Origin: Patescibacteria group bacterium
GTDB lineage: Bacteria > Patescibacteriota > Patescibacteriia > SBBC01 > CAIJZX01
Assembly: GCA_038065275.1 (NCBI GenBank)
Contig: JBBTRH010000005.1
Location: 26,466 to 90,465, forward strand
Reading direction: 5' to 3'
DNA: 64,000 nt
Part shown: piece after piece, positions 1 through 64,000 of the stretch
Layout: every line of letters begins with the position of its first letter
How positions within the stretch are numbered: position 1 is the stretch's first letter
Made by a program: the position numbers and the translations under genes
The notes under the pieces: generated by a model
Seen by the model: only the letters and a program-made list of their open reading frames with translations
What the model was told of the DNA's origin: nothing
Databases searched by the model: none

Positions 1-97
1 CAACGGCAAATTTTTTCTGATCAACGCCATTAATATACCTTTCGATTTTGGCAATCGCATCCAGAATGTGGCGTTTATAAATATCGTCTTTGTCCAT
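1..97 (-). CDS. HEPN/DUF86-family protein, N-terminal fragment (gene continues beyond window start)
   Basis: minus-strand ATG at 95-97 overlaps the stop of the upstream MNT gene; translation MDKDDIYKRHILDAIAKIERYINGVDQKKFAV matches the conserved N-terminus of DUF86/HEPN partners of MNT nucleotidyltransferases. Confidence 0.55.
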   Translation of the reverse strand, partial: MDKDDIYKRHILDAIAKIERYINGVDQKKFAV

Positions 98-383
98 AGA
101 TAATTTGAACATCTTTGGCGATATTCGTTTTTAAATAGGGATGAACGGCTTTTTCCGTCACCACATCCACTCGGCGGCCGAGGGTGGCGGACAAGGCTTG
201 CGACAAACCAACCAGATCAAAAAGGCTTTTTGGCCGCGCGTAGCGGATCATGATATCAATGTCGCTCGTGTCTTGTTCTTGACCGCGGGCGAACGACCCG
301 AAAATACCGGCAAATTCAACATCATGAACTCTTAAAATGGGTCCCGCTTTCTTTTGAATTTCTTTCAATCTGGCTTTGGTCAT
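75..383 (-). CDS. MNT-type (pol-beta superfamily) nucleotidyltransferase, HEPN-MNT pair
   Basis: ORF 75..449; GIFGSFARGQEQDTSDIDIMI = GS-x9-DxD NTase motif; start placed at M23 (MTKARLKEIQ); ORF-track start at 449 also possible. Confidence 0.7.
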   Translation of the reverse strand: MTKARLKEIQKKAGPILRVHDVEFAGIFGSFARGQEQDTSDIDIMIRYARPKSLFDLVGLSQALSATLGRRVDVVTEKAVHPYLKTNIAKDVQIIYGQRRYL

Positions 384-448
384 GCGCCAAGCATAGCAGA
401 AATATACATTTTGTCCAGGCATTTTCGTAGAGGTTTTCCCGCTATTCA

Positions 449-1021
449 CTACTGTGCCCGCCGTCGAAACATCCGCATCAACACCAAAACAACCAGCCCG
501 CCAACCAGGTTTTGGAACAAATCATGCGGCGTATCATACGGTCCTTGGACGCGGTGAGTATCGAACCAGAAATCACCGAGCCACTCGCTAATTTCATAGA
601 GCGATCCGACCAGCTGGCCGACCAGCACGCCCATCCAGGCCGCCCAACCCCAACCAGCTTGTAGTTTTCCGGTCGCCCGGTACGACAGAAAGAAGTCGAT
701 GAAGACGGCGCTAAGGGCCATCCCGCCGACGGCGTGCGTCAGGCGATCCCACCACCAGAATCCGGCGTACAGATGCTGAAAGTTGCCCAGCGCGTCAAGC
801 CAGACCGCGCCGGCCGCCAGGACGAAGGTCAGCCGGGCCAGACGGCTGCCCCGGCGGCGGAGCCAACGGTCGAAGAACAGCAGGGTAATCACGGACACCA
901 CGTTCGTCAAGGCTAAGGCGTTCTGCCGTCCAAACGTATCGTAACTAGTAAAGAGTTCGATCACCAACAACGCCGACTGAGCCACCAAAAAAATAATAAT
1001 GGGAAATCGTTCTTTCATACC
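449..1021 (-). CDS. integral membrane protein, unknown function
   Basis: ORF 449..1129 trimmed to MKERFPIIIF start abutting ATPase stop; multiple hydrophobic W-rich segments. Confidence 0.45.
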   Translation of the reverse strand, partial: GMKERFPIIIFLVAQSALLVIELFTSYDTFGRQNALALTNVVSVITLLFFDRWLRRRGSRLARLTFVLAAGAVWLDALGNFQHLYAGFWWWDRLTHAVGGMALSAVFIDFFLSYRATGKLQAGWGWAAWMGVLVGQLVGSLYEISEWLGDFWFDTHRVQGPYDTPHDLFQNLVGGLVVLVLMRMFRRRAQ

Positions 1022-3738
1022 GGCGTCGTCTTCAGGTACATCGGCCGCTCGGACCGGCGGCGAATCCACCATTTTCTCAGCTCTTCCACGCCAAATACCG
1101 GCGCCGCCGCCAAAATAATAATCAACCAATCACCAATCGTCAGCGGCGCCAGATGGAACACCGCGGCCAATACCGGCAGATAGATAATGGTGGCTTGCAG
1201 AATCAGCACCCCCACGATGGCCCCGGCCATACTCCGCGTCATGGTGGCGTGAATCAAGAGTGACCGGCGGGATGAGCGGGCGGTAATCGCATTGACAAGT
1301 TCGGCCGCCACCACCGACGTCAAGACCAGCGCGTACAGTCGCGGTTCTTCCATTCCGACCTTCAACCCGTACTGAAAAATAATTAAACTGGTCACGCCGA
1401 TGGCCGATCCGGTCAGGAGAATTCGATGCCACATTGAGGCCGGAATAATCTGGGCGCGCGGATCGTGGGGTTGTTCTTGCATCACCGACGGCGCCATCGG
1501 TTCGCGCGCCAAAGCTAAACCGAGGAACGGTCCGGTGATAGCGTTCAGCCAGATGATTTGCGTCGGCAGGAGCGGCAGCGGCAAACCGGCCATCAGGGCG
1601 GTCATGACCAGAATCAATTCGCCGAAGCTGGTGGCCAGCAAATAGTAGATCACTCGCCGAATATTGCGAAAAATACGACGGCCTTCGGCGATGGCCGCCA
1701 CGATGCTTAAAAAGTTGCCGTCAACCAGCAGTACATCCGCCGCTTCTTTGGCGGCCGCGCTTGAACCGCGGCCGACCGCAATACCGACATTAGCTTCAAG
1801 CAGGGCCGGCGCATCGTTGATGCCGTCGCCGGTCATGGCCACAATTTGACCCTCCTGTTTGAGAAGTTTGGCCAGCCGTAATTTATGTTCCGGCGTCAGG
1901 CGGGTGGCGACCGTGGTCAAAACCAATCGCCGGCGCAACGTCCGGTCGTCAAGCGCGTCGATGTCGCTCCCGTCAAGTAATCGGTCGGCCCGCTGATCCG
2001 GCAGTAGCCCCAACCGGGCGGCGACCGCTCGACCGGTATGACGATAATCGCCGGTCACCATAATCGTTTTAATCCCGGCTTGGTGCATCTCCTGAATGGC
2101 TTCCGCCGCTTCCGGACGAAGCGCGTCTTCCAATCCGAACAAGCCGACAAACGTGAACTGTCCGCCCAGCCGCTCGGCGGTCAATTCTTCAACTCGGTTC
2201 GGCCGATGGGTATACGCCACCGCCAATCCCCGGAGCGCTTGTCCGGCCCACCTTTCATAGACGGCCGTTACTTGACGCCGATCGTCGTCCGTCAGCGGGC
2301 TGGGTCCGGAGGCGGTCCAACGCTGACGACACAGTGACAGCACTTCTTGCGGCGCGCCCTTGATGACCACCAGCAATCCGGCGCCGTCGTGATGCCAGGT
2401 GATCATGTATTTCTTGTTGTAATCGAAGGGGAACTCGCCGACGCGGGGATGGGCGGCGGCGAGATCGACCCGGCTCCAGCCGATTTTTTCGGCCGCCACC
2501 AAGAGCGCCAGTTCAGTCGGGTCACCGATCGGCGTTCGCTGTCCGGCCACATCGCGGGAGAATCGGCTGTCATTATTCAACGCCCCGAGCCGGAAAGCCA
2601 GGTTGAGACCATCGTCGGCGCGACCGATAATTTTTTGGTCGTCAAGAAAAATGTCTCCCTCCGGCCGATAGCCCTTCCCCGACAGATGATACTCCCGCCC
2701 ATCAACCCAGGCTCGGGCCATCATCATCTCCCCGTAGGTCAACGTGCCGGTCTTGTCGGTCGCCACCACGGTCACCGCTCCGAGCGTTTCCACCGCGGCC
2801 AATTTTCGAACGATCGCCTGACGTTTCGACATCGCCCACATGCCGTAGGCCATGGCCATGGTGATGACTACCGGCAACCCCTCGGGGATAATTGACACGA
2901 TCATGCTGACCGCCAACAGAAACATTTGCTGGCCCGGCAAGTGACGGGCGATACCGAGCAAGAAAATAATCAGGCCGAGAAAAACCGTCACTACCGCCAG
3001 GCGCCGCGAAAAACCCGATATTTTCTTTTGAAACGGCGTCTGTTGATGGTCTATTTTTTGGAGATTCGCGACGATCGAACCGAAGCGGGTGTTGATGCCG
3101 ATCTCCGTGACCAGGAGCTTGCCCCGACCGCCGATCACTAATGTCCCCCGCCAACCCATGTTCCGGCGATCTTGGATAATCGTGCGGATCGGGAGCGGCG
3201 TCGCGATCTTTTCAACCGGCACGGATTCACCGGTCAAGCTGGATTCGTTGACCCGGACGTTGACGACGTCCACCCACCGGCCGTCGGCCGGTAAACCGTC
3301 GCCCGTTTCCACCACCACGATATCCCCGACCACTAAATCGCCGATCACCAATTCCTGTTCTTGGCCCTGGCGGATAACGTGGACGACTGGCGGCGCCAGT
3401 TGCAACAATTTGCTCATGGCCGTATTGGCCTGCACTTCCTGACGATACCCGATCGCCGCATTCAAGAGCACCACCGCGCTAATGACCAGCGCGTCCTGCC
3501 ATTCGCGCAATAGAAGCGAGATGACGCTGGCGATGAGCAAAATGTAAATCAGGGCGCTCTGGAACTGACTGCTGAACACCTGGAATCGCGTTCGTTCCCG
3601 GGGCGGCGGAAGAACATTGCGGCCGAACCGCTGGGCGGATGTCCGAACCTGATCGGGGGCTAATCCTTCCAGACTGCTCCCGGCCGATTGCAGGGCGGAT
3701 TCAACGCTGAGCGCCGACCAGAGAATCTTTTCGTCCAT
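1015..3738 (-). CDS. P-type cation-transporting ATPase (P2-type, Ca2+/Mg2+-like)
   Basis: 907 aa; TGES, DKTGTLT, TGDGINDAPAL motifs; 8-10 TM segments. Confidence 0.9.
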   Translation of the reverse strand: MDEKILWSALSVESALQSAGSSLEGLAPDQVRTSAQRFGRNVLPPPRERTRFQVFSSQFQSALIYILLIASVISLLLREWQDALVISAVVLLNAAIGYRQEVQANTAMSKLLQLAPPVVHVIRQGQEQELVIGDLVVGDIVVVETGDGLPADGRWVDVVNVRVNESSLTGESVPVEKIATPLPIRTIIQDRRNMGWRGTLVIGGRGKLLVTEIGINTRFGSIVANLQKIDHQQTPFQKKISGFSRRLAVVTVFLGLIIFLLGIARHLPGQQMFLLAVSMIVSIIPEGLPVVITMAMAYGMWAMSKRQAIVRKLAAVETLGAVTVVATDKTGTLTYGEMMMARAWVDGREYHLSGKGYRPEGDIFLDDQKIIGRADDGLNLAFRLGALNNDSRFSRDVAGQRTPIGDPTELALLVAAEKIGWSRVDLAAAHPRVGEFPFDYNKKYMITWHHDGAGLLVVIKGAPQEVLSLCRQRWTASGPSPLTDDDRRQVTAVYERWAGQALRGLAVAYTHRPNRVEELTAERLGGQFTFVGLFGLEDALRPEAAEAIQEMHQAGIKTIMVTGDYRHTGRAVAARLGLLPDQRADRLLDGSDIDALDDRTLRRRLVLTTVATRLTPEHKLRLAKLLKQEGQIVAMTGDGINDAPALLEANVGIAVGRGSSAAAKEAADVLLVDGNFLSIVAAIAEGRRIFRNIRRVIYYLLATSFGELILVMTALMAGLPLPLLPTQIIWLNAITGPFLGLALAREPMAPSVMQEQPHDPRAQIIPASMWHRILLTGSAIGVTSLIIFQYGLKVGMEEPRLYALVLTSVVAAELVNAITARSSRRSLLIHATMTRSMAGAIVGVLILQATIIYLPVLAAVFHLAPLTIGDWLIIILAAAPVFGVEELRKWWIRRRSERPMYLKTTPV

Positions 3739-3740
3739 AA

Positions 3741-4994
3741 TTATCGCCAGATGTTCATGATGGTCATCACGCCGGCGCCAGTCATGACCGCGAAGGTCAG
3801 CCAGCCCAGCCCGCGAACGATCGACGGGTGCCGGTGACCTCCGACCACATCGCGGCGATCAGCCAGGCGCAACATGTAGAACAGAATGACCGGCGCCAGT
3901 AAGCCGTTGAGCACCGCCGCCGCGATCAAAAACTGAATAGCCGCCACGCCGGTCAGGGTCGCTAACGCGCCAATGACGATCGCCGCGCTGATGGTAATGT
4001 AAAACGCTTTTGCTTGCTGAAATTTTTTTCCTAGGCCTTCCGGCCAATTAAACACTTCGGCCAACGCGTACGCCGCCGATCCGGCCAGGACCGGAATGGC
4101 CAGCAGTCCGGTCCCCAGGATCCCCAGCGCGAACAGGAAGAACGTTAGCGACCCGGCGATCGGCCGCAACGCTTCCGCCGCCTGTCGAGCGCTCTCGATG
4201 TTGGTGATCCCGGCCTGATGAAGCGTGCCGGCGGCCACGATGATAATGAAGAACATAATCACGTTCGAAAACAGCATGCCGACGACCGTATCCCAGCGCG
4301 CTTTTTTAAGTTGACCGCCAACGTCGGAATTAACCGCGGGCCGTGCCGCCTCCCGTAGTTTCTCCTCTTCCACCTCTTCCGACTCCTGCCAGTAAAATAA
4401 ATACGGCGAAATCGTCGTCCCGAGAATCGCGGTAATGAGCGGCCAAACCGCGGCGCCTTGATTCAGCGTCGGAATAACAGTCGCCCGGAAAATCGTCGCC
4501 CAATCTTGCCGGGTCGCAAACGCCGCGACGACGTAGGCCAACAGGGCCAGCGTCAACCATTTCAAAACATTGACGTACCTAACGTAGGACACGAAAATTT
4601 CCAGCAGGATGATCACCATCGCAAACAACACCAAGTACAGCCAGGCCGGCCCCGGCAACAGCAGTTGCGTGACCGCGCCCATGGCGCTCAAATCGGCGCC
4701 GATGTTGACGACGTTGACGACGAGCAGGCCGAGCGCCAAGACGAAGGCGGCGCGTTTCGAGACGTAGCGCTTGACCAGGCGGTTGAGCCCCTGTTTCGTC
4801 ACGATCCCGAGCCGGGCCGATATTTCCTGCGCCACCATCATCAACGGCGTGGTGAACAGCGACAGCCACAACAAGCCGTACCCGTACCGCGCGCCGGTTT
4901 GCGAGTAGGTCACGATCCCCGACGGGTCGTCGTCGGAGGCGCCGGTAATCACGCCCGGACCGATGTTCTTGATGAGTTTACGGAAGTGGAACAT
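3741..4994 (-). CDS. mntH: NRAMP-family divalent metal transporter
   Basis: 417 aa; N-terminal GPGVITGASDDDPSGI NRAMP signature; ~11 TM helices. Confidence 0.85.
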   Translation of the reverse strand: MFHFRKLIKNIGPGVITGASDDDPSGIVTYSQTGARYGYGLLWLSLFTTPLMMVAQEISARLGIVTKQGLNRLVKRYVSKRAAFVLALGLLVVNVVNIGADLSAMGAVTQLLLPGPAWLYLVLFAMVIILLEIFVSYVRYVNVLKWLTLALLAYVVAAFATRQDWATIFRATVIPTLNQGAAVWPLITAILGTTISPYLFYWQESEEVEEEKLREAARPAVNSDVGGQLKKARWDTVVGMLFSNVIMFFIIIVAAGTLHQAGITNIESARQAAEALRPIAGSLTFFLFALGILGTGLLAIPVLAGSAAYALAEVFNWPEGLGKKFQQAKAFYITISAAIVIGALATLTGVAAIQFLIAAAVLNGLLAPVILFYMLRLADRRDVVGGHRHPSIVRGLGWLTFAVMTGAGVMTIMNIWR

Positions 4995-5022
4995 GAGTCA
5001 AGTGAGTGTTTCTTTCGTGATG

Positions 5023-5050
5023 ATTATACCATAAAACGGCCGTTTCCGGC
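5023..5050 (-). promoter_or_regulatory. candidate extended -10 promoter (TGgTATAAT) for mntH-ATPase operon
   Basis: minus-strand TGGTATAAT 29 nt upstream of mntH ATG; weak -35. Confidence 0.35.
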
Positions 5051-5090
5051 TTTCCCATGTAGTGGACGCCGCGCATGCTACAATACCAGC

Positions 5091-5618
5091 GTGGATCGAG
5101 ACTTCCTTCGCCACCACAAAACCGCCGTTCTCGCCTTCACTATCGGCGTGGTGTTGGCCGTCCTGTACCTGACCCTGCCTGCGCTACACGATTTCTTGTC
5201 CCAAGTCAACCAGTTAGGCTATCCGGGCATGCTCCTGGCCGGCGTCATGTATGGCAGTGCGTTGACGTCATCCCTGGCCACCATTCTCTTCGTCGATACG
5301 CCGCCGCACCTCAATCCCATCATGATCGGACTGATCGGCGGTTTCGGAGCCGCGCTGTATGACCTCTCCGTATTCCTGCTTACCCGCCGCGAAGCCGAAC
5401 ACGGGTGGCTGGCCCGGGTCATCGCCCGTCTCCGCGAGCGGCGCCATGTCCCCAATTGGCTCACGGCTTTGATGGGCGTCGTCATTCTCGCCTCGCCGCT
5501 CCCCGACGAGCTGGCGGCCGGCTTGTTCGGCATCAATCGGAGCCGGAGCTTGCCGTTTTTCTTGCTCTCGTTTGCAAGCAACACGCTCGGTATCGTCCTG
5601 CTGAGCGTAGTGGTTTAA
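5091..5618 (+). CDS. small integral membrane protein, unknown function
   Basis: C-terminal ~175 codons of ORF 4458..5618; upstream part is antisense to mntH and R/Q-rich so start placed at first in-frame GTG after the divergent intergenic region; 4-5 TM helices. Confidence 0.4.
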   Translation: MDRDFLRHHKTAVLAFTIGVVLAVLYLTLPALHDFLSQVNQLGYPGMLLAGVMYGSALTSSLATILFVDTPPHLNPIMIGLIGGFGAALYDLSVFLLTRREAEHGWLARVIARLRERRHVPNWLTALMGVVILASPLPDELAAGLFGINRSRSLPFFLLSFASNTLGIVLLSVVV

Positions 5619-5952
5619 CGTAAACAATCCGAAATTTGAAGTCGGGGGGGTTTCCTCCACTTCTATACGTTTCAGTTTTTCTGCCATATTCCAGTAAAAG
5701 TGAAATGACTAGTAATGTCAGATTAACATAACGTAAAAGCCCTTCGCTTCCACCTACGCTAAAGCTTCGGTGGACGAGAAAGTCACCGACGCGCTATAGC
5801 GCTTTGGCGACGGCGCGTTACGGCTGGTCAAGCCCGAGGGGTTCGCCTGCCCCGGGCTTGTCCCGAGCTTGTCGAGGGGCTGCGGGGCGCGCCGCCTGTT
5901 GATGTTCTAACTAAGAGGGCCGGAGTAACGAACGCTACAAACTAAGGATTTT

Positions 5953-7221
5953 TTATTTCAATAAATCATTAAGCTCACAAGAAAGCAGTGCTGATTTATT
6001 GAGCACGATCTCCTCTTTCTGATTTAGATTATCCGCCGTTATTCTAATAACTTTGGTGACCATACTGTCGCCGAGCATAACTTTATTTGTTTTTTTAAAA
6101 TAGTTTTCCGTTTTATTGTAAAACAAGGTGATATACTGTTTGACCTTATTACTAAGCTGGTCTTTCGGGCTAGTGGCCACTAAGGGAATTATTTTCTCAT
6201 TAATTTTTGTCGGTAAATCACCATCTTTAAAAATTATCCAGTATTCGCTTAGTGCAAAACGGACTACCGCGCTATTTTGATCTTCAGTGTCATAGAAAAA
6301 ACCAAAATAGTATATACCACTAAGAATGTCTTTTTGAACAATAATTTCGCGTAATGTCGTTACCACATGTATTTCGTACTTATCAACCAGTTTGAAATAA
6401 CTTTCTCGCCAGTTCGCTAGCCAATTTTCAATATAGATCCGATCTACAAATAACGGGAGGAGGTCTTGTTTTAAATTTTCATCGTTTACTTCATTCATCT
6501 GGAATGTGAGTTTGTCAAAAAGCGCACGGGGATTTTTTACGTCAATGCCCTTGGCGACTAGATAATCAAAATCGGGCACAATCTTTTTGTTCATGTACCA
6601 TAAAAGATCGTAGATATCTCGCCCCTTCTCCTCATATACAGCCTTCCCCACTCCACGAGTCCCACGCAGAAAAATCGCCGCAATCTTGCTGGCCATCAGC
6701 GCCCCCATATTGTAGGTCACAATCACAAATGAAAGCTGGTCTCGGTTTATCGGTATACGTTCAGTCACCGTCTTAGAAGGCGCAAAGTGATTGAGGTCAA
6801 GTTTCACATGCACCTGTTTCGAAGGATGCCCCAGGCTTAATACTTCACCGACATTGAATTTAAGCAACAGTCCTCTCCCGGTAACAGTTTTTATGGTGAG
6901 AAAATTAGTATCAGCAGCGTAGGTGTTGGAAAAGTGCTCGGCCATATCATTCACTAATTCATCCAAATACTTCTCCGTTATCGCGTGCGCGACTTCAAAA
7001 TCCAAGTCAACTGACATACGGTTAAGATCGTGGCAGATGCGCAACGCCGAACCGCCGTACATAATCCACTTGCTGTATTCAGGATGGCGGTAAATATAAT
7101 TGAGCACGTAAAACTGTAACTCTTCTTTGAGCGCGTTGCGACGTGTCTCTACATCAATCCCACCATAAGCTATAATGTCATCGAGTTTCCTTTGTAATAT
7201 CGTTAGTATCTGTTCACTCAT
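5953..7221 (-). CDS. abiEii: AbiEii/AbiGii-family nucleotidyltransferase toxin (type IV TA, DUF1814)
   Basis: 422 aa, AT-rich; YGGSALRICHDLNRMSVDLDF matches the AbiEii NTase core; 8-nt overlap with upstream partner. Confidence 0.7.
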   Translation of the reverse strand: MSEQILTILQRKLDDIIAYGGIDVETRRNALKEELQFYVLNYIYRHPEYSKWIMYGGSALRICHDLNRMSVDLDFEVAHAITEKYLDELVNDMAEHFSNTYAADTNFLTIKTVTGRGLLLKFNVGEVLSLGHPSKQVHVKLDLNHFAPSKTVTERIPINRDQLSFVIVTYNMGALMASKIAAIFLRGTRGVGKAVYEEKGRDIYDLLWYMNKKIVPDFDYLVAKGIDVKNPRALFDKLTFQMNEVNDENLKQDLLPLFVDRIYIENWLANWRESYFKLVDKYEIHVVTTLREIIVQKDILSGIYYFGFFYDTEDQNSAVVRFALSEYWIIFKDGDLPTKINEKIIPLVATSPKDQLSNKVKQYITLFYNKTENYFKKTNKVMLGDSMVTKVIRITADNLNQKEEIVLNKSALLSCELNDLLK

Positions 7222-7831
7222 GTAAGTATTTCTTAATCATTGCATGAAACTTTTCCTGCTCGGACTTATCCATCTGATCAAAGTCAATTCGCAGGTTTTC
7301 AATCAGTGTCTCAATTTTTCCTAATGCGGGTCTGCGAAACTGGTTCGTTCTGAAATAGAGTAAGTCGAACAGTGCTTTTGATGGAGAAGCGACGAAACAA
7401 TCAAACTTCGCTTTCGCTAAAGAGAAATCTGTAAATAGTGATTTCTGGATGGACTGGTAGGCAAAATTTCCAACTCTTGTCTTATACTCCCTTGTAACTT
7501 TAGGCGTAACCGAGGTAACGGAGTGTATCGTCTCTGTGGTGAGATCATAATACTGAAGCGCCGCCCACGAGCTAACGTACGACGGCGTACGAATGACGTT
7601 TGCGAGATAGAATGAGTATGAAATGTCATTTTTGTTCTTGTCGTAAAAATCCGCAGCAACATACAGTCCATTCCTAAGCTGGACAATTTCATTGTGCTTC
7701 AAGCCGCGGCTGATGTAGGTGTTTATTGTCGCGTCGGTAAGCCCAAGCTGTTTACCAAGCTGATAAACGGTATTTTTGCCAAAATGGGGCAAGGGTTTTA
7801 GCTGTTCTATGAGGTTTTTTCGGCTTTTCAT
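7214..7831 (-). CDS. abiEi: AbiEi-family antitoxin/transcriptional regulator
   Basis: 205 aa; N-terminal winged-helix-like region; directly upstream of and overlapping abiEii. Confidence 0.6.
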   Translation of the reverse strand: MKSRKNLIEQLKPLPHFGKNTVYQLGKQLGLTDATINTYISRGLKHNEIVQLRNGLYVAADFYDKNKNDISYSFYLANVIRTPSYVSSWAALQYYDLTTETIHSVTSVTPKVTREYKTRVGNFAYQSIQKSLFTDFSLAKAKFDCFVASPSKALFDLLYFRTNQFRRPALGKIETLIENLRIDFDQMDKSEQEKFHAMIKKYLHE

Positions 7832-7929
7832 AAGTATGACAGTAGTGTATCATATATGAAAAGTGGTGTCAAATGGTACTTATTCAATGACCAAAAGCGG
7901 CCTCCATTCCCGCACGCCCTCTCCTTCCG

Positions 7930-7970
7930 GCGCCCCGCCGCCGCATTTTCCCGCCGCCCGAGGGGTTCGT
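7930..7970. repeat. IR-A left copy: 41-bp perfect inverted repeat (GC-rich junction element)
   Basis: GCGCCCCGCCGCCGCATTTTCCCGCCGCCCGAGGGGTTCGT; exact reverse complement at 11353-11393; followed by a short hairpin and GCGCCGC. Confidence 0.8.
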
Positions 7971-7998
7971 GCCCCGCTTTGCGGGGCGCGCCGCTAAA

Positions 7999-8277
7999 TT
8001 ATGGTAATAAATTACGCCTCATCCAGTCAGTCACATCTTTTGAAATATTAAAAGTCGCCCAATTACTATTTGGAACTTCGATAACCATTACTTTGTCAAC
8101 CGATTTAATTCTATCCCTAATGCCATCCCGAATTTGTGCAATATCTATAGGAGTTTTGATTATCCAAGTATTGGCACACGGTCTTGCCCATTGTGAGGCG
8201 GTTTTAAGGTACGCTATCAAATTCGGATAACTATTTTCCGTATAACTTAGCTGATAAGATATTAAGAATGATTTCAT
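7999..8277 (-). CDS. hypothetical 92-aa protein immediately downstream of the PIN-like gene
   Basis: AT-rich ORF, 3-nt gap to upstream stop; no recognisable motif. Confidence 0.4.
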   Translation of the reverse strand: MKSFLISYQLSYTENSYPNLIAYLKTASQWARPCANTWIIKTPIDIAQIRDGIRDRIKSVDKVMVIEVPNSNWATFNISKDVTDWMRRNLLP

Positions 8278-8280
8278 ATC

Positions 8281-9339
8281 CTATGTCACATTATTACCTA
8301 GTCCGCCGTCTTCTTTAGGTTCTGTACTCGATACGCTTCCAGAGCTTAAATCACCTTGATCTTGAATATCAGAAACAGTAATTGGGCTGTTGTTAGATCC
8401 AATCGAATCAGTGGAAGAGGCAACTAATCCCTCCTCAGATTTTGCCAATTCTTGGTCCGTTTGTGTTGACTCTTTTAGTTTTTTAACTTTTTCAAGTAAA
8501 TCCTTGTTAAATTTCACTTTAAAATGCTGACCAGCATACTTCATAAATTGATCTGATTGGTACATGTGAAAAGAAACATTGGCGCGCTCCTTTACTTCTT
8601 TTAACAATTCATGTCTTGCGCCAATAATCGTTGCACCATTTAATCCACTAACCTTCCACCACCAATCCTCTTTTTGTTCGTCAGTTACAAAAATAATAGG
8701 GGTTTTTGCTTCTTGTGCCTTATCAAGTATCTGCATCCAAATAATAAGGTCGCCGAATTTACTCGTTCCAGTCTTATCTTCCTTGTCCTTTCTTTTCCTA
8801 TCAGAATAACCTGGCGGTATTTCTTTTTCGTATCTAGCCTCCCCATCTTTATATATTTCATTCAGCCTTTTATTGTCAAATGGCTTTCCGACCCTATTTT
8901 TTAATATTCGATTCAGCTCGATCTCTACTTTATCTTTATTCAAAAAGTCACAATACTTATTTTTTGATAAAACCACTTCTTTTTGAATAGTTTTAAAATT
9001 TAGTGATATTTTTTTTAGAATCAATTTAGAATCAAAAAGTTTATCAATTTCCTGTTCTGTAGTATTTAAAAGGCTAATACTTTCGTGGTGAGCCTTTTCT
9101 TGGGAGTGAATTACATACAGTCTATCTCGATAATATTCCAAAGCCACCTGGTGAGGTATCCAAACCCTCCCTCTTTTTTGTAACTCTTTAAGAATGATTA
9201 TTAGCTTAGCCCTTGCTTGTTGTGGGATGCGATATAGACTTAAAAGTACATTTGTGTCAAAAACAAACGTTGCTTCATCCCAAAGCTTAATAAAACTTCT
9301 CTTTGATGGCTTATTATACTCCGGAAAAAGATCTCTCAT
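8281..9339 (-). CDS. PIN-like domain protein (DUF4935-like)
   Basis: N-terminal FVFDTNVLLSLY PIN motif, further acidic residues, DEQKEDWWWK block; low-complexity S/T/D-rich C-terminal tail. Confidence 0.55.
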   Translation of the reverse strand: MRDLFPEYNKPSKRSFIKLWDEATFVFDTNVLLSLYRIPQQARAKLIIILKELQKRGRVWIPHQVALEYYRDRLYVIHSQEKAHHESISLLNTTEQEIDKLFDSKLILKKISLNFKTIQKEVVLSKNKYCDFLNKDKVEIELNRILKNRVGKPFDNKRLNEIYKDGEARYEKEIPPGYSDRKRKDKEDKTGTSKFGDLIIWMQILDKAQEAKTPIIFVTDEQKEDWWWKVSGLNGATIIGARHELLKEVKERANVSFHMYQSDQFMKYAGQHFKVKFNKDLLEKVKKLKESTQTDQELAKSEEGLVASSTDSIGSNNSPITVSDIQDQGDLSSGSVSSTEPKEDGGLGNNVT

Positions 9340-9438
9340 GCTTGGACTATTTAACTTCAGATGGGTTATCTCTCATGGGCTTGTTGTGCCAATGTTATTA
9401 CAAATCACAGAATAAACTCACAAAAACATTACATGTGT

Positions 9439-10236
9439 CTAAAAAATAGTAGTGACTTTATTGTACAACATTGACAAACAATCCTGCTTCATACGGAATT
9501 TCGTCCCATGATTGTGTCCGGTGCGAGCATCAAAATCAACGAGTATTTTTCCCTCTTCAAGTGCTTTCAAAAACCCTTCAAAACTGAATTTCTGTAGCAT
9601 CATCACTTTTGTATAATGATAGTATTCTTTCTTTTTATTAACATAAACTTCGGCCTGGACGTAAAAGGTATTTAAAAGCTTTGTACCCGCTTTATGCTCT
9701 AAGTCATCGAATCCCCAGTACGGCTGTGGATTTAATTCGCCAAGCCCAACACGTTTTTTAACCAGTTCAAGCCATCCCTTGTGTCGTGCATCAACTCCAG
9801 ACGCTTTAAATGAAATTAAAATTTTACGCTTATTTCGGTCGATTACGACTTTGAAACCTCGATCACTACGCGATTGTCCATGGATTGTTTGCCTAAAACT
9901 CATTTCTCCTGCTGGATACTTTTTTCCGTCCTCTTGGTGAGCCCATCCATATTGTGGTAATAAAACCTGTGGGACAAAGCGAATCGCTCGTGGTGACGGT
10001 TCAATATGAAAAAGTGTCGTGAGTGAAGTAGAGTTAAGTCTTTGAGTTTTTAACTCCCACTCAGCGGCATTAGGGATTGGTAGGTTATTTTCCTTAATGC
10101 CCAGTAAATCTTCAAGTGTATTCCCAATGCCACCGGCGTTTCCTCGACGTGCATTTGGGACCCACCCCAATTCTGAAATCTCTTTTAGCCGCTCAACTAG
10201 TGCTTCTTTAGTATAAATGACTGGTTTCTTTGCCAT
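9439..10236 (-). CDS. type II restriction endonuclease, MvaI/BcnI-like
   Basis: ORF 9439..10323 trimmed to MAKKPVIYTKEAL; last gene of C-M-R operon; family assignment by recall, not search. Confidence 0.5.
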   Translation of the reverse strand: MAKKPVIYTKEALVERLKEISELGWVPNARRGNAGGIGNTLEDLLGIKENNLPIPNAAEWELKTQRLNSTSLTTLFHIEPSPRAIRFVPQVLLPQYGWAHQEDGKKYPAGEMSFRQTIHGQSRSDRGFKVVIDRNKRKILISFKASGVDARHKGWLELVKKRVGLGELNPQPYWGFDDLEHKAGTKLLNTFYVQAEVYVNKKKEYYHYTKVMMLQKFSFEGFLKALEEGKILVDFDARTGHNHGTKFRMKQDCLSMLYNKVTTIF

Positions 10237-10240
10237 ACAG

Positions 10241-10996
10241 TTATAAAAGTTTTGACTGGGATTGATGTTGCTTAATCCTTTTACGCGCCATTTCACAGTA
10301 ATCGGGAGAAATATCAATGCCAATATACTTGCGTTTATGGTTAATTGCGGAAATGGCCGTCGTCCCTGACCCCATAAATGGATCTAAAACTACTTTAGCG
10401 TCTGTTGCCGAAATTATTCGGTCAATTAACTTTACAGGAAACGCGGCAGGGTGTTTATTGTTCATTTCTTGGGTAAACTCCCACACATCTCCGAGAGCAT
10501 TTGCTTTATCGGCAAGCTTAAATTTTGGTTTAGCAATCAAATAAATTACTTCGTAAGTCGGTAAAAAGTAACCGGCGTTAAAATTCAACCCACCTTTTCT
10601 TTTCCAAATGATTATCTGGCGCACGGGAAAACCAGCCACAATATCTTGTCGATCTTGCAAAAGTCCCGCCTGAACACGCCATTTATGATTGTAAAAAATT
10701 GCGCCATTCTCAGGAATAATTCTTAGCATTTCGGTAAGGGAGTCTCTTTGCCACTTCACATACTTTTCGTGCGGCATACTGTCATCATGATGAGAGTACC
10801 CATTTTGAAGTGCCGCGTTTGCCCATTTTCCACCCCGACCATCTTTCATTCCGTTTCCAGTTGAATTTTTTAGGTTATACGGAGGCGAAGTAACGACTAA
10901 ATCTACCGACCCGTCGGGTATTTGTTTCATTACATCAACGGCATTTCCGCAAATATTTTTGTTGATAAAATCTAATGGATAGTTGAGCTTTTTCAT
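10241..10996 (-). CDS. DNA methyltransferase, beta-class amino-MTase (N4-cytosine or N6-adenine)
   Basis: DLVVTSPPYN (motif IV) N-terminal and FDPFMGSGTT (motif I) C-terminal = beta-class order. Confidence 0.8.
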   Translation of the reverse strand: MKKLNYPLDFINKNICGNAVDVMKQIPDGSVDLVVTSPPYNLKNSTGNGMKDGRGGKWANAALQNGYSHHDDSMPHEKYVKWQRDSLTEMLRIIPENGAIFYNHKWRVQAGLLQDRQDIVAGFPVRQIIIWKRKGGLNFNAGYFLPTYEVIYLIAKPKFKLADKANALGDVWEFTQEMNNKHPAAFPVKLIDRIISATDAKVVLDPFMGSGTTAISAINHKRKYIGIDISPDYCEMARKRIKQHQSQSKLL

Positions 10997-10997
10997 A

Positions 10998-11273
10998 TTA
11001 CTTTAGAAGATCATCACTGGAAATTTCTAACGCTTGAGCAAGTCTTGCCACTGTCGAAAGAGTCACGTTTCTTTTACCATTCTCAATGCCACTAATGTAC
11101 GCTCTGTCAGCGCCAATTTTCGAAGCAATGTCTCCTTGGGACATTCCTTTCTTCGTCCGTATCTTTTTGAGATTATCGCCTAAACGGGAATTGATCGTAT
11201 CGGTATTCACTTGACCAATATACTCCCTTGTTGCACTATAGAGCAATAGTGTACTATAGTACACAAAGCACAT
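10998..11273 (-). CDS. controller (C) protein, XRE-family HTH regulator of the R-M system
   Basis: MSQGDIASKIGADRAYISGIENGKRNVTLSTVARLAQAL HTH; first gene of C-M-R operon; true start probably internal (GTG ~11210). Confidence 0.65.
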   Translation of the reverse strand: MCFVYYSTLLLYSATREYIGQVNTDTINSRLGDNLKKIRTKKGMSQGDIASKIGADRAYISGIENGKRNVTLSTVARLAQALEISSDDLLK

Positions 11274-11352
11274 TGGGGAGCCGAAAGCGCGCGCACGGGA
11301 GGGCGGGGCAAGCGCTTATCTCTACAGGCGGCGCATCCCGTAGCAACGGGAT

Positions 11353-11393
11353 ACGAACCCCTCGGGCGGCGGGAAAATGCGGCGGCGGGGCGC
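11353..11393. repeat. IR-A right copy (reverse complement of 7930-7970)
   Basis: 41/41 identity in inverted orientation. Confidence 0.8.
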
Positions 11394-11486
11394 GGGCGGG
11401 CGGAATTCCCCCTTAGACCCCCTTCCGCCCGCCCGAATCGCCTAAAACTGCCCTTCAAAATAGGTTCGAGCGGCGTTCAGCAATTT

Positions 11487-11580
11487 CCACCAAATGAAAC
11501 TTCCGCGAAAGTCTACGGTCAAATTCCAGGGTTTAGCCAATATCCACCGCACGCTTTTATCCACCAGGCGGCGGTTCGTA
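11487..11580. repeat. IR-B left copy: 94-bp inverted repeat
   Basis: reverse complement of 13901-13994 with a single mismatch; creates artefactual ORF 11442..11672 (-) that mimics the recombinase C-terminus. Confidence 0.85.
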
Positions 11581-11736
11581 GCCCCAGAAGGGGCTAGGTA
11601 TGAAAATGGTCGTGTGATATTACCATTTTCGTACCTTCCAATTTTTTCCGGTTCCGCTCCGAAGCGGAACACGAAGCAAGTTTTTCCGAATCCCGCGCTT
11701 CACTTCCAGTAGTAAGAATGGTTAACTAATAGCACT

Positions 11737-12534
11737 ATGAGCATAAGAATTATCATGCGAGACAATAGCGGTAATAAGTTCTGGATTATTACCCCAAACA
11801 TTAGTATGTATAGCTTTGCGTCCAAATCAAAAAACGTGACTTTCTTGGAAATCTTTTATCGCTTTGCACAGGTTCTAGTTAAACCGCGGAAAGGGCTAAC
11901 AAAGGGTGAAGAGGAGAAGATACTTTTGTCGAGAAAACGGGTCTTGGTTGAGTTAAACAATAAGGTAATGGCGTTAAAATACCTTGCCAACGAATGTAAA
12001 AAGCAGGGCGAGAAATTAATTGCGAGAAAAGATAGCAAAAAGAGAATATACGACTATAAACCATATCAAGTTTTTCTGGCTCTTTGTGAAAGTTATCTGG
12101 ACACTGTACACAGTACCTACGATTGCATCGCTGATCTGGACGGGTTTTTAGGCAAGAAATATGCCCGTGCTATCAATAAAGAACAATGGTTTAAGATCGA
12201 TATGGATTTAAGAAACGTTTTTCATCACAACCAAAGCCCTCTAGTTACTATTGAGAAAGGGAAGGTAGATTTCACCATAGAAAAGCTACCAAGGAGCCCA
12301 AGATTTTTGACTCCGGCAATGAAAAACCCACACGGACGATACGAATTCTCTTTAGACCCAAAGGATTTGGGCGAAGACATTCTTACATTTCTTGAAAAAT
12401 GGGCAAAGCAATATTTGGATTTGATTGATGGCAACGAGAGCATTGACGCAATTGCGGGTTATAAAAAAGATGGTGGTGTAAGAACCAAGAAAGTCACCTT
12501 AAAAGAACTTATGAAACGAGTCGTTGCTACCTAA
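11737..12534 (+). CDS. hypothetical protein (265 aa) upstream of serine recombinase
   Basis: AT-rich ORF 6 nt upstream of recombinase start; no motif recognised; start may be an internal Met. Confidence 0.4.
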   Translation: MSIRIIMRDNSGNKFWIITPNISMYSFASKSKNVTFLEIFYRFAQVLVKPRKGLTKGEEEKILLSRKRVLVELNNKVMALKYLANECKKQGEKLIARKDSKKRIYDYKPYQVFLALCESYLDTVHSTYDCIADLDGFLGKKYARAINKEQWFKIDMDLRNVFHHNQSPLVTIEKGKVDFTIEKLPRSPRFLTPAMKNPHGRYEFSLDPKDLGEDILTFLEKWAKQYLDLIDGNESIDAIAGYKKDGGVRTKKVTLKELMKRVVAT

Positions 12535-12539
12535 AAACT

Positions 12540-14030
12540 ATGCGGTATTTTCTTTACGCTCGAAAATCAACCGAGGATGAAGAACATCAGATCATGTCCA
12601 TTGAGGCACAGCTCTTTGAGTTGTCCGAATATGCCAAGCGAGAAAAGATAACCATTGCCGAAAAGTTTATTGAAAGTAAAAGCGCGAAAAGTCCCGGTCG
12701 GGAAATTTTCGGCCAGATGATTGTCAAAATACAGGAAAGTAAAGAACCAATCGGCATTCTCGCTTGGCATCCTGATCGCTTGGCCCGAAATAGTATTGAT
12801 GGTGGTCAAATTATCTACCTCGTCGACGGCAAGAAAATCGCGGCCTTGCGTTTCCCGACATTCTGGTTTGAACCGACACCGCAAGGGCTATTCATGCTCC
12901 AAGTCGCGTTTGGCCAATCGAAATACTATTCGGACAACTTAAGCGAGAACGTGAAGCGCGGGATTCGTCAAAAACTCAGACGTGGTGAGTCCCCAAATTA
13001 TGCGGCAATCGGGTACGTCAATAATTTTAAAACCCGGACAATTGAACCCGATCCGTTCAAAGGGCGTGTCATCGCTAAAGCATTTGAAGAATATGCGAAA
13101 GGAATGCACACCCTCGAAAGTCTAGGCAAGCGTCTGAGTTTTTGGGGTATAGTCAGTCGGACCGGAAAGCCGCTCCCAAAAGCAACGTTGAGCCGAATGT
13201 TGACCAATCCGGTTCATTGCGGATTGATTCGGCATAATGGCGAAACATATCCGGGCGGTTTTGCCGCTAACGTCTCGATGGAGTTATTCGAAAAAGTCCA
13301 GAAAGTCTATAAGCAAAATCAAAAAGGTCATCATTTTCGTAAGCGTCATCATTTTGCTTTAACTGGACTATTGAAGTGCGGAGAATGTGGCGCGGCAATA
13401 ACCGCCCAAAATACCAAAGGTCATGGCGGTTGGTATGTGTATTATCGCTGTACCAAACGTCTTGGTCCTTGTAAGCAAGGATACATTCAACAAGAGCGGC
13501 TTTCCGATCTGATCCGCGCAAAGGTTCGAGAAGTTGCAATAAGCGAAGACTGGGCGAAGAAAATGTTGGATAAGGTAACGATGTGGGAAAATGAGATCGC
13601 CCAGTCTTCGCAGTCTTCCGCCCAAAATCTCAAAACAAGGATGAAGGAAACAGAATTACAGCTTGACCGCATAGTGAATGCTTTCCTTGATGGCTCTATT
13701 GAAAAGGCTGTTTATTTGGAAAAGAAAGATGCATTGATTAAAACTCAAACTGGCCTTGAACAGAAAAAGGCGGATTTTGGGCGGAAGACCCTTTATTGGA
13801 TCGAACCTTTGCGCCAGTGGATATTAGACGCTCAAAAGGCCGAAAAACTTGCTTCGTCGAACGATTTACCTGAATTGAAATCGTTCGCGGAAAAAATTGG
13901 AACGAACCGCCGCCTGGTGGATAAAAGCGTGCGGTGGATATTGGCTAAACCCTGGAATTTGACCGTAAACTTTCGCGGAAGTTTCATTTGGTGGGCCCCC
14001 CGGGACTCGAACCCGGAACTCTCAGCTTAA
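12540..14030 (+). CDS. large serine recombinase (resolvase/invertase N-domain + recombinase domain + zinc-ribbon)
   Basis: YARKSTEDE...SIEAQ catalytic Ser motif near N-terminus; 496 aa; Cys cluster CGECG...C..C; 3' end runs through IR-B and into the tRNA-Lys gene on the opposite strand. Confidence 0.8.
   Translation: MRYFLYARKSTEDEEHQIMSIEAQLFELSEYAKREKITIAEKFIESKSAKSPGREIFGQMIVKIQESKEPIGILAWHPDRLARNSIDGGQIIYLVDGKKIAALRFPTFWFEPTPQGLFMLQVAFGQSKYYSDNLSENVKRGIRQKLRRGESPNYAAIGYVNNFKTRTIEPDPFKGRVIAKAFEEYAKGMHTLESLGKRLSFWGIVSRTGKPLPKATLSRMLTNPVHCGLIRHNGETYPGGFAANVSMELFEKVQKVYKQNQKGHHFRKRHHFALTGLLKCGECGAAITAQNTKGHGGWYVYYRCTKRLGPCKQGYIQQERLSDLIRAKVREVAISEDWAKKMLDKVTMWENEIAQSSQSSAQNLKTRMKETELQLDRIVNAFLDGSIEKAVYLEKKDALIKTQTGLEQKKADFGRKTLYWIEPLRQWILDAQKAEKLASSNDLPELKSFAEKIGTNRRLVDKSVRWILAKPWNLTVNFRGSFIWWAPRDSNPELSA
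13901..13994. repeat. IR-B right copy (includes CCA end and 3' flank of tRNA-Lys)
   Basis: 93/94 identity to reverse complement of 11487-11580. Confidence 0.85.
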
Positions 14031-14063
14031 AAGGCTGATACTCTACCATTGAGTTAGGGACCC
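13992..14063 (-). tRNA. tRNA-Lys (anticodon UUU), CCA encoded at 13989-13991
   Basis: cloverleaf on minus strand: acceptor GGGUCCC/GGGGCCC, D-arm, anticodon loop CUUUUAA, T-arm CCGGGUUCGAGUCCCGG. Confidence 0.8.
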
Positions 14064-14308
14064 ATGTTGTAAACACTGCTTGCTTTAGAAAGGACGAGAT
14101 GTGTTTCACGTTGAGCCCCGACGTCCCGCTTACGGCGGGAGTCGGGGTCCCGAATCCCGCTTAGCGGGACTTCGGGATTAGGGACCCAAAACTGCGCTGA
14201 TGCTAGCATATTCAGCGTTATGGAGCAAGCGTCGCCGGTCCCCGATTCCCTTGACGCTCAAGCGACTGGGGCTTATGCTTCATCTGCAAACACTAACATC
14301 AGATCAAT

Positions 14309-15238
14309 ATGAACATCCCGCCAGCCGCAACCCCGCCGCAGAATCCCGTCCGTCCATCGATCGGTAAGGCTTCTCTCAAAGCGCTTGGTTTTGGTCTCCT
14401 GCTCGCCATTCCGATGACGTACGTCTTCGCGTATGGCGCCTTCTCGTTCATCTCGTACTTCCGGTTGAGCTACAACTGGGGCCTAGCCGGGATGTTCATT
14501 CCCTTCATCATCCTCTTCTATGGTTTCGCCGCCAACGCCATCATCATGGGCCTCACCACCTTCATCACCCTCGAACGGTCGCGCCGACCCTACCTCCACG
14601 CCGTCCTCATCGGCTTGATCGTCAACCTCCTGTTCATCATCGGCGGCTGGGGCTACAACCTCTATGCGTATCAAGGCCGGTTGACCGAGTTAAAGGCCCA
14701 ACGGAACAATGACAGTTACGTCACGGCTAAGGGTATTGCTGATTGCGCTAAGCTGACTGATGTCCAGTACTGGCGGGTGTGCATCAATAACAAGGTTGCC
14801 ACCGCCGCCGACAAAGCCGCCTGTGACACCCAAGCGATAAAATACGCCGCTCAATCCGGCGGAGCGACGAGCGAGTGCGCGCAAGAGCTGGCGATCAGTT
14901 CCGGATCGACTGCCCTCTGCGCCGATGTGCCGCTCAACGGCAACGCCTACGCCAATCAACGCGATTGCCTGTCCAAAACGATTCAGAAATCTTGGGAGAA
15001 GAACGACCGGAAAACGCCGCTGGCGATTGTCGAAGGATGCGCCGCCATCACCGATCCCCAGGAGAAGCAGTTCTGCTACGTCGTCTCGCTCCGTCAACTT
15101 ACAAAAGGCGATCCGGCCGCGACTGTTGCTTGCCAGCGCCTCGATCCGCACTTGTGGTTCGGCCCAATCAGCACCGCTGACAACGACCTGACGAATATCA
15201 AGAATGTCTGCGGTCTGACTATTACCCCGACTTCGTAG
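14309..15238 (+). CDS. membrane-anchored cysteine-rich protein, unknown function
   Basis: N-terminal ~3 TM helices then Cys-rich soluble domain. Confidence 0.45.
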   Translation: MNIPPAATPPQNPVRPSIGKASLKALGFGLLLAIPMTYVFAYGAFSFISYFRLSYNWGLAGMFIPFIILFYGFAANAIIMGLTTFITLERSRRPYLHAVLIGLIVNLLFIIGGWGYNLYAYQGRLTELKAQRNNDSYVTAKGIADCAKLTDVQYWRVCINNKVATAADKAACDTQAIKYAAQSGGATSECAQELAISSGSTALCADVPLNGNAYANQRDCLSKTIQKSWEKNDRKTPLAIVEGCAAITDPQEKQFCYVVSLRQLTKGDPAATVACQRLDPHLWFGPISTADNDLTNIKNVCGLTITPTS

Positions 15239-15241
15239 CGA

Positions 15242-15781
15242 CTACTTCTTCCCCTGCGCCCGTTCGATAAGTTTGTAGAACACCTCCCGGGTGGTAATCA
15301 CGTCGACCAAGGCGCGGTGGGCGCTTGGCTGGGGCACCTTGAGGTAGGCCGCGACGTTCGACAGTTTGTAGCTGGCCAGGATCAGGTAGCGCTTGGCGAT
15401 TTCTACGGTGTCAATATACTGGTTCGTCAGCGCCGGCCGGCCGAGCCGTTTCAAGTGTTCGTTGATGAACCCCAGGTCAAAGGCGACATTATGGCCGACT
15501 ATGACCGATGGGCCGATGAAGCTGACGAGCTCGGGCACGACTGCATCGGGATCTTTACCTTCAGCGTTGAGCAGGTCTTGAGTGATGCCGTGCTTGGCGT
15601 GGAAATCAGCCACGTCGGTTGGCAATGGTTTAGCCGGTTTAACCAGGCTGACGAACTCCCCGACCACGTCGCGGCCGTGGATTTTCTGGGCGGCGATTTC
15701 GATCACGTCGTGGCCGGCGGCCGGGTCGAGGCCGGTAGTTTCTACGTCGAGGACGACGAAATTGAGGGGGGTAGGTGACAT
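15242..15781 (-). CDS. DnaQ-like DEDDh 3'-5' exonuclease (Pol III epsilon family)
   Basis: VVLDVETTGLDP exo I motif, HNVAFD exo II, C-terminal YxxxH. Confidence 0.8.
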   Translation of the reverse strand: MSPTPLNFVVLDVETTGLDPAAGHDVIEIAAQKIHGRDVVGEFVSLVKPAKPLPTDVADFHAKHGITQDLLNAEGKDPDAVVPELVSFIGPSVIVGHNVAFDLGFINEHLKRLGRPALTNQYIDTVEIAKRYLILASYKLSNVAAYLKVPQPSAHRALVDVITTREVFYKLIERAQGKK

Positions 15782-15914
15782 CCCCGTTAGAAATGAAGGA
15801 AGCTAGTCAAAGCCTCACGGTTTCCTAAGCTAATTCGCTGGAGAAGATTAGTCATTGGATTGATTATCTATAGCCACAATTACCTGCTCTTCGTCAGATT
15901 CATTTCTAACGGGG
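15782..15914. mobile_element. MITE-like element copy A (TIR CCCCGTTAGAAATGAA / TTCATTTCTAACGGGG; TSD CAT)
   Basis: 16-bp perfect terminal inverted repeat; flanking CAT duplicated at 15779-81 and 15915-17. Confidence 0.7.
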
Positions 15915-16101
15915 CATCGAGTCGAATTATATAGAATTATCATCGTCGGTTCAAGCCCCGATGTTCCGCGAAAGCGGGAATTTGGACCCGACCCGACGTA
16001 TTTAGGAGGTGTCGGGGCTGTGGACGGGCGGTGTGGACGGTGTGGGTGTAAGTCGGCGTTGCGGCTATCGCCGCCACCTTGTACAATAACCTTAACTATG
16101 T

Positions 16102-16270
16102 CCCGTTAGAGGTTACCGTTCTATCTAGAAATAATTCTCAATGAACCGCCAGGACAAAATTTTGCGCCGTCTTCCGGCCTCAAAAGCCCGCGAGTGGCAT
16201 CAAGAGCTAACCATAGATAAGTCTTTTATTGGGCACCTGGAACCGGATAATTTGTGTAACCTCTAACGGG
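16102..16270. mobile_element. MITE-like element copy B (TIR CCCGTTAGAGGTTAC)
   Basis: 15-bp TIR; right terminus directly abuts dnaB ATG at 16271. Confidence 0.65.
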
Positions 16271-17644
16271 ATGGCCACCCCTGCTTCGACCGACATCCGC
16301 ATCCCACCCCAGCAACTCGAGGCCGAACAGGCCGTCTTGGGGTCTTTGCTGATCGACCGCGACGCGGTCATCCGCATCGCCGACACGCTGGTGCCGGAAG
16401 ACTTCTACGCCGACAAACACCGCTACGTCTTTGACGCGATGCTGACCCTCTACCAGCGGCACGACCCGATTGACATTGTGGCGCTGTCGAACCTCCTGCA
16501 GGAGCGCCTCCGTCTCGACGTCATCGGCGGACGCAGTTTTCTCGTCTCGCTCTCGAACGCCGTCCCGACGGCGGCTAACGTCGTCCAGTACGCCGCCATC
16601 GTCCAGAAAAAGGCCACCCTCCGTCGGCTGATCGACGTGGCCGGCACCATGCTGCAAAGCGGCTACCAGGAAACGGAGGACGTTTCGGCCCTGCTCGACA
16701 AAGCCGAGCAATCGCTGTTCAACGTCTCCCAGCGCTATCTCCGCCAGAATTTCATCAACATCCGCGACGTCCTCGACGAAGCCTTTGACCGGATCGACCA
16801 GCTCCACCACGAATCCGGCCAGCTCCGCGGCGTGGCGACCGGTTTCACCCGCCTCGACTCCCTTCTCGGCGGGCTCCAGAAGTCCGACTTGATCATTCTG
16901 GCCGCCCGGCCGTCGGTCGGCAAAACCTCGCTGGCCCTCGATATCGCCCGGAACGTGGCGGTCAAGTCGAAACTGCCGGTCGGCCTCTTCTCACTCGAAA
17001 TGTCGAAGGAACAGCTGGTTGACCGTTTACTCGTCGCGCAGGCTGACGTTGATCTTTGGAAGATGCGCACCGGCCGGTTGAAAGACGACGAAGACTTCCA
17101 GCGCATCGGCCACGCCATGGGCGTCTTGGCCGAAGCGCCGATTTTCATCGACGACAGCGCCAGCGCCAACATCATGGAAATCCGCACCAAGGCTCGCCGG
17201 CTCCAGTCCGAACATAAGACCCTCGGCCTGATCGTCATCGACTATTTGCAACTGATGGAAAGCCGGACTGGCGAAAACCGCACGCAAGAAGTTTCGGAAA
17301 TCACGCGCGGCCTCAAATCAATCGCCCGCGAGTTGAACGTGCCGGTGCTGGCGCTGTCCCAGCTGTCCCGCGCCGTTGAACTCGAACGGCCGCCGATCCC
17401 GAAACTCGCCCACTTGCGCGAATCCGGTTCAATCGAGCAGGATTCCGACGTGGTGATCTTCATCTACCGCCCGGCGGTTTACGATCACGACCTGCAAGAC
17501 GACAAGAAGAACCTGGCCGAAATCCATATCGCCAAACACCGCAACGGCCCGACCGGCCGCGTTAACCTGTCCTTCGTCGAACGCCGCGCCAGTTTCGACA
17601 ATCGTGATGAGCGGATGGGTGAACCGGAGTTTCAGGGGGAGTAA
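16271..17644 (+). CDS. dnaB: replicative DNA helicase
   Basis: ORF 16229..17644 trimmed to MATPAS; Walker A ARPSVGKTS, RecA-like C-domain, N-terminal DnaB domain. Confidence 0.9.
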   Translation: MATPASTDIRIPPQQLEAEQAVLGSLLIDRDAVIRIADTLVPEDFYADKHRYVFDAMLTLYQRHDPIDIVALSNLLQERLRLDVIGGRSFLVSLSNAVPTAANVVQYAAIVQKKATLRRLIDVAGTMLQSGYQETEDVSALLDKAEQSLFNVSQRYLRQNFINIRDVLDEAFDRIDQLHHESGQLRGVATGFTRLDSLLGGLQKSDLIILAARPSVGKTSLALDIARNVAVKSKLPVGLFSLEMSKEQLVDRLLVAQADVDLWKMRTGRLKDDEDFQRIGHAMGVLAEAPIFIDDSASANIMEIRTKARRLQSEHKTLGLIVIDYLQLMESRTGENRTQEVSEITRGLKSIARELNVPVLALSQLSRAVELERPPIPKLAHLRESGSIEQDSDVVIFIYRPAVYDHDLQDDKKNLAEIHIAKHRNGPTGRVNLSFVERRASFDNRDERMGEPEFQGE

Positions 17645-17657
17645 CCTCCCCCTCGTT

Positions 17658-17681
17658 CCCCCTCCTTAATTAAGGAGGGGG
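17658..17681. repeat. anti-SD/SD hairpin CCCCCTCCTT-AATT-AAGGAGGGGG
   Basis: perfect 10-bp stem, immediately after dnaB stop; no U-tract. Confidence 0.6.
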
Positions 17682-17741
17682 ATGTCCGCAGGACAGGGGG
17701 AAGTGATTGCCCCCTCCAGCGTTTTTTGATACACTACCCCC

Positions 17742-18041
17742 ATGTTCAACAAGCTCAAACAATTCAAAGACCTCCGTCACCAGGCCAAGGAAATGCAACA
17801 TACCCTGGCCCAGGAAACGGTCTACGCCGATAGCGCCCGCGGCAAGGTGCAGGTCGTGATGGACGGCAATCAGCACGTCAACGGCCTGACCATCGACCCG
17901 GAGTTACTTAAGCCGGAGCGCAAAACCGAAACGGAGAGGGCCGTCCAGGACGCCTTCAACGACGCGGTCAAGAAGTCGCAGATGGCGATGGCCAAGAAGG
18001 CTCGTGAGATGGGCCACCTCAACCTACCGGGATTGTCTTAA
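17742..18041 (+). CDS. ybaB: YbaB/EbfC nucleoid-associated protein
   Basis: 99 aa, MFNKLKQFKDL... family signature; classic ybaB-recR pairing. Confidence 0.8.
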   Translation: MFNKLKQFKDLRHQAKEMQHTLAQETVYADSARGKVQVVMDGNQHVNGLTIDPELLKPERKTETERAVQDAFNDAVKKSQMAMAKKAREMGHLNLPGLS

Positions 18042-18139
18042 CCCCGTTAGAAGTTTTCTTGATTGCCCTTGTAGCTGGTTTAACAATCATGCTCGTATGC
18101 GCATAAGGCGGTCGTTTATAGACAATAACTTCTAACGGA
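18042..18139. mobile_element. MITE-like element copy C (TIR CCCCGTTAGAAGTT)
   Basis: fills the whole ybaB stop to recR GTG interval. Confidence 0.6.
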
Positions 18140-18739
18140 GTGGCGACCTACCCGCCAGCGATTGCCCGTCTGCTTGATGCATTGACGACGCTCCCCGGCG
18201 TCGGCCCGAAAACCGCCGAGCGGTATGTGTTTTCGCTCTTGCGACAATCGCCGCAACGCTTGCATGAGCTTTCGCAAGCGGTTGAACACCTGCGCGATCG
18301 GATCGTACTCTGTTCGCGTTGTCATACTTTCGACGAGCAGAATCCCTGCCGTTACTGCGCCGACCAGAACCGCGATCAGTCGATTATTTGCGTCGTGACT
18401 GACTCCCCTGATGTCTTAGCGATCGAACACACCGGCGCCTACAAGGGCCAGTACCACGTTCTCGGCGGAACGGTCAGTGCTATGGAAGGCCGCGGGCCGG
18501 ACCAGCTCTTTATCCGCGATCTGGTCGTCCGCATTCCGAAAGAAAACGTAACTGAGGTCATCCTCGGGATGAATCCAGACATCGAGGGCGAGACGACGAC
18601 GCTGTATCTGAAAAAAGCGCTCGAGGGACTACCAGTAAAAATTACCCAGCTGGCTCGGGGCATACCGCAGGGCGGGGATGTAACCTACCTGGATGAAGCT
18701 ACTCTATCCGAAGCCATAAATCACCGACAAACGGCCTAA
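18140..18739 (+). CDS. recR: recombination protein RecR
   Basis: HhH LPGVGPKTAER, C4 zinc finger CSRCHTFDEQNPCRYC, Toprim domain; GTG start. Confidence 0.9.
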   Translation: MATYPPAIARLLDALTTLPGVGPKTAERYVFSLLRQSPQRLHELSQAVEHLRDRIVLCSRCHTFDEQNPCRYCADQNRDQSIICVVTDSPDVLAIEHTGAYKGQYHVLGGTVSAMEGRGPDQLFIRDLVVRIPKENVTEVILGMNPDIEGETTTLYLKKALEGLPVKITQLARGIPQGGDVTYLDEATLSEAINHRQTA

Positions 18740-18774
18740 GACGACGGGGCCGGTCGGCAATTGGCGTGGTTTTT

Positions 18775-18984
18775 TTACTCAAAGTCGTTTTCGTTCAACT
18801 GTGCTTGCCTGATGATAGATCGAAAAGTGCCGAACGGGACTTCTTTACGATTCATTGGAACAATGACGGTCAATGTCGTCGGACTGGCGCGCCGAAACTT
18901 GGCGTGACTTCCTTTTTGAGCTACAAAAAAACCGTGCTGTCGGAGCACATGGGTTATCTGCTTTGAGGAATACCGTTTAGGCAT
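18775..18984 (-). CDS. hicA: HicA-family mRNA interferase toxin
   Basis: 69 aa; QKGSHAKF and VPMNRKEVPFGTFRSIIRQAQL match HicA/YcfA. Confidence 0.75.
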   Translation of the reverse strand: MPKRYSSKQITHVLRQHGFFVAQKGSHAKFRRASPTTLTVIVPMNRKEVPFGTFRSIIRQAQLNENDFE

Positions 18985-19192
18985 AGGCGAGAGAGCGAAC
19001 GATTTCCGCTCTCTCTACCTGAGCCACCGGCGGACGCTTCGCGTCCTCGAAGTAGAGTTCTAAGGCTTCGTTAAGATTTCGTAAGGCCGACCGTCTTGTC
19101 CGTCCAAAGCTGGATACGTCAACGTTAAGACATTGAGCTACGTAGTGCTTGCCCTCTTTCCAGACGACGTTTTGGAGACGCAAAGGCTTCAT
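18977..19192 (-). CDS. hicB: HicB-family antitoxin
   Basis: 71 aa; overlaps hicA start by 8 nt; UPF0150-like N-terminal fold (YVAQCLNVD...ALRNLNEALELYFED). Confidence 0.6.
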   Translation of the reverse strand: MKPLRLQNVVWKEGKHYVAQCLNVDVSSFGRTRRSALRNLNEALELYFEDAKRPPVAQVERAEIVRSLAYA

Positions 19193-19359
19193 AGTTTCTG
19201 TACAATATCAAACCACTTGCCGCTTGTCAAATGACAATTTTTACCGGTTGCGACGTTACTTATATGGACATCGTCACGCTGTTCGAAGCAGAAAGCTATC
19301 GGCAGGCAGTGCAACCGCCGCACCTCAACCTGGTGGTCAGGAAACCGGCGCGGTGTTTG

Positions 19360-20034
19360 TTACTTCGTGAAGGTGAGGGTGGAGAGGATTGCTTTCGAGC
19401 GCGTTTGAGCAGAGGGGTGCCAAAGCAGGTATTTATTACCTCCGTACTCGACGATGTAGTATGTATGTTCTTCATTGAGGACGTAACCTCCGTCGCCGAT
19501 GTAATCCTTGAATGAACCGGTTACGGTGAGCGAGTACGCAACCTGCCCAGCTACTGTCGTTTCTGTCAGATCACCGACTTCCTTGTTCGGAATATTCGGA
19601 TTTTTATCGTTTTTATTGCCCTCCCAAACCTTCGTAGCGAAATCCTTGAGTGAGAGCTTCAGCGCGGCATCGTTCGGATTGCTGTACCGAGGATTAGCCG
19701 CTTCGACACTAAACAACGCGCTCTGCCTTACGTTGTTAACGAGAGAGCCGGGTACTCCGACGCTCGAGGCGACCGATGCCTGCTTCCCGTACTCGTTACC
19801 ATACACATCACTATCGACATCGTTCGGGTACTTGAAGGTGTAGCCGTAGGCAGTGTTGGTGAACGTCTTCCACCCGGCAGTGGGGCCGGAGACATGAAAC
19901 GTTGACAGCATCTGGGTGAACGTTTCGGTGTATCCATCAAGGGCGCTCGCTAACTCCCAAACATGACCGCTAATGTTGACATAAACCGTATCGTGGAGAA
20001 ATGTCCCTCGTCCGCTGAGCGTCGGATCGGTCAA
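19360..20034 (-). CDS. hypothetical protein (possibly C-terminal half of a frameshifted secreted protein)
   Basis: starts with TTG overlapping the stop of 20031..20600 in +1 frame; no RBS. Confidence 0.4.
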   Translation of the reverse strand: MTDPTLSGRGTFLHDTVYVNISGHVWELASALDGYTETFTQMLSTFHVSGPTAGWKTFTNTAYGYTFKYPNDVDSDVYGNEYGKQASVASSVGVPGSLVNNVRQSALFSVEAANPRYSNPNDAALKLSLKDFATKVWEGNKNDKNPNIPNKEVGDLTETTVAGQVAYSLTVTGSFKDYIGDGGYVLNEEHTYYIVEYGGNKYLLWHPSAQTRSKAILSTLTFTK

Positions 20035-20600
20035 AACTGTGCCGACAACTCGGTAACCCGTTGTCCATCAACGATGATAGTCGTCGTCTTTGCGTCAGAG
20101 AAATTTTTCGCCTGAGCCTGGGCATATGCGAGGGGCGTGGCTGAAGGTCTGGGGATGATGCTAATCGCCTGCAATCCGGCGTCACATTCAATTGTGGATG
20201 GAGCCAGATATATGGTTGGATCATTTTCTCCGCAAACCTTTGTCTTCGTCTGCCACGCCGGTGGGTACTTCAAGCTGAAGCTAAGCGTTCCGTCAACGTA
20301 CATCTTCCAATCCTTCGTCGCATCGTTGGTAGTGTTCGTGTTTGTAGCCACATTCGTATTTCCATTTGCCATCGGACAAGCGGCAAACCCACACTTCGGC
20401 GGAACACGTCCGACCGACGATCCGTCCGGGCAGACTTTTGCGTCCATGATGCACGCCACTTCATTCGTGTCGGCGGTATTGCTGTTCGTGACCGTCTTCT
20501 TCGGCGCGGTAATCGCTAAGTTCAAGACCAACAAAAACGCCGCCACGGACATGACCGCGACGACGACTGGGATCAGGATGTTGCCTTGGCGCATGTGCAA
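20031..20600 (-). CDS. signal-anchored secreted protein, N-terminal half
   Basis: N-terminal TM anchor, Cys and Asn/Thr-rich. Confidence 0.45.
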   Translation of the reverse strand: MHMRQGNILIPVVVAVMSVAAFLLVLNLAITAPKKTVTNSNTADTNEVACIMDAKVCPDGSSVGRVPPKCGFAACPMANGNTNVATNTNTTNDATKDWKMYVDGTLSFSLKYPPAWQTKTKVCGENDPTIYLAPSTIECDAGLQAISIIPRPSATPLAYAQAQAKNFSDAKTTTIIVDGQRVTELSAQF

Positions 20601-20652
20601 AAAGTTATCCGAAAGTGGCCGGACCGTTCGTAAAAAAATCTTCCGCCGTTAA

Positions 20653-20790
20653 ATTGCGAAGTTCAGAACGAGCAAGAACGCGGCGATCGCCAAGAACGCT
20701 ACCACGACCGGGATCAAGTAATTGTGCTCGGCCTTTTTCCCTTGTGGCGCGGGTGCGATTGGTTGAGCAACCACTGGTTTATTCATGTCC
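20653..20790 (-). CDS. small membrane-anchor ORF (45 aa), paralogous to N-terminus of 20031..20600
   Basis: MNKPVVAQPIAPAPQGKKAEHNYLIPVVVAFLAIAAFLLVLNFAI; below ORF-track size cutoff. Confidence 0.3.
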
Positions 20791-20970
20791 TCCATACGTT
20801 TTTGTGTAAGTTGTTCGTGTGAATAAGTATAGCAAAAAACAGACGTTAATGGTAGTAGCTATCGGCTGGTTCTCATCGGGCAAAACTGCTTTTTTTACGT
20901 ACCAGCGGGTTTAAACCCGCTGGTACGCCCACAAAATAATTAACGTCTATCACGTGCTGACCGAGCCGTC

Positions 20971-21279
20971 TTACGCCGAGATCTTGGTGATCTTGACGGT
21001 CGTCACCTGTTGACGGTGGCCGAATTTGCGGTGGTAACGGACTTTATTGTGGAACTTCACGCCGATCACCTTGTCCGTCCGTTCTTGGGTCAGTACCGTG
21101 CCTTCCACCTTGGCGCCATTGACCGTCGGATTGCCCAGTGTCGCCTCGGTGTCGCCAACGAGCAACACATCGTCGAACACTACCGGCTGGCCGGCTTCGA
21201 TCGCAAGTTTCTCAATGGTGATGGTTTGCTCCGGAGCGACCAGATATTGCTTGCCGCCGGTGCGGATGACTGCGTGCAT
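20971..21279 (-). CDS. rplU: ribosomal protein L21
   Basis: MHAVIRTGGKQYLV N-terminus. Confidence 0.9.
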   Translation of the reverse strand: MHAVIRTGGKQYLVAPEQTITIEKLAIEAGQPVVFDDVLLVGDTEATLGNPTVNGAKVEGTVLTQERTDKVIGVKFHNKVRYHRKFGHRQQVTTVKITKISA

Positions 21280-21316
21280 AGGGAATAGGAAATTGTGCCC
21301 GGGCAGTATAGCGGGG

Positions 21317-21817
21317 TTATTCTGTCATGTCAACTCTGGCCTCATCCCCAACGCGCAGGCCGTGCCGGCTGGCAAAGCCGGCCGCGACCTCCAGCACCCT
21401 ATCGACGGGAACGATCGGTTCGATAATCGGCATGTTGGTCGACGACGGGTCGATCGGCGGCGATACATCGCTGGTCAGGTCGACGATCCGGCCGCTATTC
21501 AGCCAGACGAAATCGAGCGGGATAATCATGCCCTTCATCCAGAACGAGGGGCGTTGGGGCGGGTCGAAGATCCACAACATGCCTTCGACGTCGGTCAGCT
21601 GCGTCCGGCCGGCCAAACCTAGTTCCTGCAAGGCGGTTGTCGTCGGCACCAGGGCGTGAACGCTCGCATCGGAAAAGACCACCGTGGCCCGGCCGTACCC
21701 GTTGGCATCAACGGCTAGCCGCCCGGAGGCGGCCATCTGTTTTTCCACCGGCCAGAATAAGGCCACCACGAACAGGTAGAACGACCCGGCCACGGCGATA
21801 AACCAGCCGGTTTTCAT
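21317..21817 (-). CDS. DUF192-family protein
   Basis: GMLWIFDPP...MKGMIIPLDFVWLNSGRIV conserved DUF192 blocks; N-terminal TM. Confidence 0.55.
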   Translation of the reverse strand: MKTGWFIAVAGSFYLFVVALFWPVEKQMAASGRLAVDANGYGRATVVFSDASVHALVPTTTALQELGLAGRTQLTDVEGMLWIFDPPQRPSFWMKGMIIPLDFVWLNSGRIVDLTSDVSPPIDPSSTNMPIIEPIVPVDRVLEVAAGFASRHGLRVGDEARVDMTE

Positions 21818-22920
21818 TGGCTGATGGAGTCAGGACGGCGCCGCGAACTGCGGTGCATGACCCACCACACCAGCAGGGCCATGACCACCAACAACCCGCC
21901 GAGCACCTCAAGTTTCTGCACGCCCCGGACGTAGAGCGTGCTCAAACCAAACAGCGCTACCAGCAGGTAGATGAGCAGTACGCTTTGCCGCGTGGACAGG
22001 CCGGCGTCGAGCAAGCGGAAGTGGAGGTGGAGGCGGTCGGCGCTAGCGAACGGCGACTTACCCGCCCGTAGCCGCTGGACAATCACCCACAGCAGGTCGA
22101 GGATCGGTAAGCCGAGGATGAGCAGGGCGGTCGCGATCTTGCCGCCGGATATAATCGACAGGACGCCGAGCAGGAAACCGATGTATAGCGACCCGCTTTC
22201 CCCCAGAAACACCTTGGCCGGATGCCAGTTCCAAATCAGGAACCCGGTTGACGCGCCGGTCAGGCTTAAGGCCAGTAATCCGACTCCGGTTTGGCTGACC
22301 TCCGGACGCAACGTCAAGAGAAAAATAATCAGCGATCCGATTACCCCCAGGCCGCTGACCAGTCCGTCGAGTCCATCGAGAATCTTGGTGGTATAGGTCG
22401 CCCCCATCAGCCACAGGAAAGTGAACAAGTCGGCCCACAGCGTCAGGTGGTAAGGCTCGCCGCGCCAGGTAAAGAGCGTCAATCGCACTCCGGTCAAGTC
22501 GAGGAAGCCGCCGAACGGATTGGTGATGAATTGCACGCCGATCCCGGTCGCGATGGCCACCCCCGCCGCCATGACCACCCACCCTATTTGTCGTTTGGCC
22601 GGCAGTCTGAACCGGTCATCAAGCGCCCCGCCGATCGCGATCAACGCTCCGGCGGCGGTCAAACCGACCAGGTACTTGACCGGCAGTTCGCCGCTGATGA
22701 GCGCGCCCATCTTCGACAGCACGAACCAGGTGATCCACGTGGCGGCGATGATCGCCAGCCCGCCGAGTAACGGCACCGGGCGACGGTGGAGCTTCCGATC
22801 CGGCGCTTGGGCCGGATCATCAACGACTGACCAGCGGCGGGCCACGGCCATGACCACCGGCGTTATTCCGCCGGCCGCCGCCAGGCTCACGCTAAGCGCG
22901 ATGATTTGCGCCGTGGTCAT
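21814..22920 (-). CDS. polyprenyl-phosphate HexNAc-1-phosphate transferase (MraY/WecA family, GT4)
   Basis: DDRF..K and KILDGLDGLVSG motifs, ~10 TM. Confidence 0.7.
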   Translation of the reverse strand: MTTAQIIALSVSLAAAGGITPVVMAVARRWSVVDDPAQAPDRKLHRRPVPLLGGLAIIAATWITWFVLSKMGALISGELPVKYLVGLTAAGALIAIGGALDDRFRLPAKRQIGWVVMAAGVAIATGIGVQFITNPFGGFLDLTGVRLTLFTWRGEPYHLTLWADLFTFLWLMGATYTTKILDGLDGLVSGLGVIGSLIIFLLTLRPEVSQTGVGLLALSLTGASTGFLIWNWHPAKVFLGESGSLYIGFLLGVLSIISGGKIATALLILGLPILDLLWVIVQRLRAGKSPFASADRLHLHFRLLDAGLSTRQSVLLIYLLVALFGLSTLYVRGVQKLEVLGGLLVVMALLVWWVMHRSSRRRPDSISQ

Positions 22921-23324
22921 ACCGGCTCGCTTAGATAGGATTCGAGCAATAATTGGGCGGCCAGACTGTCTTCCTGGCCGCGGGCAAGCGGGCGGTCGGC
23001 CTGGTGTTGTTCGCGGCGGACGGCCTGTGATGAATGTCGCTCATCGCGTTTGATGATCGGGATAACGACACGGCGTTCCAATTCATTGATAAAATGTTGC
23101 ACCCGCTCGGCCTGCGGTCCGGTCGTGCCGTCGTCGTTCAGCGGCCAGCCGACCACCACGCGTTCAATCCGTTCACGATCGATCAGCCCAACCAGCGACG
23201 CCCAGGCGGCGCTCCATTGATCAACCAGCAACGGCGGCCGGATAAAGGCCAGACCGGTGGATGTGTCGCCGACGGCCAAGCCGATTTTCCGTTCGCCGAC
23301 ATCAAGGCCCAGGATCTTGCCCAT
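22917..23324 (-). CDS. ruvX: Holliday junction resolvase-like RuvX/YqgF
   Basis: LGLDVGERKIGLAVGD N-terminus. Confidence 0.8.
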   Translation of the reverse strand: MGKILGLDVGERKIGLAVGDTSTGLAFIRPPLLVDQWSAAWASLVGLIDRERIERVVVGWPLNDDGTTGPQAERVQHFINELERRVVIPIIKRDERHSSQAVRREQHQADRPLARGQEDSLAAQLLLESYLSEPV

Positions 23325-23325
23325 C

Positions 23326-24075
23326 TTACGCCGTGGTTAAAATGTCGCATCCGCGACCGGTCACCATGACCGTATGTTCGAAATGCGCGGCCGGCTGGCG
23401 GTCGGATGTGATAATCGTCCAGCCGTCCGTCAAAGTCTCCACGGCCGATCCGCCCAGGGTGACCATCGGTTCGATGGCCAGTACCATCCCCGCTACCAGT
23501 TGCGGTCCGCGGTCCGCCTGGCCGACGTTGGGAATGATCGGCGGCTCATGGACGGCCCGACCCAGACCGTGACCGGTCAATTGAGTGACGATGCCGTACC
23601 CGCGCGGGCGCAGGTGGGATTCGATGGCGGCGCTGATGTCCCCGACCCGTCGTCCGGCTTTAACAGCTGTGATGCCGAGATGAAGCGCGGCGGCGGTATC
23701 ATGCAACAGACGTTGCCGCGGCGGGGTAACCTGGCCGACCGCCACCGTCACAGCGTGGTCAGTGAAGAACCCCCGGTAATCGACGCCGATATCGAGGCCG
23801 ATGATGTCGCCGACTCGGAGCCGTCGGTTGTCGGATGGGATCCCGTGCACCACTTCGTCGTTGATTGACGTGCATAAACCTGTCGGATATTCGGCGAACC
23901 CTTTGAACGACGGCCGGCCGCCGAGTTTAGAGATGGTTGATTCGGCCATGGTATTTAGTTCAGCCGTACTAACACCCGGTCGGACGGCTCGGACCACCGC
24001 CTGTAACGCTTGGGCAGCGATCCGGCCACTTTGCCGGAGCTTGGCTACTTCTGCTGGAGCCGTGATGATAGCCAT
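23326..24075 (-). CDS. map: methionine aminopeptidase type I
   Basis: 249 aa, pita-bread fold metal-ligand residues. Confidence 0.9.
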   Translation of the reverse strand: MAIITAPAEVAKLRQSGRIAAQALQAVVRAVRPGVSTAELNTMAESTISKLGGRPSFKGFAEYPTGLCTSINDEVVHGIPSDNRRLRVGDIIGLDIGVDYRGFFTDHAVTVAVGQVTPPRQRLLHDTAAALHLGITAVKAGRRVGDISAAIESHLRPRGYGIVTQLTGHGLGRAVHEPPIIPNVGQADRGPQLVAGMVLAIEPMVTLGGSAVETLTDGWTIITSDRQPAAHFEHTVMVTGRGCDILTTA

Positions 24076-24719
24076 GGGATGCGCTTCAGCTGGCTAAGGA
24101 GATGGCGGTAAACCGTGGGAATCGGCCAGCGCGCCTCAACAGAAATGATCATCACTCGCTTTCTGAACCAACGCAACACCGGTTCAGTTTCACGGTGATA
24201 AATCCGTAGTCGCTGACGAATGGCCGACGGCGTGTCATCGTCGCGCTGCCAGAGCCTCAGACCATCGCGATCGCAGTAGCCGCGTCGTTTCTTCGGCGGA
24301 TCATAGCGTAGGTGGTAGACATGACCTTGCGGACACACCCGCCGGCCCGCTAAGCGACGAACCGCCGCCTGATCAAGTAAGTGAAGAACAATCAGCACAT
24401 TCGGCCGGCCGAACCGAGCAAACGGCCTAGCCTGGGCCATATTGCGAGGGTACCCATCGCAGATCCAGCCCAGACGGCAATCCGGCTGTGATAACCGCCG
24501 CCGCATCACCTCGTTCGTCAAGCGGACCGGAATCAACCGCCCGCGATTCATCGTCGTCGTGATGCGTTGGCCGAGAGATGTGCCGCGTGCCATTTCATCC
24601 CGTAGCAATTGGCCGGTGGATATGTGCGGGATATGCCAGCGCCGCGCTAAACGATCAGCCTGGGTGCCCTTACCTCCGCCCTGGGGTCCGAGGATAACGA
24701 TGCGGGGAACCTTCTTCAT
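24045..24719 (-). CDS. adk: adenylate kinase (zinc-lid type)
   Basis: ILGPQGGGKGTQA P-loop, Cys pairs in lid. Confidence 0.9.
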   Translation of the reverse strand: MKKVPRIVILGPQGGGKGTQADRLARRWHIPHISTGQLLRDEMARGTSLGQRITTTMNRGRLIPVRLTNEVMRRRLSQPDCRLGWICDGYPRNMAQARPFARFGRPNVLIVLHLLDQAAVRRLAGRRVCPQGHVYHLRYDPPKKRRGYCDRDGLRLWQRDDDTPSAIRQRLRIYHRETEPVLRWFRKRVMIISVEARWPIPTVYRHLLSQLKRIPWLSSRLQQK

Positions 24720-24831
24720 GTAAACGAAGTATACACTAGTTAGCGACTCATTAGCCAGTTAGTGCGTGAGTTAACTAGCTCGTTAGCTAACGAGCTAATG
24801 AGCTAATGAGCTAAATACTAAACCGCTAATC

Positions 24832-26109
24832 TTAAAACCCTTCGTAGTCCCGGACGATGAGCTGGGATTCGATCTGCTTGACCGTTTCAATCACCACGCT
24901 GACCACGATTAACAGCGAGGTGCCGCCAACGATCAGGGTCGTCACGCCGGTGAAGCGCTGGACTAAGTTAGGCAGGATGGCGATGGTCCCCAAAAAGAAA
25001 GCGCCGGCCAGCATGATCCGGTTGGTCACGTAGCCGAGATAATCGGCGGTTTGTTTGCCGGGCCGGAGGCCGGGAATAAAGCCGCCCTGCTTTTGGAGAT
25101 TCTCGGCAATCTGATGCGGTTGGAAGACAACGGCGGTGTAGAAGTAGGTAAACGCGAACACCAACAGGAAGTAGAGCGAATCATAGACCAATCCGCCTTG
25201 TTGGAAAAGTCTGAGCGTGGTGCTGGCCAGGTGTTGTAACCAGGGAATCGGCGAACCGACGAAGAATTGCGCCGCCAGCGACGGCATCAGGACGATGGAC
25301 ACGGCGAAGATGATGGGGATGACGCCGGCCTGATTGACGCGCAGGGGCAAGAAGGTGTCTGAACCGCCGACCATTTGCGTGCCGCGGACGCGCCGAGCGT
25401 AGGCGACCGGAACTTTACGCACCGCCTCGGTCACGAAGACTACGGCCAAGATCGTGACCAGTCCGAGGCCGATAAAAACGAGGGTCTGGATCAGCTTACT
25501 GCTGTCGAAGACGGCCGCGGTTTGTTGCAACTCGGTCGGGACGCGAGCGACAATACCGGCGAAGATCATCAGGGAAATGCCGTTACCGATTTTCTTCTCC
25601 GAAATAAGTTCACCCAGCCACATCAGGAAGATTGTGCCGGCGGTGATGGTAATCAAGGCGGTCACGAACTGGTAGGTGGTCAGGTTCGGCAGAATAGCGG
25701 CGCTGGAACGACGGATGAGAGTAATGGTGCCGTACCCTTGCAAGGCCGCCAGCGGGACGGACAGGTAGCGCGTCCATTGATTGATCTTTTCTTGGCCGCG
25801 CTCTCCTTCTTTTTGCAACCGCTCCAGGGACGGAATGATCATCGTCAGCAACTGGAAAATGATCGACGAGGTGATGTACGGCCCCACTCCCAGCATGACC
25901 ACCGAAAAGGTGTCGAAGCCGCCGCCCGAGAAGACGTTCAGCAAGCCCAGGAATTGGTTGGATTGAAAAAAATTTCTCAGGGCTGTAATGTCGACGCCGG
26001 GGATGGGAATGTGCGCCGCCAGCCGAAACACCAACAACAACCCGAGGACAAAGAGAATTTTGTTCCGGACTTCAGTAATTTTCCACACCAGGGCGAGCTT
26101 CTGCCACAT
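24832..26109 (-). CDS. secY: preprotein translocase SecY
   Basis: 425 aa, 10 TM, position between rplO and adk. Confidence 0.9.
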   Translation of the reverse strand: MWQKLALVWKITEVRNKILFVLGLLLVFRLAAHIPIPGVDITALRNFFQSNQFLGLLNVFSGGGFDTFSVVMLGVGPYITSSIIFQLLTMIIPSLERLQKEGERGQEKINQWTRYLSVPLAALQGYGTITLIRRSSAAILPNLTTYQFVTALITITAGTIFLMWLGELISEKKIGNGISLMIFAGIVARVPTELQQTAAVFDSSKLIQTLVFIGLGLVTILAVVFVTEAVRKVPVAYARRVRGTQMVGGSDTFLPLRVNQAGVIPIIFAVSIVLMPSLAAQFFVGSPIPWLQHLASTTLRLFQQGGLVYDSLYFLLVFAFTYFYTAVVFQPHQIAENLQKQGGFIPGLRPGKQTADYLGYVTNRIMLAGAFFLGTIAILPNLVQRFTGVTTLIVGGTSLLIVVSVVIETVKQIESQLIVRDYEGF

Positions 26110-26123
26110 GGGCGTCGATGAAG

Positions 26124-26609
26124 TTAGGTGGCTGAACGACGAGGCTTCGGCAGGGTCCGCGACGGACGAGTTAGCGTGACCGCTTGGCCGCCGCTGTCGT
26201 TGATGGCCGCCAACGCGGAGGCCGAGAACTTCTCCGCCTGGACGGTCAATTTCTTTGACAGCCGGCCGCGGCCGAGCACTTTTACTCCCGGCCAGGCGGA
26301 CGGAATCAGTCCGGATTTAACCAGGTCGGCGGGGGTCACCAGGGCGCCATCGGTAAAGCGCGACTGAAGTTGATCCAGGGTCACGATCTGCAGTTTCGGT
26401 TTATGACTGCGGAAACCCCGCCACTTCGGGGTCGGCAGAATCAGCGATTTGAGACTGCGCCGGGTGAGCTTGTTGCGACCCCCGGTGCGAGCGCGTTGCC
26501 CCTTCGTGCCGCGACCGGCCGTGGTACCCTTGCCGGATGAGTTGCCGCGACCGACGCGCTTGGGCTGACCACGACGGCCAGCCGGCCGAAGCGATGACAG
26601 GGTAATCAT
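26124..26609 (-). CDS. rplO: ribosomal protein L15
   Basis: Gly/Arg-rich N-region GRGNSSGKGTTAGRG; start trimmed to MITLSSLRPAG. Confidence 0.85.
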   Translation of the reverse strand: MITLSSLRPAGRRGQPKRVGRGNSSGKGTTAGRGTKGQRARTGGRNKLTRRSLKSLILPTPKWRGFRSHKPKLQIVTLDQLQSRFTDGALVTPADLVKSGLIPSAWPGVKVLGRGRLSKKLTVQAEKFSASALAAINDSGGQAVTLTRPSRTLPKPRRSAT

Positions 26610-26718
26610 ACTCCGCACCACAATAGTGAACAAAAGGATTTCAAAAACAAAGGCTGATTCACCCGGCGAATATGGTTAATATGCGGATCGGTCATATTGT
26701 CTCGATGGTGGGGCGAGG
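26610..26718. repeat. X-family palindromic spacer X3 (rpsE stop to rplO start)
   Basis: left terminus CCGCACCACAATAGTG shared with X1; degenerate right arm. Confidence 0.45.
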
Positions 26719-27252
26719 TCATATTGTTTTCCCCCGCCGGGCGGCCGCTTGTTCGCGGGTGCGCAGTTTCTTCAAAGCCTCCATCAGCGCGTAGACGTTG
26801 TTAATTTTATTCGACGAACCGAGGATCTTGCTGACCACGTTCTTGACGCCGGCCAGTTCCATAATCGCTCGAATCGGTCCGCCGGCGATAACGCCGCTTC
26901 CCTTTGGGGCCGGCTTCAGCATTAAGTAAGCACCGCCGGATTTAGTAAAAATTTGGTGCGGGATGGTGTCGTTGACGATCGGCACGCGAATCATGGCTTT
27001 CTTGGCGGCCGTGACCGCTTTCTGAATCGAATTGGAAACGTCCGAACCCTTGGCGATGCCGACGCCGACCCGGCCCTTTTGATCGCCGATGGCGACCGTG
27101 GCCCGGAAACGCATTCGCTTGCCGCCGGCCACTACCCGGGTGACGCGCGACAAATCAATGGTCTTTTGCTCAAATTCACGCGGCTCGCGCGGGCCGCTAC
27201 GGCGTCCTCGCCGTTGACCCCCGCTCCGCCTCTGTCCTGAAGGAAGTGCCAT
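26719..27252 (-). CDS. rpsE: ribosomal protein S5
   Basis: S5 dsRBD and C-terminal domain; start trimmed to avoid overlap with rplR. Confidence 0.85.
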   Translation of the reverse strand: MALPSGQRRSGGQRRGRRSGPREPREFEQKTIDLSRVTRVVAGGKRMRFRATVAIGDQKGRVGVGIAKGSDVSNSIQKAVTAAKKAMIRVPIVNDTIPHQIFTKSGGAYLMLKPAPKGSGVIAGGPIRAIMELAGVKNVVSKILGSSNKINNVYALMEALKKLRTREQAAARRGKTI

Positions 27253-27262
27253 AGAAGAACTG

Positions 27263-27610
27263 TTAAAAAATGAGTCCGCCGGCGCGAGCCGCTTCGGCCA
27301 GGGCTTTGACCCGGCCATGGTACTGGTAACCGCCGCGGTCGAAGACCACGGTAGTAATCTTCTGGGTGCGCGCTTTGGCGGCCAGCTCAGTCCCGACAGC
27401 GGCGGCCCGTTCGGTCTTGGTGGCCTTGGCGTTCAGTGGCCGATCCGTCGCCGACACCAAGGTGTGGCCGGCCACATCATCGATCAGCTGGGCCTCAATG
27501 TGCGCGTGGCTACGGAAAACCGCCAGTCGCGGTCGATCAGCCGTGCCGCTGATGCGGGCGCGGACGCGGCGATGCCGGCGGATTCGAGCGGGGGGCGTGC
27601 GGACAGACAT
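27263..27610 (-). CDS. rplR: ribosomal protein L18
   Basis: family match. Confidence 0.85.
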
Positions 27611-27614
27611 ATGG

Positions 27615-28166
27615 CTATTTGGCGCCGGCGGCTTTCACCACCTTGCCGGCTTTGCGGCGGATAACTTCATCAAGATACTTGATCCCCTTGCCTTTATAGG
27701 GTTCGGGTTTTTTTAACCGGCGGATGGTAGCGGCCGTCTCGCCGACCAGTTGTTTATCGATGCCGCCGATGGTGGCCACGTTCTTTTCAACCGTGATAGT
27801 GATGCCGGCGGGAATGGGAAAGTTGACGGGATGGGAAAAACCGAGGTTTAGGATCAGGTTTTGACCGCTCACTTGGGCCTTGAAACCGACGCCGTTAATT
27901 TCCAACTGTTTCTGGTAGCCGGCGGTCACTCCGGTGATCATGTTGGCGACCAGCATCCGCGTCAAGCCCCACAGCGCGCGGTCGGACTGCGCCTCGGCGT
28001 CCACCACGCTAACCGTCAGCTGTCGCTCGGTCAGGTGCAATGACACCCGCCGGTGGACGGTCATGGTCAGCGTGCCTTTCGGACCGGTAACGTTGACCGT
28101 CTGGCCGTCGACGTTGACTGTCACACCGTCCGGAACGAGAATTGGGAGTTTACCGATGCGCGACAT
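27615..28166 (-). CDS. rplF: ribosomal protein L6
   Basis: [10 protein letters not shown]-terminus. Confidence 0.9.
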
Positions 28167-28169
28167 AGA

Positions 28170-28553
28170 TTACGAGATTTCACAAATCACTTCTCCGCCG
28201 AGTCTGGCTTTCCGCGCTTCATCGCTGGTCATCAACCCCTGCGGGGTAGAAATAATGGCCGTGCCGAAGTTGTTCATGACGTGCGGCAACTGGTGGCGAT
28301 TGACGTAGACGCGGCGGCCGGGTTTACTGATGCGTTTCAGGGCGCCGATCACCGGCTGATTCTGGTCGTACTTCAATAACAGCTTCAATTTCGTGTTCTG
28401 CTCCAGGGCGGCCAATCCGATAATCCAGCCCTCTCGTTCGAGCACCTTGGCCAGGGCGTACTTCAACTTGGCGTATGGCAGGATGACCTCGTGCTGGCCG
28501 GCCAGCTGGGCGTTGCGGATTCGGGTCAGCATGTCAGCAATGGGATCGTTCAT
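28170..28553 (-). CDS. rpsH: ribosomal protein S8
   Basis: MNDPIADMLTRIRNA. Confidence 0.9.
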   Translation of the reverse strand: MNDPIADMLTRIRNAQLAGQHEVILPYAKLKYALAKVLEREGWIIGLAALEQNTKLKLLLKYDQNQPVIGALKRISKPGRRVYVNRHQLPHVMNNFGTAIISTPQGLMTSDEARKARLGGEVICEIS

Positions 28554-28675
28554 ACCCAGCTCCACAATAGCGAATACATCATATCGGAATTCATGTGCAG
28601 TTGAGAAAGAAAAATATCCATGGCGTGGCGATTAAGCTTCTCACTATTGTGGGGCTGGGTCATAAGCGGATAATC

Positions 28676-28861
28676 TTACCACGAGGCTTTGTGGACGCCG
28701 GGCACGTCGCCCTTGTTCGCCAGTTCGCGGAAACAAATACGGCAGAGTTCGAAATCGCGCAAATAGCCGCGTTTGCGCCCGCAACGCCAGCATCGGCGGA
28801 CCAGGCGGGTCGAGTACTTGGGCTTTTTCTTAGACTTGGCAATTTGGGCGGCGGTGGCCAT
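28676..28861 (-). CDS. rpsZ: ribosomal protein S14 (Zn-ribbon type Z)
   Basis: 61 aa, CxxC...CxxC. Confidence 0.9.
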
Positions 28862-28865
28862 AAGG

Positions 28866-29411
28866 TTAGGGGCGGCGGAAAGGGAAACCGAGGTGGTGAA
28901 GCAAGGCTTGGGCCATCTGACGATGGTTGGTCGACGTGACGATGGTCACTTCCAGGCCATGGAGATGTTCGACCTCATCGCTCCGGATCTCCGGGAAGAC
29001 GATGTGTTCTTTGATGCCGACGGTGATCGTCCCGCCCTGGCCCATGGCTTGGGGATCAAGGCCGTGAAAGTCGCGGATGCGGGCCAGGGTGACATTAATG
29101 AACTTGTCGAGGAATTCCCACATCCGCTGGCCGCGCAGGGTGACCGTCGCGCCGATGACCATGCCTTGGCGGACTTTGAAGGCCGCCACCGACTTCTTGG
29201 CTTTAGTCTGGACCGGTTTCTGACCGCTCACCCGTTCCAGCGTCTGGAGCACGGTGGCGGCGTGCTTGGGATCTTTCAAGTGCTTGCCGAAACCGGCGTT
29301 GATGACGATCTTGGAGACCGTCGGCACGGCTAAAGCATTCGTCAGACCGAACTGCTGTTGGAGGGCCGGGATGACCGTGTGACGATAGCGCTGATGAAGA
29401 CGGGAGATCAT
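28866..29411 (-). CDS. rplE: ribosomal protein L5
   Basis: family match. Confidence 0.9.
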
Positions 29412-29412
29412 A

Positions 29413-29730
29413 TTACGACAGAGGTTCTTTCGAGCGGACCGCGGTCCGGACCTTTCGACCGCCGACCATGACCGCGCCGACGCGGGTCGGGTGGCCGGAC
29501 TTCGGGTCGATCAGCATGACGTTCGACAGGTGGATCGGGCCGTTGAACTGGACCCGTTGCCCGGCTTCCTTCTGGCGCCGAGCCCGAACGTTCTTAGTCA
29601 TCTGGTTCACGCCTTCAACCACCACCCGTTGCTGTTGGGGAAAGACCTGCAGGACCTTACCCTTCTTCCCTTTGTCCTTGCCGCTGAGGACCAGGACTTG
29701 GTCGCCGGTTTTTATCCGTGAGGTGGGCAT
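29413..29730 (-). CDS. rplX: ribosomal protein L24
   Basis: KOW motif GDQVLVLSGKDKGKKGKV. Confidence 0.9.
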   Translation of the reverse strand: MPTSRIKTGDQVLVLSGKDKGKKGKVLQVFPQQQRVVVEGVNQMTKNVRARRQKEAGQRVQFNGPIHLSNVMLIDPKSGHPTRVGAVMVGGRKVRTAVRSKEPLS

Positions 29731-29733
29731 AAG

Positions 29734-30105
29734 TTAGAGCACTTCGGGGGCCAGTGAGATAATCTTGGTGAACCCTTTGGTTTTGAGTTCACGGGCGATA
29801 GGGCCGAAAATACGCGTGCCGCGCGGTTCTTTCGTTTCAGGGTCAATGATCACGCCGGCGTTCTCGCTGAACCGGATGTAGCTCCCATCGGAGCGGCGGT
29901 ACTCTTTCCGCTGACGAACGATGACCAAATGCACGACATCGCCTTTCTTAACCAGGCCGTGCGGGGTCGCTTCTTTGACCGAGCCGGTGACAATATCGCC
30001 GAGTTGGCCGTACCGTTTCCGGTGCCCGCCCCAGACCCGGAAGACGGCGACGCGCCGGGCCCCGGTGTTGTCGGCCGGTTTGATGATGGTGCGGAGTTGA
30101 ATCAT
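29734..30105 (-). CDS. rplN: ribosomal protein L14
   Basis: [18 protein letters not shown]. Confidence 0.9.
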
Positions 30106-30211
30106 GCCCCGCACCACAACAGTTGATCAGGCGTCACCGAGGGTGAAGTATGCGGATGAAAATGATATGCGGATATTTGGTACATCATAGTCTGGCGGTT
30201 GTGGTACGGGG
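30106..30211. repeat. X-family palindromic spacer X1 (rpsQ stop to rplN start)
   Basis: termini CCGCACCACAACAGTTG / CGGTTGTGGTACGG; fills the entire intergenic interval. Confidence 0.55.
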
Positions 30212-30457
30212 TCATACTTTTTTCACTACTCGCCAGCGTTTAGTAGCCGACAGCGGACGGGTTTCTTCAATCACCACCCGGTCCCCGAGGTGGTACTGGC
30301 GCTGTTCGTCATGGGCGGGAAACCGTTGGCTGACGGTAAATTGCTTGTGGTACTTCGGGTGACTGACGGTCCGATCGACGCGGACAACAACCGTCTTCGT
30401 CATCTTGTCGGAGACGACGATCCCAATCAGTTGACGTCGTTTAGCGGTCGTGGGCAT
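30212..30457 (-). CDS. rpsQ: ribosomal protein S17
   Basis: start trimmed to MPTTAKRR. Confidence 0.85.
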   Translation of the reverse strand: MPTTAKRRQLIGIVVSDKMTKTVVVRVDRTVSHPKYHKQFTVSQRFPAHDEQRQYHLGDRVVIEETRPLSATKRWRVVKKV

Positions 30458-30461
30458 GGGT

Positions 30462-30665
30462 TTAGGTGGTCGGTGGTGAGGCGGTCCGAGTCTGAAGTTT
30501 AGTGAGCACCCGGGCAATATCGCGCTTCAACTCGCGCAACTCGCGGACGTCTTGGTGCTGTCCCAGCGCAACTTTGAACCGGCGATCGCGGAGCAGTTCG
30601 CGTTTCTCCTGCAGTAGGCGCTGGAGCTCGGTCGGCGATTTCTGCTCGAGTTCGGACCAGTCCAT
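30462..30665 (-). CDS. rpmC: ribosomal protein L29
   Basis: start trimmed to MDWSELEQKS. Confidence 0.8.
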   Translation of the reverse strand: MDWSELEQKSPTELQRLLQEKRELLRDRRFKVALGQHQDVRELRELKRDIARVLTKLQTRTASPPTT

Positions 30666-30669
30666 GGAG

Positions 30670-31080
30670 TTAGCTGGCGCGCTTAATAAATCTGCTGGTG
30701 ACCGGTAATTTGTAGGCGGCCAGTCGCATCGCCTGTCGAGCAACATCTTCCTTGACGCCGTCCATTTCGAACATGATCGTGCCCGGTTTGACGATGGCCA
30801 CGTAGTGATCGACGGCGCCCTTCCCGCCGCCCATCCGAATTTCGTTGCCTTTAACGGTGACCGGTTTGTCGGGAAAGATGCGAATCCAGATTTTCCCGCC
30901 CCGTTGGACGAAGCGGGTGATGGCTCGACGGGCGGCTTCGATTTGGCGGGCCGTGACCCAGCGCGGTTCGAGCGCCTTCAGTCCGAAAGCGCCGAAACTC
31001 AATTCGAGTTTGTCGGTGGCCCGACCGTGAATCCGTCCGCGGTGCCACTTTCGGTGTTTGACTTTTTTTGGCATCATCAT
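30670..31080 (-). CDS. rplP: ribosomal protein L16
   Basis: family match. Confidence 0.9.
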
Positions 31081-31083
31081 AGG

Positions 31084-31752
31084 TTAGGCGGAGCGTGAAG
31101 CGGCGGGTGAATCCTGGGCGAAAATTTCACCGCTATAAATCCAGACTTTAATGCCGATTTTCCCGTAAGTGGTGTGGGCCTCGCCGCGACCGTAGTCGAT
31201 ACCGGCCCGGAGCGTCTGCAACGGCAGGCTACCCTGACCCAGCACTTCGGTGCGAGCGATTTCCGCGCCGTTCAACCGTCCGGCCAGGGCGACCTTGACG
31301 CCTTTGGCCCCGGCTTGGAGCACCTGTTCAATGGTATTCTTCATTACCCGCCGGAAGGGTAACCGTTTCTCGATTTGTTCGGCGATGTTGCCGACTACGA
31401 TTTGGGCGGATAGTTCCGGTTGCTCGACCTCCTGGACGTTGAGCTTGACGTTGTACTTGCCGTGGCCCATGTGCAAGCGGCGGATGGCTTGACGGAGGGA
31501 CTCGATGCCTTGTCCGCCGCGGCCGATCACCACGCCGGGCTTGGAAGTGTGAATAGTAACCGTCAGATTCTGAAGCGACCGTTCGATATCAATCCGCGCC
31601 AGGCCGGCGTTCGGCAACTTGCCGATCAAGTACTTCCGGATTTGGACGTCTTGTTTCAGCAGGGCCGGGTAATTACGCGGGCTGAACCATTTCGAATTAT
31701 AGGTGGCGGTGACACCGAGGCGAAAGCTCTTGGGATGGACTTTTTGACCCAT
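31084..31752 (-). CDS. rpsC: ribosomal protein S3
   Basis: start trimmed to MGQKVHPKSFRLG. Confidence 0.9.
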   Translation of the reverse strand: MGQKVHPKSFRLGVTATYNSKWFSPRNYPALLKQDVQIRKYLIGKLPNAGLARIDIERSLQNLTVTIHTSKPGVVIGRGGQGIESLRQAIRRLHMGHGKYNVKLNVQEVEQPELSAQIVVGNIAEQIEKRLPFRRVMKNTIEQVLQAGAKGVKVALAGRLNGAEIARTEVLGQGSLPLQTLRAGIDYGRGEAHTTYGKIGIKVWIYSGEIFAQDSPAASRSA

Positions 31753-31756
31753 AGGA

Positions 31757-32287
31757 TTAGGATGTGCCTTGACGGCGAATGGACGGATCTTCGGCCCCCC
31801 TGGCCTGCGGCTTGGCGGTTGGTGATTTAGATGGTGGCTTGAAGGCGGCTTGGCCGGGGACAATCGGCGCTTTCACCGGCGCCTGTTTGACCGGGCCTTT
31901 GGTCGCCGTCACGGCCGCCGGCTTGGTGGGCGCGGCTTTGAGCGGCGCCGTTTTAGCCAGGTCTTCCAGCACCACGGTGACATGGGTCATCCGCTTGAGG
32001 ATTTCAGCCGCTCGGCCGAAGGCACGAGGCCGATACCGTTTCAGCCGCGGGCCTTCGTTGGCGACGATTGATTTGATGCGGAGTGATTTCCGTTCAAGTT
32101 TGAAATTGTGCTCGGCGTTAGCCACGGCCGAATTCAACAGCTTCAGCACCGGCCGGGACGCCCGCTTCGGCAGGACGGTCAGCTGGTCGACGGCTTGGTC
32201 GATCGGCAACCCGCGCACCAGGTTGACCACCAGTCGAACCTTGCGCGGAGATATGTGGAGATAGCGGAGATGGGCGCGGACTTCCAT
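31757..32287 (-). CDS. rplV: ribosomal protein L22 with ~60-aa Ala/Pro/Lys-rich C-terminal extension
   Basis: MEVRAHLRYLHISPRKVRLV. Confidence 0.85.
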   Translation of the reverse strand: MEVRAHLRYLHISPRKVRLVVNLVRGLPIDQAVDQLTVLPKRASRPVLKLLNSAVANAEHNFKLERKSLRIKSIVANEGPRLKRYRPRAFGRAAEILKRMTHVTVVLEDLAKTAPLKAAPTKPAAVTATKGPVKQAPVKAPIVPGQAAFKPPSKSPTAKPQARGAEDPSIRRQGTS

Positions 32288-32400
32288 ATCCAGTACTACA
32301 ACAATGAGTAAATAATAGACTGAAAAAACATATGGCTGTCTGCACGAATAATTGCGCGGCGTGTGTTCAGATAATGCATTGTTGTAGTACCGGGCATAGG
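32288..32400. repeat. X-family palindromic spacer X2 (rpsS stop to rplV start)
   Basis: termini CAGTACTACAACAATG / CATTGTTGTAGTACCGG. Confidence 0.55.
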
Positions 32401-32736
32401 TTATTTCTTGTCTGGAGTCGGCGCGGCGGCTGGAGCGGTAGCGGGCTTTTCTTGGGCCGCCATTTCCAGCTCTTTCTGCATCCGACCGCCGTGACGGACG
32501 AACTTGCGGGTCGGGGAAAACTCGCCCAGCCGATGACCGACCATGTTCTCGACGATGAAGACGGAGATATGGTTCTTTCCATTATGGACGCCGAAGGTGA
32601 ATCCGACCATCGTCGGCGTGATGAGCGAATCTCGCGACCAGGTTTTCAACACCGTCTTGTCGCCGACTTTCAGCTTGGCTACTTTAGCCAGGAGCTTCGG
32701 ATCGGTGAAGGGAGCTTTTTTTAGAGATCGTCCCAT
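32401..32736 (-). CDS. rpsS: ribosomal protein S19 with C-terminal extension
   Basis: family match. Confidence 0.9.
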
Positions 32737-32740
32737 AGCG

Positions 32741-33577
32741 TTACGGGCGGCGACGGCTAATGATTAGGCGACTAGAGTATTTTTTCTTGTTACGGGTGCG
32801 GACGCCGAGGGCATGGCGGCCCCACGGTGTTTTCGGGTATTTCATGCCGATCGGTTGGTTGCCTTCGCCGCCGCCGTGCGGGTGGTCGACCGGGTTCATG
32901 GCCTTGCCGCGGACCGCTGGCCGCCGGTTCCGCCACCGCATCCGGCCGGCTTTTCCCCAGCGGATGTTGCCGTGATCGACGTTCGAGACCTGGCCGATTG
33001 AGGCCATCGCTTCTTTTAAAACTTTACGAATTTCACCGGAGGGCATCTTCAACAGCGCGTACTCTCCTTCAATAGACATGATGGTGGCCGCGTTGCCGGC
33101 CGATCGAACGATGGCGCCGCCGCGACCCGGCCTCAGCTCGATATTGTGGATCGGCACACCGGCAGGGATGTGAGCGAGCTTGGTCCGGTTTCCAAGGCCG
33201 ACATCTACGCCCGACGGCGAGCTGACCACTTGCTGTCCGACCCGCAAGCCGCTGGGGGCAAGAATGTAGCGCTTTTCATGGTCGGCATACTCAACCAGGG
33301 CGACATGGGCAGAACGGTTCGGGTCGTACTGGATGCCGAGGACGGTCGCCGATTGACCGTGACGCTCCTGGTGAAAGTCGACCTGGCGATACAATCGCTT
33401 GTTCCCGGCACCGCGATGACGGACGGTGATTTTCCCTTGGACATTGCGGCCGGCATCCTGCTTGATGGTCGACAGCAACAACTTGTGTGGACGCTGGACG
33501 CCGCGCAGTTCGGCGTAGTCGTTGACCGAGGACTTGCGGCGGCCGGGACTGGTGGGTCGGTAGATGCGGACAGCCAT
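32741..33577 (-). CDS. rplB: ribosomal protein L2
   Basis: family match. Confidence 0.9.
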
Positions 33578-33581
33578 CGGG

Positions 33582-34070
33582 TTAGGCGCTCACGACGTCA
33601 ATGGTTTTTCCCGGCGGCAGGGTGACAATCGCCTTCTTGCGGTCGGCGGTCCGGCCGTAAGTGCGGCCGAAGCGGACTACCTTACCGCGCAGTACCATGA
33701 TGTTCACCGCGACCGGCGCGATGCCGTAGAGATGACGGACCGACTGGCGGACGTCGGCCTTGGTAGCCGCCAGAGCAACTTCGAACGTATACTGCGAGCC
33801 GGAGCCGCCGCGGGTTGATTTTTCGGTTACCAAGGGACGCTGGAGGACACGGTGGGCCAGATGAGCGGTCGATGAGGATGGCTGAGTAGTCGCCGAGGTA
33901 GTTTTCTCCGGTTTTCCCCGGGCCGGCGGCGTCTCGTTCTTACCCGCCGGGACGGCGGCGAAGGCTTTCCGTTCGGCCTCTTTTCCCGTGGCTGGTTTGA
34001 GTACGCCGCGCTTCGGGCCAGTGGTCTGGTCCTTGCCTTTTGTGCTCTTGAAGCGGTCGAAAAAGCCCAT
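33582..34070 (-). CDS. rplW: ribosomal protein L23 with ~65-aa low-complexity N-terminal extension (start uncertain)
   Basis: C-terminal core VLQRPLVTEKST. Confidence 0.75.
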   Translation of the reverse strand: MGFFDRFKSTKGKDQTTGPKRGVLKPATGKEAERKAFAAVPAGKNETPPARGKPEKTTSATTQPSSSTAHLAHRVLQRPLVTEKSTRGGSGSQYTFEVALAATKADVRQSVRHLYGIAPVAVNIMVLRGKVVRFGRTYGRTADRKKAIVTLPPGKTIDVVSA

Positions 34071-34075
34071 GAGAA

Positions 34076-34702
34076 TTATTTAACGTAGGTGGAACGGATG
34101 ACGTCCAGCGCCGGCTGGAGGACCAGGAGCTGGCCGGCGTTCACCACATCATAGGTATTCAAACTGTCCGCGCGGATGAAGGATACTCCGGGAATGTTGC
34201 GACCGGCCTTGACCAGCATCAAGTTCGTAGTCGGCAGGATGACCAGGGTCTTCGGCTGGCTCGGGACGCTCTTCAGGACCTGGGCGAATTCTTTGGTCTT
34301 CGGGGCCGGCCACGCCAGCTGATCGACGACGGTCAGCCGGTCGCTGATGGCTTTATCGCTCAGCGACATTAGCAACGCCTTTCGCTTGGCCGTCAGGTTC
34401 ATCTTCAGCGCGAAATTGCGGTTCTTCCGCGGGCCGAAGATGACGCCGCCACCCTTCCACTGCGGCGACCGGATCGAGCCTTGACGGGCGCGGCCGGTGC
34501 CCTTCTGGCGCCACGGTTTCTTCCCCCCGCCGCGGACTTCGCCGCGGGTTTTAGTGTGGGCGATAGCCTGGCGCCGATTAGCCAGGTGGGTGGTAATGGC
34601 TTGTTCGATCAAGCCGGCCTGGGGTTTAACGCCAAAAACGCGTTGGTCAAGTTCGATCTCGCCGATGACCTGGCCGGTTTGGTTGTACAACTTGACTTTC
34701 AT
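34076..34702 (-). CDS. rplD: ribosomal protein L4
   Basis: family match. Confidence 0.9.
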   Translation of the reverse strand: MKVKLYNQTGQVIGEIELDQRVFGVKPQAGLIEQAITTHLANRRQAIAHTKTRGEVRGGGKKPWRQKGTGRARQGSIRSPQWKGGGVIFGPRKNRNFALKMNLTAKRKALLMSLSDKAISDRLTVVDQLAWPAPKTKEFAQVLKSVPSQPKTLVILPTTNLMLVKAGRNIPGVSFIRADSLNTYDVVNAGQLLVLQPALDVIRSTYVK

Positions 34703-34703
34703 A

Positions 34704-35309
34704 TTATCCCTTTATTACCACCAGGCCGTTCCGCGGTCCGGGCACGGCGCCGGAGAGCCACAGTTCATTCGCTTCCGGCTTGACGGCCATGACCGTCAGG
34801 TGCTTGACGGTAACTTTAGCGTTACCCAACCGACCGGCCATTCGGGTGCCCTTCATGACGTGTTGGGGGAAGGTCGCGCCGATCGAACCGGGCGCGCGGA
34901 GGTTGTCTTTGTGGCCATGGCTAGCGGGACCGCCTCTGAAGTGATGGCGCTTGACCACGCCGGCAAACCCCCGACCCTTGGAGGTGGCGGTGACTTGAAC
35001 ATGATCGCCAAGTTGAAACACCGCCACGTCAATCTTGGCGCCGCGGGCCAGTGTGGCGCCAGTCACGGTGGCCTGGCGCGAATAGCGGAAATTCCCCAAA
35101 CCCTTTTGCTGGCCGCGTTGCGGTTTCGCGACGCGCGATTCCTTGGTCGGCACCCCGGCGATGTGGACCGTCGCTGACCCGGCCAGGCCGACGGGCCGGA
35201 CGTCAGTCACGACGTTCGGTTCAGCCTTGATGACGGTCACCGGCACGACCGTCCCGTCGTCCTGGAAGACCTGGGTCATCTGCATTTTTTGTCCAAGCAG
35301 GAACTTCAT
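34704..35309 (-). CDS. rplC: ribosomal protein L3
   Basis: family match. Confidence 0.9.
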   Translation of the reverse strand: MKFLLGQKMQMTQVFQDDGTVVPVTVIKAEPNVVTDVRPVGLAGSATVHIAGVPTKESRVAKPQRGQQKGLGNFRYSRQATVTGATLARGAKIDVAVFQLGDHVQVTATSKGRGFAGVVKRHHFRGGPASHGHKDNLRAPGSIGATFPQHVMKGTRMAGRLGNAKVTVKHLTVMAVKPEANELWLSGAVPGPRNGLVVIKG

Positions 35310-35417
35310 CCCGTTAGTCCCGTTAGAAATGAATGAAAGTAAACCATCGGTACATATGAGATTGTAATTGCTACTAATGCTTTTTCCGAAAATACGGTGA
35401 TCGTCATTTCTAACGGG
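35310..35417. mobile_element. MITE-like element copy D (TIR CCCGTTAGAAATGA; extra half-TIR CCCGTTAG at 35310-35317)
   Basis: sits between rpsJ and rplC; terminus directly abuts rplC ATG. Confidence 0.6.
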
Positions 35418-35613
35418 ATTAGAAGTCTATTTGAGAAAAACGGAATTAATTCGGCAGGTTGGAGAGATTGGTCAGAGATATAACACCGCTGTGCGGACCA
35501 ACGTCCACCGCAGCGGTGTCAACGTTGGCACGTGTTGTCCGGGATTACGGCGACAGGAGCTGGTCTTGTCATCCGCGGAACTAGGTGCCGTTAAAAAGTA
35601 TTGGCGGGAAGAT

Positions 35614-35967
35614 TTAAGACTTGATTTCGATGTCCACGCCGGCCGGTAAATTAAGGTTGGTTAGAGCATCGACTGTCTTCGGCGTCGGATCGAGGATGTC
35701 GACCAGGCGCTTGTGCGTCCGCATCTCGTACTGTTCGCGGGAGTTCTTGTGGGCGAACGAGGAGCGGATGACGGTGTAGGTACTGCGTTCGGTCGGAAGC
35801 GGCACCGGGCCCTTGATCTTGGCTCCCGTCCGCGTCGCCGTATCAATAATCGTCTTGGTCGACTGGTCGATGATCTTATGGTCGTAGGCGCGGATCTTGA
35901 TCCGCAACCGCTGGTGGACTTCCTCGTCGGGAGCGGTCGTCAGCGGGACCGGGGTGACAGCGGGCAT
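35614..35967 (-). CDS. rpsJ: ribosomal protein S10 (start probably internal)
   Basis: [17 protein letters not shown] core. Confidence 0.85.
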
Positions 35968-35998
35968 CGCCAGGGTAATCAGGGGGTCAGGCCGGGCG

Positions 35999-37183
35999 TT
36001 ACTTGATGATCTTCGTCACCACGCCGGCGCCGACCGTATGGCCGCCTTCGCGGATGGCGAAGCGTTGCTGTTCTTCCAGCGCCACCGGGGTGATCAGCTT
36101 AATGACGAATTTCGATTGATCGCCGGGCATGACCATTTCCGTGCCGGCCGGCAGTTCGATCTCGCCGGTCACATCCGTAGTGCGAACATAGAACTGCGGT
36201 TTGTAGCCCTTGAAGAACGGGGTGTGGCGGCCGCCTTCCTCCTTGGTCAGGATCAGAACTTCCGCCTCGAACTCCGCGTGCGGGGTGACGGTGCCGGGTT
36301 TGGCCAGGACCTGGCCGCGCTCGACCTCTTCCTTCTTGGTGCCGCGCAGGAGCAACCCGGCGTTGTCGCCGGCCAGGCCGGAGTCGAGTTGCTTGTTGAA
36401 CATCTCGATGCCGGTGATGACCGTCTTCGCCGTCGGGCGGAGGCCGATGATTTCCACTTCGTCGTTGAGCTTGACGGTGCCGCGCTCGATCCGGCCGGTG
36501 ACCACCGTGCCGCGGCCCTCGATCGAGAAGATGTCTTCAATCGGCATCAGGAACGGTTTGTCCGTTTCCCGTTTCGGCGCGGGGATATACTCATCGAGCG
36601 TCTTCATCAATTCCATGATTTTCTCCTGCGCGGCCGCATCGCCTTCCAGCGCTTTCAAGGCCGAGCCGCGGATGATCGGGGTGGTGTCGCCCGGGAATTC
36701 ATATTTCTTCAGCAAGTCGCGAATTTCGACTTCCACCAGGTCGATCAGCTCGGCGTCGTCAACCGTGTCCACCTTGTTCAGGAAGACGACGATGTGCGGC
36801 ACGCCGACCTGTTTGGCCAGTAAGATATGTTCGCGGGTCTGGGGCATCGGGCCGTCGGCGGCGGACACGACTAAAATAGCGCCGTCCATTTGGGCCGCTC
36901 CGGTGATCATATTCTTGACGTAATCGGCGTGGCCCGGACAGTCGACGTGAGCGTAGTGCCGTTTGGCCGTTTCGTACTCGACGTGAGCAGTGGCGATGGT
37001 AATGCCGCGGGCCTTCTCTTCCGGCGCGTTGTCGATGTCGTCGACGCCCTTGTGCTGGGCGATGAAACCCTTGTTAGACAGGGTTTTCAAAATCGCGGCC
37101 GTGAGAGTCGTTTTGCCGTGGTCGACGTGGCCGATGGTGCCGACGTTGATGTGCGGCTTGCTACGATCAAATTTGTCTGTCAT
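35999..37183 (-). CDS. tuf: elongation factor Tu
   Basis: [19 protein letters not shown]-motifs; 394 aa. Confidence 0.95.
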
Positions 37184-37237
37184 AGGACGATTCCGAAAAA
37201 TGAGTTAGACGAAAAAAGTGAGCACAAATGCTTGCCG

Positions 37238-37266
37238 ATTATAGCAGGGTGGAGGAATCCTGACAA
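37238..37266 (-). promoter_or_regulatory. sigma70-type promoter for tuf (TTGTCA -17- TATAAT)
   Basis: minus-strand CTTGTCA-N17-TATAAT about 55 nt upstream of tuf ATG, preceded by terminator-like CCGGGGCCGG+T6. Confidence 0.55.
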
Positions 37267-37326
37267 GTCTCGAGGGAAAAAACCGGCCCCGGACATGCAT
37301 GATGCATGAACTTTGGCTAAGGTTAG

Positions 37327-37427
37327 CCCCGTTAGAGGTGAGAACGATTAAGGATAATATATATTCAACAACAATGGTAATAACTACGGCCTAACAAAAA
37401 ACTTAACTATCCTCAGCTCTAACGGGG
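37327..37427. mobile_element. MITE-like element copy E (TIR CCCCGTTAGAGGTGAG; TSD TTAG)
   Basis: TTAG at 37323-26 and 37428-31. Confidence 0.65.
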
Positions 37428-37542
37428 TTAGCCTGGTTGGATGCTGGTGAGACGCACTTACAAAAAAGTTTATTTGGTTGCAGAAAGCAGAAATATGAAA
37501 TTCGGTAACAAATAACGTATAAGCCGCCTCCAATGGGGCTAA

Positions 37543-37579
37543 GAAAAAAAACAGACCCCTTTGCCGAAGCATTGGGGTC
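37543..37579 (-). terminator. intrinsic terminator (GACCCC-loop-GGGGTC + U8) on minus strand
   Basis: hairpin followed by UGUUUUUUUU on minus strand. Confidence 0.6.
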
Positions 37580-38040
37580 CGAGGCACAGAACAAGGAAAA
37601 GGTGCTGGTGGCTAAGTTGAGGCTGGACCTTGAGTGAGAAGGTATCACTCAACCTGGTCCGGGACCGTTCGCCTGATTGGGACTACATGGCTACTTGGTT
37701 GTTAGGGGTTGTCCTTCACTCGGACCCCGTGGCTCCGCTGCAGGCAGAGACCGGTCGATCCTGGACAATCTTCCTGGCGCAATAAGCGCTGGTTCCCTTT
37801 CCCGAAGCACCCTCCTTACTCCGTACCAGCATAGTATCCCGATGAAAAAATCCGGTAAAGCCGGTTTCTCCCCACCTCATCGACACCCTTTTCCACCGAT
37901 TTGTACACAGGTTGTCCCGAGGGATTATTGTAAGTGGCTGGTGTCGTTGAGGACAACCATCAAAAGTTTTCCTGATTCATCGAAATCGATTACTGAAATA
38001 CCGGCGTTGTCATGGCTACGCTCTGGAATGATGACCTTTA
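37580..38040 (-). ncRNA. candidate structured non-coding RNA locus, identity unresolved
   Basis: ~460 nt without credible ORF, three minus-strand terminator-like hairpins (38042-77, 37845-64, 37543-79), long local hairpins; no RNase P/tmRNA/SRP consensus recognised by eye. Confidence 0.3.
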
Positions 38041-38041
38041 C

Positions 38042-38077
38042 TCAAAAACACACCGCGCAGGTTTCAAACCTGCGCTG
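38042..38077 (-). terminator. intrinsic terminator for 38121..38633 gene
   Basis: GCGCAGGTT-loop-AACCTGCGC followed by GUGUGUUUUUGAG on minus strand, 40 nt after stop. Confidence 0.55.
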
Positions 38078-38120
38078 TGGAAAATGTATAGAGGCTAGCG
38101 GTTGTCTAATGGGATTCATA

Positions 38121-38633
38121 TTATTCGGCCGGCTTCCAATGACCCTCGGGCAAATCGCGAACGTAGACCGATAATTGTTCAATATCACAGCTTCCGCTCA
38201 TTCGTTGCTGACGGATGTTCTCCCAAACCGATTTGAACTGGTCATTGGGAATATGACTGACGACTGTGACGTGGTAGATATGACTTTTCCCCGGCATGTA
38301 TCGTCCATTATCAAACGCTGTTAATTCCGGAAAATCCTGGTCGAGCGCTTGAGCTACACGACCCGCTTCCTCTTGCCCGGGATCAACCCAAATAACATGA
38401 GCACCGGGATTACGAAACGCTTGCCAATCCTGAAACGTGATGCGGAAGGGATAGCGCAATGAAGATAGGCGCTGTTGAAGCTTAGCCGGTAGCGCTCGTA
38501 ACGGCCGGACGATGGTGATGTGCGGCGGGAGTGCGTTGGTTGTCCACCGATCATACGTTTGTCGCAACTGCGCAAGTTCCGTTCGAAATGGTTCGGGTAG
38601 GACGGCGACGATGATAAACTCTTGGTTCATCAA
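38121..38633 (-). CDS. 2H phosphoesterase (LigT/ThpR-like 2'-5' RNA ligase family)
   Basis: two H-x-T/S-x motifs (PHITIV, YHVTVV), 170 aa. Confidence 0.65.
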   Translation of the reverse strand: MMNQEFIIVAVLPEPFRTELAQLRQTYDRWTTNALPPHITIVRPLRALPAKLQQRLSSLRYPFRITFQDWQAFRNPGAHVIWVDPGQEEAGRVAQALDQDFPELTAFDNGRYMPGKSHIYHVTVVSHIPNDQFKSVWENIRQQRMSGSCDIEQLSVYVRDLPEGHWKPAE

Positions 38634-38697
38634 AAAAAGTATACCACAACCGCGTAGCCGCGGGCTGGAAAGCCCGCGGCTCTACTTTTCTTAAGCT

Positions 38698-38719
38698 CTC
38701 CTCCTTTCGTAAGGAGGGG
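38698..38719. repeat. anti-SD/SD hairpin CCTCCTT-TCGT-AAGGAGG
   Basis: second perfect hairpin AGCCGCGGGCT-GGAA-AGCCCGCGGCT at 38655-38682. Confidence 0.55.
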
Positions 38720-38767
38720 TGACCCACAATCTCCAGCACCATGTTCCGCGGAACTTTAGTAACATTT

Positions 38768-39439
38768 CTAAAAGCTTTTCTTTGGTTTCCGAACTGACTG
38801 TAATCGTGACTTAATACCGCTTGATAAAGTTCGGATACTTCCCAGATATGAAGTCTCATTGAGGTGAACGACTTCCGTTCGACCTTCGGGATGAATATTC
38901 AGTATCGTCAATCCTCCGTTAGACATAGAGAAATCTTCTCGTTCCACATCGGCTCCTCCTTCGACCATCAATTCGAGTACGGAGTAAAGAAAAAACCCGT
39001 GACTGACTACGAGAATTGTTTCATGGTCAGGTCGCTCTTTCACTCGCGTTAACCAGGTAGCCGCTCGATGTTTGACGTCGCGTAAAGATTCACCACCCTC
39101 TGGCTTCCAATCCCGAAAACCAAGACCTGAAGATTTTTCGGCTTCTTCACGTTCGGCCACCGTCCGTGATGCGAACACCCCCGTGTCACGTTCGCGGATG
39201 TCCCGATCGACGAGACGCGCGGTTTGCGGGTGATGTTCTGCTATGATGTCTGCGGTCTCTTGCGCCCGAGGTAAATTACTACAATAAATTACATCGATAT
39301 GCTCGTCGCGCAATCGTTGGGCGACAGCCTTAGCTTGTAACCTTCCGGTATCATTGAGACCAATAGTACTTGCTACGCCAGGGGCATGTTTATTTTTATT
39401 TCTATCCGTTTCGCCGTGGCGCACTAAAATACATTTCAT
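38768..39439 (-). CDS. histidine phosphatase (phosphoglycerate-mutase-like) family protein
   Basis: LVRHGET RHG motif; ORF trimmed to MKCILVRHGETD. Confidence 0.7.
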   Translation of the reverse strand: MKCILVRHGETDRNKNKHAPGVASTIGLNDTGRLQAKAVAQRLRDEHIDVIYCSNLPRAQETADIIAEHHPQTARLVDRDIRERDTGVFASRTVAEREEAEKSSGLGFRDWKPEGGESLRDVKHRAATWLTRVKERPDHETILVVSHGFFLYSVLELMVEGGADVEREDFSMSNGGLTILNIHPEGRTEVVHLNETSYLGSIRTLSSGIKSRLQSVRKPKKSF

Positions 39440-39646
39440 GCTTGGAATGTACCACACTTGGATAATATTTGACACCACACACCGCGGGTTCAGCCCTCCT
39501 GCCCTGCCTGTCTCGAGCTTGTCGAGGGAAGGAGGGCGCGGGGTGGCGGGAGAAACCCGCGGTGTGTGGAATGATAAAAGCATGGGCAGGCCAGTGATTA
39601 GGCCTTCGCCTTGCCGCCGATGCCATTGTCTGGGAGCCAATCGAGG

Positions 39647-39701
39647 ATCAGATAGACGCGCGTCCGCGATCCGGCATCAGATAGACGCGCGTCCGCGATC
39701 C
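39647..39701. repeat. tandem duplication, 2 x 26 bp with 29-bp period (ATCAGATAGACGCGCGTCCGCGATCC)
   Basis: two identical copies forming the last ~17 codons of the GNAT gene. Confidence 0.7.
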
Positions 39702-40139
39702 TGCCTGCCGACGGACGCGTCCAGTCAGATGAAAACCGAATTTCTTCCCCAGGGCAATGGACCTTTTATTCCGGCGCCACACAAACATCCGAGCGCGTTT
39801 AATACCGAGCTTTTGTATCCGGACACGAAGTTGGGTGGCAATAGTAGTCCCGTATCCATGTCCCCAAAGATTGGGACGGCCAATCATGATTTGGATTTCG
39901 GCCGGATCATGTCCGCGGACAGTGACATGGCCGATGGGCTGTTTTCCCTCTATGACCATCCAGTGACGAGCGCGGCGACTATGTGCCAACTGCCCGAAAA
40001 GCCGGTGCACATCGGTGGCGGATAGTGGCCGGTGGTCTCCGCTCGTTAAGTGAATCAGCCGCGGGTCGCGCCACCATCGGGAGAAATAGCGTTCATCAGA
40101 CAACCGAACACGTCGTAATGACAGTGAGGTTCGCTTCAT
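39648..40139 (-). CDS. GNAT-family N-acetyltransferase
   Basis: R/Q-x-x-G-x-G/A-like block RGHDPAEIQIMIGRPNLWGHGYGTT, 163 aa. Confidence 0.7.
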   Translation of the reverse strand: MKRTSLSLRRVRLSDERYFSRWWRDPRLIHLTSGDHRPLSATDVHRLFGQLAHSRRARHWMVIEGKQPIGHVTVRGHDPAEIQIMIGRPNLWGHGYGTTIATQLRVRIQKLGIKRARMFVWRRNKRSIALGKKFGFHLTGRVRRQAGSRTRVYLMPDRGRASI

Positions 40140-40272
40140 GATTCAACTATATCAACACGGACACACCCCGGGAAAGGAACGTCTGGAAGAAAATGAAACG
40201 TCGGACTAATCATGCCTTGGCCCTATCCCCCACAATCGCCTCGGCTACGTTTTGGGGTGGACTGGAGATTCC

Positions 40273-40695
40273 TTATTCCTTCTTCTTTTCGAATGTGCGT
40301 TTGAGTTCGATTCTCTTGGCCGCGTGGTCGAAGGTAACCTTGAAAAACTCAAAGAATCCAATCTGCCCAACCACGCCATGTGCTTGGCTACCCATATCCG
40401 GCATGAATCCGGCTTCAGTTTTGAATCTCCACGAACCGCCGATAATCATGGTTACCGGATGAATGTAGTATGTCCGAACGTCACCAGTGATACCGGCCAC
40501 TTCGTGACGACGTCCGCCCGTGACATCAAAACCCATGATCTCGGCCAACTGCGCGTCGAAAATGTTACGGTCGGCTCCGGAATCAACCAGAACTTCATAC
40601 GACACTGTCACACCAGCCCGCTCGATTTCAACCGCAACCACCGGGCGATAGATACCCGGTCCGTAGTTCTTGTAGTCAAATTTTAGTTCGGCCAT
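40273..40695 (-). CDS. retropepsin-like (clan AA) aspartic protease
   Basis: LVDSGADRN catalytic D-S/T-G-A motif; 140 aa. Confidence 0.6.
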   Translation of the reverse strand: MAELKFDYKNYGPGIYRPVVAVEIERAGVTVSYEVLVDSGADRNIFDAQLAEIMGFDVTGGRRHEVAGITGDVRTYYIHPVTMIIGGSWRFKTEAGFMPDMGSQAHGVVGQIGFFEFFKVTFDHAAKRIELKRTFEKKKE

Positions 40696-40886
40696 CCCGA
40701 ACCGACGTACGTCACCAGGCGCTCAGGCATTCGGGCTAACACTGGTTTTTTGTGGCCCTTGCGCTGGGCTTCATCCCAAGCCTGCTTCGCGGTTTTGCCG
40801 CTGCCAACCACCGTTCGTTCATCTGACTTTAGGGCGACCCAAAGCCCCTGATAGCGCTTGTATATTTCGGACCAATCGATGGCCAT
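40683..40886 (-). CDS. small hypothetical protein (67 aa) overlapping the retropepsin-like gene
   Basis: 13-nt overlap with downstream gene, suggesting co-translation. Confidence 0.4.
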   Translation of the reverse strand: MAIDWSEIYKRYQGLWVALKSDERTVVGSGKTAKQAWDEAQRKGHKKPVLARMPERLVTYVGSGWPN

Positions 40887-40945
40887 AGTGTATCAAGATT
40901 ATCGCCAAACTCCCAACATGTCAAGGCCCTTTGAAGGAACCTGAG

Positions 40946-43024
40946 TTAGGCCTTAACCCTTTCACCGATGATGGCCTCGGCCACATTCCGCGGCACGGCT
41001 TGGTAGTAGGCGAACTCCATCGAGTATGAGGCGCGGCCTTGGGTCATTGAACGCAAGGAGGTGGCGTAGCCGAACATTTCGCCCAAGGGCACGTGGGCGT
41101 CGACCACTTTGGCCAGCCCGCGGTTGGTCATGGCGTTGATCACCGCGCGTTTGCTGTTCAGGTCGCCGATGACGTCGCCCATGTTCGCTTCCGGCGTGAT
41201 GACCTCGACCTTCATGATCGGCTCGAGCAGGACGGGCTTGGCCCGGCGGGCGGCTTCTTTGAAACCGATGGAGCCGGCGACTTTGAAAGCCGCTTCGCTC
41301 GAATCGACTTCGTGGTACGACCCGTCAAAGACCGTGGCCTTGATATCAACCATCGGGTAGCCGGCCACTACGCCGCTGTCCATCGCCTCTTTTATGCCTT
41401 TATTGATCGGGGTGATAAACTCGCGCGGGATGACGCCGCCCTTGACTTCGTCGATGAATTCGTAGCCTTGGCCCGGCTCGTTCGGCTCGACGCGGATCCA
41501 GCAGTGGCCGTACTGACCGCGGCCGCCGGACTGCTTGATGTACTTGCCTTCGCCCTCGGCGGTGTGGGTGATCGTTTCGCGGTAGGCGACGCGCGGCCGG
41601 CCGACGTTGGCTTCGACTTTAAACTCGCGCTTCATCCGGTCGACGATGATTTCGAGGTGGAGCTCGCCCATGCCGGAGATGATGGTCTGGGCGGTTTCTT
41701 CGTCGGAGCGGACGCGGAAAGTCGGGTCTTCCTCGGCCAAGCGTGACAACGCGATACCCATTTTCTCCTGGTCTTGCTTCGTTTTCGGCTCGATCGCGAT
41801 GTCGATCACCGGTTCGGGGAAGACGATGTTCTCCAGCTTGATTGGGTGGTCGGGGTCGCACAGCGAATCGCCGGTAACCGTCCCTTTCAGGCCGACCGCG
41901 GCCGCAATTTCTCCGGCGAACACTTCGTCGACGTCCTCGCGGTGGTTGGCATGGAGCCGAACGATGCGGCCGATTCGTTCTTTGTCGCCGGTCGTGGTGT
42001 TGAGCACATAGGAACCGGCGGCTAAATGTCCGGCGTAGACGCGGAAGAAGACTAGCTTGCCGACGAACGGGTCGGTGGCGATTTTGAAGGCCAAGGCGGT
42101 AAACGGCGCGTCATCGCTGGCCGGACGCGTTATCTCGGCCGCGGTGGTTGGATCAATACCGGTCACCGGCGGAATGTCCAGCGGCGAGGGCAGGAAATCA
42201 TTGACCGCGTCGAGCAGGAACTGGACGCCTTTGTTTTTGAGCGCCGAGCCGCACAGCACCGGCACGAGCTTGTTGGCAACGACCGCTTTGCGCAACGCGG
42301 CTTTCAGTTCGGGAATCGTCGGCTCGGTGCCGCCGAGATATTTTTCCAACAACACGTCGTCGGTTTCACTAATCGCTTCGATAAGTTTGTGACGGTACTC
42401 TTCGACCCGATCCTTCATGTCGGCCGGGACGTCGACGTGTTCCCACTCCTTGCCCAGGTCATCTTTGTAGATCTCCGCTTTGCGCTCGAACAGGTCGATA
42501 ATGCCGGTGAATGTCTCGGCCGCGCCGATCGGCAGTTGAACCGGGTGCGCGTTGGTGGTCAGCCGCTCGTAGATGGATTTGATGTCGAAATAAAAGTCGG
42601 CGCCGATCCGGTCCATTTTGTTGATGAAACAAATGCGCGGGACGCGATACTTCTCGGCTTGGTGCCAGACGGTTTCCGACTGCGGCTCAACGCCGGCCAC
42701 TCCGTCGAATACGACCACCCCGCCGTCAAGCACGCGCAAGCTACGTTGGACTTCAACGGTGAAGTCGATGTGACCGGGAGTATCGATGATGTTGATGCGA
42801 TGGTCTTTCCAGAAGCAGGTCGTCGCCGCGGCGGTAATGGTGATGCCGCGTTCTTTTTCCTGCTCCATCCAGTCCATTTCCGCCGCGCCTTCGTGAACTT
42901 CGCCAATTTTATGTTTTTTACCCGTGTAGAATAAAATGCGTTCCGATACCGTGGTTTTCCCGGCATCGATATGCGCAATAATGCCTATGTTGCGCGTTTG
43001 TTCTAGAGAATATTCGCGGGGCAT
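40946..43024 (-). CDS. fusA: elongation factor G
   Basis: [18 protein letters not shown]; 692 aa. Confidence 0.95.
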
Positions 43025-43035
43025 AAAATTACTAT

Positions 43036-43929
43036 TTACCAGGGCACCGGAGCGGGACGACTGGTGTTGGGCTTTTTCACAAAATCAATCAGTTGCGGCA
43101 GGGAAAATTTCGTTGGTTGATGCCCGCTTGATGGATCGACGTTCGAGGTTAAAATCTTTTTACTCTGGTGCAAGTACCACGATCCCGGTTCAAGGGCATT
43201 GAGTTTCTTGGACAGGTCGGTCAGGTCGACTTGGCTGTTCGCCGGCGCGCGGTAATCGCCGAAGGCTTTGGTCGGGTCGGTCTGGACGCGGAGAATAAAG
43301 TGATGATGATAGGCCATCGCGTCGGAGCCGCGGAAACTGCTGTGCACGGCCACCGCCTTTCCCCACTGCGTTTTAAACTCAATGCGCTTATCCCAATCGA
43401 GAAGGAACTTCGCGCGTTCATCGAGTTGCGCCGCGACCGCGGCGATAATCTCTAAACCTTTCTGCATTAGTACTTGGTCGTCTTGATGTACCATCCAGAT
43501 GCCTCGCAGGATGGCCGGGATGGAGAAACTGGTGTAGTTCGGATCGGTGATTTCCCACTGTCCGGTGTCTTCTTTGTGGGCGTAGTCGACCAGCCACTCA
43601 ATGGCTTTATCCTCGAAGCGATCGTTGGGAATCAAACCACGATGCAACAAGTCCTGGTACACCAATTGACAACAGGAATGGCCGACTTGTAGACGATGCT
43701 CGTCAAATTTTCCCCGGCCGACGCCGATGGCAACGTACTGCTCACCGGTCGGGACATTACTGCCGTCAGTCGTGTAGCCGACAAATTGAAAGGCGGCGTC
43801 TTTAAGCGCCGGATCGAACGTGGTCAGCAACCAAGCGGCCACGACTTCGTCGAGGTGGGGTTTGCGGTGGGTGACGATAGTTAGCCTGGGCGGCTGTCGG
43901 TTGGGGTTGTCCATGGCCGAATCGTTCAT
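43036..43929 (-). CDS. hypothetical protein, possibly MYG1/UPF0160-like metal-dependent hydrolase
   Basis: N-terminal [19 protein letters not shown] resembles the THxGxFHxDE block of MYG1 family; weak recall-based. Confidence 0.35.
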
Positions 43930-43938
43930 GTCCTGGCG

Positions 43939-44688
43939 CTATCCCGCCTGGCCATGAGTGTATAGTTCGACCAGGTCGGCCAGCGGCTTGATCCGGCCGC
44001 GGAGCTTGGACGCTCGCGTGACCAGTTTTTTCCACGTTTCCAACGAAGCTTGGCGAGGGTCACGTTGCAGTTCTTCGACCGGAACGTCCTCAAGCAATCG
44101 GTCGTAGTCCTGTCGGATGGAGACATGGATTGTCGCCAGCGTCGTCCGCGTAATACTGGCCGGGAGCGGATCGATTTTTACCCACAGATGCGATATTTCA
44201 CTTTCCGTGTCGGACAACTGGTTAAAAAATACCCGGGCCAGCTCTTGCCGCAGATCGTCGTGTTCGCGCAGTAAATTTTCTTTCTCATTAGTTACAGACT
44301 GCCGGGCGCCGTTTTCAACTGCGGTTTCTAACATCGCCTCAATTTTACCGGCTAACGTTTCCTGATCGCGTTGGATTTGGCCGATTTTTCCCGCCACCAC
44401 CGCAATTTCCTTTTCGAACTCCGCCCATTCCTCAGGCGATGCATGGTCTTGTTGGGTTAATAGTTCGCCATACTTGTCAAGCAACGGATCAAGCTCCGCC
44501 ATTTGCGAATTAACTGCCCGGAGTCGTTTTAACTCTTGTTCTGCCTCGGTCATGATCGATAAAGCCTCCCGGACATTCGGTTCGAGGTCCATCAGATGAG
44601 TTTCTCGCTCTTCGGTTCTGGTGCGGTCTTGTTCCTGTTCAGGAATTCCTTCTCGTGCGACCATATTACGCGAAGTGGGCGAAGGCAC
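43939..44688 (-). CDS. coiled-coil hypothetical protein (true start likely internal)
   Basis: E/Q/L-rich heptad-like sequence; first ~9 codons are a duplicated copy of the rpsG 3' end. Confidence 0.4.
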   Translation of the reverse strand: MPSPTSRNMVAREGIPEQEQDRTRTEERETHLMDLEPNVREALSIMTEAEQELKRLRAVNSQMAELDPLLDKYGELLTQQDHASPEEWAEFEKEIAVVAGKIGQIQRDQETLAGKIEAMLETAVENGARQSVTNEKENLLREHDDLRQELARVFFNQLSDTESEISHLWVKIDPLPASITRTTLATIHVSIRQDYDRLLEDVPVEELQRDPRQASLETWKKLVTRASKLRGRIKPLADLVELYTHGQAG

Positions 44689-44757
44689 GGCTGGCCTGCC
44701 GAAGCCGGCATGGTACTCTGTCCGCGGAAATAACGATTGTCTGTCGACCGGTCATAT

Positions 44758-45222
44758 TTATGCGAAGTGGGCGAAGGCACGGTTGGCCTCGGCCATGCGA
44801 TGAACGTCCTGCTTTTTCTTGATCGCGTCGCCCTGGTTGGTCGAGGCCAGGACCAGTTCTTCGGCCAGCTTGACGGCCATCGGACGGCCCTTTTTTGAGC
44901 GGGCGGCGTTGATGATCCAGCGGAAGGCCAAGGCTTGGCGGCGCTTCGGCGTGACTTCAATCGGCACTTGGTAGTTCGAACCGCCGACGCGCCGGGACTT
45001 GACTTCGACGATCGGGGCCACGTTTTTGACCGCCGCTTCGAAAATGCCGAGCGGCGCTTGTTTGGTCTGCTCGGCAACCTTGGTCAGGCCGGCGTAGACG
45101 ACCTTGCGGGCCACCGACTTCTTGCCCCGGGTCATGACGTTATTGATAAATTTCGCCAATAATACCGAATCGTACCTCGGGTCGGGAAGAATTTCTCGGG
45201 TCGGTGCTTGTTTACCGCGCAT
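44758..45222 (-). CDS. rpsG: ribosomal protein S7
   Basis: family match. Confidence 0.9.
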   Translation of the reverse strand: MRGKQAPTREILPDPRYDSVLLAKFINNVMTRGKKSVARKVVYAGLTKVAEQTKQAPLGIFEAAVKNVAPIVEVKSRRVGGSNYQVPIEVTPKRRQALAFRWIINAARSKKGRPMAVKLAEELVLASTNQGDAIKKKQDVHRMAEANRAFAHFA

Positions 45223-45256
45223 GAAGATTTAGGATTTAGGGATTAGGATTTAAGAG

Positions 45257-45685
45257 CTAGGATTTTTTCTCGCTCGGGCGCTTGGCGCCGTAGATCGATC
45301 GGCTTTGCCGTCGGTCTTGGACGCCTTGGGTGTCGTAGACGCCGCGGACGATGTGGTACCGAACGCCGGGCAGGTCTTTAACGCGGCCGCCGCGGATTAA
45401 TACAATCGAGTGTTCCTGAAGGTTGTGGCCGACGCCCGGGATGTAGGCGGTTACTTCCTGGCCGTTCGACAGCCGGACGCGAGCGATTTTCCGTAAGGCC
45501 GAGTTCGGTTTCTTGGGGGTGGTGGTCGTGACTTTGACGCAGACGCCGCGCTTGAACGGACTGCCTTTCGGCAGGTAGGTCCGGCGACGCCGGACAGCGT
45601 TCATGATCGACTCTAGCGCCGGCGTCTTCAACTTTTTCGGCGTGACCTGGCGGCCGCGGCGGACGAGTTGGCTGATGGTGGGCAT
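45257..45685 (-). CDS. rpsL: ribosomal protein S12
   Basis: [23 protein letters not shown]. Confidence 0.95.
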
Positions 45686-45847
45686 AATGATGCGAAGCGG
45701 ATGAGATTCTAACGGTTCTGGCGAACCGTGTCAATGGCGAGGAGTATTATCAAAAGCCGCTACTGGAGCGACGATAAAACGAATAAAACCTCAATCACTA
45801 TACCATCACCCCCGTCGATCCGTCAAACATTTAACAGCCGCCCACCC

Positions 45848-46483
45848 CTACAGGAGAGCGCCGAGGCCGACCGCTCGCAAGACAAGTGATATTCCGCCGA
45901 CGATGTAGGCGCTCAACAATCCCCCGCCCAATACCAACAGGAACAAGAGCAGGAACATTCCGTACTGACGCAAGGTCCGCACCAGCGGGTTTTCCGGTCC
46001 CAACCAAGCCTCCAAGATATGTGAGCCGTCGAGCGGCGAAATGGGGATGAGGTTAAACACCGCTAAGGCGGCATTGAGCATGACCAGGGTCTGCAAGAAC
46101 AGCAGCAGCAGATTGCCCTTCGGCAGTCCCGCGCCAGCGTAGAGCAGAAAATAACCGGCGGCCGTGGCAATAATCAGGTTGGAAATCGGGCCGGCGATGG
46201 CCACTAACAGCGGCCCCCAGCGGCGGCTCCGTAGATTATACGGATTATACGGCGCCGGCCGGCCCCAACCGATGCCGGCTACCACGATGGCAATCGTCCC
46301 CCACGGGTCGAGGTGCCGGAGCGGATTAAGCGTCAGTCGTCCCAGCGCCTTGCCCGTCTGATCGCCTTGGAGGTAGGCACTCAAGACATGGGAAAATTCG
46401 TGGACGCCGATCGACACCGCCAGGGCGATGAAGCCGACGATGAAAGCCGGCGGATTAGAGAACAGGGTGCTGAGGGTGAACAT
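45848..46483 (-). CDS. site-2 protease family (M50) zinc metalloprotease
   Basis: HEFSH HExxH in TM helix, [10 protein letters not shown]. Confidence 0.75.
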
Positions 46484-46524
46484 GAGATGAATATTGCTTA
46501 GTTTAATCTAATATCGCGTGTATG

Positions 46525-48615
46525 TCAGGCCCTAATCGTTGGTGCCTCGACCCTGAATCGGGGTAGTGACCATAACGCTAAGGCATAAAGCACGGCCACC
46601 ACGATGACGAGTGTTTGGTACCCGATAATAAGCGAGGTGTATTCCAGCACTCCGCCGACCATGGCTCCAATCAGGTTGGCCGCCATCGCGTCCGTTGAGG
46701 AATCGCTGGCTCGTAAACGCGAAGCAAAGATGCAATTCGCCAGAAAGATTGGCAGAAATGCAATTACGACCGCCATCATAAATCGCGGCACCACCGCATA
46801 ACTCAGCAACCACGCTTCCGGTACAACCCAGGCAATTGCCAGTGAGGCGAAGAGCGCGAGGTACCAAGGCAGATATCGTTTGATGGTTAATCGCCGCGCC
46901 AAGGTAACGGTCAGGAAGACGACCATCAAGATGCCGCCGAAAACCAGCGCGTTGACAAACCACGTGGTTCCGAACAAGAGCGCAAAGTGAACTACGTTTT
47001 TTGTTTCTAGGGCCATGAACGCCGCGCCCATCCAAAAAAGATCGGCGTAGGGAGATAAACGACGCCAAGTACCGCCGGTTAGGCGTACTGAAAAAAACGA
47101 CACGAGTAAGATGCCGGCAATCGCCAACAGATAAAATTTTGGAATTGATCGATAATGGAGGTACAGGAATGGATAGGTATCTGCCACCGGTTTGATTGAA
47201 GCTTCAGTTGCCACCCACGTCTCCGGACACGTCACCGGGCGATCAGGTTTCGCGACCGAAAGTACAGCGAAGTTATCTCCTTGACCCTTGGTCTCAACGC
47301 ACGGCGCCCGATGAAAGACCTGGTTCATGGTGGCTTCCAGCCGATCAATCAGCCACGGTTGGCGATAATAATTGTACATCGAGAACATCCCGCCCGGTTG
47401 AAGATGGCGAGCGACCGTGGCCACCGCTTCTTTAGTGAACATGTAACTTTCGAGGCGCAGTGACGACTGGCCAGCCACGAGCGTCAGTGAATCCGGGAGG
47501 GCAAAAATAATCAAGTCATACATTTCTTTCGTTCGTTCCAAATATGAACGACCGTCGTTGATATAGAGACTGACGCGAGAATCATCGTACGGACGATCAG
47601 GGTTTTTTTCCCGACCCAGCCGCGCGAGCACCGGATCAATCTCCACTGCATCAACATGCTCCACGCCTTGATTTAGAGCAACGGCCACATCTGTTCCGGT
47701 ACCGGCCCCGATAATTAAGACCTTCTTCGGCGGCATCGCGCCGTAGCGTTGATAAGGAATGGTGTAAAACGATTCGTATTGGCGTAGCAAAGCTAGCGGA
47801 GTGATCTGCTGATGCGGTATGCCATTAACTAAAAACAGCGTCGTGTCTTGGTCAATGCTCTGATCGTGATGCGTTTTGGTAGTGATTTTGTAGTACGGTG
47901 ACCACTGGGTATTTGATTGGAGCGACTCAAGGCCGAGAAATCCAACTATGGCCAGAATCGGCACCACCATCAATCGACGTTGCGGTCTGGTAGCGAGTAT
48001 CAGCAAACAGCCGCCGACAATCGCTCCCCACACGAATGGGGGCCAACCAAGAAAGGAAATACTGCTGAACACCGCGATACCAGCCAAACTCCCTAGCAAG
48101 TCCAATCGATACGCTTGGAGCGACGGTAATTGGGAAAATGCCTGAGCCAGCGTTTGTGCCAAGGTGGCAAATATCGCGGCCACGCAGACAAAAATAAATG
48201 GCAGTATTGCCCAGATAGGCAATCCAGTTAGTTTATCGCCGACGGCGCTAAAGAAGAGGAGGCTGGTCGAATCCCTGACAATTTGGACCGGGAAGAAGTA
48301 AACGATGGCCACAAACGAAACTAGAATGTACGGTACGAAAGTCAACAATGACCGGTACCGGCGCCAGAGAAAACCAAGCCCAATACCAAGGAAACTTCCT
48401 AACAAGATGAAATTGGTGAAGTAGGAAAGGTGAACAATATTTGCACCTGCCCAACGAATCAGCGATAACTCAAGAAACAGGATCAGGCCGCTGGTAAGAC
48501 TAACAATAAAACTCGGTCGCAACTGACGACCACCACCCGCCTCCGTTGACATCAATTTTTGTGGGGCTTGAATTTCCATACGCCCTATGATACTATGGCT
48601 CGGCTGAACTTTCAA
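46525..48615 (-). CDS. polytopic membrane protein with C-terminal spermidine-synthase-like (aminopropyltransferase/class I MTase) domain
   Basis: VLIIGAGTGTDVAV...VDAVEIDP...IIFALPD; >12 TM N-terminal. Confidence 0.6.
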   Translation of the reverse strand: MKVQPSHSIIGRMEIQAPQKLMSTEAGGGRQLRPSFIVSLTSGLILFLELSLIRWAGANIVHLSYFTNFILLGSFLGIGLGFLWRRYRSLLTFVPYILVSFVAIVYFFPVQIVRDSTSLLFFSAVGDKLTGLPIWAILPFIFVCVAAIFATLAQTLAQAFSQLPSLQAYRLDLLGSLAGIAVFSSISFLGWPPFVWGAIVGGCLLILATRPQRRLMVVPILAIVGFLGLESLQSNTQWSPYYKITTKTHHDQSIDQDTTLFLVNGIPHQQITPLALLRQYESFYTIPYQRYGAMPPKKVLIIGAGTGTDVAVALNQGVEHVDAVEIDPVLARLGREKNPDRPYDDSRVSLYINDGRSYLERTKEMYDLIIFALPDSLTLVAGQSSLRLESYMFTKEAVATVARHLQPGGMFSMYNYYRQPWLIDRLEATMNQVFHRAPCVETKGQGDNFAVLSVAKPDRPVTCPETWVATEASIKPVADTYPFLYLHYRSIPKFYLLAIAGILLVSFFSVRLTGGTWRRLSPYADLFWMGAAFMALETKNVVHFALLFGTTWFVNALVFGGILMVVFLTVTLARRLTIKRYLPWYLALFASLAIAWVVPEAWLLSYAVVPRFMMAVVIAFLPIFLANCIFASRLRASDSSTDAMAANLIGAMVGGVLEYTSLIIGYQTLVIVVAVLYALALWSLPRFRVEAPTIRA

Positions 48616-48633
48616 TCATTTAAGGTTTCAAAT

Positions 48634-48819
48634 ATGGCTCGAACTTGTACTGTCTGCGGACGCGGCGCGATGAACAGTCTGACCCGCAGTCACTCCAACA
48701 TCGCCACCAAAGTCAAGCAACACGTCAACCTGCAGACCGCCCTCCATGGAGGCAAACGCGTTAAGGCTTGCGCGTCTTGTATTCGCACCGAGACCAAAAG
48801 ATTGAAGGCAAAAACTTAA
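48634..48819 (+). CDS. rpmB: ribosomal protein L28
   Basis: ORF 48559..48819 trimmed to MARTCTVCGR...RSHSNIATK. Confidence 0.8.
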   Translation: MARTCTVCGRGAMNSLTRSHSNIATKVKQHVNLQTALHGGKRVKACASCIRTETKRLKAKT

Positions 48820-48863
48820 CCCCGCTTAACGTCAACATCCCAACCTGGCGAGGTGTTTTTCGT

Positions 48864-49895
48864 TTACGGCTTCAACACCCGCCACTCCAAGAACAAGAGC
48901 GCAAACCACCCGACCAACTGGACGTACCACAGGATCTGTTGAACCTGTTCGGCGCGGCGTTCGGTGGTAATAGTGAAATGACTGCTGGCCACCGAGGACA
49001 TGTCTTCCAGGCTGGCTAAAACCTGGCGGATGCTCTGGCGCCAGCGGTCGAGGTGGAGTTTCTTGCCCACTAAGGCGTACAGCTGACCGGCGTACCAGTC
49101 GCCGATCAGCTGGATGTCGCGTTCGGCGTGCTCGAATTCGGCGATCGACTGCGTCCGCAGGCGCATCAGTTCGGTCATCATTTTCCGCACTTCCCGCGCG
49201 GAGATTTTCGGCACGCGATGCAGGATGTCAACCATGGCGTCCAGCCGCTGATCGAGCAGTTGGTCGAGGCGGCGTAAACGCAGGAGGTTGACGTTGGCCA
49301 CTTCCAGGACATCGATTGTGTCCTGCCAATCGCGGTGGATGTCGAAAATGAAAGCGCCGTCCCAATCGATGATGGTTAAATCATCTTTGGCGTACTGTAA
49401 ACTCGATTCGTGCATCGTCTTGTCGATTTCCGTTTGGCTGAGCTCAACGTTTTCGCTCTTGAGCAGGGGCACGATGCGATCGCCGTGGGCAAAGAACCGG
49501 TGCGGATCGCCGCGGTAGTCGGCTACGCAATAACAAGTAAACTCTTCTTTAAAGTCCGCTTCGACCGCTTGTTTGAACAGCATCGTCTCGGCCGCGGCCA
49601 ACAAGTGATCTTTGAACGCTAAAACGTCGTCGGCCAAGAGATTGTCGTGTTCAGCGGCTGCCTCGACGATGTAGTTTTCCGGCGGGACGGCTTTAAGCGT
49701 TAACGTTACGGGCCGGTCGTCAATCTTCGTTTTGGCTTGCGACAATTGTTTATACTGCGGCAGGCGGCTGGCGTAGGTCGGAAAACTGCGGATCGTTTTT
49801 AGCGGCGTGACGCCTTGCGCCGAAACATCGGCCTGGCTCTGGCCGATGACGATGGCCACGATCGTACCGGGTAATTTTGTTTTCGCTTTGAGCAT
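48864..49895 (-). CDS. hypothetical protein with C-terminal TM helix (possibly RMD1/DUF155-like)
   Basis: 343 aa; weak recall only. Confidence 0.3.
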   Translation of the reverse strand: MLKAKTKLPGTIVAIVIGQSQADVSAQGVTPLKTIRSFPTYASRLPQYKQLSQAKTKIDDRPVTLTLKAVPPENYIVEAAAEHDNLLADDVLAFKDHLLAAAETMLFKQAVEADFKEEFTCYCVADYRGDPHRFFAHGDRIVPLLKSENVELSQTEIDKTMHESSLQYAKDDLTIIDWDGAFIFDIHRDWQDTIDVLEVANVNLLRLRRLDQLLDQRLDAMVDILHRVPKISAREVRKMMTELMRLRTQSIAEFEHAERDIQLIGDWYAGQLYALVGKKLHLDRWRQSIRQVLASLEDMSSVASSHFTITTERRAEQVQQILWYVQLVGWFALLFLEWRVLKP

Positions 49896-49901
49896 GACCG
49901 C

Positions 49902-50132
49902 CTATTCAGTTTTCAGCGGTGTCGGCAGTTTCTCCCACATCTCCTGGCCCTCAACGAATTCCTCATGTTTTCCTTCCGGCGTCCCGCTCAAACACGACAT
50001 GCACTCGCCGAAAATTTCACCGGGTTTATAACGGTGCTGGTAACCGCACGGCACACAGACGTAGTCCGCTTCTTCGGGCACGGTGTCGCCTTTGCTGAAT
50101 GGCTTTTCTATGAGGGTGTTGGTGTTTTCCAT
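49902..50132 (-). CDS. small zinc-ribbon protein
   Basis: CVPCG...CMSC. Confidence 0.4.
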   Translation of the reverse strand: MENTNTLIEKPFSKGDTVPEEADYVCVPCGYQHRYKPGEIFGECMSCLSGTPEGKHEEFVEGQEMWEKLPTPLKTE

Positions 50133-50164
50133 GTCGAAAGATTTAGGTTGAAAGTTATAAGTTA

Positions 50165-50689
50165 TCAGTTAATAGCTGGGGCTAGAACCAGCCGTGGTCC
50201 GGGAATAGTATGACGGTCAGCCACCTTTGAGGCGGCAAACGATTCCGGCTTGGTCCGGGCTTGGTACCCATGAGCGATAATCATCCCGACTAGCTCCTGG
50301 ATCATCTCCCGCGTCGGGCCGGCCTCGCCGACGTCGACGTGGATCTCGATGTTCCGGCGCAACAGCGGTTTGAGGTCGGCGATTGATTCCAGTCGTTGGG
50401 CCATGGCGATCGAGGCCAGCGCTTCGGCGTACATTCGGTCGCGGAGGGAGTGCAGTTTGGCTGACAGTCGGCGGCGCCAGAAGTAAATCCCGCCGTTGCC
50501 GACGCGGTGCAGGACGATGGCCGTCACCAGGTAGACCTGGCCGTCGCCGTTCGGCAACGAATCCGACCCGATGATCAACCGGTAATCGCGTTCGGTGTTC
50601 GACAGCACAAAACCGCGCATCCGCGTCACCAGTTGCGGTTGATCGATCTGGCCGTAGGTTGGACTGTTGTACTGTTCGGGTGAGCCCAT
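50165..50689 (-). CDS. hypothetical protein (174 aa)
   Basis: ORF only. Confidence 0.35.
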   Translation of the reverse strand: MGSPEQYNSPTYGQIDQPQLVTRMRGFVLSNTERDYRLIIGSDSLPNGDGQVYLVTAIVLHRVGNGGIYFWRRRLSAKLHSLRDRMYAEALASIAMAQRLESIADLKPLLRRNIEIHVDVGEAGPTREMIQELVGMIIAHGYQARTKPESFAASKVADRHTIPGPRLVLAPAIN

Positions 50690-50796
50690 CAGACGCGCTA
50701 CTTATTCACCGGAACCGCTAAAGGCCAGGATTCCGCATTGAAAATACAGTATAGCGTTTTCCTTACACTTTCGCAAATCAGGCTCGCCCCAACCGG

Positions 50797-50819
50797 CCCC
50801 CTCCTTAAGTGAGGAGGGG
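50797..50819. repeat. anti-SD/SD hairpin CCCCTCC-TTAAGTGA-GGAGGGG
   Basis: 7-bp stem. Confidence 0.5.
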
Positions 50820-50961
50820 TTAGGGGGTGGTGACGAAACTTGAGGCCTAGTAATTGTCGACCTCTGAGGTATCGCCAGAGAATATGTTCAGCCGGCGAAA
50901 GATCGTGGCGTAGTTGGCGACGTTGATCTTTGAGTTGTGGTAAATTGAAAACACGGCGCAT
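50800..50961 (-). pseudogene. DUF559 (very-short-patch-repair-like endonuclease domain) remnant
   Basis: QRRQLRHDLSPAEHILWRYLRGRQLLGLKFRHHPL matches DUF559 N-terminal block then diverges; flanked by two SD hairpins. Confidence 0.35.
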
Positions 50962-51032
50962 AGGTCGTTTGGGTGCGCCAAGCCATATCTGGAGGCTAGT
51001 GTTAATTAAACTTTTTGTCAACCACCCCTTCG

Positions 51033-51055
51033 CCCCTCCTTCCGCGAAGGAGGGG
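51033..51055. repeat. anti-SD/SD hairpin CCCCTCCTT-CCGCG-AAGGAGGGG
   Basis: 9-bp stem, just downstream of tgt stop. Confidence 0.55.
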
Positions 51056-51107
51056 GCCGGAAATCCAAACGTTACGCTGTTTAGCAAAGAGACGACATAT
51101 TATTTTG

Positions 51108-52310
51108 TTATAATTGCGTGCCGCCTACAATCGACGGACGACGCTTTTCAATGGCCGAGAGTTTCTTCTGTTTGAAATTTTGCCACCGCCCTTCAGCTAT
51201 CGCCGCGCGAATATCCCCCATCAACCGCATCATCATCCGCGTGTTATGGATGGCTAAGGCGCGACTGCCGCGATAGTCGTGCGCGCGGCACCACTGTTTA
51301 ATGTCCGCCGTGGACAGCCGCGTACAACTTGAACAGTCGCAATCGTTCACCAACGGACCGTCGCCTTGCTGACGGGCCAGCGGGACGATGTCAACGTAGT
51401 GGGTATCGGTCAGAACGTGCTGGTGACGCGCCCGGCGGACCGGTTCAACGCAGTCGAACAGGTCAACACCGCGATTGACCGCTAGGAGAATATCTTGAAT
51501 CCAGCCGATGCCGAGCAGGTGCCGCGGTTTTTCTTCCGGCAGGAACGGGACGACCCAGTCGAGCGTCTCCACCATTCGCTCTTGGCCGAAGGAGCCGCCG
51601 ATCCCGATACCGTCAAACGGCATCGCTCCAATGGCCCGCGCGCTCTCAGTTCGCAATGCCTCGAACGTTCCGCCCTGGACGATGCCGAACATCAACTGGT
51701 CAGTTCGCGTCCGCGCTTCGAGACAGCGCCGCGCCCAAGCGTGTGTCCGTTCCATCGCCTGTCGGTTATAAGTTTCGTCGTGAAGCGGCGAGGTGCATTC
51801 ATCAAAGGCAAAAATGATGTCCGCCCCGATCTCTTCCTGCCATTGCGTGGCAATTTCCGGAGTTAAACGCACTAATTCCCGTCCGTCGGAAAAAATCACC
51901 CCGTCTTCATCGATCGTCGCATGGGCAGTGGTCAACGCCTTGGTCTGGTGTGGTCGGGCATTGATCCCGCCGGCGACTTTTCCGATGCCATGGACCATTC
52001 CCCACCCCAAACTGAAGACCTGGAATCCGCCGGAATCGGTAGCCAGCGGATGGTGCCAGCCGATAAATTGATGGAGTCCGCCGGCCGCGGCGATCGCTTC
52101 GATGCCGTGCTGGCGGTTCAAGTGGTGCGTGTTACACATCAGCACCTCAGCCCCGCACTCCCGCACGTCATCCAGTGACAGCCCGTGGAATATCCCCCGC
52201 GTCGCCACCGGCATAAAGTTCGGCGTCGCGATATCGCCGTGCGCGGTGGTTAAAATACCGGTGCGGGCCCGTGAGTGCCGGGCGGAATGTTCAATGCGCC
52301 AGCCGGTCAT
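51108..52310 (-). CDS. tgt: queuine tRNA-ribosyltransferase
   Basis: TIM-barrel TGT motifs, C-terminal CxCxxC...H zinc site (CDCSSC). Confidence 0.85.
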   Translation of the reverse strand: MTGWRIEHSARHSRARTGILTTAHGDIATPNFMPVATRGIFHGLSLDDVRECGAEVLMCNTHHLNRQHGIEAIAAAGGLHQFIGWHHPLATDSGGFQVFSLGWGMVHGIGKVAGGINARPHQTKALTTAHATIDEDGVIFSDGRELVRLTPEIATQWQEEIGADIIFAFDECTSPLHDETYNRQAMERTHAWARRCLEARTRTDQLMFGIVQGGTFEALRTESARAIGAMPFDGIGIGGSFGQERMVETLDWVVPFLPEEKPRHLLGIGWIQDILLAVNRGVDLFDCVEPVRRARHQHVLTDTHYVDIVPLARQQGDGPLVNDCDCSSCTRLSTADIKQWCRAHDYRGSRALAIHNTRMMMRLMGDIRAAIAEGRWQNFKQKKLSAIEKRRPSIVGGTQL

Positions 52311-52352
52311 CGATCGTCATCGAGCATGTTTCCCGCCCGCCGGCAATTCTAA

Positions 52353-53669
52353 TCAGAATTTCGTCGCGTAATGATCCGCTTCGTGGGCCGGTCGTTCCTG
52401 ACGCCGCACCGGATGCGACGGGCGGTGGCCATGGTGCGGTGGTCGATGTCGCGGCGGTCGGTGGGACGGCGGGGAAACCAGCGGCTGGCGGCGGTGGATT
52501 GGATGAGGATAAAAGGTGGTTGGAGCTGGCAGTCGCCGGGCTGGCGCCAGAGTCGGCAGGGCGGAGATCGGCAACGCGACCCGGATCAGGCGTTCAATGT
52601 CCCGGACATCGCCGCGCTGGTCAAAGGTGGCGAAGGAAACTGCCCGGCCGGTGCGGCCGGCCCGCGCGGTCCGACCGATGCGATGGACATAGTCTTCCGG
52701 GTTGCTCGGCAAATCGTAGTTGACCACGAGTTCAATGCCAGAAACGTCAAGGCCGCGGGCGGCGATGTCGGTCGCGACCAGCACCCGGTATTTCCCCGAC
52801 TTGAATCCCTCCAGCGCCTCGCGCCGCTGGGCTAAACTGCGATTGGAGTGAATGTCGGCGGCGGTACAGCCCATGGTTTTGACCTGCCGTGCCAGCTTTT
52901 TGGCCCCGTACTTCGTTCGCGTGAAGACCAGGGCCGGGCCCGGGATTTGGTTGAGCAGTGTTTCGAGCAGTTGCGGCTTCGCTTCCTTGCCGATAAAAAA
53001 CAGCTCCTGGGTCACTTTGTCAACGGTCGTTCCCGAACGGGTGATTTCCACGCGAATCGGCAGATGCATGTGCCGCTGGGCGATGGCCACGATGGCGTTG
53101 GGCATGGTGGCCGAGAAGAGCATGGTCTGACGTTGACGCGGCACCACCTCCAGAATACGGTTAATCTGCGGCGCGAAGCCCATGTCCAACATCCGGTCGG
53201 CTTCATCAAGGACCAGGATGCGCACGTCTGACAAGTCAACGGTGCGCTGTTCGAGGTGGTCGATCAAGCGGCCCGGCGTCGCGATGATGATATGCGGTTT
53301 CCGCCGGAGCGCCTGGTGCTGGAGATACATCGAGGCGCCGCCGATCAGGACGGCCGTCCGCAGGCCGACGCTCCGACCGATAGCATGGAGCGACTCATCG
53401 ACCTGGATGGCCAATTCGCGGGTCGGCAACACGACTAAGCCGCGCCCCTTGATCTGGGCTAACCGCTGGATCATCGGGATGCCGAAAGCGAGCGTCTTGC
53501 CGGTGCCGGTTTGGGCCACGCCGATCAGGTCCTTGCCTTCGATCGCGACCGGAATCGAGCGGCGCTGGATGGGAGTCGGTTCGGTGAACTTCAGGCGCTC
53601 AACCGCGTCGAGGAGACTGGGAGCGATACCCAGACCGGAAAAATTAATAGATTCGGAGCTGGATGACAT
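52353..53669 (-). CDS. DEAD-box ATP-dependent RNA helicase with P/H/R-rich C-terminal tail
   Basis: Q-motif, AQTGTGKT, DEAD, SAT, HRIGRTARAG; start trimmed to MSSSSE. Confidence 0.85.
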   Translation of the reverse strand: MSSSSESINFSGLGIAPSLLDAVERLKFTEPTPIQRRSIPVAIEGKDLIGVAQTGTGKTLAFGIPMIQRLAQIKGRGLVVLPTRELAIQVDESLHAIGRSVGLRTAVLIGGASMYLQHQALRRKPHIIIATPGRLIDHLEQRTVDLSDVRILVLDEADRMLDMGFAPQINRILEVVPRQRQTMLFSATMPNAIVAIAQRHMHLPIRVEITRSGTTVDKVTQELFFIGKEAKPQLLETLLNQIPGPALVFTRTKYGAKKLARQVKTMGCTAADIHSNRSLAQRREALEGFKSGKYRVLVATDIAARGLDVSGIELVVNYDLPSNPEDYVHRIGRTARAGRTGRAVSFATFDQRGDVRDIERLIRVALPISALPTLAPARRLPAPTTFYPHPIHRRQPLVSPPSHRPPRHRPPHHGHRPSHPVRRQERPAHEADHYATKF

Positions 53670-54099
53670 GGGTGAAGTGTACCACGGCCACGGCGAAAGA
53701 GATACGCCTCGGGCTGGACAGTCCGACGCCTGGTGCGGTAGTGTGACAGTCGGAAACTTGAACCGGAGGGAAGATGACACAACGTCGTTCTGTTCGGAAG
53801 AAGCGTCGAGCCTCAACCAGGCCGGCGCCCCCCGTCCCCGACTTGCCGCCGGCCAGCGGCGTGGCTGATTCCGCCCAGGGACCGGAACGTCTGATGCCTA
53901 AACTGCCGGCGCCACCCAAGCGCCCCAAGCGCAAAACCCGAGGCCGTCCATGACCTCGGGTGTTTTTTTAGTTTGCGTAATTATCGGAGAATTATAGTTA
54001 ATAGCTAAATCTAGTTGCTGATTCTACTATACTGAGGCTCGATTATTGACTAATCTCATAAAAAACTCATGCGCATTAATAAATAATTACATTTCTAAA

Positions 54100-54612
54100 T
54101 TACGCTCCTGTTACGCGATAATGTATGCGCGCTACCGTTTCGCCCAGCGTTTTATTTTCTATTAGTCTCAGTTTCGGCATCGGCACGGCTACATCAAACA
54201 GCCGCTTCCCGCTCCCGAAGAACACCGCTTCGACATCGAGAATGATCTCATCGATCAGTCCGGCTTGCAGGAACACTGTATTGGCCGCCGTTCCTCCACC
54301 GAGCACCGCGGCGGTGAACCCTTGGCCCTTCAGCACCGCCATCGCCTCATCCGGCGTCTTGGCGAACATGGTTTTCCCATCCGGCGAACCGCTCCGCGAT
54401 TCGGACAGAACCACGGTAAACGGGCGACTGATCCGTTCAAACTCCCCGGCCGCCTTCATCATCTCGTACGTCCGCCGACCGACAATGAGATTTCCTTTAG
54501 ACTTCACGAACTCAGCGTAGGCCGTCCACTCCGTTTCCGACCACGGCGTTGAATCATCGTCGCGGGCGATGAAGCCGTCAATGCTGATCGCCATGTAGAG
54601 GGTGAGTTTCAT
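54100..54612 (-). CDS. dihydrofolate-reductase-like (RibD C-terminal domain) family protein
   Basis: 170 aa; GRRTYE, GGGTAAN blocks. Confidence 0.6.
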   Translation of the reverse strand: MKLTLYMAISIDGFIARDDDSTPWSETEWTAYAEFVKSKGNLIVGRRTYEMMKAAGEFERISRPFTVVLSESRSGSPDGKTMFAKTPDEAMAVLKGQGFTAAVLGGGTAANTVFLQAGLIDEIILDVEAVFFGSGKRLFDVAVPMPKLRLIENKTLGETVARIHYRVTGA

Positions 54613-54817
54613 GATCGCGAGGTAAGTTGTCGGTAGCGGCGTATCTTATGGGTTGGGGCGAACCGGCGTATGACAGTATTGTCCCATAGTCAGCAACAAC
54701 TTGACAACCGGCCGCCGCTATGCCACTATTCGCGGCTGTCAGTTCTGCCTGTAACTTTTGTTGATAATTCGCGTCCGTTGACAACTCGATAGCAACACAA
54801 CCGGAGGGGAGAGGTTT

Positions 54818-55558
54818 ATGGGCAAGCCATTTAAGGGCACGACCGAAGAAGGCTTGGCGCATTACCTGGCGAGCCTGCCGCGCGCGACGACTCGAGCCGG
54901 ACATCAGGCTCGGCAACCGATCATCGCCTATTGCCGTTGCACCACGTCGACCGTCCGGCGCTGGACGAAGGGCGAAATCAAGCCGCTGGGGCTGATGCTG
55001 GTCCGGGTACGGTATTTCCTGGCCAGCCAAGGCTACTGTGTCGTCGAGCTCGAAAGACTCGATCCTGCGGTCAGGAGACTCGGCCAATTGATCGCTGAAG
55101 AGGCGCTGACGGCGGATGAAGCACGGGTGGCACTGAAATATGAAGCCAACAACGTCATCCTGGAACTGCTTCACGGGCGGCGGCAACTGAACGACGTCCG
55201 CCAAGCAATACTCGTGTCACTGCTGGCTAGGCATCAATCGCATTCGGCTCCGCCGCCCGATGCAACTTCAGCGGCGACGGAATCATCGCCTCCGACCGTG
55301 CCGCCGACGACGGATGATTGCAAGACCTCCGTCATGGCGATGCTGGCCGGTTTTGTCCAGGGGGCGATACCGCTGGCCGAATTTGCGGCTTCCGATCGCT
55401 TTACTGACGCCGATCGAGAACGGCTCCGCCAGCTCTGCGGCGGCGGCGGAATGTTTCATCTGTCCAATCTGACCGCCGCGCTTTGCAGTGCGGACGCTCG
55501 TCAGGATCAGTTGGCAACCAGCCCGAACAATCGGGCGATACGAAGGAGAAATCAATGA
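54818..55558 (+). CDS. HTH-domain protein, first gene of GHKL cassette
   Basis: IIAYCRCTTSTVRRWTKGEI helix-turn-helix; stop overlaps next gene start (ATGA). Confidence 0.5.
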   Translation: MGKPFKGTTEEGLAHYLASLPRATTRAGHQARQPIIAYCRCTTSTVRRWTKGEIKPLGLMLVRVRYFLASQGYCVVELERLDPAVRRLGQLIAEEALTADEARVALKYEANNVILELLHGRRQLNDVRQAILVSLLARHQSHSAPPPDATSAATESSPPTVPPTTDDCKTSVMAMLAGFVQGAIPLAEFAASDRFTDADRERLRQLCGGGGMFHLSNLTAALCSADARQDQLATSPNNRAIRRRNQ

Positions 55559-57270
55559 AGAAGTCAGCCGATCGCAGCTTCGTCAGCGAAATCGCCGTTC
55601 ATCTCGGCGAAGCACTGCGGAGCGCCGCCATTCACTACGAAACGATCGCCGAGGTCGCGTATGAGGAGGTTCAGAATGCTCTGGACGCCGGCGCGCGAAC
55701 CATTCGGGTCGAGATCGACCTGCGCCGGATGTTCATGCGGGTCGCCGACAACGGTCGAGGGATGAGCCGCGAGCAGATGGAAGCGGCGCTACGCACCATC
55801 TACCGGTCCTTGAAATCCGGCGCGGCGCTGGGCGAAAAGGGCATCGGCATGATGGCGCCGATGGGGAAGAGCGATTATTTCACCATCACCACGACGCCGG
55901 AAGGTGGCGACGAATACCGCGTCTGGAGATTCGTGCCGGAAGAAATTTTCCGGGAGCGAGACAGTGCCAAGGTGCCGGCCGAGGTTTTGCCGGATCTTCG
56001 GTACAATCCGAAGACGTCCGACAACCATCCGACCGACCGCCGCTGGCGAACGGAAGTGATGATCGTCGGGCTGACTTCCGACCGTTCGCTCAGCCGCATG
56101 ACCATCGGCCAGGTGGCCGAGGTGATCAAGGGCCGCTACGGTGCCGCCATGCGTCGCCACCGCACGACTATCACCCTAAGAATCACCGATAAGCGCGGGC
56201 GATCGGAAACGACGACGTTCAACGCTCCGGATTTCGTCGGCCAGCCGCTTGGCAAGTGGCAAGGTTCCGACCTGCGCACCGAGACAGTCGAGTTCCGAAT
56301 GTTCTGGGTCGGGCGATCGCCGAAGGGCAAGCACGGCGAGCATCACGTCTACTTCCGCGAACAGGATCGCGATTACCGCTTGAAGTTCGAGGATTTCCTG
56401 CGGAATCTTAAGTCCTACCTGCGCGAGGACGTTGCCGCCTGTCTCGGCTCAGGCGAGTTCGAGGGTGAGATTTTCTATCCATCTTCGCTCGTTCTGCGCG
56501 ATGACCGGCTTGGCTTCCTGAAGAGCGACGCCCTGGACGGACTGTGCAAGATCATCGAGCGGTGGTACGACGAGATCGGCCAGCAGTATCTCGAGGAAGC
56601 CCGCACCAGTTCGTCTTTGCGCGAAGATCAGCGTCTATGCCGCGCCGCGCTGAGCCACCTGCGGCAGATGTTCGAACGGCCAGAATTCGCCGACTGCCGC
56701 GAGCTGGTGTCGTCGTTCGCCACCGGCTCAATCGGGGGCGGCCATTCACCGGTGGCGAAGGGGCGCGTCATCGGCCCCGACATCATGCCGTCGCTGACTG
56801 ATCATCCGGGACGTGGTCAGAAAACCGCTGACTCGGGCAATGGTCGAGCCGCGGCAGCGCGTTTCGAGCATCCCGGCCTGATTCACCTGGCTGCTTTGGG
56901 TCCGGAGGGGCAGAAGCGCCGGATCGTCAAGCATGGCAGTTTTTCGCTCCGGATATGTCCCGACCAGATGCAGTGGTCGGAGCGACGGGACCGGATGTGG
57001 GAGCTGGTGCCGGAACAGGGCATCATGTTCATCAATAACCGCCATCCGCGGTGGGCAGATTGCAAGGCGGCGCGTAACAGCGAGGCTGTCGTGAACCGGC
57101 TGGTGTCATTCATAGCTGTCAACGCCCTCCGGCTCCACGCCGTCAGGGACAGCGCCCACTATCCGGCCTTGATAGAGTTCTTCGACCGCTCGCTGGAACC
57201 GTACTGCATTTGCCTCCTCAGCGGCAACACGCCGGTCCCGAAAGCAACCAGAACGAAGAAGGCAAGGTAG
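55555..57270 (+). CDS. GHKL-superfamily (histidine-kinase/MutL/MORC-like) ATPase, 571 aa
   Basis: N-box EVQNALDAGA and G1-box VADNGRGMS of the Bergerat fold; RBS AGGAGA 6 nt upstream of ATG 55555. Confidence 0.6.
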   Translation: MKKSADRSFVSEIAVHLGEALRSAAIHYETIAEVAYEEVQNALDAGARTIRVEIDLRRMFMRVADNGRGMSREQMEAALRTIYRSLKSGAALGEKGIGMMAPMGKSDYFTITTTPEGGDEYRVWRFVPEEIFRERDSAKVPAEVLPDLRYNPKTSDNHPTDRRWRTEVMIVGLTSDRSLSRMTIGQVAEVIKGRYGAAMRRHRTTITLRITDKRGRSETTTFNAPDFVGQPLGKWQGSDLRTETVEFRMFWVGRSPKGKHGEHHVYFREQDRDYRLKFEDFLRNLKSYLREDVAACLGSGEFEGEIFYPSSLVLRDDRLGFLKSDALDGLCKIIERWYDEIGQQYLEEARTSSSLREDQRLCRAALSHLRQMFERPEFADCRELVSSFATGSIGGGHSPVAKGRVIGPDIMPSLTDHPGRGQKTADSGNGRAAAARFEHPGLIHLAALGPEGQKRRIVKHGSFSLRICPDQMQWSERRDRMWELVPEQGIMFINNRHPRWADCKAARNSEAVVNRLVSFIAVNALRLHAVRDSAHYPALIEFFDRSLEPYCICLLSGNTPVPKATRTKKAR

Positions 57271-57424
57271 TTGATGTTCCTTACCCCGATAGGCGACTAT
57301 CGGGGTTTTTCTTTGCAACTTGACAAAAATCACGGTTTCCCGCTAAGGTAGGCGCGGCTCACGTCGCACCTCCTAACCGATTTGCAGGCTGGAGCCGAGC
57401 CTCAAATCCCCAGCTGGAGGGTAT

Positions 57425-57871
57425 ATGGCCAAGCGTCACGGCGGACGGCCGCTTATTCCGACCGCCCTCAAGAAGTTCATCCGCGCCAAGCTGTTGGGTG
57501 CGGACAAGAAGGCCCCCCTGGCCAGGCAAATCAGCGCTTGGCACGCCGAGTTGCGGCGGGATCATCCCGACTTGCTCGGCAAGCGGAAGCCTGGGACCTT
57601 CTCGACTCTGGTCTACAAGATCCGTCAGCAGGACGCCAAATCGAGCGGCGCGAAGAAGTCGCGAGCTCGTAGCCGGCCGCGCTCCCGGCGGAACGCCCAG
57701 GCGGCCAAACCGGCCCGCGAACTCAGCCAGGAACTCGCCCGGAAGCTGGGGTTCCTGCAACAGGTTCGGATCGCCGTCTCCGAGGCGGAGGAGATCGTCA
57801 AGGAGCTCCGCCGCGTCAACCTCGAAGTGGTCTATCGGCACGACGAGGTCCTGCTCAAGCCGCTGAAGTAG
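57425..57871 (+). CDS. basic hypothetical protein (148 aa), third gene of cassette
   Basis: Lys/Arg-rich, followed by terminator. Confidence 0.45.
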   Translation: MAKRHGGRPLIPTALKKFIRAKLLGADKKAPLARQISAWHAELRRDHPDLLGKRKPGTFSTLVYKIRQQDAKSSGAKKSRARSRPRSRRNAQAAKPARELSQELARKLGFLQQVRIAVSEAEEIVKELRRVNLEVVYRHDEVLLKPLK

Positions 57872-57892
57872 GCACCGTACCATACGTTCAAC

Positions 57893-57928
57893 ATCCGGAT
57901 CTTCCAGCCGGGTGTTTTTTTATCAACC
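57893..57928 (+). terminator. intrinsic terminator (7-bp stem incl. G-U, 9-nt loop, then T7)
   Basis: CATCCGG-atcttccag-CCGGGTG TTTTTTT. Confidence 0.6.
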
Positions 57929-57952
57929 CAGCCTCACTTTGGTTGGCTGATG

Positions 57953-58450
57953 CTAGTAGACTAGCCGTTTCACCCACGCCGGTACCTTGGCTCGACGGAC
58001 GGTGTCATACTGGGGCGAGTACGGCTTGAGATCAAGGATCGGCGTGCCGTTGAGGATATCAAGTCCCTCCACCCGAACGACATTCCCGCGCCGGGCGAGA
58101 AGCCGAACGGTTGAGACGGCAATCGGGTTAGGACGTTGCGGGCAGCGACAGGCGAACACCCCGACGAACGGCACATCCGCGCGGTTCTGCGGATGATGCC
58201 GAAGATGACATTCTTTCTCCTGATTCATCCAGTAGACGACCATAACGTGCGAGTAACGCTCAAGACCCTGCAGTCCCTTCGCCAACCGCCGATTGATAAC
58301 CAAATCTGTTTTGCGGGAGCGCCAGCCGGTCAGCGTCGGTTTCTTGACGTTATTCACGGCCGTACCGATCGATTTCAGCGTAAAGCGTCCAGCGGCAGTG
58401 CGGCGACCGAAAAAAGAGCAGTATTCTGTGCGCAAGGTTTTTTTCTTCAT
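57953..58450 (-). CDS. tsaA: TsaA/YaeB-family tRNA methyltransferase-like protein
   Basis: GLDILNGTPILDLKPY C-terminal signature. Confidence 0.7.
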   Translation of the reverse strand: MKKKTLRTEYCSFFGRRTAAGRFTLKSIGTAVNNVKKPTLTGWRSRKTDLVINRRLAKGLQGLERYSHVMVVYWMNQEKECHLRHHPQNRADVPFVGVFACRCPQRPNPIAVSTVRLLARRGNVVRVEGLDILNGTPILDLKPYSPQYDTVRRAKVPAWVKRLVY

Positions 58451-58597
58451 TGCTTTCAGGTGATGATGTCCATAGAGTTAACCAAAATGTTCAAACACGG
58501 TTTCCGGCCCGCCGGTCCGGATCTTGGACTTTAGGGATGACGGCCCGCCGAACGAAGAGTTGCCATATTCCTTATGATAGCATAGTATTGAAACCGG

Positions 58598-58915
58598 TTC
58601 GGGGTATGGCGCAGTTTCCCGCCATGCGGCGGGATAAAGTCCGCGCGCATGAATGACCTCGAGCAACCCTCGCGCGGCTCAGGCGTGCGGGGCAAGGGTG
58701 CAATTTCTTTCCAACCTTCAGCTCGTCGGGTCGGGGTATGGCGCTAAAAATGCGCGTCCCGCCCCACTGTCGGGGATTAGCGCAGTTCCCCGCCATGCGG
58801 CGGGATAAAGTCCGCGCGCATGAATGACCTCAAGCCGGTAATTATATACTGGTTCGGGATAAAATGATGTGGGCGGAGTCGGGGTGTGGCGTAGCTGGTA
58901 GCGCGCTTGCATGGG
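58598..58915 (+). repeat. array of tRNA-Pro 5'-end fragments with two 55-bp direct repeats (58610-58664, 58777-58831)
   Basis: GTCGGGGTATGGCGCAG-like tRNA 5' segments at 58598, 58728, 58768, 58877. Confidence 0.6.
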
Positions 58916-59042
58916 GGTCGAGACGGCCGAAGAGCGAATGAACTGCTTCATTCGCGTGCCGTCGAGACGGGCAGCGCCGTGTTCCAAAGGAACAGGCGAT
59001 GCCCCGGAGCATGAGGTCGTTTACATTTTGGCGGCGGCGAGT

Positions 59043-59115
59043 CGGGGTATGGCGCAGTTGGTAGCGCGCTTGCATGGGGTGCAAGAGGTCGTGGGTTCGA
59101 GTCCCGCTACCCCGA
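59043..59115 (+). tRNA. tRNA-Pro (anticodon GGG)
   Basis: 73-nt cloverleaf: acceptor CGGGGUA/UACCCCG, D-arm GCGC-AGUUGGUA-GCGC, anticodon loop AUGGGGU, T-arm GUGGG-UUCGAGU-CCCGC; no encoded CCA; acceptor helix extendable by 9 further flanking bp. Confidence 0.75.
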
Positions 59116-59460
59116 CTCGCCGCCGCATCACATCAATTCGAGTCTCGCTACCCCGACCAAATAAGAAAAGTTAAGTCGAGTACCCGCGAAGGCTCCCGAA
59201 AACTTGACTTTTCTTATTTGGTCGAGTATTCTCAAAAGAGTCCAAACGGGGAGACGCAACGAGTCAGAAACTCCGCCGCCCTCATCAAAACCGCCAACCC
59301 CGCACTATGAATCTTGCGGATTCAAGTACGGGACAAGAGAACCCCCGCACCGCTTCGGGTGCGGGGCAGGCCGGAGAAAAATACCTGCCCCGTCGTTTTA
59401 CGGGGTCGGCTCGAACCACATTTTAAAAACAAATTTATTCATTATGAGCAATCTAAAATT

Positions 59461-60534
59461 ATGAAAAAGGGATTTGCATACGTCCCAGTCCTTGTTGTTA
59501 TATTTTTGGTCATTGCAGCTGGGGTCGTAGGATACTTTGTCGTAACGGCTAACAAAAAATCCACAACCAATGCTAATTCTATAGTTAGGAATGTCGGTAA
59601 TAATGTAAACATAATTTCCAACTCTGGTACCTCCGCCACAAACACGACTCCATCAAGCAATTCGAACAGCAGAACAAAATCTCTACCGATGCCAGTACCT
59701 TTAGCAAAATGGGATACTTCATACAATTCAGGTCTTAAAAATCCCCCCTCAACCCCAGCCGAAGGCCAAGCTTTGTGTGATTCGATAAATGATAATAATA
59801 CCAACACATGGCTTGGACCATTAGTAAATAAGAGTAAGTGTTTTGAAATGATGGTTGGCGGTTTTCACGATCCTAAATTCTGCGAGAAACTTGAATTTTC
59901 AACTGCCCCCGATACTCAACGCAGTCAACCATTTGACATTGGTATGGGCTGCATTGAGGACTACATAAGTCTTTACAAGAATTATGACTGCGCCTACCAT
60001 CAGAAAGTTGAAATTCGTGACCGCTGTTACTATGTTCTAGGCGTGCCAAACATGGTTAGTGATCCGGTTCGAGATTGTTTAAAAATTACTGATACGTTTC
60101 TAAAGAGTAGTTGCGAATCAGTGAACAAAGATTTTGATGCCGCTACTCCGATGCGACAGAATATTCAGGACTCCGTGATGGTTAGCTGTTTGCTTGGGCT
60201 TGAACCAAGTGAAGCTAAATATTTTTCCTCAAGCGGTACCATCTATAATGATTTTGTGAAAGAAGCAAGCAATCAAGGAAATATCGATAACTGTTCACAA
60301 TCAAGTTTCTTTCCTGATTCTGAACGGCAACGCGTGAAAGTACTGGTGGAAACGGACAAAGACCAGGATGGGTTGAATCTCTTTTTAGAAAATGTTTTTG
60401 GCACGGATGATTCGAAAGCTGATTCAGACGGCGACAGTCATCCTGACCTTCAAGAGATTCAAAATGGCTACAATCCTCTTGGTCCTGGTAAGTTAGAGGA
60501 TGCTGAAATTCTAGAAGCCAATACAAATTCCTAA
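59461..60534 (+). CDS. secreted/membrane-anchored cysteine-rich protein with C-terminal Asp-rich calcium-binding-like repeats
   Basis: ORF 59314..60534 trimmed to MKKGFAYVPVLVVIFLVIAAG signal anchor; DSDGDSHPDLQE near C-terminus. Confidence 0.5.
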   Translation: MKKGFAYVPVLVVIFLVIAAGVVGYFVVTANKKSTTNANSIVRNVGNNVNIISNSGTSATNTTPSSNSNSRTKSLPMPVPLAKWDTSYNSGLKNPPSTPAEGQALCDSINDNNTNTWLGPLVNKSKCFEMMVGGFHDPKFCEKLEFSTAPDTQRSQPFDIGMGCIEDYISLYKNYDCAYHQKVEIRDRCYYVLGVPNMVSDPVRDCLKITDTFLKSSCESVNKDFDAATPMRQNIQDSVMVSCLLGLEPSEAKYFSSSGTIYNDFVKEASNQGNIDNCSQSSFFPDSERQRVKVLVETDKDQDGLNLFLENVFGTDDSKADSDGDSHPDLQEIQNGYNPLGPGKLEDAEILEANTNS

Positions 60535-60689
60535 ACTTTCACTTAGAACTATTCCTAGAGAAAGATAGATTTGTAATTTTCAACGATCTAAGCGGAATCG
60601 CCGGCTCGTTGCGGCGCCCCGTTCGAACTTTCTCTAAAATACTCGACTGACGGGTGACCAATGCTCGAGTCCGGTATCCCCGACTCTGG

Positions 60690-60727
60690 TACATGAAGGT
60701 CGTGGGTTTAAGTCCCGCTACCCTGAC
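60690..60727 (+). repeat. degenerate copy of tRNA-Pro 3' end (att-like)
   Basis: GGTCGTGGGTTTAAGTCCCGCTACCCTGACC vs tRNA GGTCGTGGGTTCGAGTCCCGCTACCCCGAC; another copy at 59130-59160. Confidence 0.6.
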
Positions 60728-60952
60728 CAAAAAGATTTGATGATTTTTGTCCCTGGCTCACCGCGTCCTTTACGAATGTAAGCAGGCTTGATTCCCGAGG
60801 CCGAACAAAGGCCTGAGGCCGCTGCTGAACGACTCCGGTACTTCGCGAAGGAGCACTTGAGCGTCCTGAAGCAGTGTATTAGCCGCTGGGTCCGCTAGAT
60901 CCTGACCCCACGGGGTCAAGAGATATCGACCTCCCAAGGACGATGTATAGAA

Positions 60953-61054
60953 CCCCGTTAGAAGTGGAACGGATACTGCCCTCCGGATTCGTTTGAGGTC
61001 ATCCTGAAACTCTTTCTCACAACACATGCATAGTTCTCGCCACTTCTAACGGGG
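60953..61054. mobile_element. MITE-like element copy F (TIR CCCCGTTAGAAGTGG; TSD GAA)
   Basis: 15-bp perfect TIR. Confidence 0.65.
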
Positions 61055-61167
61055 GAACAACGATGAGGCCGGGGACACCGCCAGCGTACTCCGACTATAC
61101 CTCTTTGGCAAGAAAAAATGGCCGGCTCGTTTGAGCTGGCCACGCTGTTCCTTTCGGTGGAGCAATA

Positions 61168-61410
61168 CTACCCCTCCGTCACCTGGCGCCGCGCGCTTGA
61201 GGTCAGGCCGCCGAGCCGGCCGATCCGTGCCATGTGTTCGCGGTCCCGGCTAACGACCTGGCCGCCTTTGCGACCCGCCCGGCGCGCCTCTTCCGAGGTG
61301 TATTGGCGAGTCTTGCCGCTCTGGTGGGCGGCCCGGCCGCCGCGGCGGGCAACATCACGCAACTTCTCGGGGTCCCAGCTGGCGAATCCTCGTCGCGACT
61401 CCGATGTCAC
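61168..61410 (-). CDS. KGG-repeat general stress protein (YciG-like)
   Basis: RGFASWDPEKLRDVARRGG...RKGGQ...RLGG repeats. Confidence 0.65.
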   Translation of the reverse strand: MTSESRRGFASWDPEKLRDVARRGGRAAHQSGKTRQYTSEEARRAGRKGGQVVSRDREHMARIGRLGGLTSSARRQVTEG

Positions 61411-61650
61411 CTGGTCCTCCTTCGTGAAGTGAGAACAAAATGGTTGGTGCGGCCGGCCTACTTAAGCACAGCACCCCGACCATGTCAACCCAGCATCACT
61501 TCGGTTCAAACCAGTGTTAATATACTTCCAGCCATTTAATTATAGGTAAATGGTAATTTCCCATATACCCTCGAGCCAACCAAAGTGGTGCTGGGTCAAG
61601 CGCGCGGCGGGAAAAAAACCGCTTCGCGAGAAGCGGACTGAGGGCGGGAG

Positions 61651-62079
61651 CTAGAGACCATCGATTTTCGCATCTGGAAGCGGCGGCGTTTCGGCATGCG
61701 GCACGGATTGCCCAGGGGGTCGCTTGAACCGGCCCCCGTGGTGTCGATCAATCTCCTCGGTGCGTCGGATCGTCTCGACGGGGAGGTGGGCGGACTGCAG
61801 CTGAACAAGCATCTCGGCCGCCAGCTGTTTGCGCTGTAAAGCGTCGTCCGGAGCGACAATGAGACGGCGGAATCCGTTCGTCACGGGCAGGGTGACGATC
61901 ACCGTTGCCTCACGCTGCCGGCATTCGTAGCTGACGGTCGTGACGGATTGGTCAGCCTCGACCGCCGGACCGATAGTGATGCTGGCGATGCCGTGACAGC
62001 GCTCGACGATGATCTTCACTGCGGCATCGGCCAGGCGCGATGAACCGAGCGGCGCCGAGACATGGACGGCGGAATTCAT
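61651..62079 (-). CDS. hypothetical protein (142 aa)
   Basis: start trimmed to MNSAVHVS with GAGGAGG RBS 6 nt upstream. Confidence 0.45.
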   Translation of the reverse strand: MNSAVHVSAPLGSSRLADAAVKIIVERCHGIASITIGPAVEADQSVTTVSYECRQREATVIVTLPVTNGFRRLIVAPDDALQRKQLAAEMLVQLQSAHLPVETIRRTEEIDRHHGGRFKRPPGQSVPHAETPPLPDAKIDGL

Positions 62080-62160
62080 TGGTGTCCTCCTCGGGTAAGG
62101 AACGGTTGGCGGGTACAGACCCAATGACGCGAGGCTACCAGAGGCCACGGCGGTAGTCAA

Positions 62161-62261
62161 CCCCGTTAAAAGTGAAGGTGGGCGGGATGCCATTTACGCT
62201 CAGTCAACATCATATCCCCGATTGAACTAATGATTACTTCGCGGGATCACTTCTAACGGGG
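62161..62261. mobile_element. MITE-like element copy G (TIR CCCCGTTAAAAGTGA / TCACTTCTAACGGGG)
   Basis: one mismatch in the left TIR. Confidence 0.6.
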
Positions 62262-62310
62262 CTAAGAGGAAAAAAGAAAATCCCGGGCGTGAGCCAAGGA
62301 CTTTCGCTGT

Positions 62311-62520
62311 TTACTTCCCCCCGAGGGGGATCAAGCGCGCAGCGCCCGCAACGACAATACCCAGGCCGAGAACCAAGGGTACGATCGCGAGGGGGCCGAA
62401 CTTACGGCCCGAGAGCGCTGCTAAGACGAGCATGGCACCGGCGACCATCAGACCGTACTGATGCCCGAAGGCGATCAGCGGATCGAGGTACGGCGCCGTC
62501 ACAATGTTGATGTGCAGCAT
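62311..62520 (-). CDS. small membrane protein (69 aa, 2 TM)
   Basis: hydrophobic, G/A-rich. Confidence 0.4.
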   Translation of the reverse strand: MLHINIVTAPYLDPLIAFGHQYGLMVAGAMLVLAALSGRKFGPLAIVPLVLGLGIVVAGAARLIPLGGK

Positions 62521-62617
62521 ATAGGTATAGCCTTGGAACTGGCTAATGAGTATTGAGTTGGGAAGGTGCGAAGGAGCGATTGGGAAGTAAACTTACAACA
62601 ACCAAGAAAAAAGTCAA

Positions 62618-62715
62618 CCCCGTTAGAAGTGGATTGATCTTAACTCCAGCAATAATTAAGAAGAATAGGGGGCTTCCTTGTTTCGGGAAAACATGGTCTG
62701 GCCACTTCTAACGGG
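62618..62715. mobile_element. MITE-like element copy H (TIR CCCCGTTAGAAGTGG; TSD TCAA)
   Basis: TCAA at 62614-17 and 62716-19. Confidence 0.7.
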
Positions 62716-62774
62716 GTCAACCCAGCACCACCCCCCGCCCCCAGCTCTTTCTGGAGCTCCCCCTCCCGAAATGT

Positions 62775-62794
62775 CCTCCTTCGGCTTAAGGAGG
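62775..62794. repeat. anti-SD/SD hairpin CCTCCTT-CGGCTT-AAGGAGG
   Basis: 7-bp stem. Confidence 0.5.
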
Positions 62795-62948
62795 GCAACC
62801 CCGCGCACGGGGAAGAGGAGGTCGGGAGGGGGAAACGGCGTAGCCGAGGGGGTGGGGATGGTGCTGAGTCAAACTAAAAACTCCGCCCTGAGACGATTGT
62901 ATGTTTGTAACAGTGTGTTGCCGAAAAAACGGGAAACGCGTCCGCGCT

Positions 62949-63539
62949 CTAGCCGAACATCACATCCTCATCGGCCCGCTTGTAGTCGTGAATTTCTTTT
63001 GGTTTGAACCACAGATCGGTTTCATAAGTTGCTTCGGCCACGTTGCCGGAGGCGTGTGCCAGATTACGGACAGGCCGCTTTCGGGTTGTCGCTAAGGCTG
63101 GTGAATCGATCGATAAATCACCGCGAATCGTTCCGGGCTGAGCCATGCTTGGTAACGTGTGGCCGACAATCATCCGAACGCTGTCAATGGCATGAATGCC
63201 CTCCAGCACCACCGCTACCACCGGCCCGGACGACAAGAAATCTTTATTCCACTGGTTCGTCATGCGACCGATATCAACGGCGTTGGCAGTCCCAAGAACT
63301 TTTTCTGGTTCAAGACCGTACTTTTCGAACGTTTCGAGCGTCCGCTTCCCAATCGCTTCCATTAAATCCTGTCGTGAATCCGGATAGTGCTTGGCGACAT
63401 GGGCTTGATCAACCCAAACCATCTTCATGGCCACAATTTTCAATCCGGCCTGTTCGAAACGGTGGATGATATTGCCAACCAGCCCGCGCTTGACGCCGTC
63501 GGGCTTGACCAGGACCAGGCTCCGCTCGATCAGCTCCAT
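62949..63539 (-). CDS. ndk: nucleoside diphosphate kinase (with insertions)
   Basis: LVLVKPDGVKRGLVGNIIHRFE, active-site His in NLAHASGN. Confidence 0.75.
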   Translation of the reverse strand: MELIERSLVLVKPDGVKRGLVGNIIHRFEQAGLKIVAMKMVWVDQAHVAKHYPDSRQDLMEAIGKRTLETFEKYGLEPEKVLGTANAVDIGRMTNQWNKDFLSSGPVVAVVLEGIHAIDSVRMIVGHTLPSMAQPGTIRGDLSIDSPALATTRKRPVRNLAHASGNVAEATYETDLWFKPKEIHDYKRADEDVMFG

Positions 63540-63540
63540 C

Positions 63541-63924
63541 TTAGGCCAATTTCAAGACCTGCTTGACTTTCTGCACGACCTCGGCCGGGGTGTGGTTCGC
63601 CTTGACGAAATAATCGGTCGCCCCCAACTGTCTACCCTTCTTAATGTCTTCCTCCTGACCGAGATTGGTCAGTAGGATGATCGGCACATCCTTCAGCGTT
63701 GCTTCGTCCTTGATCATCTTCAGGACGCCGAAGCCGTCGATCTTGGGCATGATGATGTCGAGCAGGACGATGTCGGGCTTGACGGTTTTCACCAACTCGA
63801 AACCGGACGCGCCGTCGTTGGCCTTCTGGGCGTCAAATCCCTCCATCGCAAACTTGGTGGCGTACATATCGGCCAGCATCTTCTCGTCTTCGACGATGAC
63901 GACCTTGGTTTTATTGGTGGGCAT
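63541..63924 (-). CDS. single-domain response regulator (CheY-like receiver)
   Basis: VVIVEDE...D (phospho-acceptor)...LT..G...K pattern, 127 aa. Confidence 0.75.
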   Translation of the reverse strand: MPTNKTKVVIVEDEKMLADMYATKFAMEGFDAQKANDGASGFELVKTVKPDIVLLDIIMPKIDGFGVLKMIKDEATLKDVPIILLTNLGQEEDIKKGRQLGATDYFVKANHTPAEVVQKVKQVLKLA

Positions 63925-64000
63925 AGGACTGTCAGAATAGCAAAGATATCGGGGTTTGGCAATGTCAGGTCGGCGGAGACTTAGTATGCCAATCAGTCGC

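Follow-up and report, generated by a model that had tools for sequence, protein, structure and literature searches.

The window, a 64-kb stretch of DNA from a Patescibacteria group bacterium, contains eight full copies (A-H) of a hairpin element with the termini (Y)CCCGTTAGA…TCTAACGGG(R), and the motif TCTAACGG is found in it 17 times against 1.75 expected, far above chance. Copies of the element lie at the starts of a DEDDh (DnaQ-like) exonuclease gene, dnaB, recR and rplC (Table 1). A preliminary description had claimed zero spacing between start codon and element for these four genes, and this is what is found at all four junctions. In copy B, ...TCTAACGGG reaches 16270, and the ATG of dnaB begins with the terminal A of the element at 16271. 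The right terminus of copy C is degenerate (...CTAACGGA) and stands directly before the recR GTG at 18140, and at rplC, copy D is nested with its TTAG duplication inside the terminus of an older copy. Copies E, F, G and H have no abutting start codon; copy E lies 143 nt upstream of tuf, away from the start codon, and the minus-strand gene 78 nt downstream of copy G has a GAGGAGG Shine-Dalgarno sequence. The start codons of the four genes are correct, as judged by alignment of their N-termini to solved structures: L3 aligns with solved L3 proteins from residue 1-2 onward, residue 1 of RecR coincides with the native Met of 3vdp, residue 10 of DnaB with residue 8 of 2r6a, and residue 7-8 of the DnaQ-like protein with residue 10-13 of its homologues.

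Table 1. Element copies, associated reading frames and abutting genes in the window, with RNA folding energies and z-scores for individual copies.
Feature	Position	Strand	Details
DEDDh (DnaQ-like) exonuclease gene	15242..15781	-	start abuts copy A
Copy A	15782..15914		CCCCGTTAGAAATGAA...TTCATTTCTAACGGGG; 16-bp perfect stem; -47.2 kcal/mol, z -3.8
Copy A duplication	15779-15781 and 15915-15917		CAT at both; the first is the dnaQ-like start codon (minus strand)
Copy B	16101..16271		TCCCGTTAGAGGTTAC...GTAACCTCTAACGGGA; residual ATG at left, 16098-16100; -56.6 kcal/mol, z -3.7
41-codon ORF within copy B	16141..16266	+	ends at terminus TAA, 4 nt before dnaB ATG
dnaB	16271..17644	+	start abuts copy B
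Copy C	18042..18139		exactly fills ybaB-recR spacer, from ybaB TAA (18039-18041) to GTG 18140
recR	18140..18739	+	GTG start; abuts copy C
Second-family hairpin	32289..32394	-	same architecture, unrelated sequence; CC-CGGTACTACAACAATG...CATTGTTGTAGTACTG-GA
rplC	34704..35309	-	start abuts older terminus with copy D
33-codon ORF	35306..35407	-	from ATG in copy D inner stem to TGA overlapping rplC ATG (ATGA)
Older copy's split terminus	35310..35317, continuing 35419-35427	-	...GACTTCTAA[D]CGGG; abuts rplC ATG 35309-35307
Copy D	35318..35418		TCCCGTTAGAAATGA...TCATTTCTAACGGGA; TTAG at 35314-35317 and 35419-35422
Copy E	37327..37427		TTAG duplication; 6-bp flanks GTTAGC alike on both sides; z -5.9
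Copy F	60953..61054		15-bp perfect stem; GAA duplication; no start codon at ends
Copy G	62161..62261		variant left terminus CCCCGTTAAAAG
Copy H	62618..62716		TCAA duplication, 62614-62617 and 62717-62720

The same element is present in at least 120 uncultivated bacterial species, mostly Patescibacteria (CPR) and also Omnitrophota, Planctomycetota and Desulfobacterota. Its anatomy was studied in 144 copies, a biased sample of the matches listed, given that the loci were seeded solely by perfect 9-mers spaced 70-100 nt; genes around the copies were called by ORF heuristics. The element is about 100 bases long, with copies ranging from 55 to 184 bp, and mini-hairpin forms of 24-53 nt also occur. 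Its stem of 14 bp consists of (A)Y-CCCGTTAGA-NNN paired with NNN-TCTAACGGG-R(T), and encloses an AT-rich, variable interior of 3 to about 150 nt, such that the stem alone is conserved across phyla. Beyond the nine core pairs used in the search, three stem pairs covary in the 144 copies, being Watson-Crick in 91-94% of cases and showing at least four pair types. The Y:R pair that flanks the core is complementary in 137 of the 144, and the next pair outward is A:T in 94. One strand is marked by an asymmetric internal loop in which CGC faces T. In the window the inverted-repeat arms are perfect over 12-16 bp, and all eight copies fold as RNA into long stems with energies of -29 to -57 kcal/mol and z-scores of -2.4 to -5.9.

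A direct repeat of 4 bp flanks the element perfectly in 87 of the 144 copies, with the consensus T-N-N-A and a varying sequence, of which TGAA is the commonest (38 copies), followed by TAAA (14), TGGA (8) and TGAG (8). The duplications in the window are TTAG (D, E), TCAA (H) and the 3-bp CAT (A) and GAA (F); none is recognisable at copies B and C. The element is small, has terminal inverted repeats and a target-site duplication of fixed length, lacks a transposase gene and is present in several copies per genome, as is characteristic of bacterial MITEs (general review: PMC3184786). The copies are best read as those of a non-autonomous, MITE-like foldback mobile DNA element. Ordinary inverted repeats bound by a transposase seldom show compensatory change in both arms, which counts against a MITE-like reading.

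Placement at start codons extends well beyond the window. The preliminary description had predicted an enrichment at distance zero, and a start codon that opens an ORF of at least 60 codons stands exactly at the element end in 63-65 of the 144 copies (45%), compared with 1-1.7% for random positions and 6% for RTNNAY sites. No copy of the 144 has a gene abutting both ends, and all nine abutting ORFs sampled contain Pfam domains that begin at the N-terminus. Copies in CPR lie on start codons far more often (48/84, 57%) than those in other phyla (7/39, 18%; p = 4e-5). It had also been suggested that CAT 15779-15781 at copy A serves as both start codon and duplication, which the second CAT at 15915-15917 confirms, and that the duplication regenerates the start codon. 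The latter holds in a refined form, in which the usual duplication is a 4-bp TGNA and the terminal purine of the element joins the duplicated TG to give ATG or GTG. Seven copies have ATG..C at the upstream copy of the codon and GTG at the rebuilt codon, so the terminal base belongs to the element. The second-family hairpin behaves alike, in that its TATG duplication (32398-32395, 32288-32285) includes the rplV start codon.

Enrichment of this kind could arise if the transposition machinery targets the start-codon sequence itself, as RTGAA or as open or bent DNA at leaderless promoters, with no role for the element in translation. This is suggested by the clean duplications, 54 of 87 of which are TGAA, TGGA or TGAG, with 46 of these 54 at start codons, by the ATG within the duplication of the second hairpin family, and by the promoters upstream, given that about one third of the upstream start-codon copies (19/52, against a background of 8%) have a TANNNT box 5-9 nt before them, as expected of leaderless-type promoters. 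Many copies with other duplications (TAAA, TCAA, TAGA, TTAG) lie away from start codons, however, and phyla that use Shine-Dalgarno sequences have only 18% of their copies there. Furthermore, start-codon copies are oriented with the arm motif YCTRYYTCTAACGGG towards the gene in 28 cases and away from it in 3 (p = 5e-6), a bias that a symmetric terminus and a near-palindromic TNNA target do not explain alone. Targeting of this sort would require the orientation bias and the open frames described below to be side effects of a few successful subfamilies, whereas the excess of open frames depends on strand and frame and comes from loci of different species. We consider it unlikely that targeting alone accounts for the placement.

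The leaders of the four genes had been described as consisting entirely of the element, which does not hold, since upstream of it the gene retains its native promoter and one copy of its start codon. Copy A has a TATAAT 8 nt upstream of its left ATG, and copy B a TACAAT at a distance of 10 nt; in 13 cases across the set the upstream start-codon copy contains the TGA of the upstream gene. The reported lack of a Shine-Dalgarno sequence is true for the four genes and is nothing special to them, as nearly all genes in the window are without one, and native operon junctions there typically read TAA-N1-7-ATG with no Shine-Dalgarno sequence. The terminus, TC-TAA-CGGG-ATG, mimics such a junction.

Starting from the upstream start-codon copy, the reading frame runs through the element without a stop in 21 of 52 copies, compared with 6, 10 and 6 in three control frames and with 7.4±2.2 (maximum 15) in 1000 dinucleotide shuffles; internal stops interrupt the other 31. 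The frame that leads to the terminus TAA averages 19.5 open codons, as against 13.0±1.2 in shuffles and 13.2 on the antisense strand. Upstream frames stop at the terminus TAA, with a 4-nt gap, in 15 copies and at an ATGA overlap in at least five. In the window, an ORF or stop-free frame of 22-43 codons is present in each of copies A, B, C and D and in the second-family hairpin, and either stops 4-8 nt short of the start codon or overlaps it. Copy C is open over its whole length to a TAA at 18133-18135, 4 nt before the recR GTG, and has an internal ATG at 18097, and the second-family hairpin has a 33-codon ORF from the upstream ATG at 32397 to a TAG at 32298-32296, 8 nt before the rplV ATG. The frame of the duplicated ATG in copies A and B ends after three codons, at the TAG of the left terminus; coupling there would need a second, internal ORF. 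Given the mimicry of native junctions and the frame kept open to the TAA, the role of the right terminus is probably that of a stop codon for termination-reinitiation rather than that of a ribosome-binding site.

These observations make it reasonably likely that the MITE-like foldback element persists at start codons by means of a small upstream ORF that keeps translation coupled. Insertion duplicates 4 bp of a T-N-N-A target, most often TGAA. Where the element lands on TG-N-A, after the first base of a start codon, its terminal purine and the TG form a new ATG or GTG flush at the right end, and the original start codon is left at the left end together with its promoter or an upstream stop codon. 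In compact genomes of the CPR type, where starts are leaderless or by termination-reinitiation instead of Shine-Dalgarno-dependent, the start codon may be one of the few sites that tolerate a 100-nt hairpin. Ribosomes would begin at the upstream start-codon copy, translate the 5' arm and melt the stem, in whose foot the leading two bases of the gene's own start codon are buried. In many copies the small ORF would be read to the terminus TAA (TC-TAA-CGGG-ATG, with its 4-nt gap) or to an ATGA overlap, and ribosomes would then reinitiate on the gene. Both translation of the small ORF and its coupling to the gene are inferred.

Two other roles for the transcribed hairpin were considered. The hairpin may be a processing site for RNase III or another nuclease, with a cut at or near the 3' foot of the stem that would yield an mRNA with no leader or a short one, beginning at the rebuilt start codon. 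The long stems of all eight window copies, the pairing of the first two bases of the start codon in the stem foot and the leaderless type of many host genes are consistent with processing, but RNase III cleaves within stems and leaves staggered ends rather than cutting at the foot, and processing would leave the open reading frame through the element unexplained. Known RNA families give no match either: with Rfam 15 covariance models the gathering-score matches in the window are two tRNAs only, nothing overlaps the elements at an E-value up to 5, and no ribozyme is matched. Processing is a very unlikely account. The right terminus had also been proposed as a non-Shine-Dalgarno initiation element, for example a pyrimidine-rich standby or S1-binding site for the abutting codon. 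As stated, this is unnecessary because Shine-Dalgarno sequences are missing almost everywhere in the genome, with starts in unrelated sequence contexts. Although the gene-proximal arm is pyrimidine-rich (YCU-RYY-UCUAAC) and preferentially beside the gene, the same terminus is also found gene-distal and in copies far from genes, and the arm is base-paired in the folded RNA, all of which makes such a function most improbable.

That the element moves by transposition chemistry we infer. A search of the window and of about 1 Mb of fetched flanks turned up neither a transposase nor a longer element bounded by these termini, and no RAYT, HUH or integrase gene was seen beside any copy. The window encodes a single recombinase, a large serine recombinase, which belongs to an unrelated island. 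In other metagenomes, none of the 80 closest rplC loci (at most 61% identity) carries the element. All contigs with identical window proteins carry the insertions, and a search among them for empty-site alleles found none.

Rather than by a DDE transposase, the element might move as folded single-stranded DNA by a structure-specific enzyme, such as an HUH enzyme of the REP/RAYT kind or an integrase that acts on attC-like hairpins. Such movement would fit a stem that alone is conserved, its three covarying pairs, the strand-marking CGC-opposite-T loop and the lack of a nearby transposase, and the core GTTAGR/YCTAAC resembles attC core sites. The matching but variable 4-bp flanks of 60% of the copies, however, are the mark of staggered cleavage, and HUH and tyrosine enzymes leave no such flanks; the core motifs run in the opposite order to those of attC, the GTAG signature of REP is absent, and no copy has an integrase or RAYT gene next to it. 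Movement as folded DNA is quite unlikely on this evidence.

Among known repeats, REP and REPIN sequences are likewise short palindromes, with mini- and longer hairpins in which structure rather than interior is conserved. They have a GTAG signature, insert without duplicating the target, are each limited to one species and lie on either side of a RAYT gene, and assignment to REP/REPIN-RAYT was rejected because the element lacks the signature, has a duplication and has no HUH gene near its copies. Integron attC sites share imperfect hairpins of 60-140 nt, terminal cores of 7-9 nt resembling GTTRRRY/RYYYAAC, a variable centre, unpaired bases that mark the strand and a position at gene boundaries. 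Their cores are ordered 5'-RYYYAAC ... GTTRRRY-3', whereas the element reads 5'-GTTAGA ... TCTAAC-3' on either strand; given these reversed cores, the flanking duplications, housekeeping neighbours (dnaB, recR, rplC, tuf) and no integrase, an attC identity was rejected.

Correia elements of Neisseria and enterobacterial ERIC sequences are about 100-150 bp long, with inverted-repeat ends, a short duplication and many copies near genes, and are transcribed with neighbouring genes to form hairpins in mRNA. The element shares their size class, inverted repeats, short duplication, abundance near genes and hairpin folding, but the sequences of its termini are unrelated to theirs. In Correia elements the duplication is TA, and they are known as sources of promoters and RNase III sites; they are not known to lie flush on start codons or to occur outside one genus. 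The piggyBac/IS1380 type, with a 4-bp T..A duplication and termini beginning CCC and ending GGG, offers only a lead, as the element has the same features. Its target is TNNA rather than TTAA, the likeness of the termini is confined to a few bases, and a cognate DDE/DDD transposase of this kind was not found with the element.

Mycobacterial MIRUs (Supply et al. 1997, summarised in PMC12548453) are reported to insert at start codons and to carry an internal ORF coupled to the gene. MIRUs are direct, often tandem repeats of 46-101 bp, found in mycobacteria only, with a -4 (ATGA) overlap and no terminal hairpin. Unlike them, the element is a foldback hairpin with a 14-bp stem, a 4-bp duplication and a terminal purine that completes the start codon, any coupling would be mostly via a TAA 4 nt upstream, and its hosts are CPR and several other phyla. 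Assignment to MIRUs by sequence or repeat type was rejected, given that the element is palindromic, not tandem, and found in other phyla. Both are short mobile repeats at start codons, as the element is in 63-65 of 144 copies, and both have an internal ORF that ends at or overlaps the gene start, as seen in copies of the element. In its start-codon placement and its small upstream ORF, the element therefore parallels the mycobacterial MIRUs.

The 8-mer TCTAACGG or its complement occurs at 17 sites in the window, where 1.75 would be expected, and 16 of these, plus copy G's degenerate left end, build eight hairpin elements of 97-171 bp, designated copies A to H. The termini, (Y)CCCGTTAGA…TCTAACGGG(R), are common to all eight, and the interiors are without sequence kinship. 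The bases adjoining the termini vary between copies yet stay complementary (AAATGA/TCATTT, GGTTAC/GTAACC, AAGTGG/CCACTT), and RNA folding yields a long terminal stem in every copy (-29 to -57 kcal/mol, z -2.4 to -5.9). Copy D sits inside the terminus of an older copy, with a TTAG duplication, and it is the terminus of this older copy (…GACTTCTAA, then CGGG) rather than D's own end that adjoins rplC. Solitary half-termini were also seen at 38916 and 45708, the latter (…CCGTTAGAA, minus strand) 24 nt upstream of the start of gene 45257-45685.

Hairpin elements of the window, in window coordinates
Element	Position	Associated gene start	Arms and placement
Copy A	15782-15914	DEDDh exonuclease (dnaQ-like)	
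Copy B	16101-16271	dnaB	
Copy C	18042-18139	recR	
Copy D	35318-35418	rplC	
Copy E	37327-37427		
Copy F	60953-61054		
Copy G	62161-62261		
Copy H	62618-62716		
Second-family hairpin	32289-32394	rplV	CCGGTACTACAACAATG / CATTGTTGTAGTACTGG; fills the rpsS-rplV spacer

The preliminary description placed element ends directly on the start codons of four genes, and the zero spacing is borne out at each. Copy A adjoins the start codon (CAT) of the DEDDh exonuclease gene on the minus strand, copy B adjoins the dnaB ATG, copy C takes up the interval between the ybaB stop codon and the GTG of recR, and …CTAACGGGACTAACGGG directly precedes the ATG of rplC. These starts are correct, given that the alignments of L3, RecR, DnaB and the exonuclease with solved homologues all begin in the first few residues. 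Chance cannot account for four exact abutments among the sixteen element ends when 64 kb contain about 65 genes. The reported absence of a Shine-Dalgarno sequence at the four genes also stands, but not as a special trait, since it is a property of the genome: window genes almost never carry one. An exception is gene 61651-62082, with GAGGAGG. Given this genome-wide property, the suggestion that the terminus is itself a non-Shine-Dalgarno initiation element is unsupported as stated. The operon junctions of the window have the form TAA-N1-7-ATG without a Shine-Dalgarno sequence, and the element terminus therefore imitates the native junction.

One genome per species was scanned for the pattern CCCGTTAGA-N70-100-TCTAACGGG, and at least 120 loci match. 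Patescibacteria (CPR) dominate among the matches listed (Saccharibacteria, Paceibacterota, Kaiserbacteria and others), which also include Omnitrophota, Planctomycetota, Desulfobacterota, Nitrospirota and Elusimicrobiota. The element is not restricted to the genome of the window. Phages are not an obvious carrier, with 10 matches in 2.9 million viral contigs, and a literature search by sequence and keywords found no published description of the element. The window itself originates from a Hainich groundwater metagenome. It lacks L30 between S5 and L15, and its L3 shares 61% identity with the nearest counterpart in public metagenomes, which fits a deep CPR-like lineage.

The boundaries of the element are evident from a cross-species sample of 144 listed copies, seeded by perfect 9-mer termini 70-100 nt apart. 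Just outside the nine searched pairs, the flanking bases pair as Y:R in 137 of the 144 (C:G in 70, T:A in 65), and the second base outside the core is A:T in 94. Outside the Y/R pair lies a 4-base direct repeat, perfect in 87 of the 144 and variable in sequence (among the copies listed, TGAA 38, TAAA 14, TGGA 8, TGAG 8, TCAA 5, and others). This repeat is a target-site duplication with the consensus T-N-N-A. Seven of the copies listed have ATG..C at the left but GTG at the right; therefore, the terminal purine is the element's own, and the rebuilt start is this purine plus the duplicated TG. With that refinement, the proposal that the duplication regenerates the start codon was essentially right. 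No empty-site alleles were found, and the contigs that encode identical L3, RecR or DnaQ-like proteins all have the insertions.

In 63-65 of the 144 copies listed, an ORF of at least 60-80 codons has its ATG, GTG or TTG exactly at an element end, compared with 1-1.7% of random positions and 6% of RTNNAY sites, and in none of the 144 do genes abut both ends. Nine abutting ORFs picked at random all show Pfam domains from the N-terminus, including PGK, ClpP, L23, YqeY and an S4-domain protein. The association holds for 48 of 84 listed copies in CPR vs 7 of 39 elsewhere (p = 4e-5). In non-CPR hosts, a second enrichment just upstream of the Shine-Dalgarno sequence was sought, and at 1-25 nt the counts are not above a random control that is itself imperfect. 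Direct targeting of start codons by the transposition machinery is judged unlikely. The best-supported and probably correct account is that of a MITE-like foldback element whose copies persist preferentially at start codons in compact genomes and carry a putative coupled small ORF.

The native signals of the gene are kept by the upstream start copy, the duplicated start codon at the far end of the element. A TANNNT box lies 5-9 nt before it in 19 of 52 copies vs a background of 8%, which is a leaderless arrangement. Within the window, the left ATG of copy A is preceded by TATAAT at 8 nt and that of copy B by TACAAT at 10 nt. An upstream gene ends on the upstream start copy in 13 cases, its TGA overlapping the codon. 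RNA processing at the hairpin, raised earlier as a source of leaderless or structure-defined 5' ends, is unsupported as stated and very improbable.

Orientation bias and open frames are signs that selection may act at the level of RNA or translation. In a large subfamily the stem continues asymmetrically, with CGC opposite U, or with a local 3' hairpin and then U, and the arm YCTRYYTCTAACGGG is gene-proximal in 28 copies vs gene-distal in 3 (p = 5e-6). An internal promoter does not explain this bias, as -10-like hexamers number 62 antisense vs 53 sense. An outward promoter in the terminus was also rejected by inspection: TCTAAC lies at -9 to -4 from the ATG and key -10 positions are missing. 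The frame that begins at the upstream start copy reads ATG-AAY-CCC-GTT-AGA… and so evades the TAG of the left terminus. This frame runs uninterrupted across the element in 21 of 52 copies, compared with 6, 10 and 6 for three control frames and 7.4±2.2 when the interior is dinucleotide-shuffled, and is closed in 60% of copies. The stop is the TAA of the right terminus (TC-TAA-CGGG-ATG, a 4-nt gap) in fifteen of the open frames and lies in an ATGA overlap in five or six. Across all 65 start-codon copies, the frame that ends at the terminus TAA has a mean open length of 19.5 codons vs 13.0±1.2 for shuffled sequences and 13.2 for the antisense strand. An ORF or open frame 22-43 codons long is present at each of the five start-codon hairpins of the window and either stops 4-8 nt short of the gene start or overlaps it; in copies A and B the frame from the duplicated ATG is just 3 codons.

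The clearest through-ORF belongs to the second hairpin family, whose TATG duplication includes the rplV start codon, the same placement as in the main element. It runs rpsS-TAA-CCT-ATG, 33 codons across the hairpin, and then TAG-N8-ATG of rplV. Other inverted repeats were noted in the window. A 12-bp inverted repeat at 14309-14499 (ATGAACATCCCG / CGGGATGTTCAT) starts exactly at the start codon of ORF 14309-15238, which has no Pfam match, and its right arm looks like an element end with an ATG behind it. At 39475-39569 lies a hairpin of 95 nt whose 16-bp arms (CCACACACCGCGGGTT / AACCCGCGGTGTGTGG) match perfectly. A perfect 19-bp inverted repeat (59031-59126) surrounds tRNA-Pro (59043-59116) and lengthens the acceptor stem by 12 bp per side, and a further hairpin with 18-bp arms follows at 59154-59224. 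A tRNA-like 3' end (…GGTCGTGGGTTTAAGTCCCGCTACCCTGACCA) is present at about 60690-60735, where ARAGORN and Rfam find no tRNA or tmRNA. Finally, GC content is low at 5953-14063 (36-44% vs about 57%). Genes there specify an AbiEii toxin, a PIN_8 protein and an MvaI/BcnI restriction enzyme accompanied by an N4/N6 methylase, plus a large serine recombinase (12540-14030) that overlaps tRNA-Lys (13989-14063) at its 3' end. The stretch has the look of a defence island integrated at a tRNA gene.

According to the favored account of a surviving foldback element, insertion would duplicate 4 bp, and the element's terminal purine would complete the start codon. Where genomes are compact and use the Shine-Dalgarno sequence little or not at all, start-codon copies would survive preferentially. 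Ribosomes initiating at the retained upstream codon are proposed to melt the stem by putative translation, and putative coupling by termination-reinitiation would then pass them to the gene.

The stem may have a function of its own. Mini-hairpins of 24-53 nt carry the same stem, which makes the stem, and not the interior, the constant feature. Among the 144 copies listed, three extra pairs inside the core are 91-94% Watson-Crick, each with at least four pair types, and pairing falls off sharply at an asymmetric internal loop past them. Compensatory changes preserve a 14-bp stem from CPR to Planctomycetota; such evolution of the two arms together would be easier to reconcile with recognition of the hairpin by an enzyme, or with a role as RNA, than with a classical transposase site. 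The conserved stem could thus be a functional module beyond transposase binding, although this is a quite doubtful reading: either the substrate of an unrecognised cross-phylum, hairpin-specific mobilisation system or an RNA shunt device. In the latter, the foot of the helix would set the duplicated start codon beside the real one, and a ribosome on the 5'-terminal or upstream AUG would be shunted, or hop, over the folded element to the gene. Such a device would be a bacterial counterpart to ribosome shunting or to the bypassing in T4 gene 60, operating at initiation.

Rfam gives no match to the element: at gathering thresholds two tRNAs are the sole hits in the whole window, and relaxed thresholds yield nothing for the elements and four other loci. 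The reversed core order rules out attC identity, and an IS200/IS605-type guide that sets the flanking repeat is ruled out by identical duplications with many different inner-stem triplets. No transposase was found among ORFs neighbouring solitary termini, terminus pairs 0.5-4 kb apart or the inverted pair at locus L017 of MAG DX4.bin27. At L017, a 92-nt copy lies mid-arm in each arm of a ~325-bp inverted duplication (2046-2369 and 4832-5155), and the 2.5-kb segment between the arms codes for a secreted protein of 686 aa and may be invertible; the repeat and its flanks recur in scanned loci L011 and L096. Composite arrangements occur at three other loci (L207 2496-2585, L073 3725-3814, L215 3736-3827), one type with two same-stem mini-hairpins around a short structured spacer and ACTTG/CAAGT flanks, the other with a hairpin nested in a hairpin.

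If the favored account is correct, CPR and other uncultivated lineages harbor a widespread mobile element that has apparently not been described, and its behavior would be an answer to genomes almost without non-coding DNA: insertion falls on the start codon, the codon is rebuilt with the element's last base, and gene expression is kept via a small coupled frame. It would offer independent comparative evidence that CPR use leaderless initiation and termination-reinitiation over Shine-Dalgarno, as well as a natural, portable 'bicistronic design' cassette. Gene calling near hairpins would be affected by spurious N-terminal extensions, small ORFs and GTG starts. [quoted passage not shown] 1997, as summarised in PMC12548453), which are reported to insert at start codons and to couple an internal ORF to the gene, would reach beyond mycobacteria to another kind of element. 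In element class, in hosts and in how the start codon is regenerated, the present element differs from MIRUs.

Follow-up and report, generated by a model that had tools for sequence, protein, structure and literature searches.

The 64-kb stretch of DNA analysed here (the window), from a Patescibacteria bacterium with a tiny genome, contains short palindromic elements even at essential genes. How did they get there, and how do the adjoining genes tolerate them? A first-pass annotation had described eight elements with shared termini and read them as products of transposition. All eight are confirmed at their places, with lengths of 97-171 bp and with the termini (C/T)CCCGTTAGA...TCTAACGGG(G/A). 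The exact limits given below include the terminal Y...R pair. For E4 the start was corrected from 35310 to 35318, the 8 nt at the former start belonging to an older arm into which E4 was inserted.

E1, 15782..15914: 133 bp, C...G ends, perfect 16-bp arms
E2, 16101..16271: 171 bp, T...A ends, perfect 16-bp arms
E3, 18042..18140: 99 bp, exactly between the ybaB stop (TAA 18039-18041) and recR
E4, 35318..35418: 101 bp, T...A ends, between rpsJ and rplC
E5, 37327..37427: 101 bp, C...G ends, intergenic
E6, 60953..61054: 102 bp, C...G ends, perfect 15-bp arms, GAA duplicated, intergenic
E7, 62161..62261: 101 bp, between two minus-strand genes
E8, 62618..62716: 99 bp, C...G ends, perfect 16-bp arms

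Anatomy of the elements in the window

The motif CCCCGTTAGA occurs 20 times in the window with at most one mismatch, as compared to 3.8 +/- 1.8 times in shuffled sequence (0 of 100 shuffles reach 20). The arms of the window copies are perfectly complementary over 11-16 bp. They consist of an invariant core of 9 bp (CCCGTTAGA/TCTAACGGG) with one variable pair outside of it (C:G or T:A), followed inward by 3-6 positions that vary between copies while complementarity is kept. E7 has one change in its left arm (CCCGTTAAA). The interiors are unalignable, z > 2.5 being reached in only 2 of 56 pairwise comparisons. In a MITE family with recent activity, such a lack of a common interior is unusual. 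The G+C content of the elements is 39-51% in comparison to ~55% for the window, and RNA folding of the terminal stem results in z-scores of -2.7 to -5.7 (E1 -4.2, E5 -3.8, E6 -4.5, E7 -5.1, E8 -5.7).

Perfect 4-bp target duplications flank three copies, namely E4 (TTAG, 35314-17 and 35419-22), E5 (TTAG, 37323-26 and 37428-31) and E8 (TCAA, 62614-17 and 62717-20). E1 (CAT at 15779-15781 and 15915-17) and E6 show 3 bp only, and the flanks of E7 (TCAA / CTAA) represent a degenerate duplication. E2 and E3 lack a clean one; at the flanks of E3 no duplication is visible. The repeats noted in the first-pass annotation (CAT, TTAG, GAA, TCAA and the degenerate one of E7) hold, with the perfect TTAG of E4 in addition, as do the complementary arms and the unrelated interiors.

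The neighbouring genes were likewise assigned correctly before: E4 between rpsJ and rplC, E5 upstream of tuf (35999-37183, minus strand; distance ~140 bp), E2 at dnaB and E3 at recR. The contact is often exact. E1 adjoins the start codon (ATG) of a minus-strand gene for an exonuclease of the RNase T family (15242-15781). The final bases of E2 and E3 are each the first letter of a start codon, A16271 opening dnaB (plus strand, 16271-17644) and G18140 opening recR (GTG). E4 interrupts the arm of an older copy (CCCGTTAG|AAGTC), which itself adjoins the ATG of rplC (34704-35309, minus strand).

Further hairpin elements were found in the window, the last two by direct sequence reading:

28554..28660: second-family element, arms CCCAGCYCCACAATAG; exactly at the rpsH start codon, TATGA on both sides
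30107..30211: second-family element, arms CCCCGCACCACAAC; rpsQ/rplN junction, flanks TATGA and CATGA
32290..32393: third hairpin element, arms CC(C)GGTACTACAACAATG; rplV start codon, flanks CTATG and ATATG
61487..61597: second-family element, arms ACCCAGCATCAC / GTGGTGCTGGGT; intergenic
62716..62875 (approximate): probable second-family element, imperfect arms ACCCAGCACCAC / GGTGCTGAGT; adjoins E8

The last of these is probably a member of the second family, which is the weakest assignment among the listed elements. The insertion point of E8 is the tip of a second-family element. At the rpsQ/rplN junction the left flank copy contains a TGA, read as the rpsQ stop, and the right copy the ATG of rplN; the gap between the two genes is 3 nt in the relative L248, without an element. 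The rpsH site is empty in L248 as well (rpsN-TAA, then 13 nt, then ATG-rpsH), and the rplV site is empty in L247 and L248 (rpsS-TAA, then 3 nt, then ATG-rplV).

Empty sites and copies in other genomes

Five relatives with a RecR identity of 86-92% to the window (L121, L122, L124, L249 and L250) were compared at the sites of E1 to E3. The E1 site is empty in all five (gggCAT|AATCGAG in L121). E2 has an ortholog in L121 and is absent from the other four, whereas E3 is absent from all of them. In L121, L124, L249 and L250 the ybaB-recR junction consists of the ybaB-TAA, 6-8 nt and ATG-recR with no element; recR starts with GTG in the window and with ATG in the relatives whose sequence was read. 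The E4 arrangement is shared with a 98% relative (L246) and absent from L247 and L248, which have an rpsJ-rplC spacer of 164-197 nt. The eight elements are insertions, and the sites found empty in close relatives bear out the transposition reading of the first-pass annotation. Between the window and L121, the terminal 26+26 nt of E2 are identical (52/52), while its interior is 74% identical and the third codon positions of dnaB are 62% identical. Judged from this one orthologous pair, the conserved ends may be a sign of constraint after insertion.

A pattern with 18 specified bases was scanned against 185,579 species genomes (596 Gb) and matched at least 120 loci. Among the 80 titles of matches listed, 47 are Patescibacteria (CPR), 8 Omnitrophota, 5 Planctomycetota and 9 of Desulfobacterota type. 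The family thus spans several phyla and is not restricted to one lineage. No matching family exists in Rfam, and no description of it was found in the literature searched.

In these genomes the 4-bp flanks are perfect (4/4) in 77 of 125 copies (62%), whereas shuffled pairings give 10.4 on average and never more than 24. The central dinucleotide of the duplication is identical in 69% of copies versus 14% after shuffling. The target consensus is R|TNNA|Y: the duplication begins with T in 83% and ends with A in 79%, preceded by R in 73% and followed by Y in 71%. A short duplication, previously given as 3-4 bp, is far above chance in the window and in the 125 copies, its size being amended to 4 bp with the form T-N-N-A.

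The outer position, absent from the search pattern, is Y/R in 123 of 125 genome copies, and positions 10-12 are paired in 83-94%. In an arm alignment of 127 copies, double-sided changes number 45-53 in each of the columns 11-13, and only 4-13 cells there are unpaired. The stem covariation score of 0.312 compares with 0.120 for shuffled arms (0 of 500 reach it) and with ≤0.099 for slid partners. G:T pairs are not enriched among the stem mismatches, so that an effect of the pairing in the RNA is not indicated. Loop length is very variable (28-170 nt). Copies occur in tandem or nested in each other's arms or duplicated targets (E4, also loci L031 and L028). An asymmetric subclass of 110-118 nt has a fixed orientation to the gene in those copies with readable asymmetric arms.

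Placement at gene boundaries

A start codon opening an ORF of at least 60 codons adjoins 60 of 252 element ends, but only 21 of 901 control positions (p = 1e-25), with a register common to 57 of the 60. The stop of an ORF running into the element is found at 27 of 252 ends versus 21 of 901 controls (p = 1e-7), and 17 elements are flanked by a stop at one end and by a start at the opposite end. Roughly half of the copies coincide in register with a start or stop codon, and about half lie away from gene starts. Downstream, a variety of functionally unrelated housekeeping genes is found. T...A ends are present in 44 of 58 start-abutting copies versus 9 of 67 others (p = 8e-13), a preference confounded with taxonomy as T...A copies are mostly from Patescibacteria. 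Nine copies combine a left ATG with a functional right GTG.

The core length (CCCG...CGGG) of start-abutting copies is distributed 33:15:10 over the remainders 1:2:0 modulo 3 (p = 5e-4). In 21 of 58 copies the element can be read through without a stop in the phase of the old ATG, as opposed to 24 of 174 for the other frames (p = 4e-4). The class with in-phase fusion comprises 10 of 58 copies, none of which is open. Length classes of 100/103 and 115/118 occur, and common descent within subfamilies could partly explain the length bias instead of phase selection. In about half of the start-abutting copies the upstream frame is closed by early stops, and in E1 and E2 the old ATG yields a frame of 3 codons only (ATG-NCC-CGT-TAG). 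Coupling by a long upstream frame can therefore not be general.

Gene-boundary targeting is a new feature of the family. The first-pass annotation had correctly placed the elements near essential genes, but it missed the exact start-codon and stop/start placement, the conserved ends and the reading-frame bias. The transposition reading as such is supported with three amendments, concerning the 4-bp duplication and the parent element, the range over several phyla, and the gene-boundary placement with constraint.

Origin of the elements and comparison with known systems

We consider it likely that the elements are non-autonomous, MITE-like hairpin DNA transposons which insert with a 4-bp stagger at gene boundaries such that the split start is rebuilt. 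This reading is built on the observed insertion polymorphism, duplication, target consensus, stem covariation and gene-boundary placement. Insertion would occur by a 4-bp staggered cut in a palindromic R|TNNA|Y target, most commonly A|TGAA|Y, with duplication of TNNA. Such a target matches a start codon with its following bases as well as the ATGA stop/start overlap between genes, so that the left copy of the duplication would preserve the old ATG or the stop (TGA) of the upstream gene. At the right end, the final element base (A or G) and the duplicated TG would restore an ATG or GTG. Rebuilding of the split codon would explain why essential genes tolerate the elements and why copies stand at the starts of dnaB, recR, rplC and the RNase T gene without gene loss.

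The terminal stem may hold both copies of the duplicated site adjacent in the mRNA. In many copies a short frame would run from the old ATG through the element and end 4 nt ahead of the gene's own ATG, at the TAA contained in TCTAACGGG (UAACGGGAUG), or else at an AUGA overlap. Termination-reinitiation would then maintain translation of the gene, and we infer that translation is preserved in this way.

The putative mover is a DDE-type transposase acting in trans. No transposase gene with the ends of the family was found in the window, in ~0.9 Mb of fetched loci or in 120 metagenome loci. In agreement with the earlier statement that no linked transposase is present, 40 scanned window ORFs, most of the larger ones included, contain no transposase domain; a large serine recombinase encoded in a defence island is the sole recombinase among them. 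The previously suggested IS1/IS3-like parent is without support. As no autonomous parent was found, 'MITE' stays a description by analogy.

A possible but clearly less probable explanation is that the hairpins arrived by transposition and are now kept for an effect on the adjacent gene, being more than merely tolerated. mRNA processing, stabilisation, a promoter or a translational control point are proposed as roles. The conserved ends of E2 argue for this, particularly since a single resident copy is beyond the reach of selection among elements, and the strong stem covariation, the reading-frame bias and the fixed orientation of the asymmetric 110-118-nt subclass, where arms are readable, point in the same direction. 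However, in close relatives these essential genes are expressed with no element present, the genes concerned are functionally unrelated, the interiors are unconstrained, Rfam holds no match, and the conservation test comprises one orthologous pair. We regard it as unlikely that the elements are recombination sites moved as a folded single strand by a tyrosine or HUH-type recombinase, comparable to attC or REP/RAYT. Their build is attC-like (invariant inverted core, variable paired extension, unconstrained loop), and pairing at freely varying positions fits a folded strand better than two protein-binding sites. Yet the core has a polarity opposite to attC (5'-GTTAGA...TCTAAC-3' on both strands), the copies occur one by one at scattered gene starts instead of in cassette arrays, and neither an integrase nor a RAYT gene was seen in the window. 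Moreover, attC and REP/IS200-type mechanisms leave no staggered-cut duplication, whereas 62% of copies carry this mark with variable sequence.

A native, non-mobile cis-regulatory RNA, or paired operators for a DNA-binding protein, would account for the proximity to start codons, the strong terminal stem and the 9-nt motif invariant across phyla. It is contradicted by the empty sites at orthologous positions, and the duplicated flanks, the tandem or nested copies (E4; L031, L028), the unrelated neighbouring genes, the many copies (about half) away from a gene start and the missing Rfam match make it very improbable. Chance inverted repeats or assembly artefacts have a negligible probability. 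Under equal base frequencies, ~270 random matches are roughly expected for the 18-base pattern in 596 Gb, and a scan of viral contigs yielded 10 matches, most of them without the features of the family. Nevertheless, the motif is far in excess in the window, and the genome matches share features that were not searched for, namely the outer Y/R pair, the paired positions 10-12, the 4-bp duplications and the gene-boundary placement. These features, and the recurrence of the same insertions in independent assemblies (L121, L246), refute this explanation.

Several known systems share features with the elements. The ends of piggyBac are TTAA|CCCTAGAAAG with a duplicated TTAA of 4 bp, and ISEcp1 of the IS1380 family ends in CCTAGATTCT, with duplications of 4-5 bp in IS1380. 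The elements described here (TNNA|YCCCGTTAGAAG) have in common with them the CC(C) tip, a TAGA few bases inward and the 4-bp T..A duplication, but unlike in piggyBac the target is not limited to TTAA. No piggyBac-like or IS1380-like transposase was found adjoining any copy, and a link to this superfamily is a possible lead, the resemblance being one of a handful of bases.

Correia/NEMIS elements of Neisseria are similar in size (~100-150 bp), in terminal inverted repeats folding into a long stem, in a short target duplication, and in being non-coding with many dispersed, gene-near copies of strain-variable presence. Correia elements duplicate TA and have 26-bp repeats and an interior shared within one genus. 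In contrast, we find a 4-bp TNNA duplication, 9-10 invariant bp followed by co-varying positions, unrelated interiors, a range over several phyla and, for about half of the copies, a position in register with a start or stop codon. The consensus of integron attC sites is 5'-RYYYAAC...GTTRRRY-3'. They likewise combine an invariant inverted core at the stem base with a variable paired region and a very variable loop, but here the core polarity is reversed, a target duplication is present, and cassette arrays and an integrase are lacking.

Rickettsia palindromic elements (RPEs) are also palindromic, mobile and ~100-150 bp long, and in a small genome they are likewise tolerated within or next to essential genes. 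RPEs enter coding regions in frame, and their sequence becomes part of the translated protein. Here, copies lie outside the coding region and in-phase fusion is disfavoured (10/58, 0 open). MIRUs, finally, are short repeats in gene junctions of operons with small frames overlapping the stop and start codons of the neighbours, which Supply et al. in 1997 reportedly took to preserve translational coupling. In contrast to the elements of the window, single hairpins that have terminal inverted repeats and a target duplication, MIRUs are direct repeats in tandem and have neither.

The window copies and their orthologous sites

The terminal motif CCCCGTTAGA occurs 20 times in the window with at most one mismatch, compared with 3.8 ± 1.8 times in dinucleotide-preserving shuffles (n = 100), none of which reaches 20. 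Sixteen of the 20 matches pair up as eight inverted pairs, where the first-pass annotation had placed eight dispersed inverted-repeat elements, and its claim is thereby confirmed. The gene context it had named (rpsJ/rplC, tuf, dnaB and recR) is borne out by the Pfam placement of the genes. The copies, E1 to E8, are as follows.

E1, 15782-15914: adjoins the ATG of an RNase T-family gene
E2, 16102-16270: adjoins the dnaB ATG
E3, 18042-18139: occupies the whole gap from the ybaB stop codon to the recR start codon
E4, 35310-35417: in the rpsJ-rplC spacer, meeting the rplC ATG via the remnant of an older arm
E5, 37327-37427: about 140 bp upstream of tuf
E6, 60953-61054: intergenic
E7, 62161-62261: intergenic
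E8, 62618-62715: intergenic

The window copies are 97-171 bp long; lengths in other genomes range from 28 to 170 bp. Their arms are perfectly complementary over 11-16 bp. The interiors could not be aligned, with z > 2.5 in just 2 of 56 pairwise comparisons. The window copies have common ends but unrelated interiors; related interiors are found within some other genomes (loci L019 and L016/L022/L078). The G+C content of the elements is 39-51% compared with ~55% for the window. RNA folding of seven elements (all but E2) yields a terminal stem that closes a weakly structured loop, with z-scores from -2.7 to -5.7.

Further hairpin elements of ~105 bp with other arm sequences are located in the window at three ribosomal-protein gene starts.

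32290-32393: rplV junction
28554-28660: rpsH
30107-30211: rplN

A unit of 95 bp at 39475-39569, whose inverted arms match perfectly over 16 bp (CCACACACCGCGGGTT), falls outside these CCC...GGG families. It lies at the 5' end of a long ORF (38768-39640) of the histidine-phosphatase family.

Orthologous loci were fetched from relatives graded by RecR identity (65-98%), the best named ones being Candidatus Kerfeldbacteria and other Patescibacteria, and compared with the window. E1 and E3 are absent in L121 (92% RecR identity), L249 (91%), L122 (89%), L250 (88%) and L124 (86%). Among the relatives compared, L121 alone shares E2 with the window, and E4 is common to the window and the 98% relative L246. 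The empty ybaB-recR junctions consist of TAA, 6-8 nt and ATG, and L121 has gggCAT|AATCGAG at its empty RNase T site. Likewise the rpsS-rplV gap is 3 nt in the relatives L247 and L248, and in L248 rpsN and rpsH lie 13 nt apart and rpsQ and rplN 3 nt. Occupied and empty orthologous sites were hence found for E1, E2, E3 and the hairpin copies at rplV, rpsH and rplN. As the same junctions are empty in relatives, the elements are insertions gained in the lineage of the window.

The rpsJ-rplC spacer (35423-35613) also measures 164-197 nt in relatives that lack the element. It contains a long hairpin (CACCGCTGYGGTGGACGTTGGTCCRCRYAGCGGTG), which is conserved and shows compensatory changes from one relative to another, and may be a regulatory leader within the S10 operon. 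At 59031-59126 a tRNA-Pro(GGG) gene (59043-59116) is enclosed by a perfect 19-bp inverted repeat that lengthens the acceptor stem by ~12 bp on each side and may serve as a processing stem; an 18-bp perfect hairpin follows directly (59154-59224). The nucleoside-diphosphate kinase ORF at 62949-63539 encodes 196 aa compared with 131 aa in L121. The match to its NDK domain is split in two, suggesting that there is an insertion or that the start is wrongly assigned.

Target duplication and placement at start and stop codons

The four central flank positions match between both sides in 71-84% of copies, compared with 28-30% at the two variable positions in shuffled flanks. At the outermost flank positions identity is hardly above chance. 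This per-position identity rules out a 6-bp duplication: only the central four positions are duplicated and the outer Y/R pair belongs to the element. Counted with its Y...R pair, the element is flanked by a perfect 4-bp duplication in 77 of 125 copies (shuffled mean 10.4, maximum 24). The consensus is T-N-N-A, preceded by R and followed by Y, with TGAA/TTCA in 31 copies and TAAA/TTTA in 14. In the window, E4 (TTAG), E5 (TTAG) and E8 (TCAA) show perfect 4-bp duplications and E1 (CAT) and E6 (GAA) show 3 bp, so that the duplication of 3-4 bp reported earlier was right. E4 itself sits at a TTAG within an older copy's arm. R-TNNA-Y is recreated at each junction, which fits the tandem copies (L031, L028).

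A start codon opening an ORF of at least 60 codons adjoins 60 of 252 element ends, compared with 21 of 901 control positions 150-600 nt away (p = 1e-25). An ORF entering the element has its stop codon at 27 of 252 ends, compared with 21 of 901 controls (p = 1e-7). Seventeen elements combine a stop on one side with a start on the other. The genes behind the adjoining starts have unrelated housekeeping functions, and in view of this diversity a gene-specific leader RNA was rejected.

A single register is common to 57 of the 60 adjoining starts. Survival after insertion alone would not give such a single register, and we therefore infer that insertion prefers the sequence A|TGAA. In this register the gene's start codon takes its A or G from the last base of the element. 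Ends of the T...A type occur in 44 of 58 start-abutting copies but in only 9 of the 67 remaining copies (p = 8e-13). Nine elements still have ATG (the old ATG) in the left copy of the duplicated target and GTG in the right, functional copy. The recR start is GTG in the window and ATG in the relatives read. Automatic ORF calling extends dnaB (TTG at 16229) and rpsH (GTG at 28565) upstream into the elements; it is likely that automatic annotation mis-sets start codons beside these insertions.

Distribution, stem covariation and mobilising enzyme

One genome per species (185,579 species) was scanned with the pattern CCCGTTAGA-N70-100-TCTAACGGG, which returned at least 120 loci. A rough chance expectation, assuming equal base frequencies, is a few hundred matches in 596 Gb.

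Lineages of the scan matches among the 80 titles listed
Patescibacteria/CPR lineages: 47
Desulfobacterota-type: 9
Omnitrophota: 8
Planctomycetota: 5

Two features outside the search pattern recur in the copies retrieved. In 123 of 125 copies the core is bordered by Y on its left and R on its right, and Watson-Crick pairing at positions 10-12 holds for 83-94% of copies compared with 36-45% in shuffles. The 9-bp core was set by the search pattern, hence its invariance is no result, but the flanking positions co-vary. Across 127 distinct copies, double-sided changes number 45-53 in each of the three variable stem columns. The stem covariation score of 0.312 is reached by none of 500 shuffles (0.120), and slid partners give at most 0.099. 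G:T pairs are not enriched among the stem mismatches.

A metagenome scan with a 15-mer arm yielded at least 120 loci, 42 of them with a partner arm. Given that only 42 of 120 had one, most partnerless loci are probably chance matches. Viral contigs gave 10 matches, about two of them family-like. Rfam at gathering threshold detected only tRNAs in the window and 15 loci; at permissive E-values 60900-62800 (E6-E8) gave nothing and the element in L062 one match (E = 0.28). That the genome is synthetic or refactored and its spacers designed was rejected, as the same elements occur in many MAGs and are polymorphic between wild relatives.

Minimal versions, consisting of the arms and a short loop (28-44 nt) and often bearing the usual flanks, occur in other genomes. 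They could be internal deletions or excision remnants.

L072, 3406-3434: minimal version
L098, 1263-1290: minimal version
L131, L143, L144, L157, L182, L192: 44-nt class

No DDE, HUH or tyrosine recombinase was found linked to any copy in the window or the fetched loci. An autonomous element with the same ends was found neither in the window nor in 120 genome and 120 metagenome loci, with 8-kb flanks covered. Searching all loci for lone arms, distant partner arms (at most 3 mismatches) and duplication-supported long pairs gave nothing convincing. The sole recombinase of the window is a large serine recombinase, and the earlier statement that no linked transposase is present is borne out. This gene (12540-14030) lies in a low-G+C region (5950-14070; 36-44% compared with ~57% elsewhere) and ends beside a tRNA-Lys (13989-14063). 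Also encoded there are an AbiEii toxin, a PIN_8 protein and, together with an N4/N6 methylase, a restriction enzyme of the MvaI/BcnI type. The region resembles a defence island that has become integrated.

L017 (unclassified MAG) was considered as an autonomous partner, for it carries two inverted copies 2.7 kb apart. It was rejected: the arrangement is a 330-bp inverted repeat around a Big_5 gene without a transposase. At 2046-5155 of this locus two inverted copies of a 92-bp family member are embedded in ~330-bp inverted repeats, which flank a 2.5-kb segment coding for a Big_5-domain surface protein. The repeat also occurs at contig ends in L011 and L096, and the segment may be invertible.

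The elements are short, contain only short and unconserved reading frames without transposase coding capacity, end in inverted repeats, duplicate a fixed 4 bp and are polymorphic in position, as is characteristic of MITEs. The MITE-like reading of the first-pass annotation is accordingly supported by empty sites, 4-bp duplications and terminal inverted repeats. Literature on MITEs in Patescibacteria/CPR, on MITEs at start codons and on IS1380/IS1634 ends yielded no such elements. New here are the cross-phylum distribution and the 4-bp TNNA target inside R|TNNA|Y, together with the exact placement on start and stop/start codons, the element giving the first base of the rebuilt start codon.

Proposed translation across the insertions, and known systems

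The core lengths of start-abutting copies are not evenly distributed modulo 3: 33 copies leave remainder 1, 15 remainder 2 and 10 remainder 0 (p = 5e-4). For remainder 1 the frame of the old ATG (ATG-AAY-CCC-GTT-AGA...) ends at the TAA in TCTAACGGG, 4 nt before the ATG of the gene. With remainder 2 it stops at the TGA of an ATGA overlap, and with remainder 0 it would join the protein in frame. The old-ATG frame crosses the whole element without a stop in 21 of 58 copies, compared with 24 of 174 for the remaining frames (p = 4e-4). Split by length class, 17 of the 33 remainder-1 copies and none of the 10 remainder-0 copies have it open. An in-frame N-terminal protein extension was rejected, the in-phase length class being depleted and never open. 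So was a conserved micropeptide, since the peptides of the upstream frames have only the arm-encoded M-x-P-V-R in common. Early stops interrupt the old-ATG frame in about half of the copies, and in E1 and E2 the upstream frame is only 3 codons long.

Between the window and L121 the terminal 26+26 nt of E2 are identical, with 74% identity in the interior and 62% at third codon positions of dnaB. In 17 of 58 copies the old ATG is preceded, at a distance of 5-8 nt, by a -10-like TANNNT box, compared with 15% of control ORFs (p = 0.008), and the dnaB and RNase T promoters of relatives have the same look. This hints, suggestively at best, that many targets are leaderless genes.

From these observations a translational model can be drawn up, which rests on phase and open frames, on the conserved E2 ends and on possible leaderless promoters. 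The target A|TGAA would be a start codon or an ATGA stop/start overlap, and the rebuilt start codon would begin with the element's own terminal A or G. The terminal stem would keep the old and new boundary codons together. The arms would be phased such that the frame from the old, often leaderless, ATG closes 4 nt before the gene, and ribosomes would be passed to the gene by termination-reinitiation. The statistical evidence suggests, short of proof, that the copies are built in a way that lets the downstream gene still be translated. That they form a cross-phylum class of 'translation-transparent' transposons which evolved to live on gene boundaries is a tentative and rather doubtful proposal. 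If true, it would explain mobile DNA inside the ribosomal-protein operons of streamlined CPR genomes.

Patescibacteria (CPR) genomes are usually described as minimal and streamlined. In this 64-kb stretch ~1.5 kb is made up of hairpin insertions of recent origin; the S10-spc ribosomal-protein operon holds four, and the dnaB and recR start codons are among the other sites occupied. The family illustrates how a selfish element can settle in genomes that have hardly any spare DNA, through the choice of the one type of site where the 4-bp duplication and the element's terminal base restore both neighbouring genes. The insertions offer a natural, testable system for translation initiation past a large stem-loop, possibly with leaderless upstream frames and reinitiation. 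For the annotation of metagenome-assembled genomes, start codons beside the elements are easily mis-called. The insertion polymorphisms can also serve directly as markers when strains and populations of uncultured lineages are studied.

Several known systems resemble the elements in part. Integron attC sites have the polarity 5'-RYYYAAC...GTTRRRY-3', form cassette arrays and are linked to an IntI integrase. In contrast, the elements here show GTTAGA...TCTAAC on both strands, occur as single copies at gene starts, and no integrase was found in the window. REP/REPIN sequences are palindromes of 20-40 nt without target duplication that accompany a RAYT (IS200-like) gene in the genome, whereas the elements here duplicate 4 bp and no Y1/HUH transposase gene was found in the window. 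The 4-bp T..A duplication and the CC(C)..TAGA ends may recall the ends of piggyBac (TTAA|CCCTAGAAAG) and of the IS1380 family. Should the elements indeed be 'translation-transparent' transposons, they would be a bacterial counterpart of the mitochondrial 'byp' bypass elements.

Follow-up and report, generated by a model that had tools for sequence, protein, structure and literature searches.

The spacers between several ribosomal protein genes in the window, by which we mean the whole stretch of 64,000 nucleotides analysed here, are best explained as copies of a non-autonomous, MITE-like mobile element. The element, family 2 in what follows, has a core of 106–107 nt, carries terminal inverted repeats of 14–20 bp that start with (A)CCC..., and, within a single small clade of Kerfeldbacteria-like CPR (Patescibacteria), is inserted exactly at the start codons of ribosomal protein genes, the host being itself a Kerfeldbacteria-like groundwater member of the Patescibacteria. 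[quoted passage not shown]

Copies in the ribosomal protein operon

A preliminary description had listed three spacers (X1, X2 and X3) that fill the entire gap between a stop codon and the next start. All three are where it had placed them, with the inverted termini it had quoted and with a ATATGCGGAT block common to X1 and X3, and the terminus it had put close to the downstream start is indeed found there, the right terminus lying 0–1 nt from the ATG. The count of three was too low, since the family has another member, X4, at rpsN–rpsH (Table 1), and the operon that holds the spacers has to be read on the minus strand. The names of the genes at the spacers were taken from Pfam matches on a contig 100% identical to the window. 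The spacers are unchanged in same-species contigs of other assemblies, one of them identical and three at 99.8–99.9%, with no differences anywhere within the elements.

The element has several features by which MITEs are recognised. It is small and has no transposase gene, its only ORFs being 33–38 codons long and without a Pfam match; its ends are inverted repeats with covarying arms of 14–20 nt; its target site is duplicated; and several copies are dispersed over sites whose occupancy varies between relatives. No autonomous element, transposase or IS-length pair of termini with matching ends was found in the 64-kb window and the relatives' loci.

Table 1. Family-2 elements in the window with the relay ORFs that run through them, and two family-1 copies
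Feature	Junction	Position	Strand	Arms, or start and stop of the frame	Arm length, complementarity	RNA fold
X2, family-2 palindromic element	rpsS–rplV	element 32288..32394; whole spacer 32288-32400	(-)	CCCGGTACTACAACAATG / CATTGTTGTAGTACTGGA	17 nt, 94%	-33.4 kcal/mol, z -4.5
X2 relay ORF	rpsS–rplV	32296..32397	(-)	duplicated ATG 32397-32395; 33 codons; TAG 32298-32296, 11 nt ahead of rplV ATG (32287-32285)		
X1, family-2 element	rpsQ–rplN	element 30106..30212; spacer 30106-30211	(-)	(A)CCCCGTACCACAAC / GTTGTGGTGCGGGG(C)	14 nt, 93%	-37.9 kcal/mol, z -4.2
X1 relay ORF	rpsQ–rplN	30102..30215	(-)	ATG 30215-30213, overlapping rpsQ stop TGA (30214-30212); 37 codons; TGA 30104-30102, overlapping rplN ATG (30105-30103)		
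X4, family-2 element	rpsN–rpsH	28554..28660 (107 nt)	(-)	ACCCAGCCCCACAATAGTGA / TCGCTATTGTGGAGCTGGGT	20 nt, 90%	-38.5 kcal/mol, z -4.7
X4 relay ORF	rpsN–rpsH	28550..28663	(-)	duplicated ATG 28663-28661; 37 codons; TGA overlapping rpsH ATG (28553-28551)		
X3, family-2 element	rpsE–rplO	element 26610..26719; spacer 26610-26718	(-)	right arm CACTATTGTGGTGCGGAG intact; left arm ACCTCGCCCCACCATCGAG decayed	arms barely pair	no stable terminal stem, z +0.6
X3 relay ORF	rpsE–rplO	26606..26722	(-)	ATG 26722-26720, overlapping rpsE TGA (26721-26719); 38 codons; TGA overlapping rplO ATG (26609-26607)		
Family-1 copy	divergent promoter region	15782-15914		abuts ATG of neighbouring gene		
Family-1 copy	divergent promoter region	16101-16270		abuts ATG of neighbouring gene		

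Filled and empty sites in relatives

That the spacers are inserted elements had been suggested in the preliminary description, and the comparison with relatives bears this out. Relatives with an 85–89% identical protein L14 have gaps of 1–5 nt or ATGA overlaps of stop and start at the same junctions. Such gaps or overlaps stand where the window has elements in eight lineages (L167, L170, L172, L176, L177, L178, L180 and L182 in our numbering), which are 66–80% identical over ten concatenated ribosomal proteins, and two further relatives, L169 and L175, carry the family at partly different junctions. Given these short gaps and overlaps, and the presence of the family at other junctions elsewhere, the spacers are insertions, polymorphic between relatives and bounded by covarying inverted repeats.

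The rpsS–rplV site of X2 is empty in L167, L170, L172, L175, L176, L178, L180 and L182 and is occupied by the same subfamily in L169 and L205; the rpsN–rpsH site of X4 is empty in L170, L172 and L175, and the X4 type of arm is found at another junction, rplX–rplE, in L175. The junction of X1 is an ATGA overlap in L172, L176, L177 and L178, and L205 has an orthologous copy of X1 (98 of 106 positions identical, zero indels, arms unchanged). The junction of X3 is an ATGA overlap in L169, L172, L176, L177, L178 and L182; the copy L175c, at the same junction in a sister lineage, is a likely orthologue of X3 and has intact arms. The copies in L169 are found at rpsS–rplV, rplX–rplE and rpsN–rpsH, and those in L175 at rplX–rplE, rplF–rplR and rpsE–rplO. 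With the four of the window, these three and three are dispersed over six different junctions, and none was seen in the eight other lineages. Two copies in one genome, L169b and L169c, are 80–93% identical.

TATGA stands on both sides of filled sites, as at X4, and once at empty sites. The duplication, (T)ATG(A), can be counted as 3, 4 or 5 nt according to how the termini are delimited, and nearly all start codons of the clade have T at -1. On the transcribed strand a second (T)ATG(A) precedes each element of the window, its ATG overlapping the upstream TGA stop in X1 and X3. The left repeat is missing in two copies, and in L169c the right-end TATG either travels with the element or is regenerated by it. 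The junctions hit are mostly those of genes beginning with ATGA. At rpsN–rpsH, there are also duplications of 6 nt that resemble excision footprints, TATGAC TATGAC in L177 and CCTATG CCTATG in L180 and L182.

The terminal hairpin

The preliminary description had the spacers contain long hairpins; the termini do form a conserved hairpin, which is stable in three of the window copies. The folds of X1, X2 and X4 have z-scores of -4.2 to -4.7, with 0 of 200 shuffles folding equally well, and the stems are further supported by covariation among 10 copies: 87% of cells are paired, 12 of the 20 pairs have changed on both sides, and the covariation score was reached by 0 of 500 shuffles. The exception is X3, whose fold is no better than chance would give (z +0.6). 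The stem of X2 is decaying, with two arm changes in the window copy when compared with its close relative in L205.

A processing role analogous to tRNA punctuation, which the preliminary description had also proposed, found no support in that form. ARAGORN detected no tRNA-like fold in the spacers (the only tRNAs in the window, tRNA-Lys and tRNA-Pro, are both outside them), no Rfam family matches the spacers at the gathering score or at E ≤ 1, the stem is not kept in all copies, and most relatives are spacer-free. Processing of the transcript is not needed to explain the data, and the inverted repeats probably serve transposition rather than an RNA function.

A reading frame through the element

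The constrained feature of the element is an ORF that links the duplicated start to the real one, and this points to preserved translational coupling and not to cleavage. Between the duplicated ATG and the ATG of the gene there are 110 nt in eight of nine copies and 113 nt in the other; this sole length variant is X3, and its 3 additional nucleotides keep the frame. The interiors of the elements are only about 30–40% identical. The frame set by the left ATG is open in all eight distinct copies, and when the core is reversed it is open in only one of the eight. Once its interior is shuffled, a copy has an open frame with a probability of 0.20–0.40, and the product of 3e-5 is optimistic since the copies are not fully independent (X1 and L205; perhaps X3 and L175c, X2 and L169a). 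The orientation is identical in all copies, and the sense strand is poor in G (6–10 G in 65 nt).

The frame ends either in a TGA that overlaps the downstream ATG (X1, X3, X4, L169b, L175a and L205) or, in X2-type copies, in a TAG that precedes it by 11 nt. The ORF of L169a matches that of X2 in length and frame, with interiors only 54% identical. In L169c and L175c, which are without the left ATG, an internal ATG opens a frame that, as read from the sequence, ends on or beside the true start.

Translation control, the other role that had been suggested for the spacers, is closer to the evidence than processing in that an element-spanning ORF joins the duplicated and the real start. The relay frame is likely to be translated and would thereby make the insertions tolerable. 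By duplicating (T)ATG(A), an insertion lets the upstream gene retain its stop and the downstream gene a start. The left ATG holds the original initiation context and opens a frame of 33–38 codons through the entire element, which ends in the TGA overlapping the real start, in the -4 ATGA arrangement, or in the TAG 11 nt before it. Ribosomes arriving from the upstream cistron, or initiating at the duplicated ATG, would melt the stem as they translate the element, and on terminating at the downstream start codon they would re-initiate at that point; the outcome would be that coupling is kept in an operon whose cistrons normally sit 1–5 nt apart. With a stem of -33 to -38 kcal/mol at their base, both ATGs should be hard to initiate from as long as no upstream ribosome opens the hairpin. 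It is worth pointing out that the X2-type frame, which comes to its end 11 nt ahead of the start codon, speaks against the relay.

Alternative explanations

The hairpins could have a use of their own. Co-transcribed stems might be cut by a double-strand-specific RNase, e.g., RNase III, and so punctuate the mRNA and set downstream stability or translation. The near-perfect 14–20 bp stems of X1, X2 and X4 (z about -4.5) would suit such an enzyme, the arms covary across copies, and there is a precedent in the Correia elements of Neisseria, which RNase III cleaves at the terminal inverted repeats (PMC10969869). Cleavage is compatible with the best explanation, but as the explanation in its place we consider it unlikely: the stem is lost in X3 and altered in X2, tRNA-like or Rfam structure is absent, eight related lineages do without any spacer, covariation between subfamilies would arise in the same way if the arms were simply transposon ends, and fixed length, open frame and orientation are left unexplained. 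It is likewise doubtful that the hairpin alone provides the coupling, with a stem that either loops out the element or hides the downstream start for as long as no terminating ribosome has melted the left arm, and with a frame of no relevance. The geometry is suitable, since the left arm begins 0–1 nt past the upstream stop in X1 and X3, where a terminating ribosome would open the stem, and the right arm ends 0–1 nt before the start. However, this accounts neither for a frame that is open in 8/8 copies and closed in 7/8 when reversed, nor for the ATG-to-ATG distance of 110 or 113 nt, nor for the G-poor sense strand, and X3 works without a stem.

The elements may also be neutral junk, insertions that are merely tolerated and that owe their frame, length and orientation to a recent master copy or to chance. 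They are missing from most relatives, their peptides are unconstrained and their stems decay after insertion, and the sample is limited to 11 copies, among which some share descent. Yet interiors diverged to such a degree have gained zero stops or net frameshifts, the sole length change is +3 nt, the orientation is uniform, and every remnant or footprint (L167, L177, L180/L182 and L169c) has a length divisible by 3; we find this account rather improbable. That the frames are genuine genes for small proteins of 33–38 amino acids, placed between the ribosomal protein genes, is hardly credible. Most copies do have ORFs with an ATG start and overlapping stops, but the relay peptides are 22–35% identical, only at their repeat-encoded ends, and have no Pfam match; X1 and X3 use different frames for the block they have in common; the relay ORFs of X1 and its L205 orthologue differ by 5 nonsynonymous and 3 synonymous changes, as counted on the alignment; presence differs between close relatives; and gene callers never predicted the ORFs.

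A sister family

Preservation of coupling by the relay ORF has to be seen next to a sister family, family 1 (the CCCCGTTAGAA family), which is scattered over the window and has termini related to those of family 2, (A)CCCCG being common to both. A family-1 element at the rpsE–rplO ATGA in L180 is absent from the 96% identical sister L182; it represents a fresh insertion, and the pair shows site duplication for family 1, too. Both this copy (27 codons) and a 6-codon remnant in L167 extend L15 in frame at its N-terminus. Family-1 copies flush with starts are mostly without a spanning frame, so insertion at a start codon does not in every case depend on such a frame. Two further copies fill a divergent promoter region (Table 1), and to their placement at start codons the argument of survivorship does not apply; in addition, separate lineages have acquired insertions at the same junctions, repeatedly and independently of one another. 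As a tentative extension, it is possible that both MITE families home to starts actively, instead of merely surviving there, and that family 2 evolved an orientation-specific relay frame of fixed length, which would have let selfish DNA colonise the essential, coupled ribosomal protein operon of a streamlined CPR genome and may since have been co-opted as a coupling gate from cistron to cistron.

Comparison with known mobile repeats

The elements resemble the Correia (CREE/NEMIS), RUP and ERIC repeats, which are non-coding, about 100–150 bp long, co-transcribed, and dispersed with filled and empty sites, and which have terminal inverted repeats and form long hairpins. Correia elements, however, duplicate TA and are not known to be tied to start codons, whereas the flanks here are (T)ATG(A), and what is documented for Correia elements is cleavage by RNase III or the creation of promoters, not a relay ORF. 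The Rickettsia palindromic elements (RPEs) are also palindromic and mobile and survive in compact genomes through in-frame translation, for which the L15 extensions of L180 (family 1) and L167 (the remnant) offer a parallel, being the only in-frame ones. RPEs lie within coding sequences and become part of the protein, whereas the four family-2 copies of the window are intercistronic with a stop of their own. The REP2 repeats of Neisseria and the upstream repeats of Borrelia abut genes and supply their own ATG, much like the right-end TATG of L169c; REP2 has a promoter and a ribosome-binding site and is without terminal inverted repeats, while no promoter-like signal above chance was found in the elements here.

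Summarising Supply et al. 1997, PMC12548453 describes MIRUs as mobile units that insert at start codons and whose internal ORF is coupled at -4 nt, and PMC3184786 attributes to them direct repeats of four nucleotides and terminal inverted repeats that are imperfect. They are 40–100 bp long, often in tandem arrays, and confined to Mycobacterium, whereas the elements here are Patescibacterial, with a single 106–107 nt unit per gap and a stem of 14–20 bp and up to -38 kcal/mol, and in this sample they occur only inside the S10/spc ribosomal protein operon. The likeness is one of architecture, as MIRUs are described. Both are short, mobile, intercistronic repeats at start codons, with a sense ORF that overlaps the flanking stop and start and is coupled via the -4 (ATGA) overlap (the X2-type stop coming 11 nt early); both have short direct repeats at filled sites and empty sites in relatives; and in both cases the arrangement is believed to keep the cost of insertion low.

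Elements at the cistron junctions

The S10/spc ribosomal-protein operon lies on the minus strand, its genes being identified by Pfam matches on a 100% identical public contig together with their translations. Most of its cistrons are separated by 1-5 nt, and four junctions are longer. The preliminary description had pointed out three of these as palindromic spacers; all three are confirmed, but the count was too low, since a fourth copy of the same family with CCACAATAG-type arms is present at the rpsN-rpsH junction (X4 in the table). Read in the direction of transcription, each spacer consists of a single 106-107 nt unit whose terminal inverted repeats begin with (A)CCC. The right end of each element abuts the downstream ATG, and a second (T)ATG(A) precedes the left end; in X1 and X3, this left ATG overlaps the TGA stop of the upstream gene. 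All four window copies of this family (family 2) reside in the operon, within ~6.5 kb of 64 kb. Apart from a distant 143-nt relative following secY in the locus L093 and a weak match in L022, a covariance model (R1, ten copies) detected no further ones in the window or among 50 loci. Searches for the family-2 arm patterns in viral contigs returned unrelated palindromes only. A promoter and terminator scan of the elements stayed at chance level, so they are neither intrinsic terminators nor obvious promoters.

Features of the window, with positions, strand and description
Feature	Position	Strand	Description
X2, rpsS-rplV junction		minus	113 nt
X1, rpsQ-rplN junction		minus	106 nt
X4, rpsN-rpsH junction	28554-28660 (element)	minus	122 nt
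X3, rpsE-rplO junction		minus	109 nt
Family-1 copies	15782-15914, 16101-16270, 18028-18154, 35315-35421, 37320-37434, 60953-61054, 62617-62717		
Family-1 solo arm motifs	near 38916, 45708, 62252		
Divergent region, largely two family-1 elements	15782-16273		between a minus-strand gene (start 15781) and dnaB (ATG 16271)
Low-GC block	5953-14063		36-44% GC against ~58%
tRNA-Lys	13989-14063		
Inverted repeat around tRNA-Pro	59031-59126		perfect, 19 nt, ~10-12 nt past both tRNA ends
tRNA-Pro	59043-59116		
Hairpin after tRNA-Pro	59154-59224		23 nt, 96% complementary
secY-adk spacer repeats	24747-24814		palindromic, partly tandem TTAGCTCA/CGTTAGCTAACG units
rpsE to rplO, rpmD (L30) missing	26124-27252		
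L22 gene	31757-32287		long, 176 aa
L23 gene	33582-34070		long, 162 aa
Inverted repeat upstream of the operon	39475-39569		30 nt, 80% complementary, 35-nt loop; in or beside a minus-strand ORF

Several other spacings and genes of this region deserve a mention. In the relatives, the secY-adk junction measures 32-214 nt, and every one of them has an rpsJ-rplC spacer of 158-335 nt. The absence of L30 is typical of CPR lineages.

Filled and empty sites in relatives

The nearest species representatives are Kerfeldbacteria-like Patescibacteria with an L5 identity of only 57%. Scans of genomes and metagenome contigs based on L5 gave distant relatives only (<=57% identity) with short junctions, which are uninformative on insertion history; the useful relatives were found by an L14 homologue search and exact-protein look-ups. 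An L14 protein identical to that of the window was found on contigs from Hainich groundwater and from a few further samples, and these contigs carry the spacers unchanged; with zero differences within the elements, these strain-level contigs are uninformative about selection. The comparison set consisted of operons from twelve lineages, which share 66-80% identity with the window across ten concatenated ribosomal proteins, and of the locus L205, whose nucleotide identity is 94.8%. In a neighbour-joining tree, the window falls with L175 and then L167, and L169 with L180 and L182.

The proposal that the spacers are inserted elements is borne out by this comparison. In eight lineages (L167, L170, L172, L176, L177, L178, L180 and L182), the junctions filled in the window are gaps of 1-5 nt or ATGA overlaps. 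Elsewhere the sites are polymorphic, with family-2 copies at rpsS-rplV, rplX-rplE and rpsN-rpsH in L169 (two of these copies share 80-93% identity), and at rplX-rplE, rplF-rplR and rpsE-rplO in L175, where the X4 arm type is found at another junction. TATGA (or TATG) flanks filled sites on both sides and is single at empty ones. The X2 type occupies rpsS-rplV in the window, L205 and L169 while being absent from closer relatives of either, a distribution that requires either more than one insertion at this junction or several losses without trace. The rpsN-rpsH junction carries six-nucleotide duplications, TATGAC TATGAC in L177 and CCTATG CCTATG in L180 and L182, which look like excision footprints. 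The lengths of all remnants and footprints are multiples of three, and both families have left short remnants in L167.

The duplication at family-2 sites reads as 3-5 nt long. Neither a transposase nor an autonomous parent turned up in the window or the relatives' loci, the recombinase of the low-GC block being of the serine type; an IS982-type parent, presumably with ends starting AC and duplications of 3-9 bp, would be a conceivable candidate. The low-GC block itself encodes an AbiEii toxin, a PIN-like protein, an MvaI/BcnI-type restriction enzyme with an N4/N6 methylase, and this large serine recombinase, which ends beside the tRNA-Lys; the block looks like an integrated defence island.

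Family 1 and more distant relatives

Family 1 is a second and more abundant palindromic family, with arms (A)CCCCGTTAGAA(A/G)TG, lengths of 100-170 nt, and flanking repeats GAA, TCAA, CTAA or ATG. Unlike family 2, it has copies throughout the window. At their outermost bases (ACCCCGT), its arms agree with the X1-type arms, and the two families may thus share a transposase. Both elements of the divergent region upstream of dnaB lie flush with the ATG of the neighbouring gene and have a second ATG at the far end, a placement that cannot be explained by survivorship in a tight operon. Several family-1 copies sit flush with start codons despite ample space and without a spanning frame, which hints at real start-codon targeting beyond survivorship alone.

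The family also reaches the operon in relatives. L180 and L182 are 96% identical and differ by a fresh insertion at rpsE-rplO: a 78-nt family-1 element occupies the ATGA overlap in L180 (9303-9390), the site being empty in L182 (5861), and adds an in-frame 27-aa N-terminal extension to L15 as called. L167 has an 18-nt in-frame remnant at this junction, TATGA CCCCGTTA AACGAG ATGA. The L093 element (10564-10706), on a more distant Hainich CPR contig, is palindromic and TTTA-flanked, with arms beginning ACCCCCACACC like those of the copies L169b and L169c; since it lies after secY and not at a start codon, relatives of family 2 exist outside start-codon sites. Family-1-like elements of 77-81 nt with CCCGTTAGAAAT... 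arms were seen on IMG/VR contigs classed as viral (L200 3127-3203, L203 3246-3323, L204 4676-4756), two of them on one 30-kb contig.

Hairpin and putative relay reading frame

Structure prediction agrees with the long hairpins described earlier for most copies, though not for X3. The terminal stems of X1, X2 and X4 reach -33 to -38 kcal/mol (z -4.2 to -4.7), with none of 200 shuffles as stable; X3 has no such stem (z +0.6), owing to the decay of its left arm. In the ten copies compared, the terminal helix of 20 pairs is 87% paired and twelve pairs have changed on both sides, a covariation score unmatched by any shuffle or slid register. The stems are thus supported by covariation. This covariation lies between subfamilies, and is expected of a transposon, which requires matching ends; by itself it is no proof of a role for the RNA. 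Once inserted, the elements do not protect their stems well: besides the loss in X3, the arms of X2 differ from those of L205 at two positions. X1, in the same comparison with L205, has unchanged arms and eight substitutions in its interior.

The constrained feature is the reading frame that runs from the left ATG toward the gene's own ATG. Of the nine copies with a left ATG, eight have the two 110 nt apart and X3 has them 113 nt apart, while the interiors are only ~30-40% identical in ungapped comparison. This relay frame is open in all eight distinct copies; it ends at a TGA overlapping the downstream ATG in five, and at a TAG 11 nt before it in the three X2-type copies. With the core reversed, it is open in only one of eight. 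Shuffled interiors stay open with a chance of 0.20-0.40 per copy, the product of 3e-5 being optimistic as some copies share descent. By our reading of the sequence, the copies without a left ATG (L169c and L175c) have an internal ATG, and the frame it opens ends at the true start or beside it. One orientation is common to all family-2 copies, and their sense strand is G-poor.

A function of the peptide itself was rejected: the relay peptides share 22-35% identity, the block common to X1 and X3 is read in different frames, and the X1 frame differs from that of L205 by five nonsynonymous and three synonymous changes. A Pfam search of these mini-ORFs gave no match. Openness and length are kept, and no protein.

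Mechanism and significance

Taken from these sequence patterns, the most likely reading is that family-2 elements are tolerated selfish insertions that keep translational coupling. The original initiation context would pass to the duplicated ATG; ribosomes would translate across the element, melting the stem on the way, terminate at the real start codon and re-initiate there. Cleavage of the hairpin, which is known for Correia elements (PMC10969869), is a possible addition given the stable stems, as is coupling via stem melting alone, but either leaves the frame, length and orientation data unexplained. The suggestion that the spacers act like tRNA punctuation finds no support here; an Rfam search of the elements gave no match.

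CPR genomes are very small and tightly packed, and the essential S10/spc operon, which relies on 1-5 nt cistron junctions, is the last expected place for mobile DNA. The elements show one way for selfish DNA to persist there, with the start codon duplicated and the gap bridged by a translatable frame. With their filled, empty and decayed sites, close relatives form a natural resource for testing termination-reinitiation coupling over ~110 nt of structured RNA. The elements also have a practical consequence for CPR phylogenomics: in its widely used marker genes they alter the spacing and the calling of start codons, as seen in relatives in the N-terminal extensions of L15 and ambiguous starts of S8.

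The closest known parallel is the MIRUs, described as mobile elements that insert at start codons and carry an ORF coupled at -4 nt (PMC12548453); direct repeats of four nucleotides and terminal repeats that match imperfectly are also described for them (PMC3184786). The arrangement by which ribosomes would be handed on in family 2 is that proposed for MIRUs. The MIRU idea has so far been confined to mycobacteria, whereas family 2 belongs to a different phylum and consists of true hairpin MITEs; the elements form a new family in CPR bacteria, in which a hairpin MITE is joined to a MIRU-like relay ORF.
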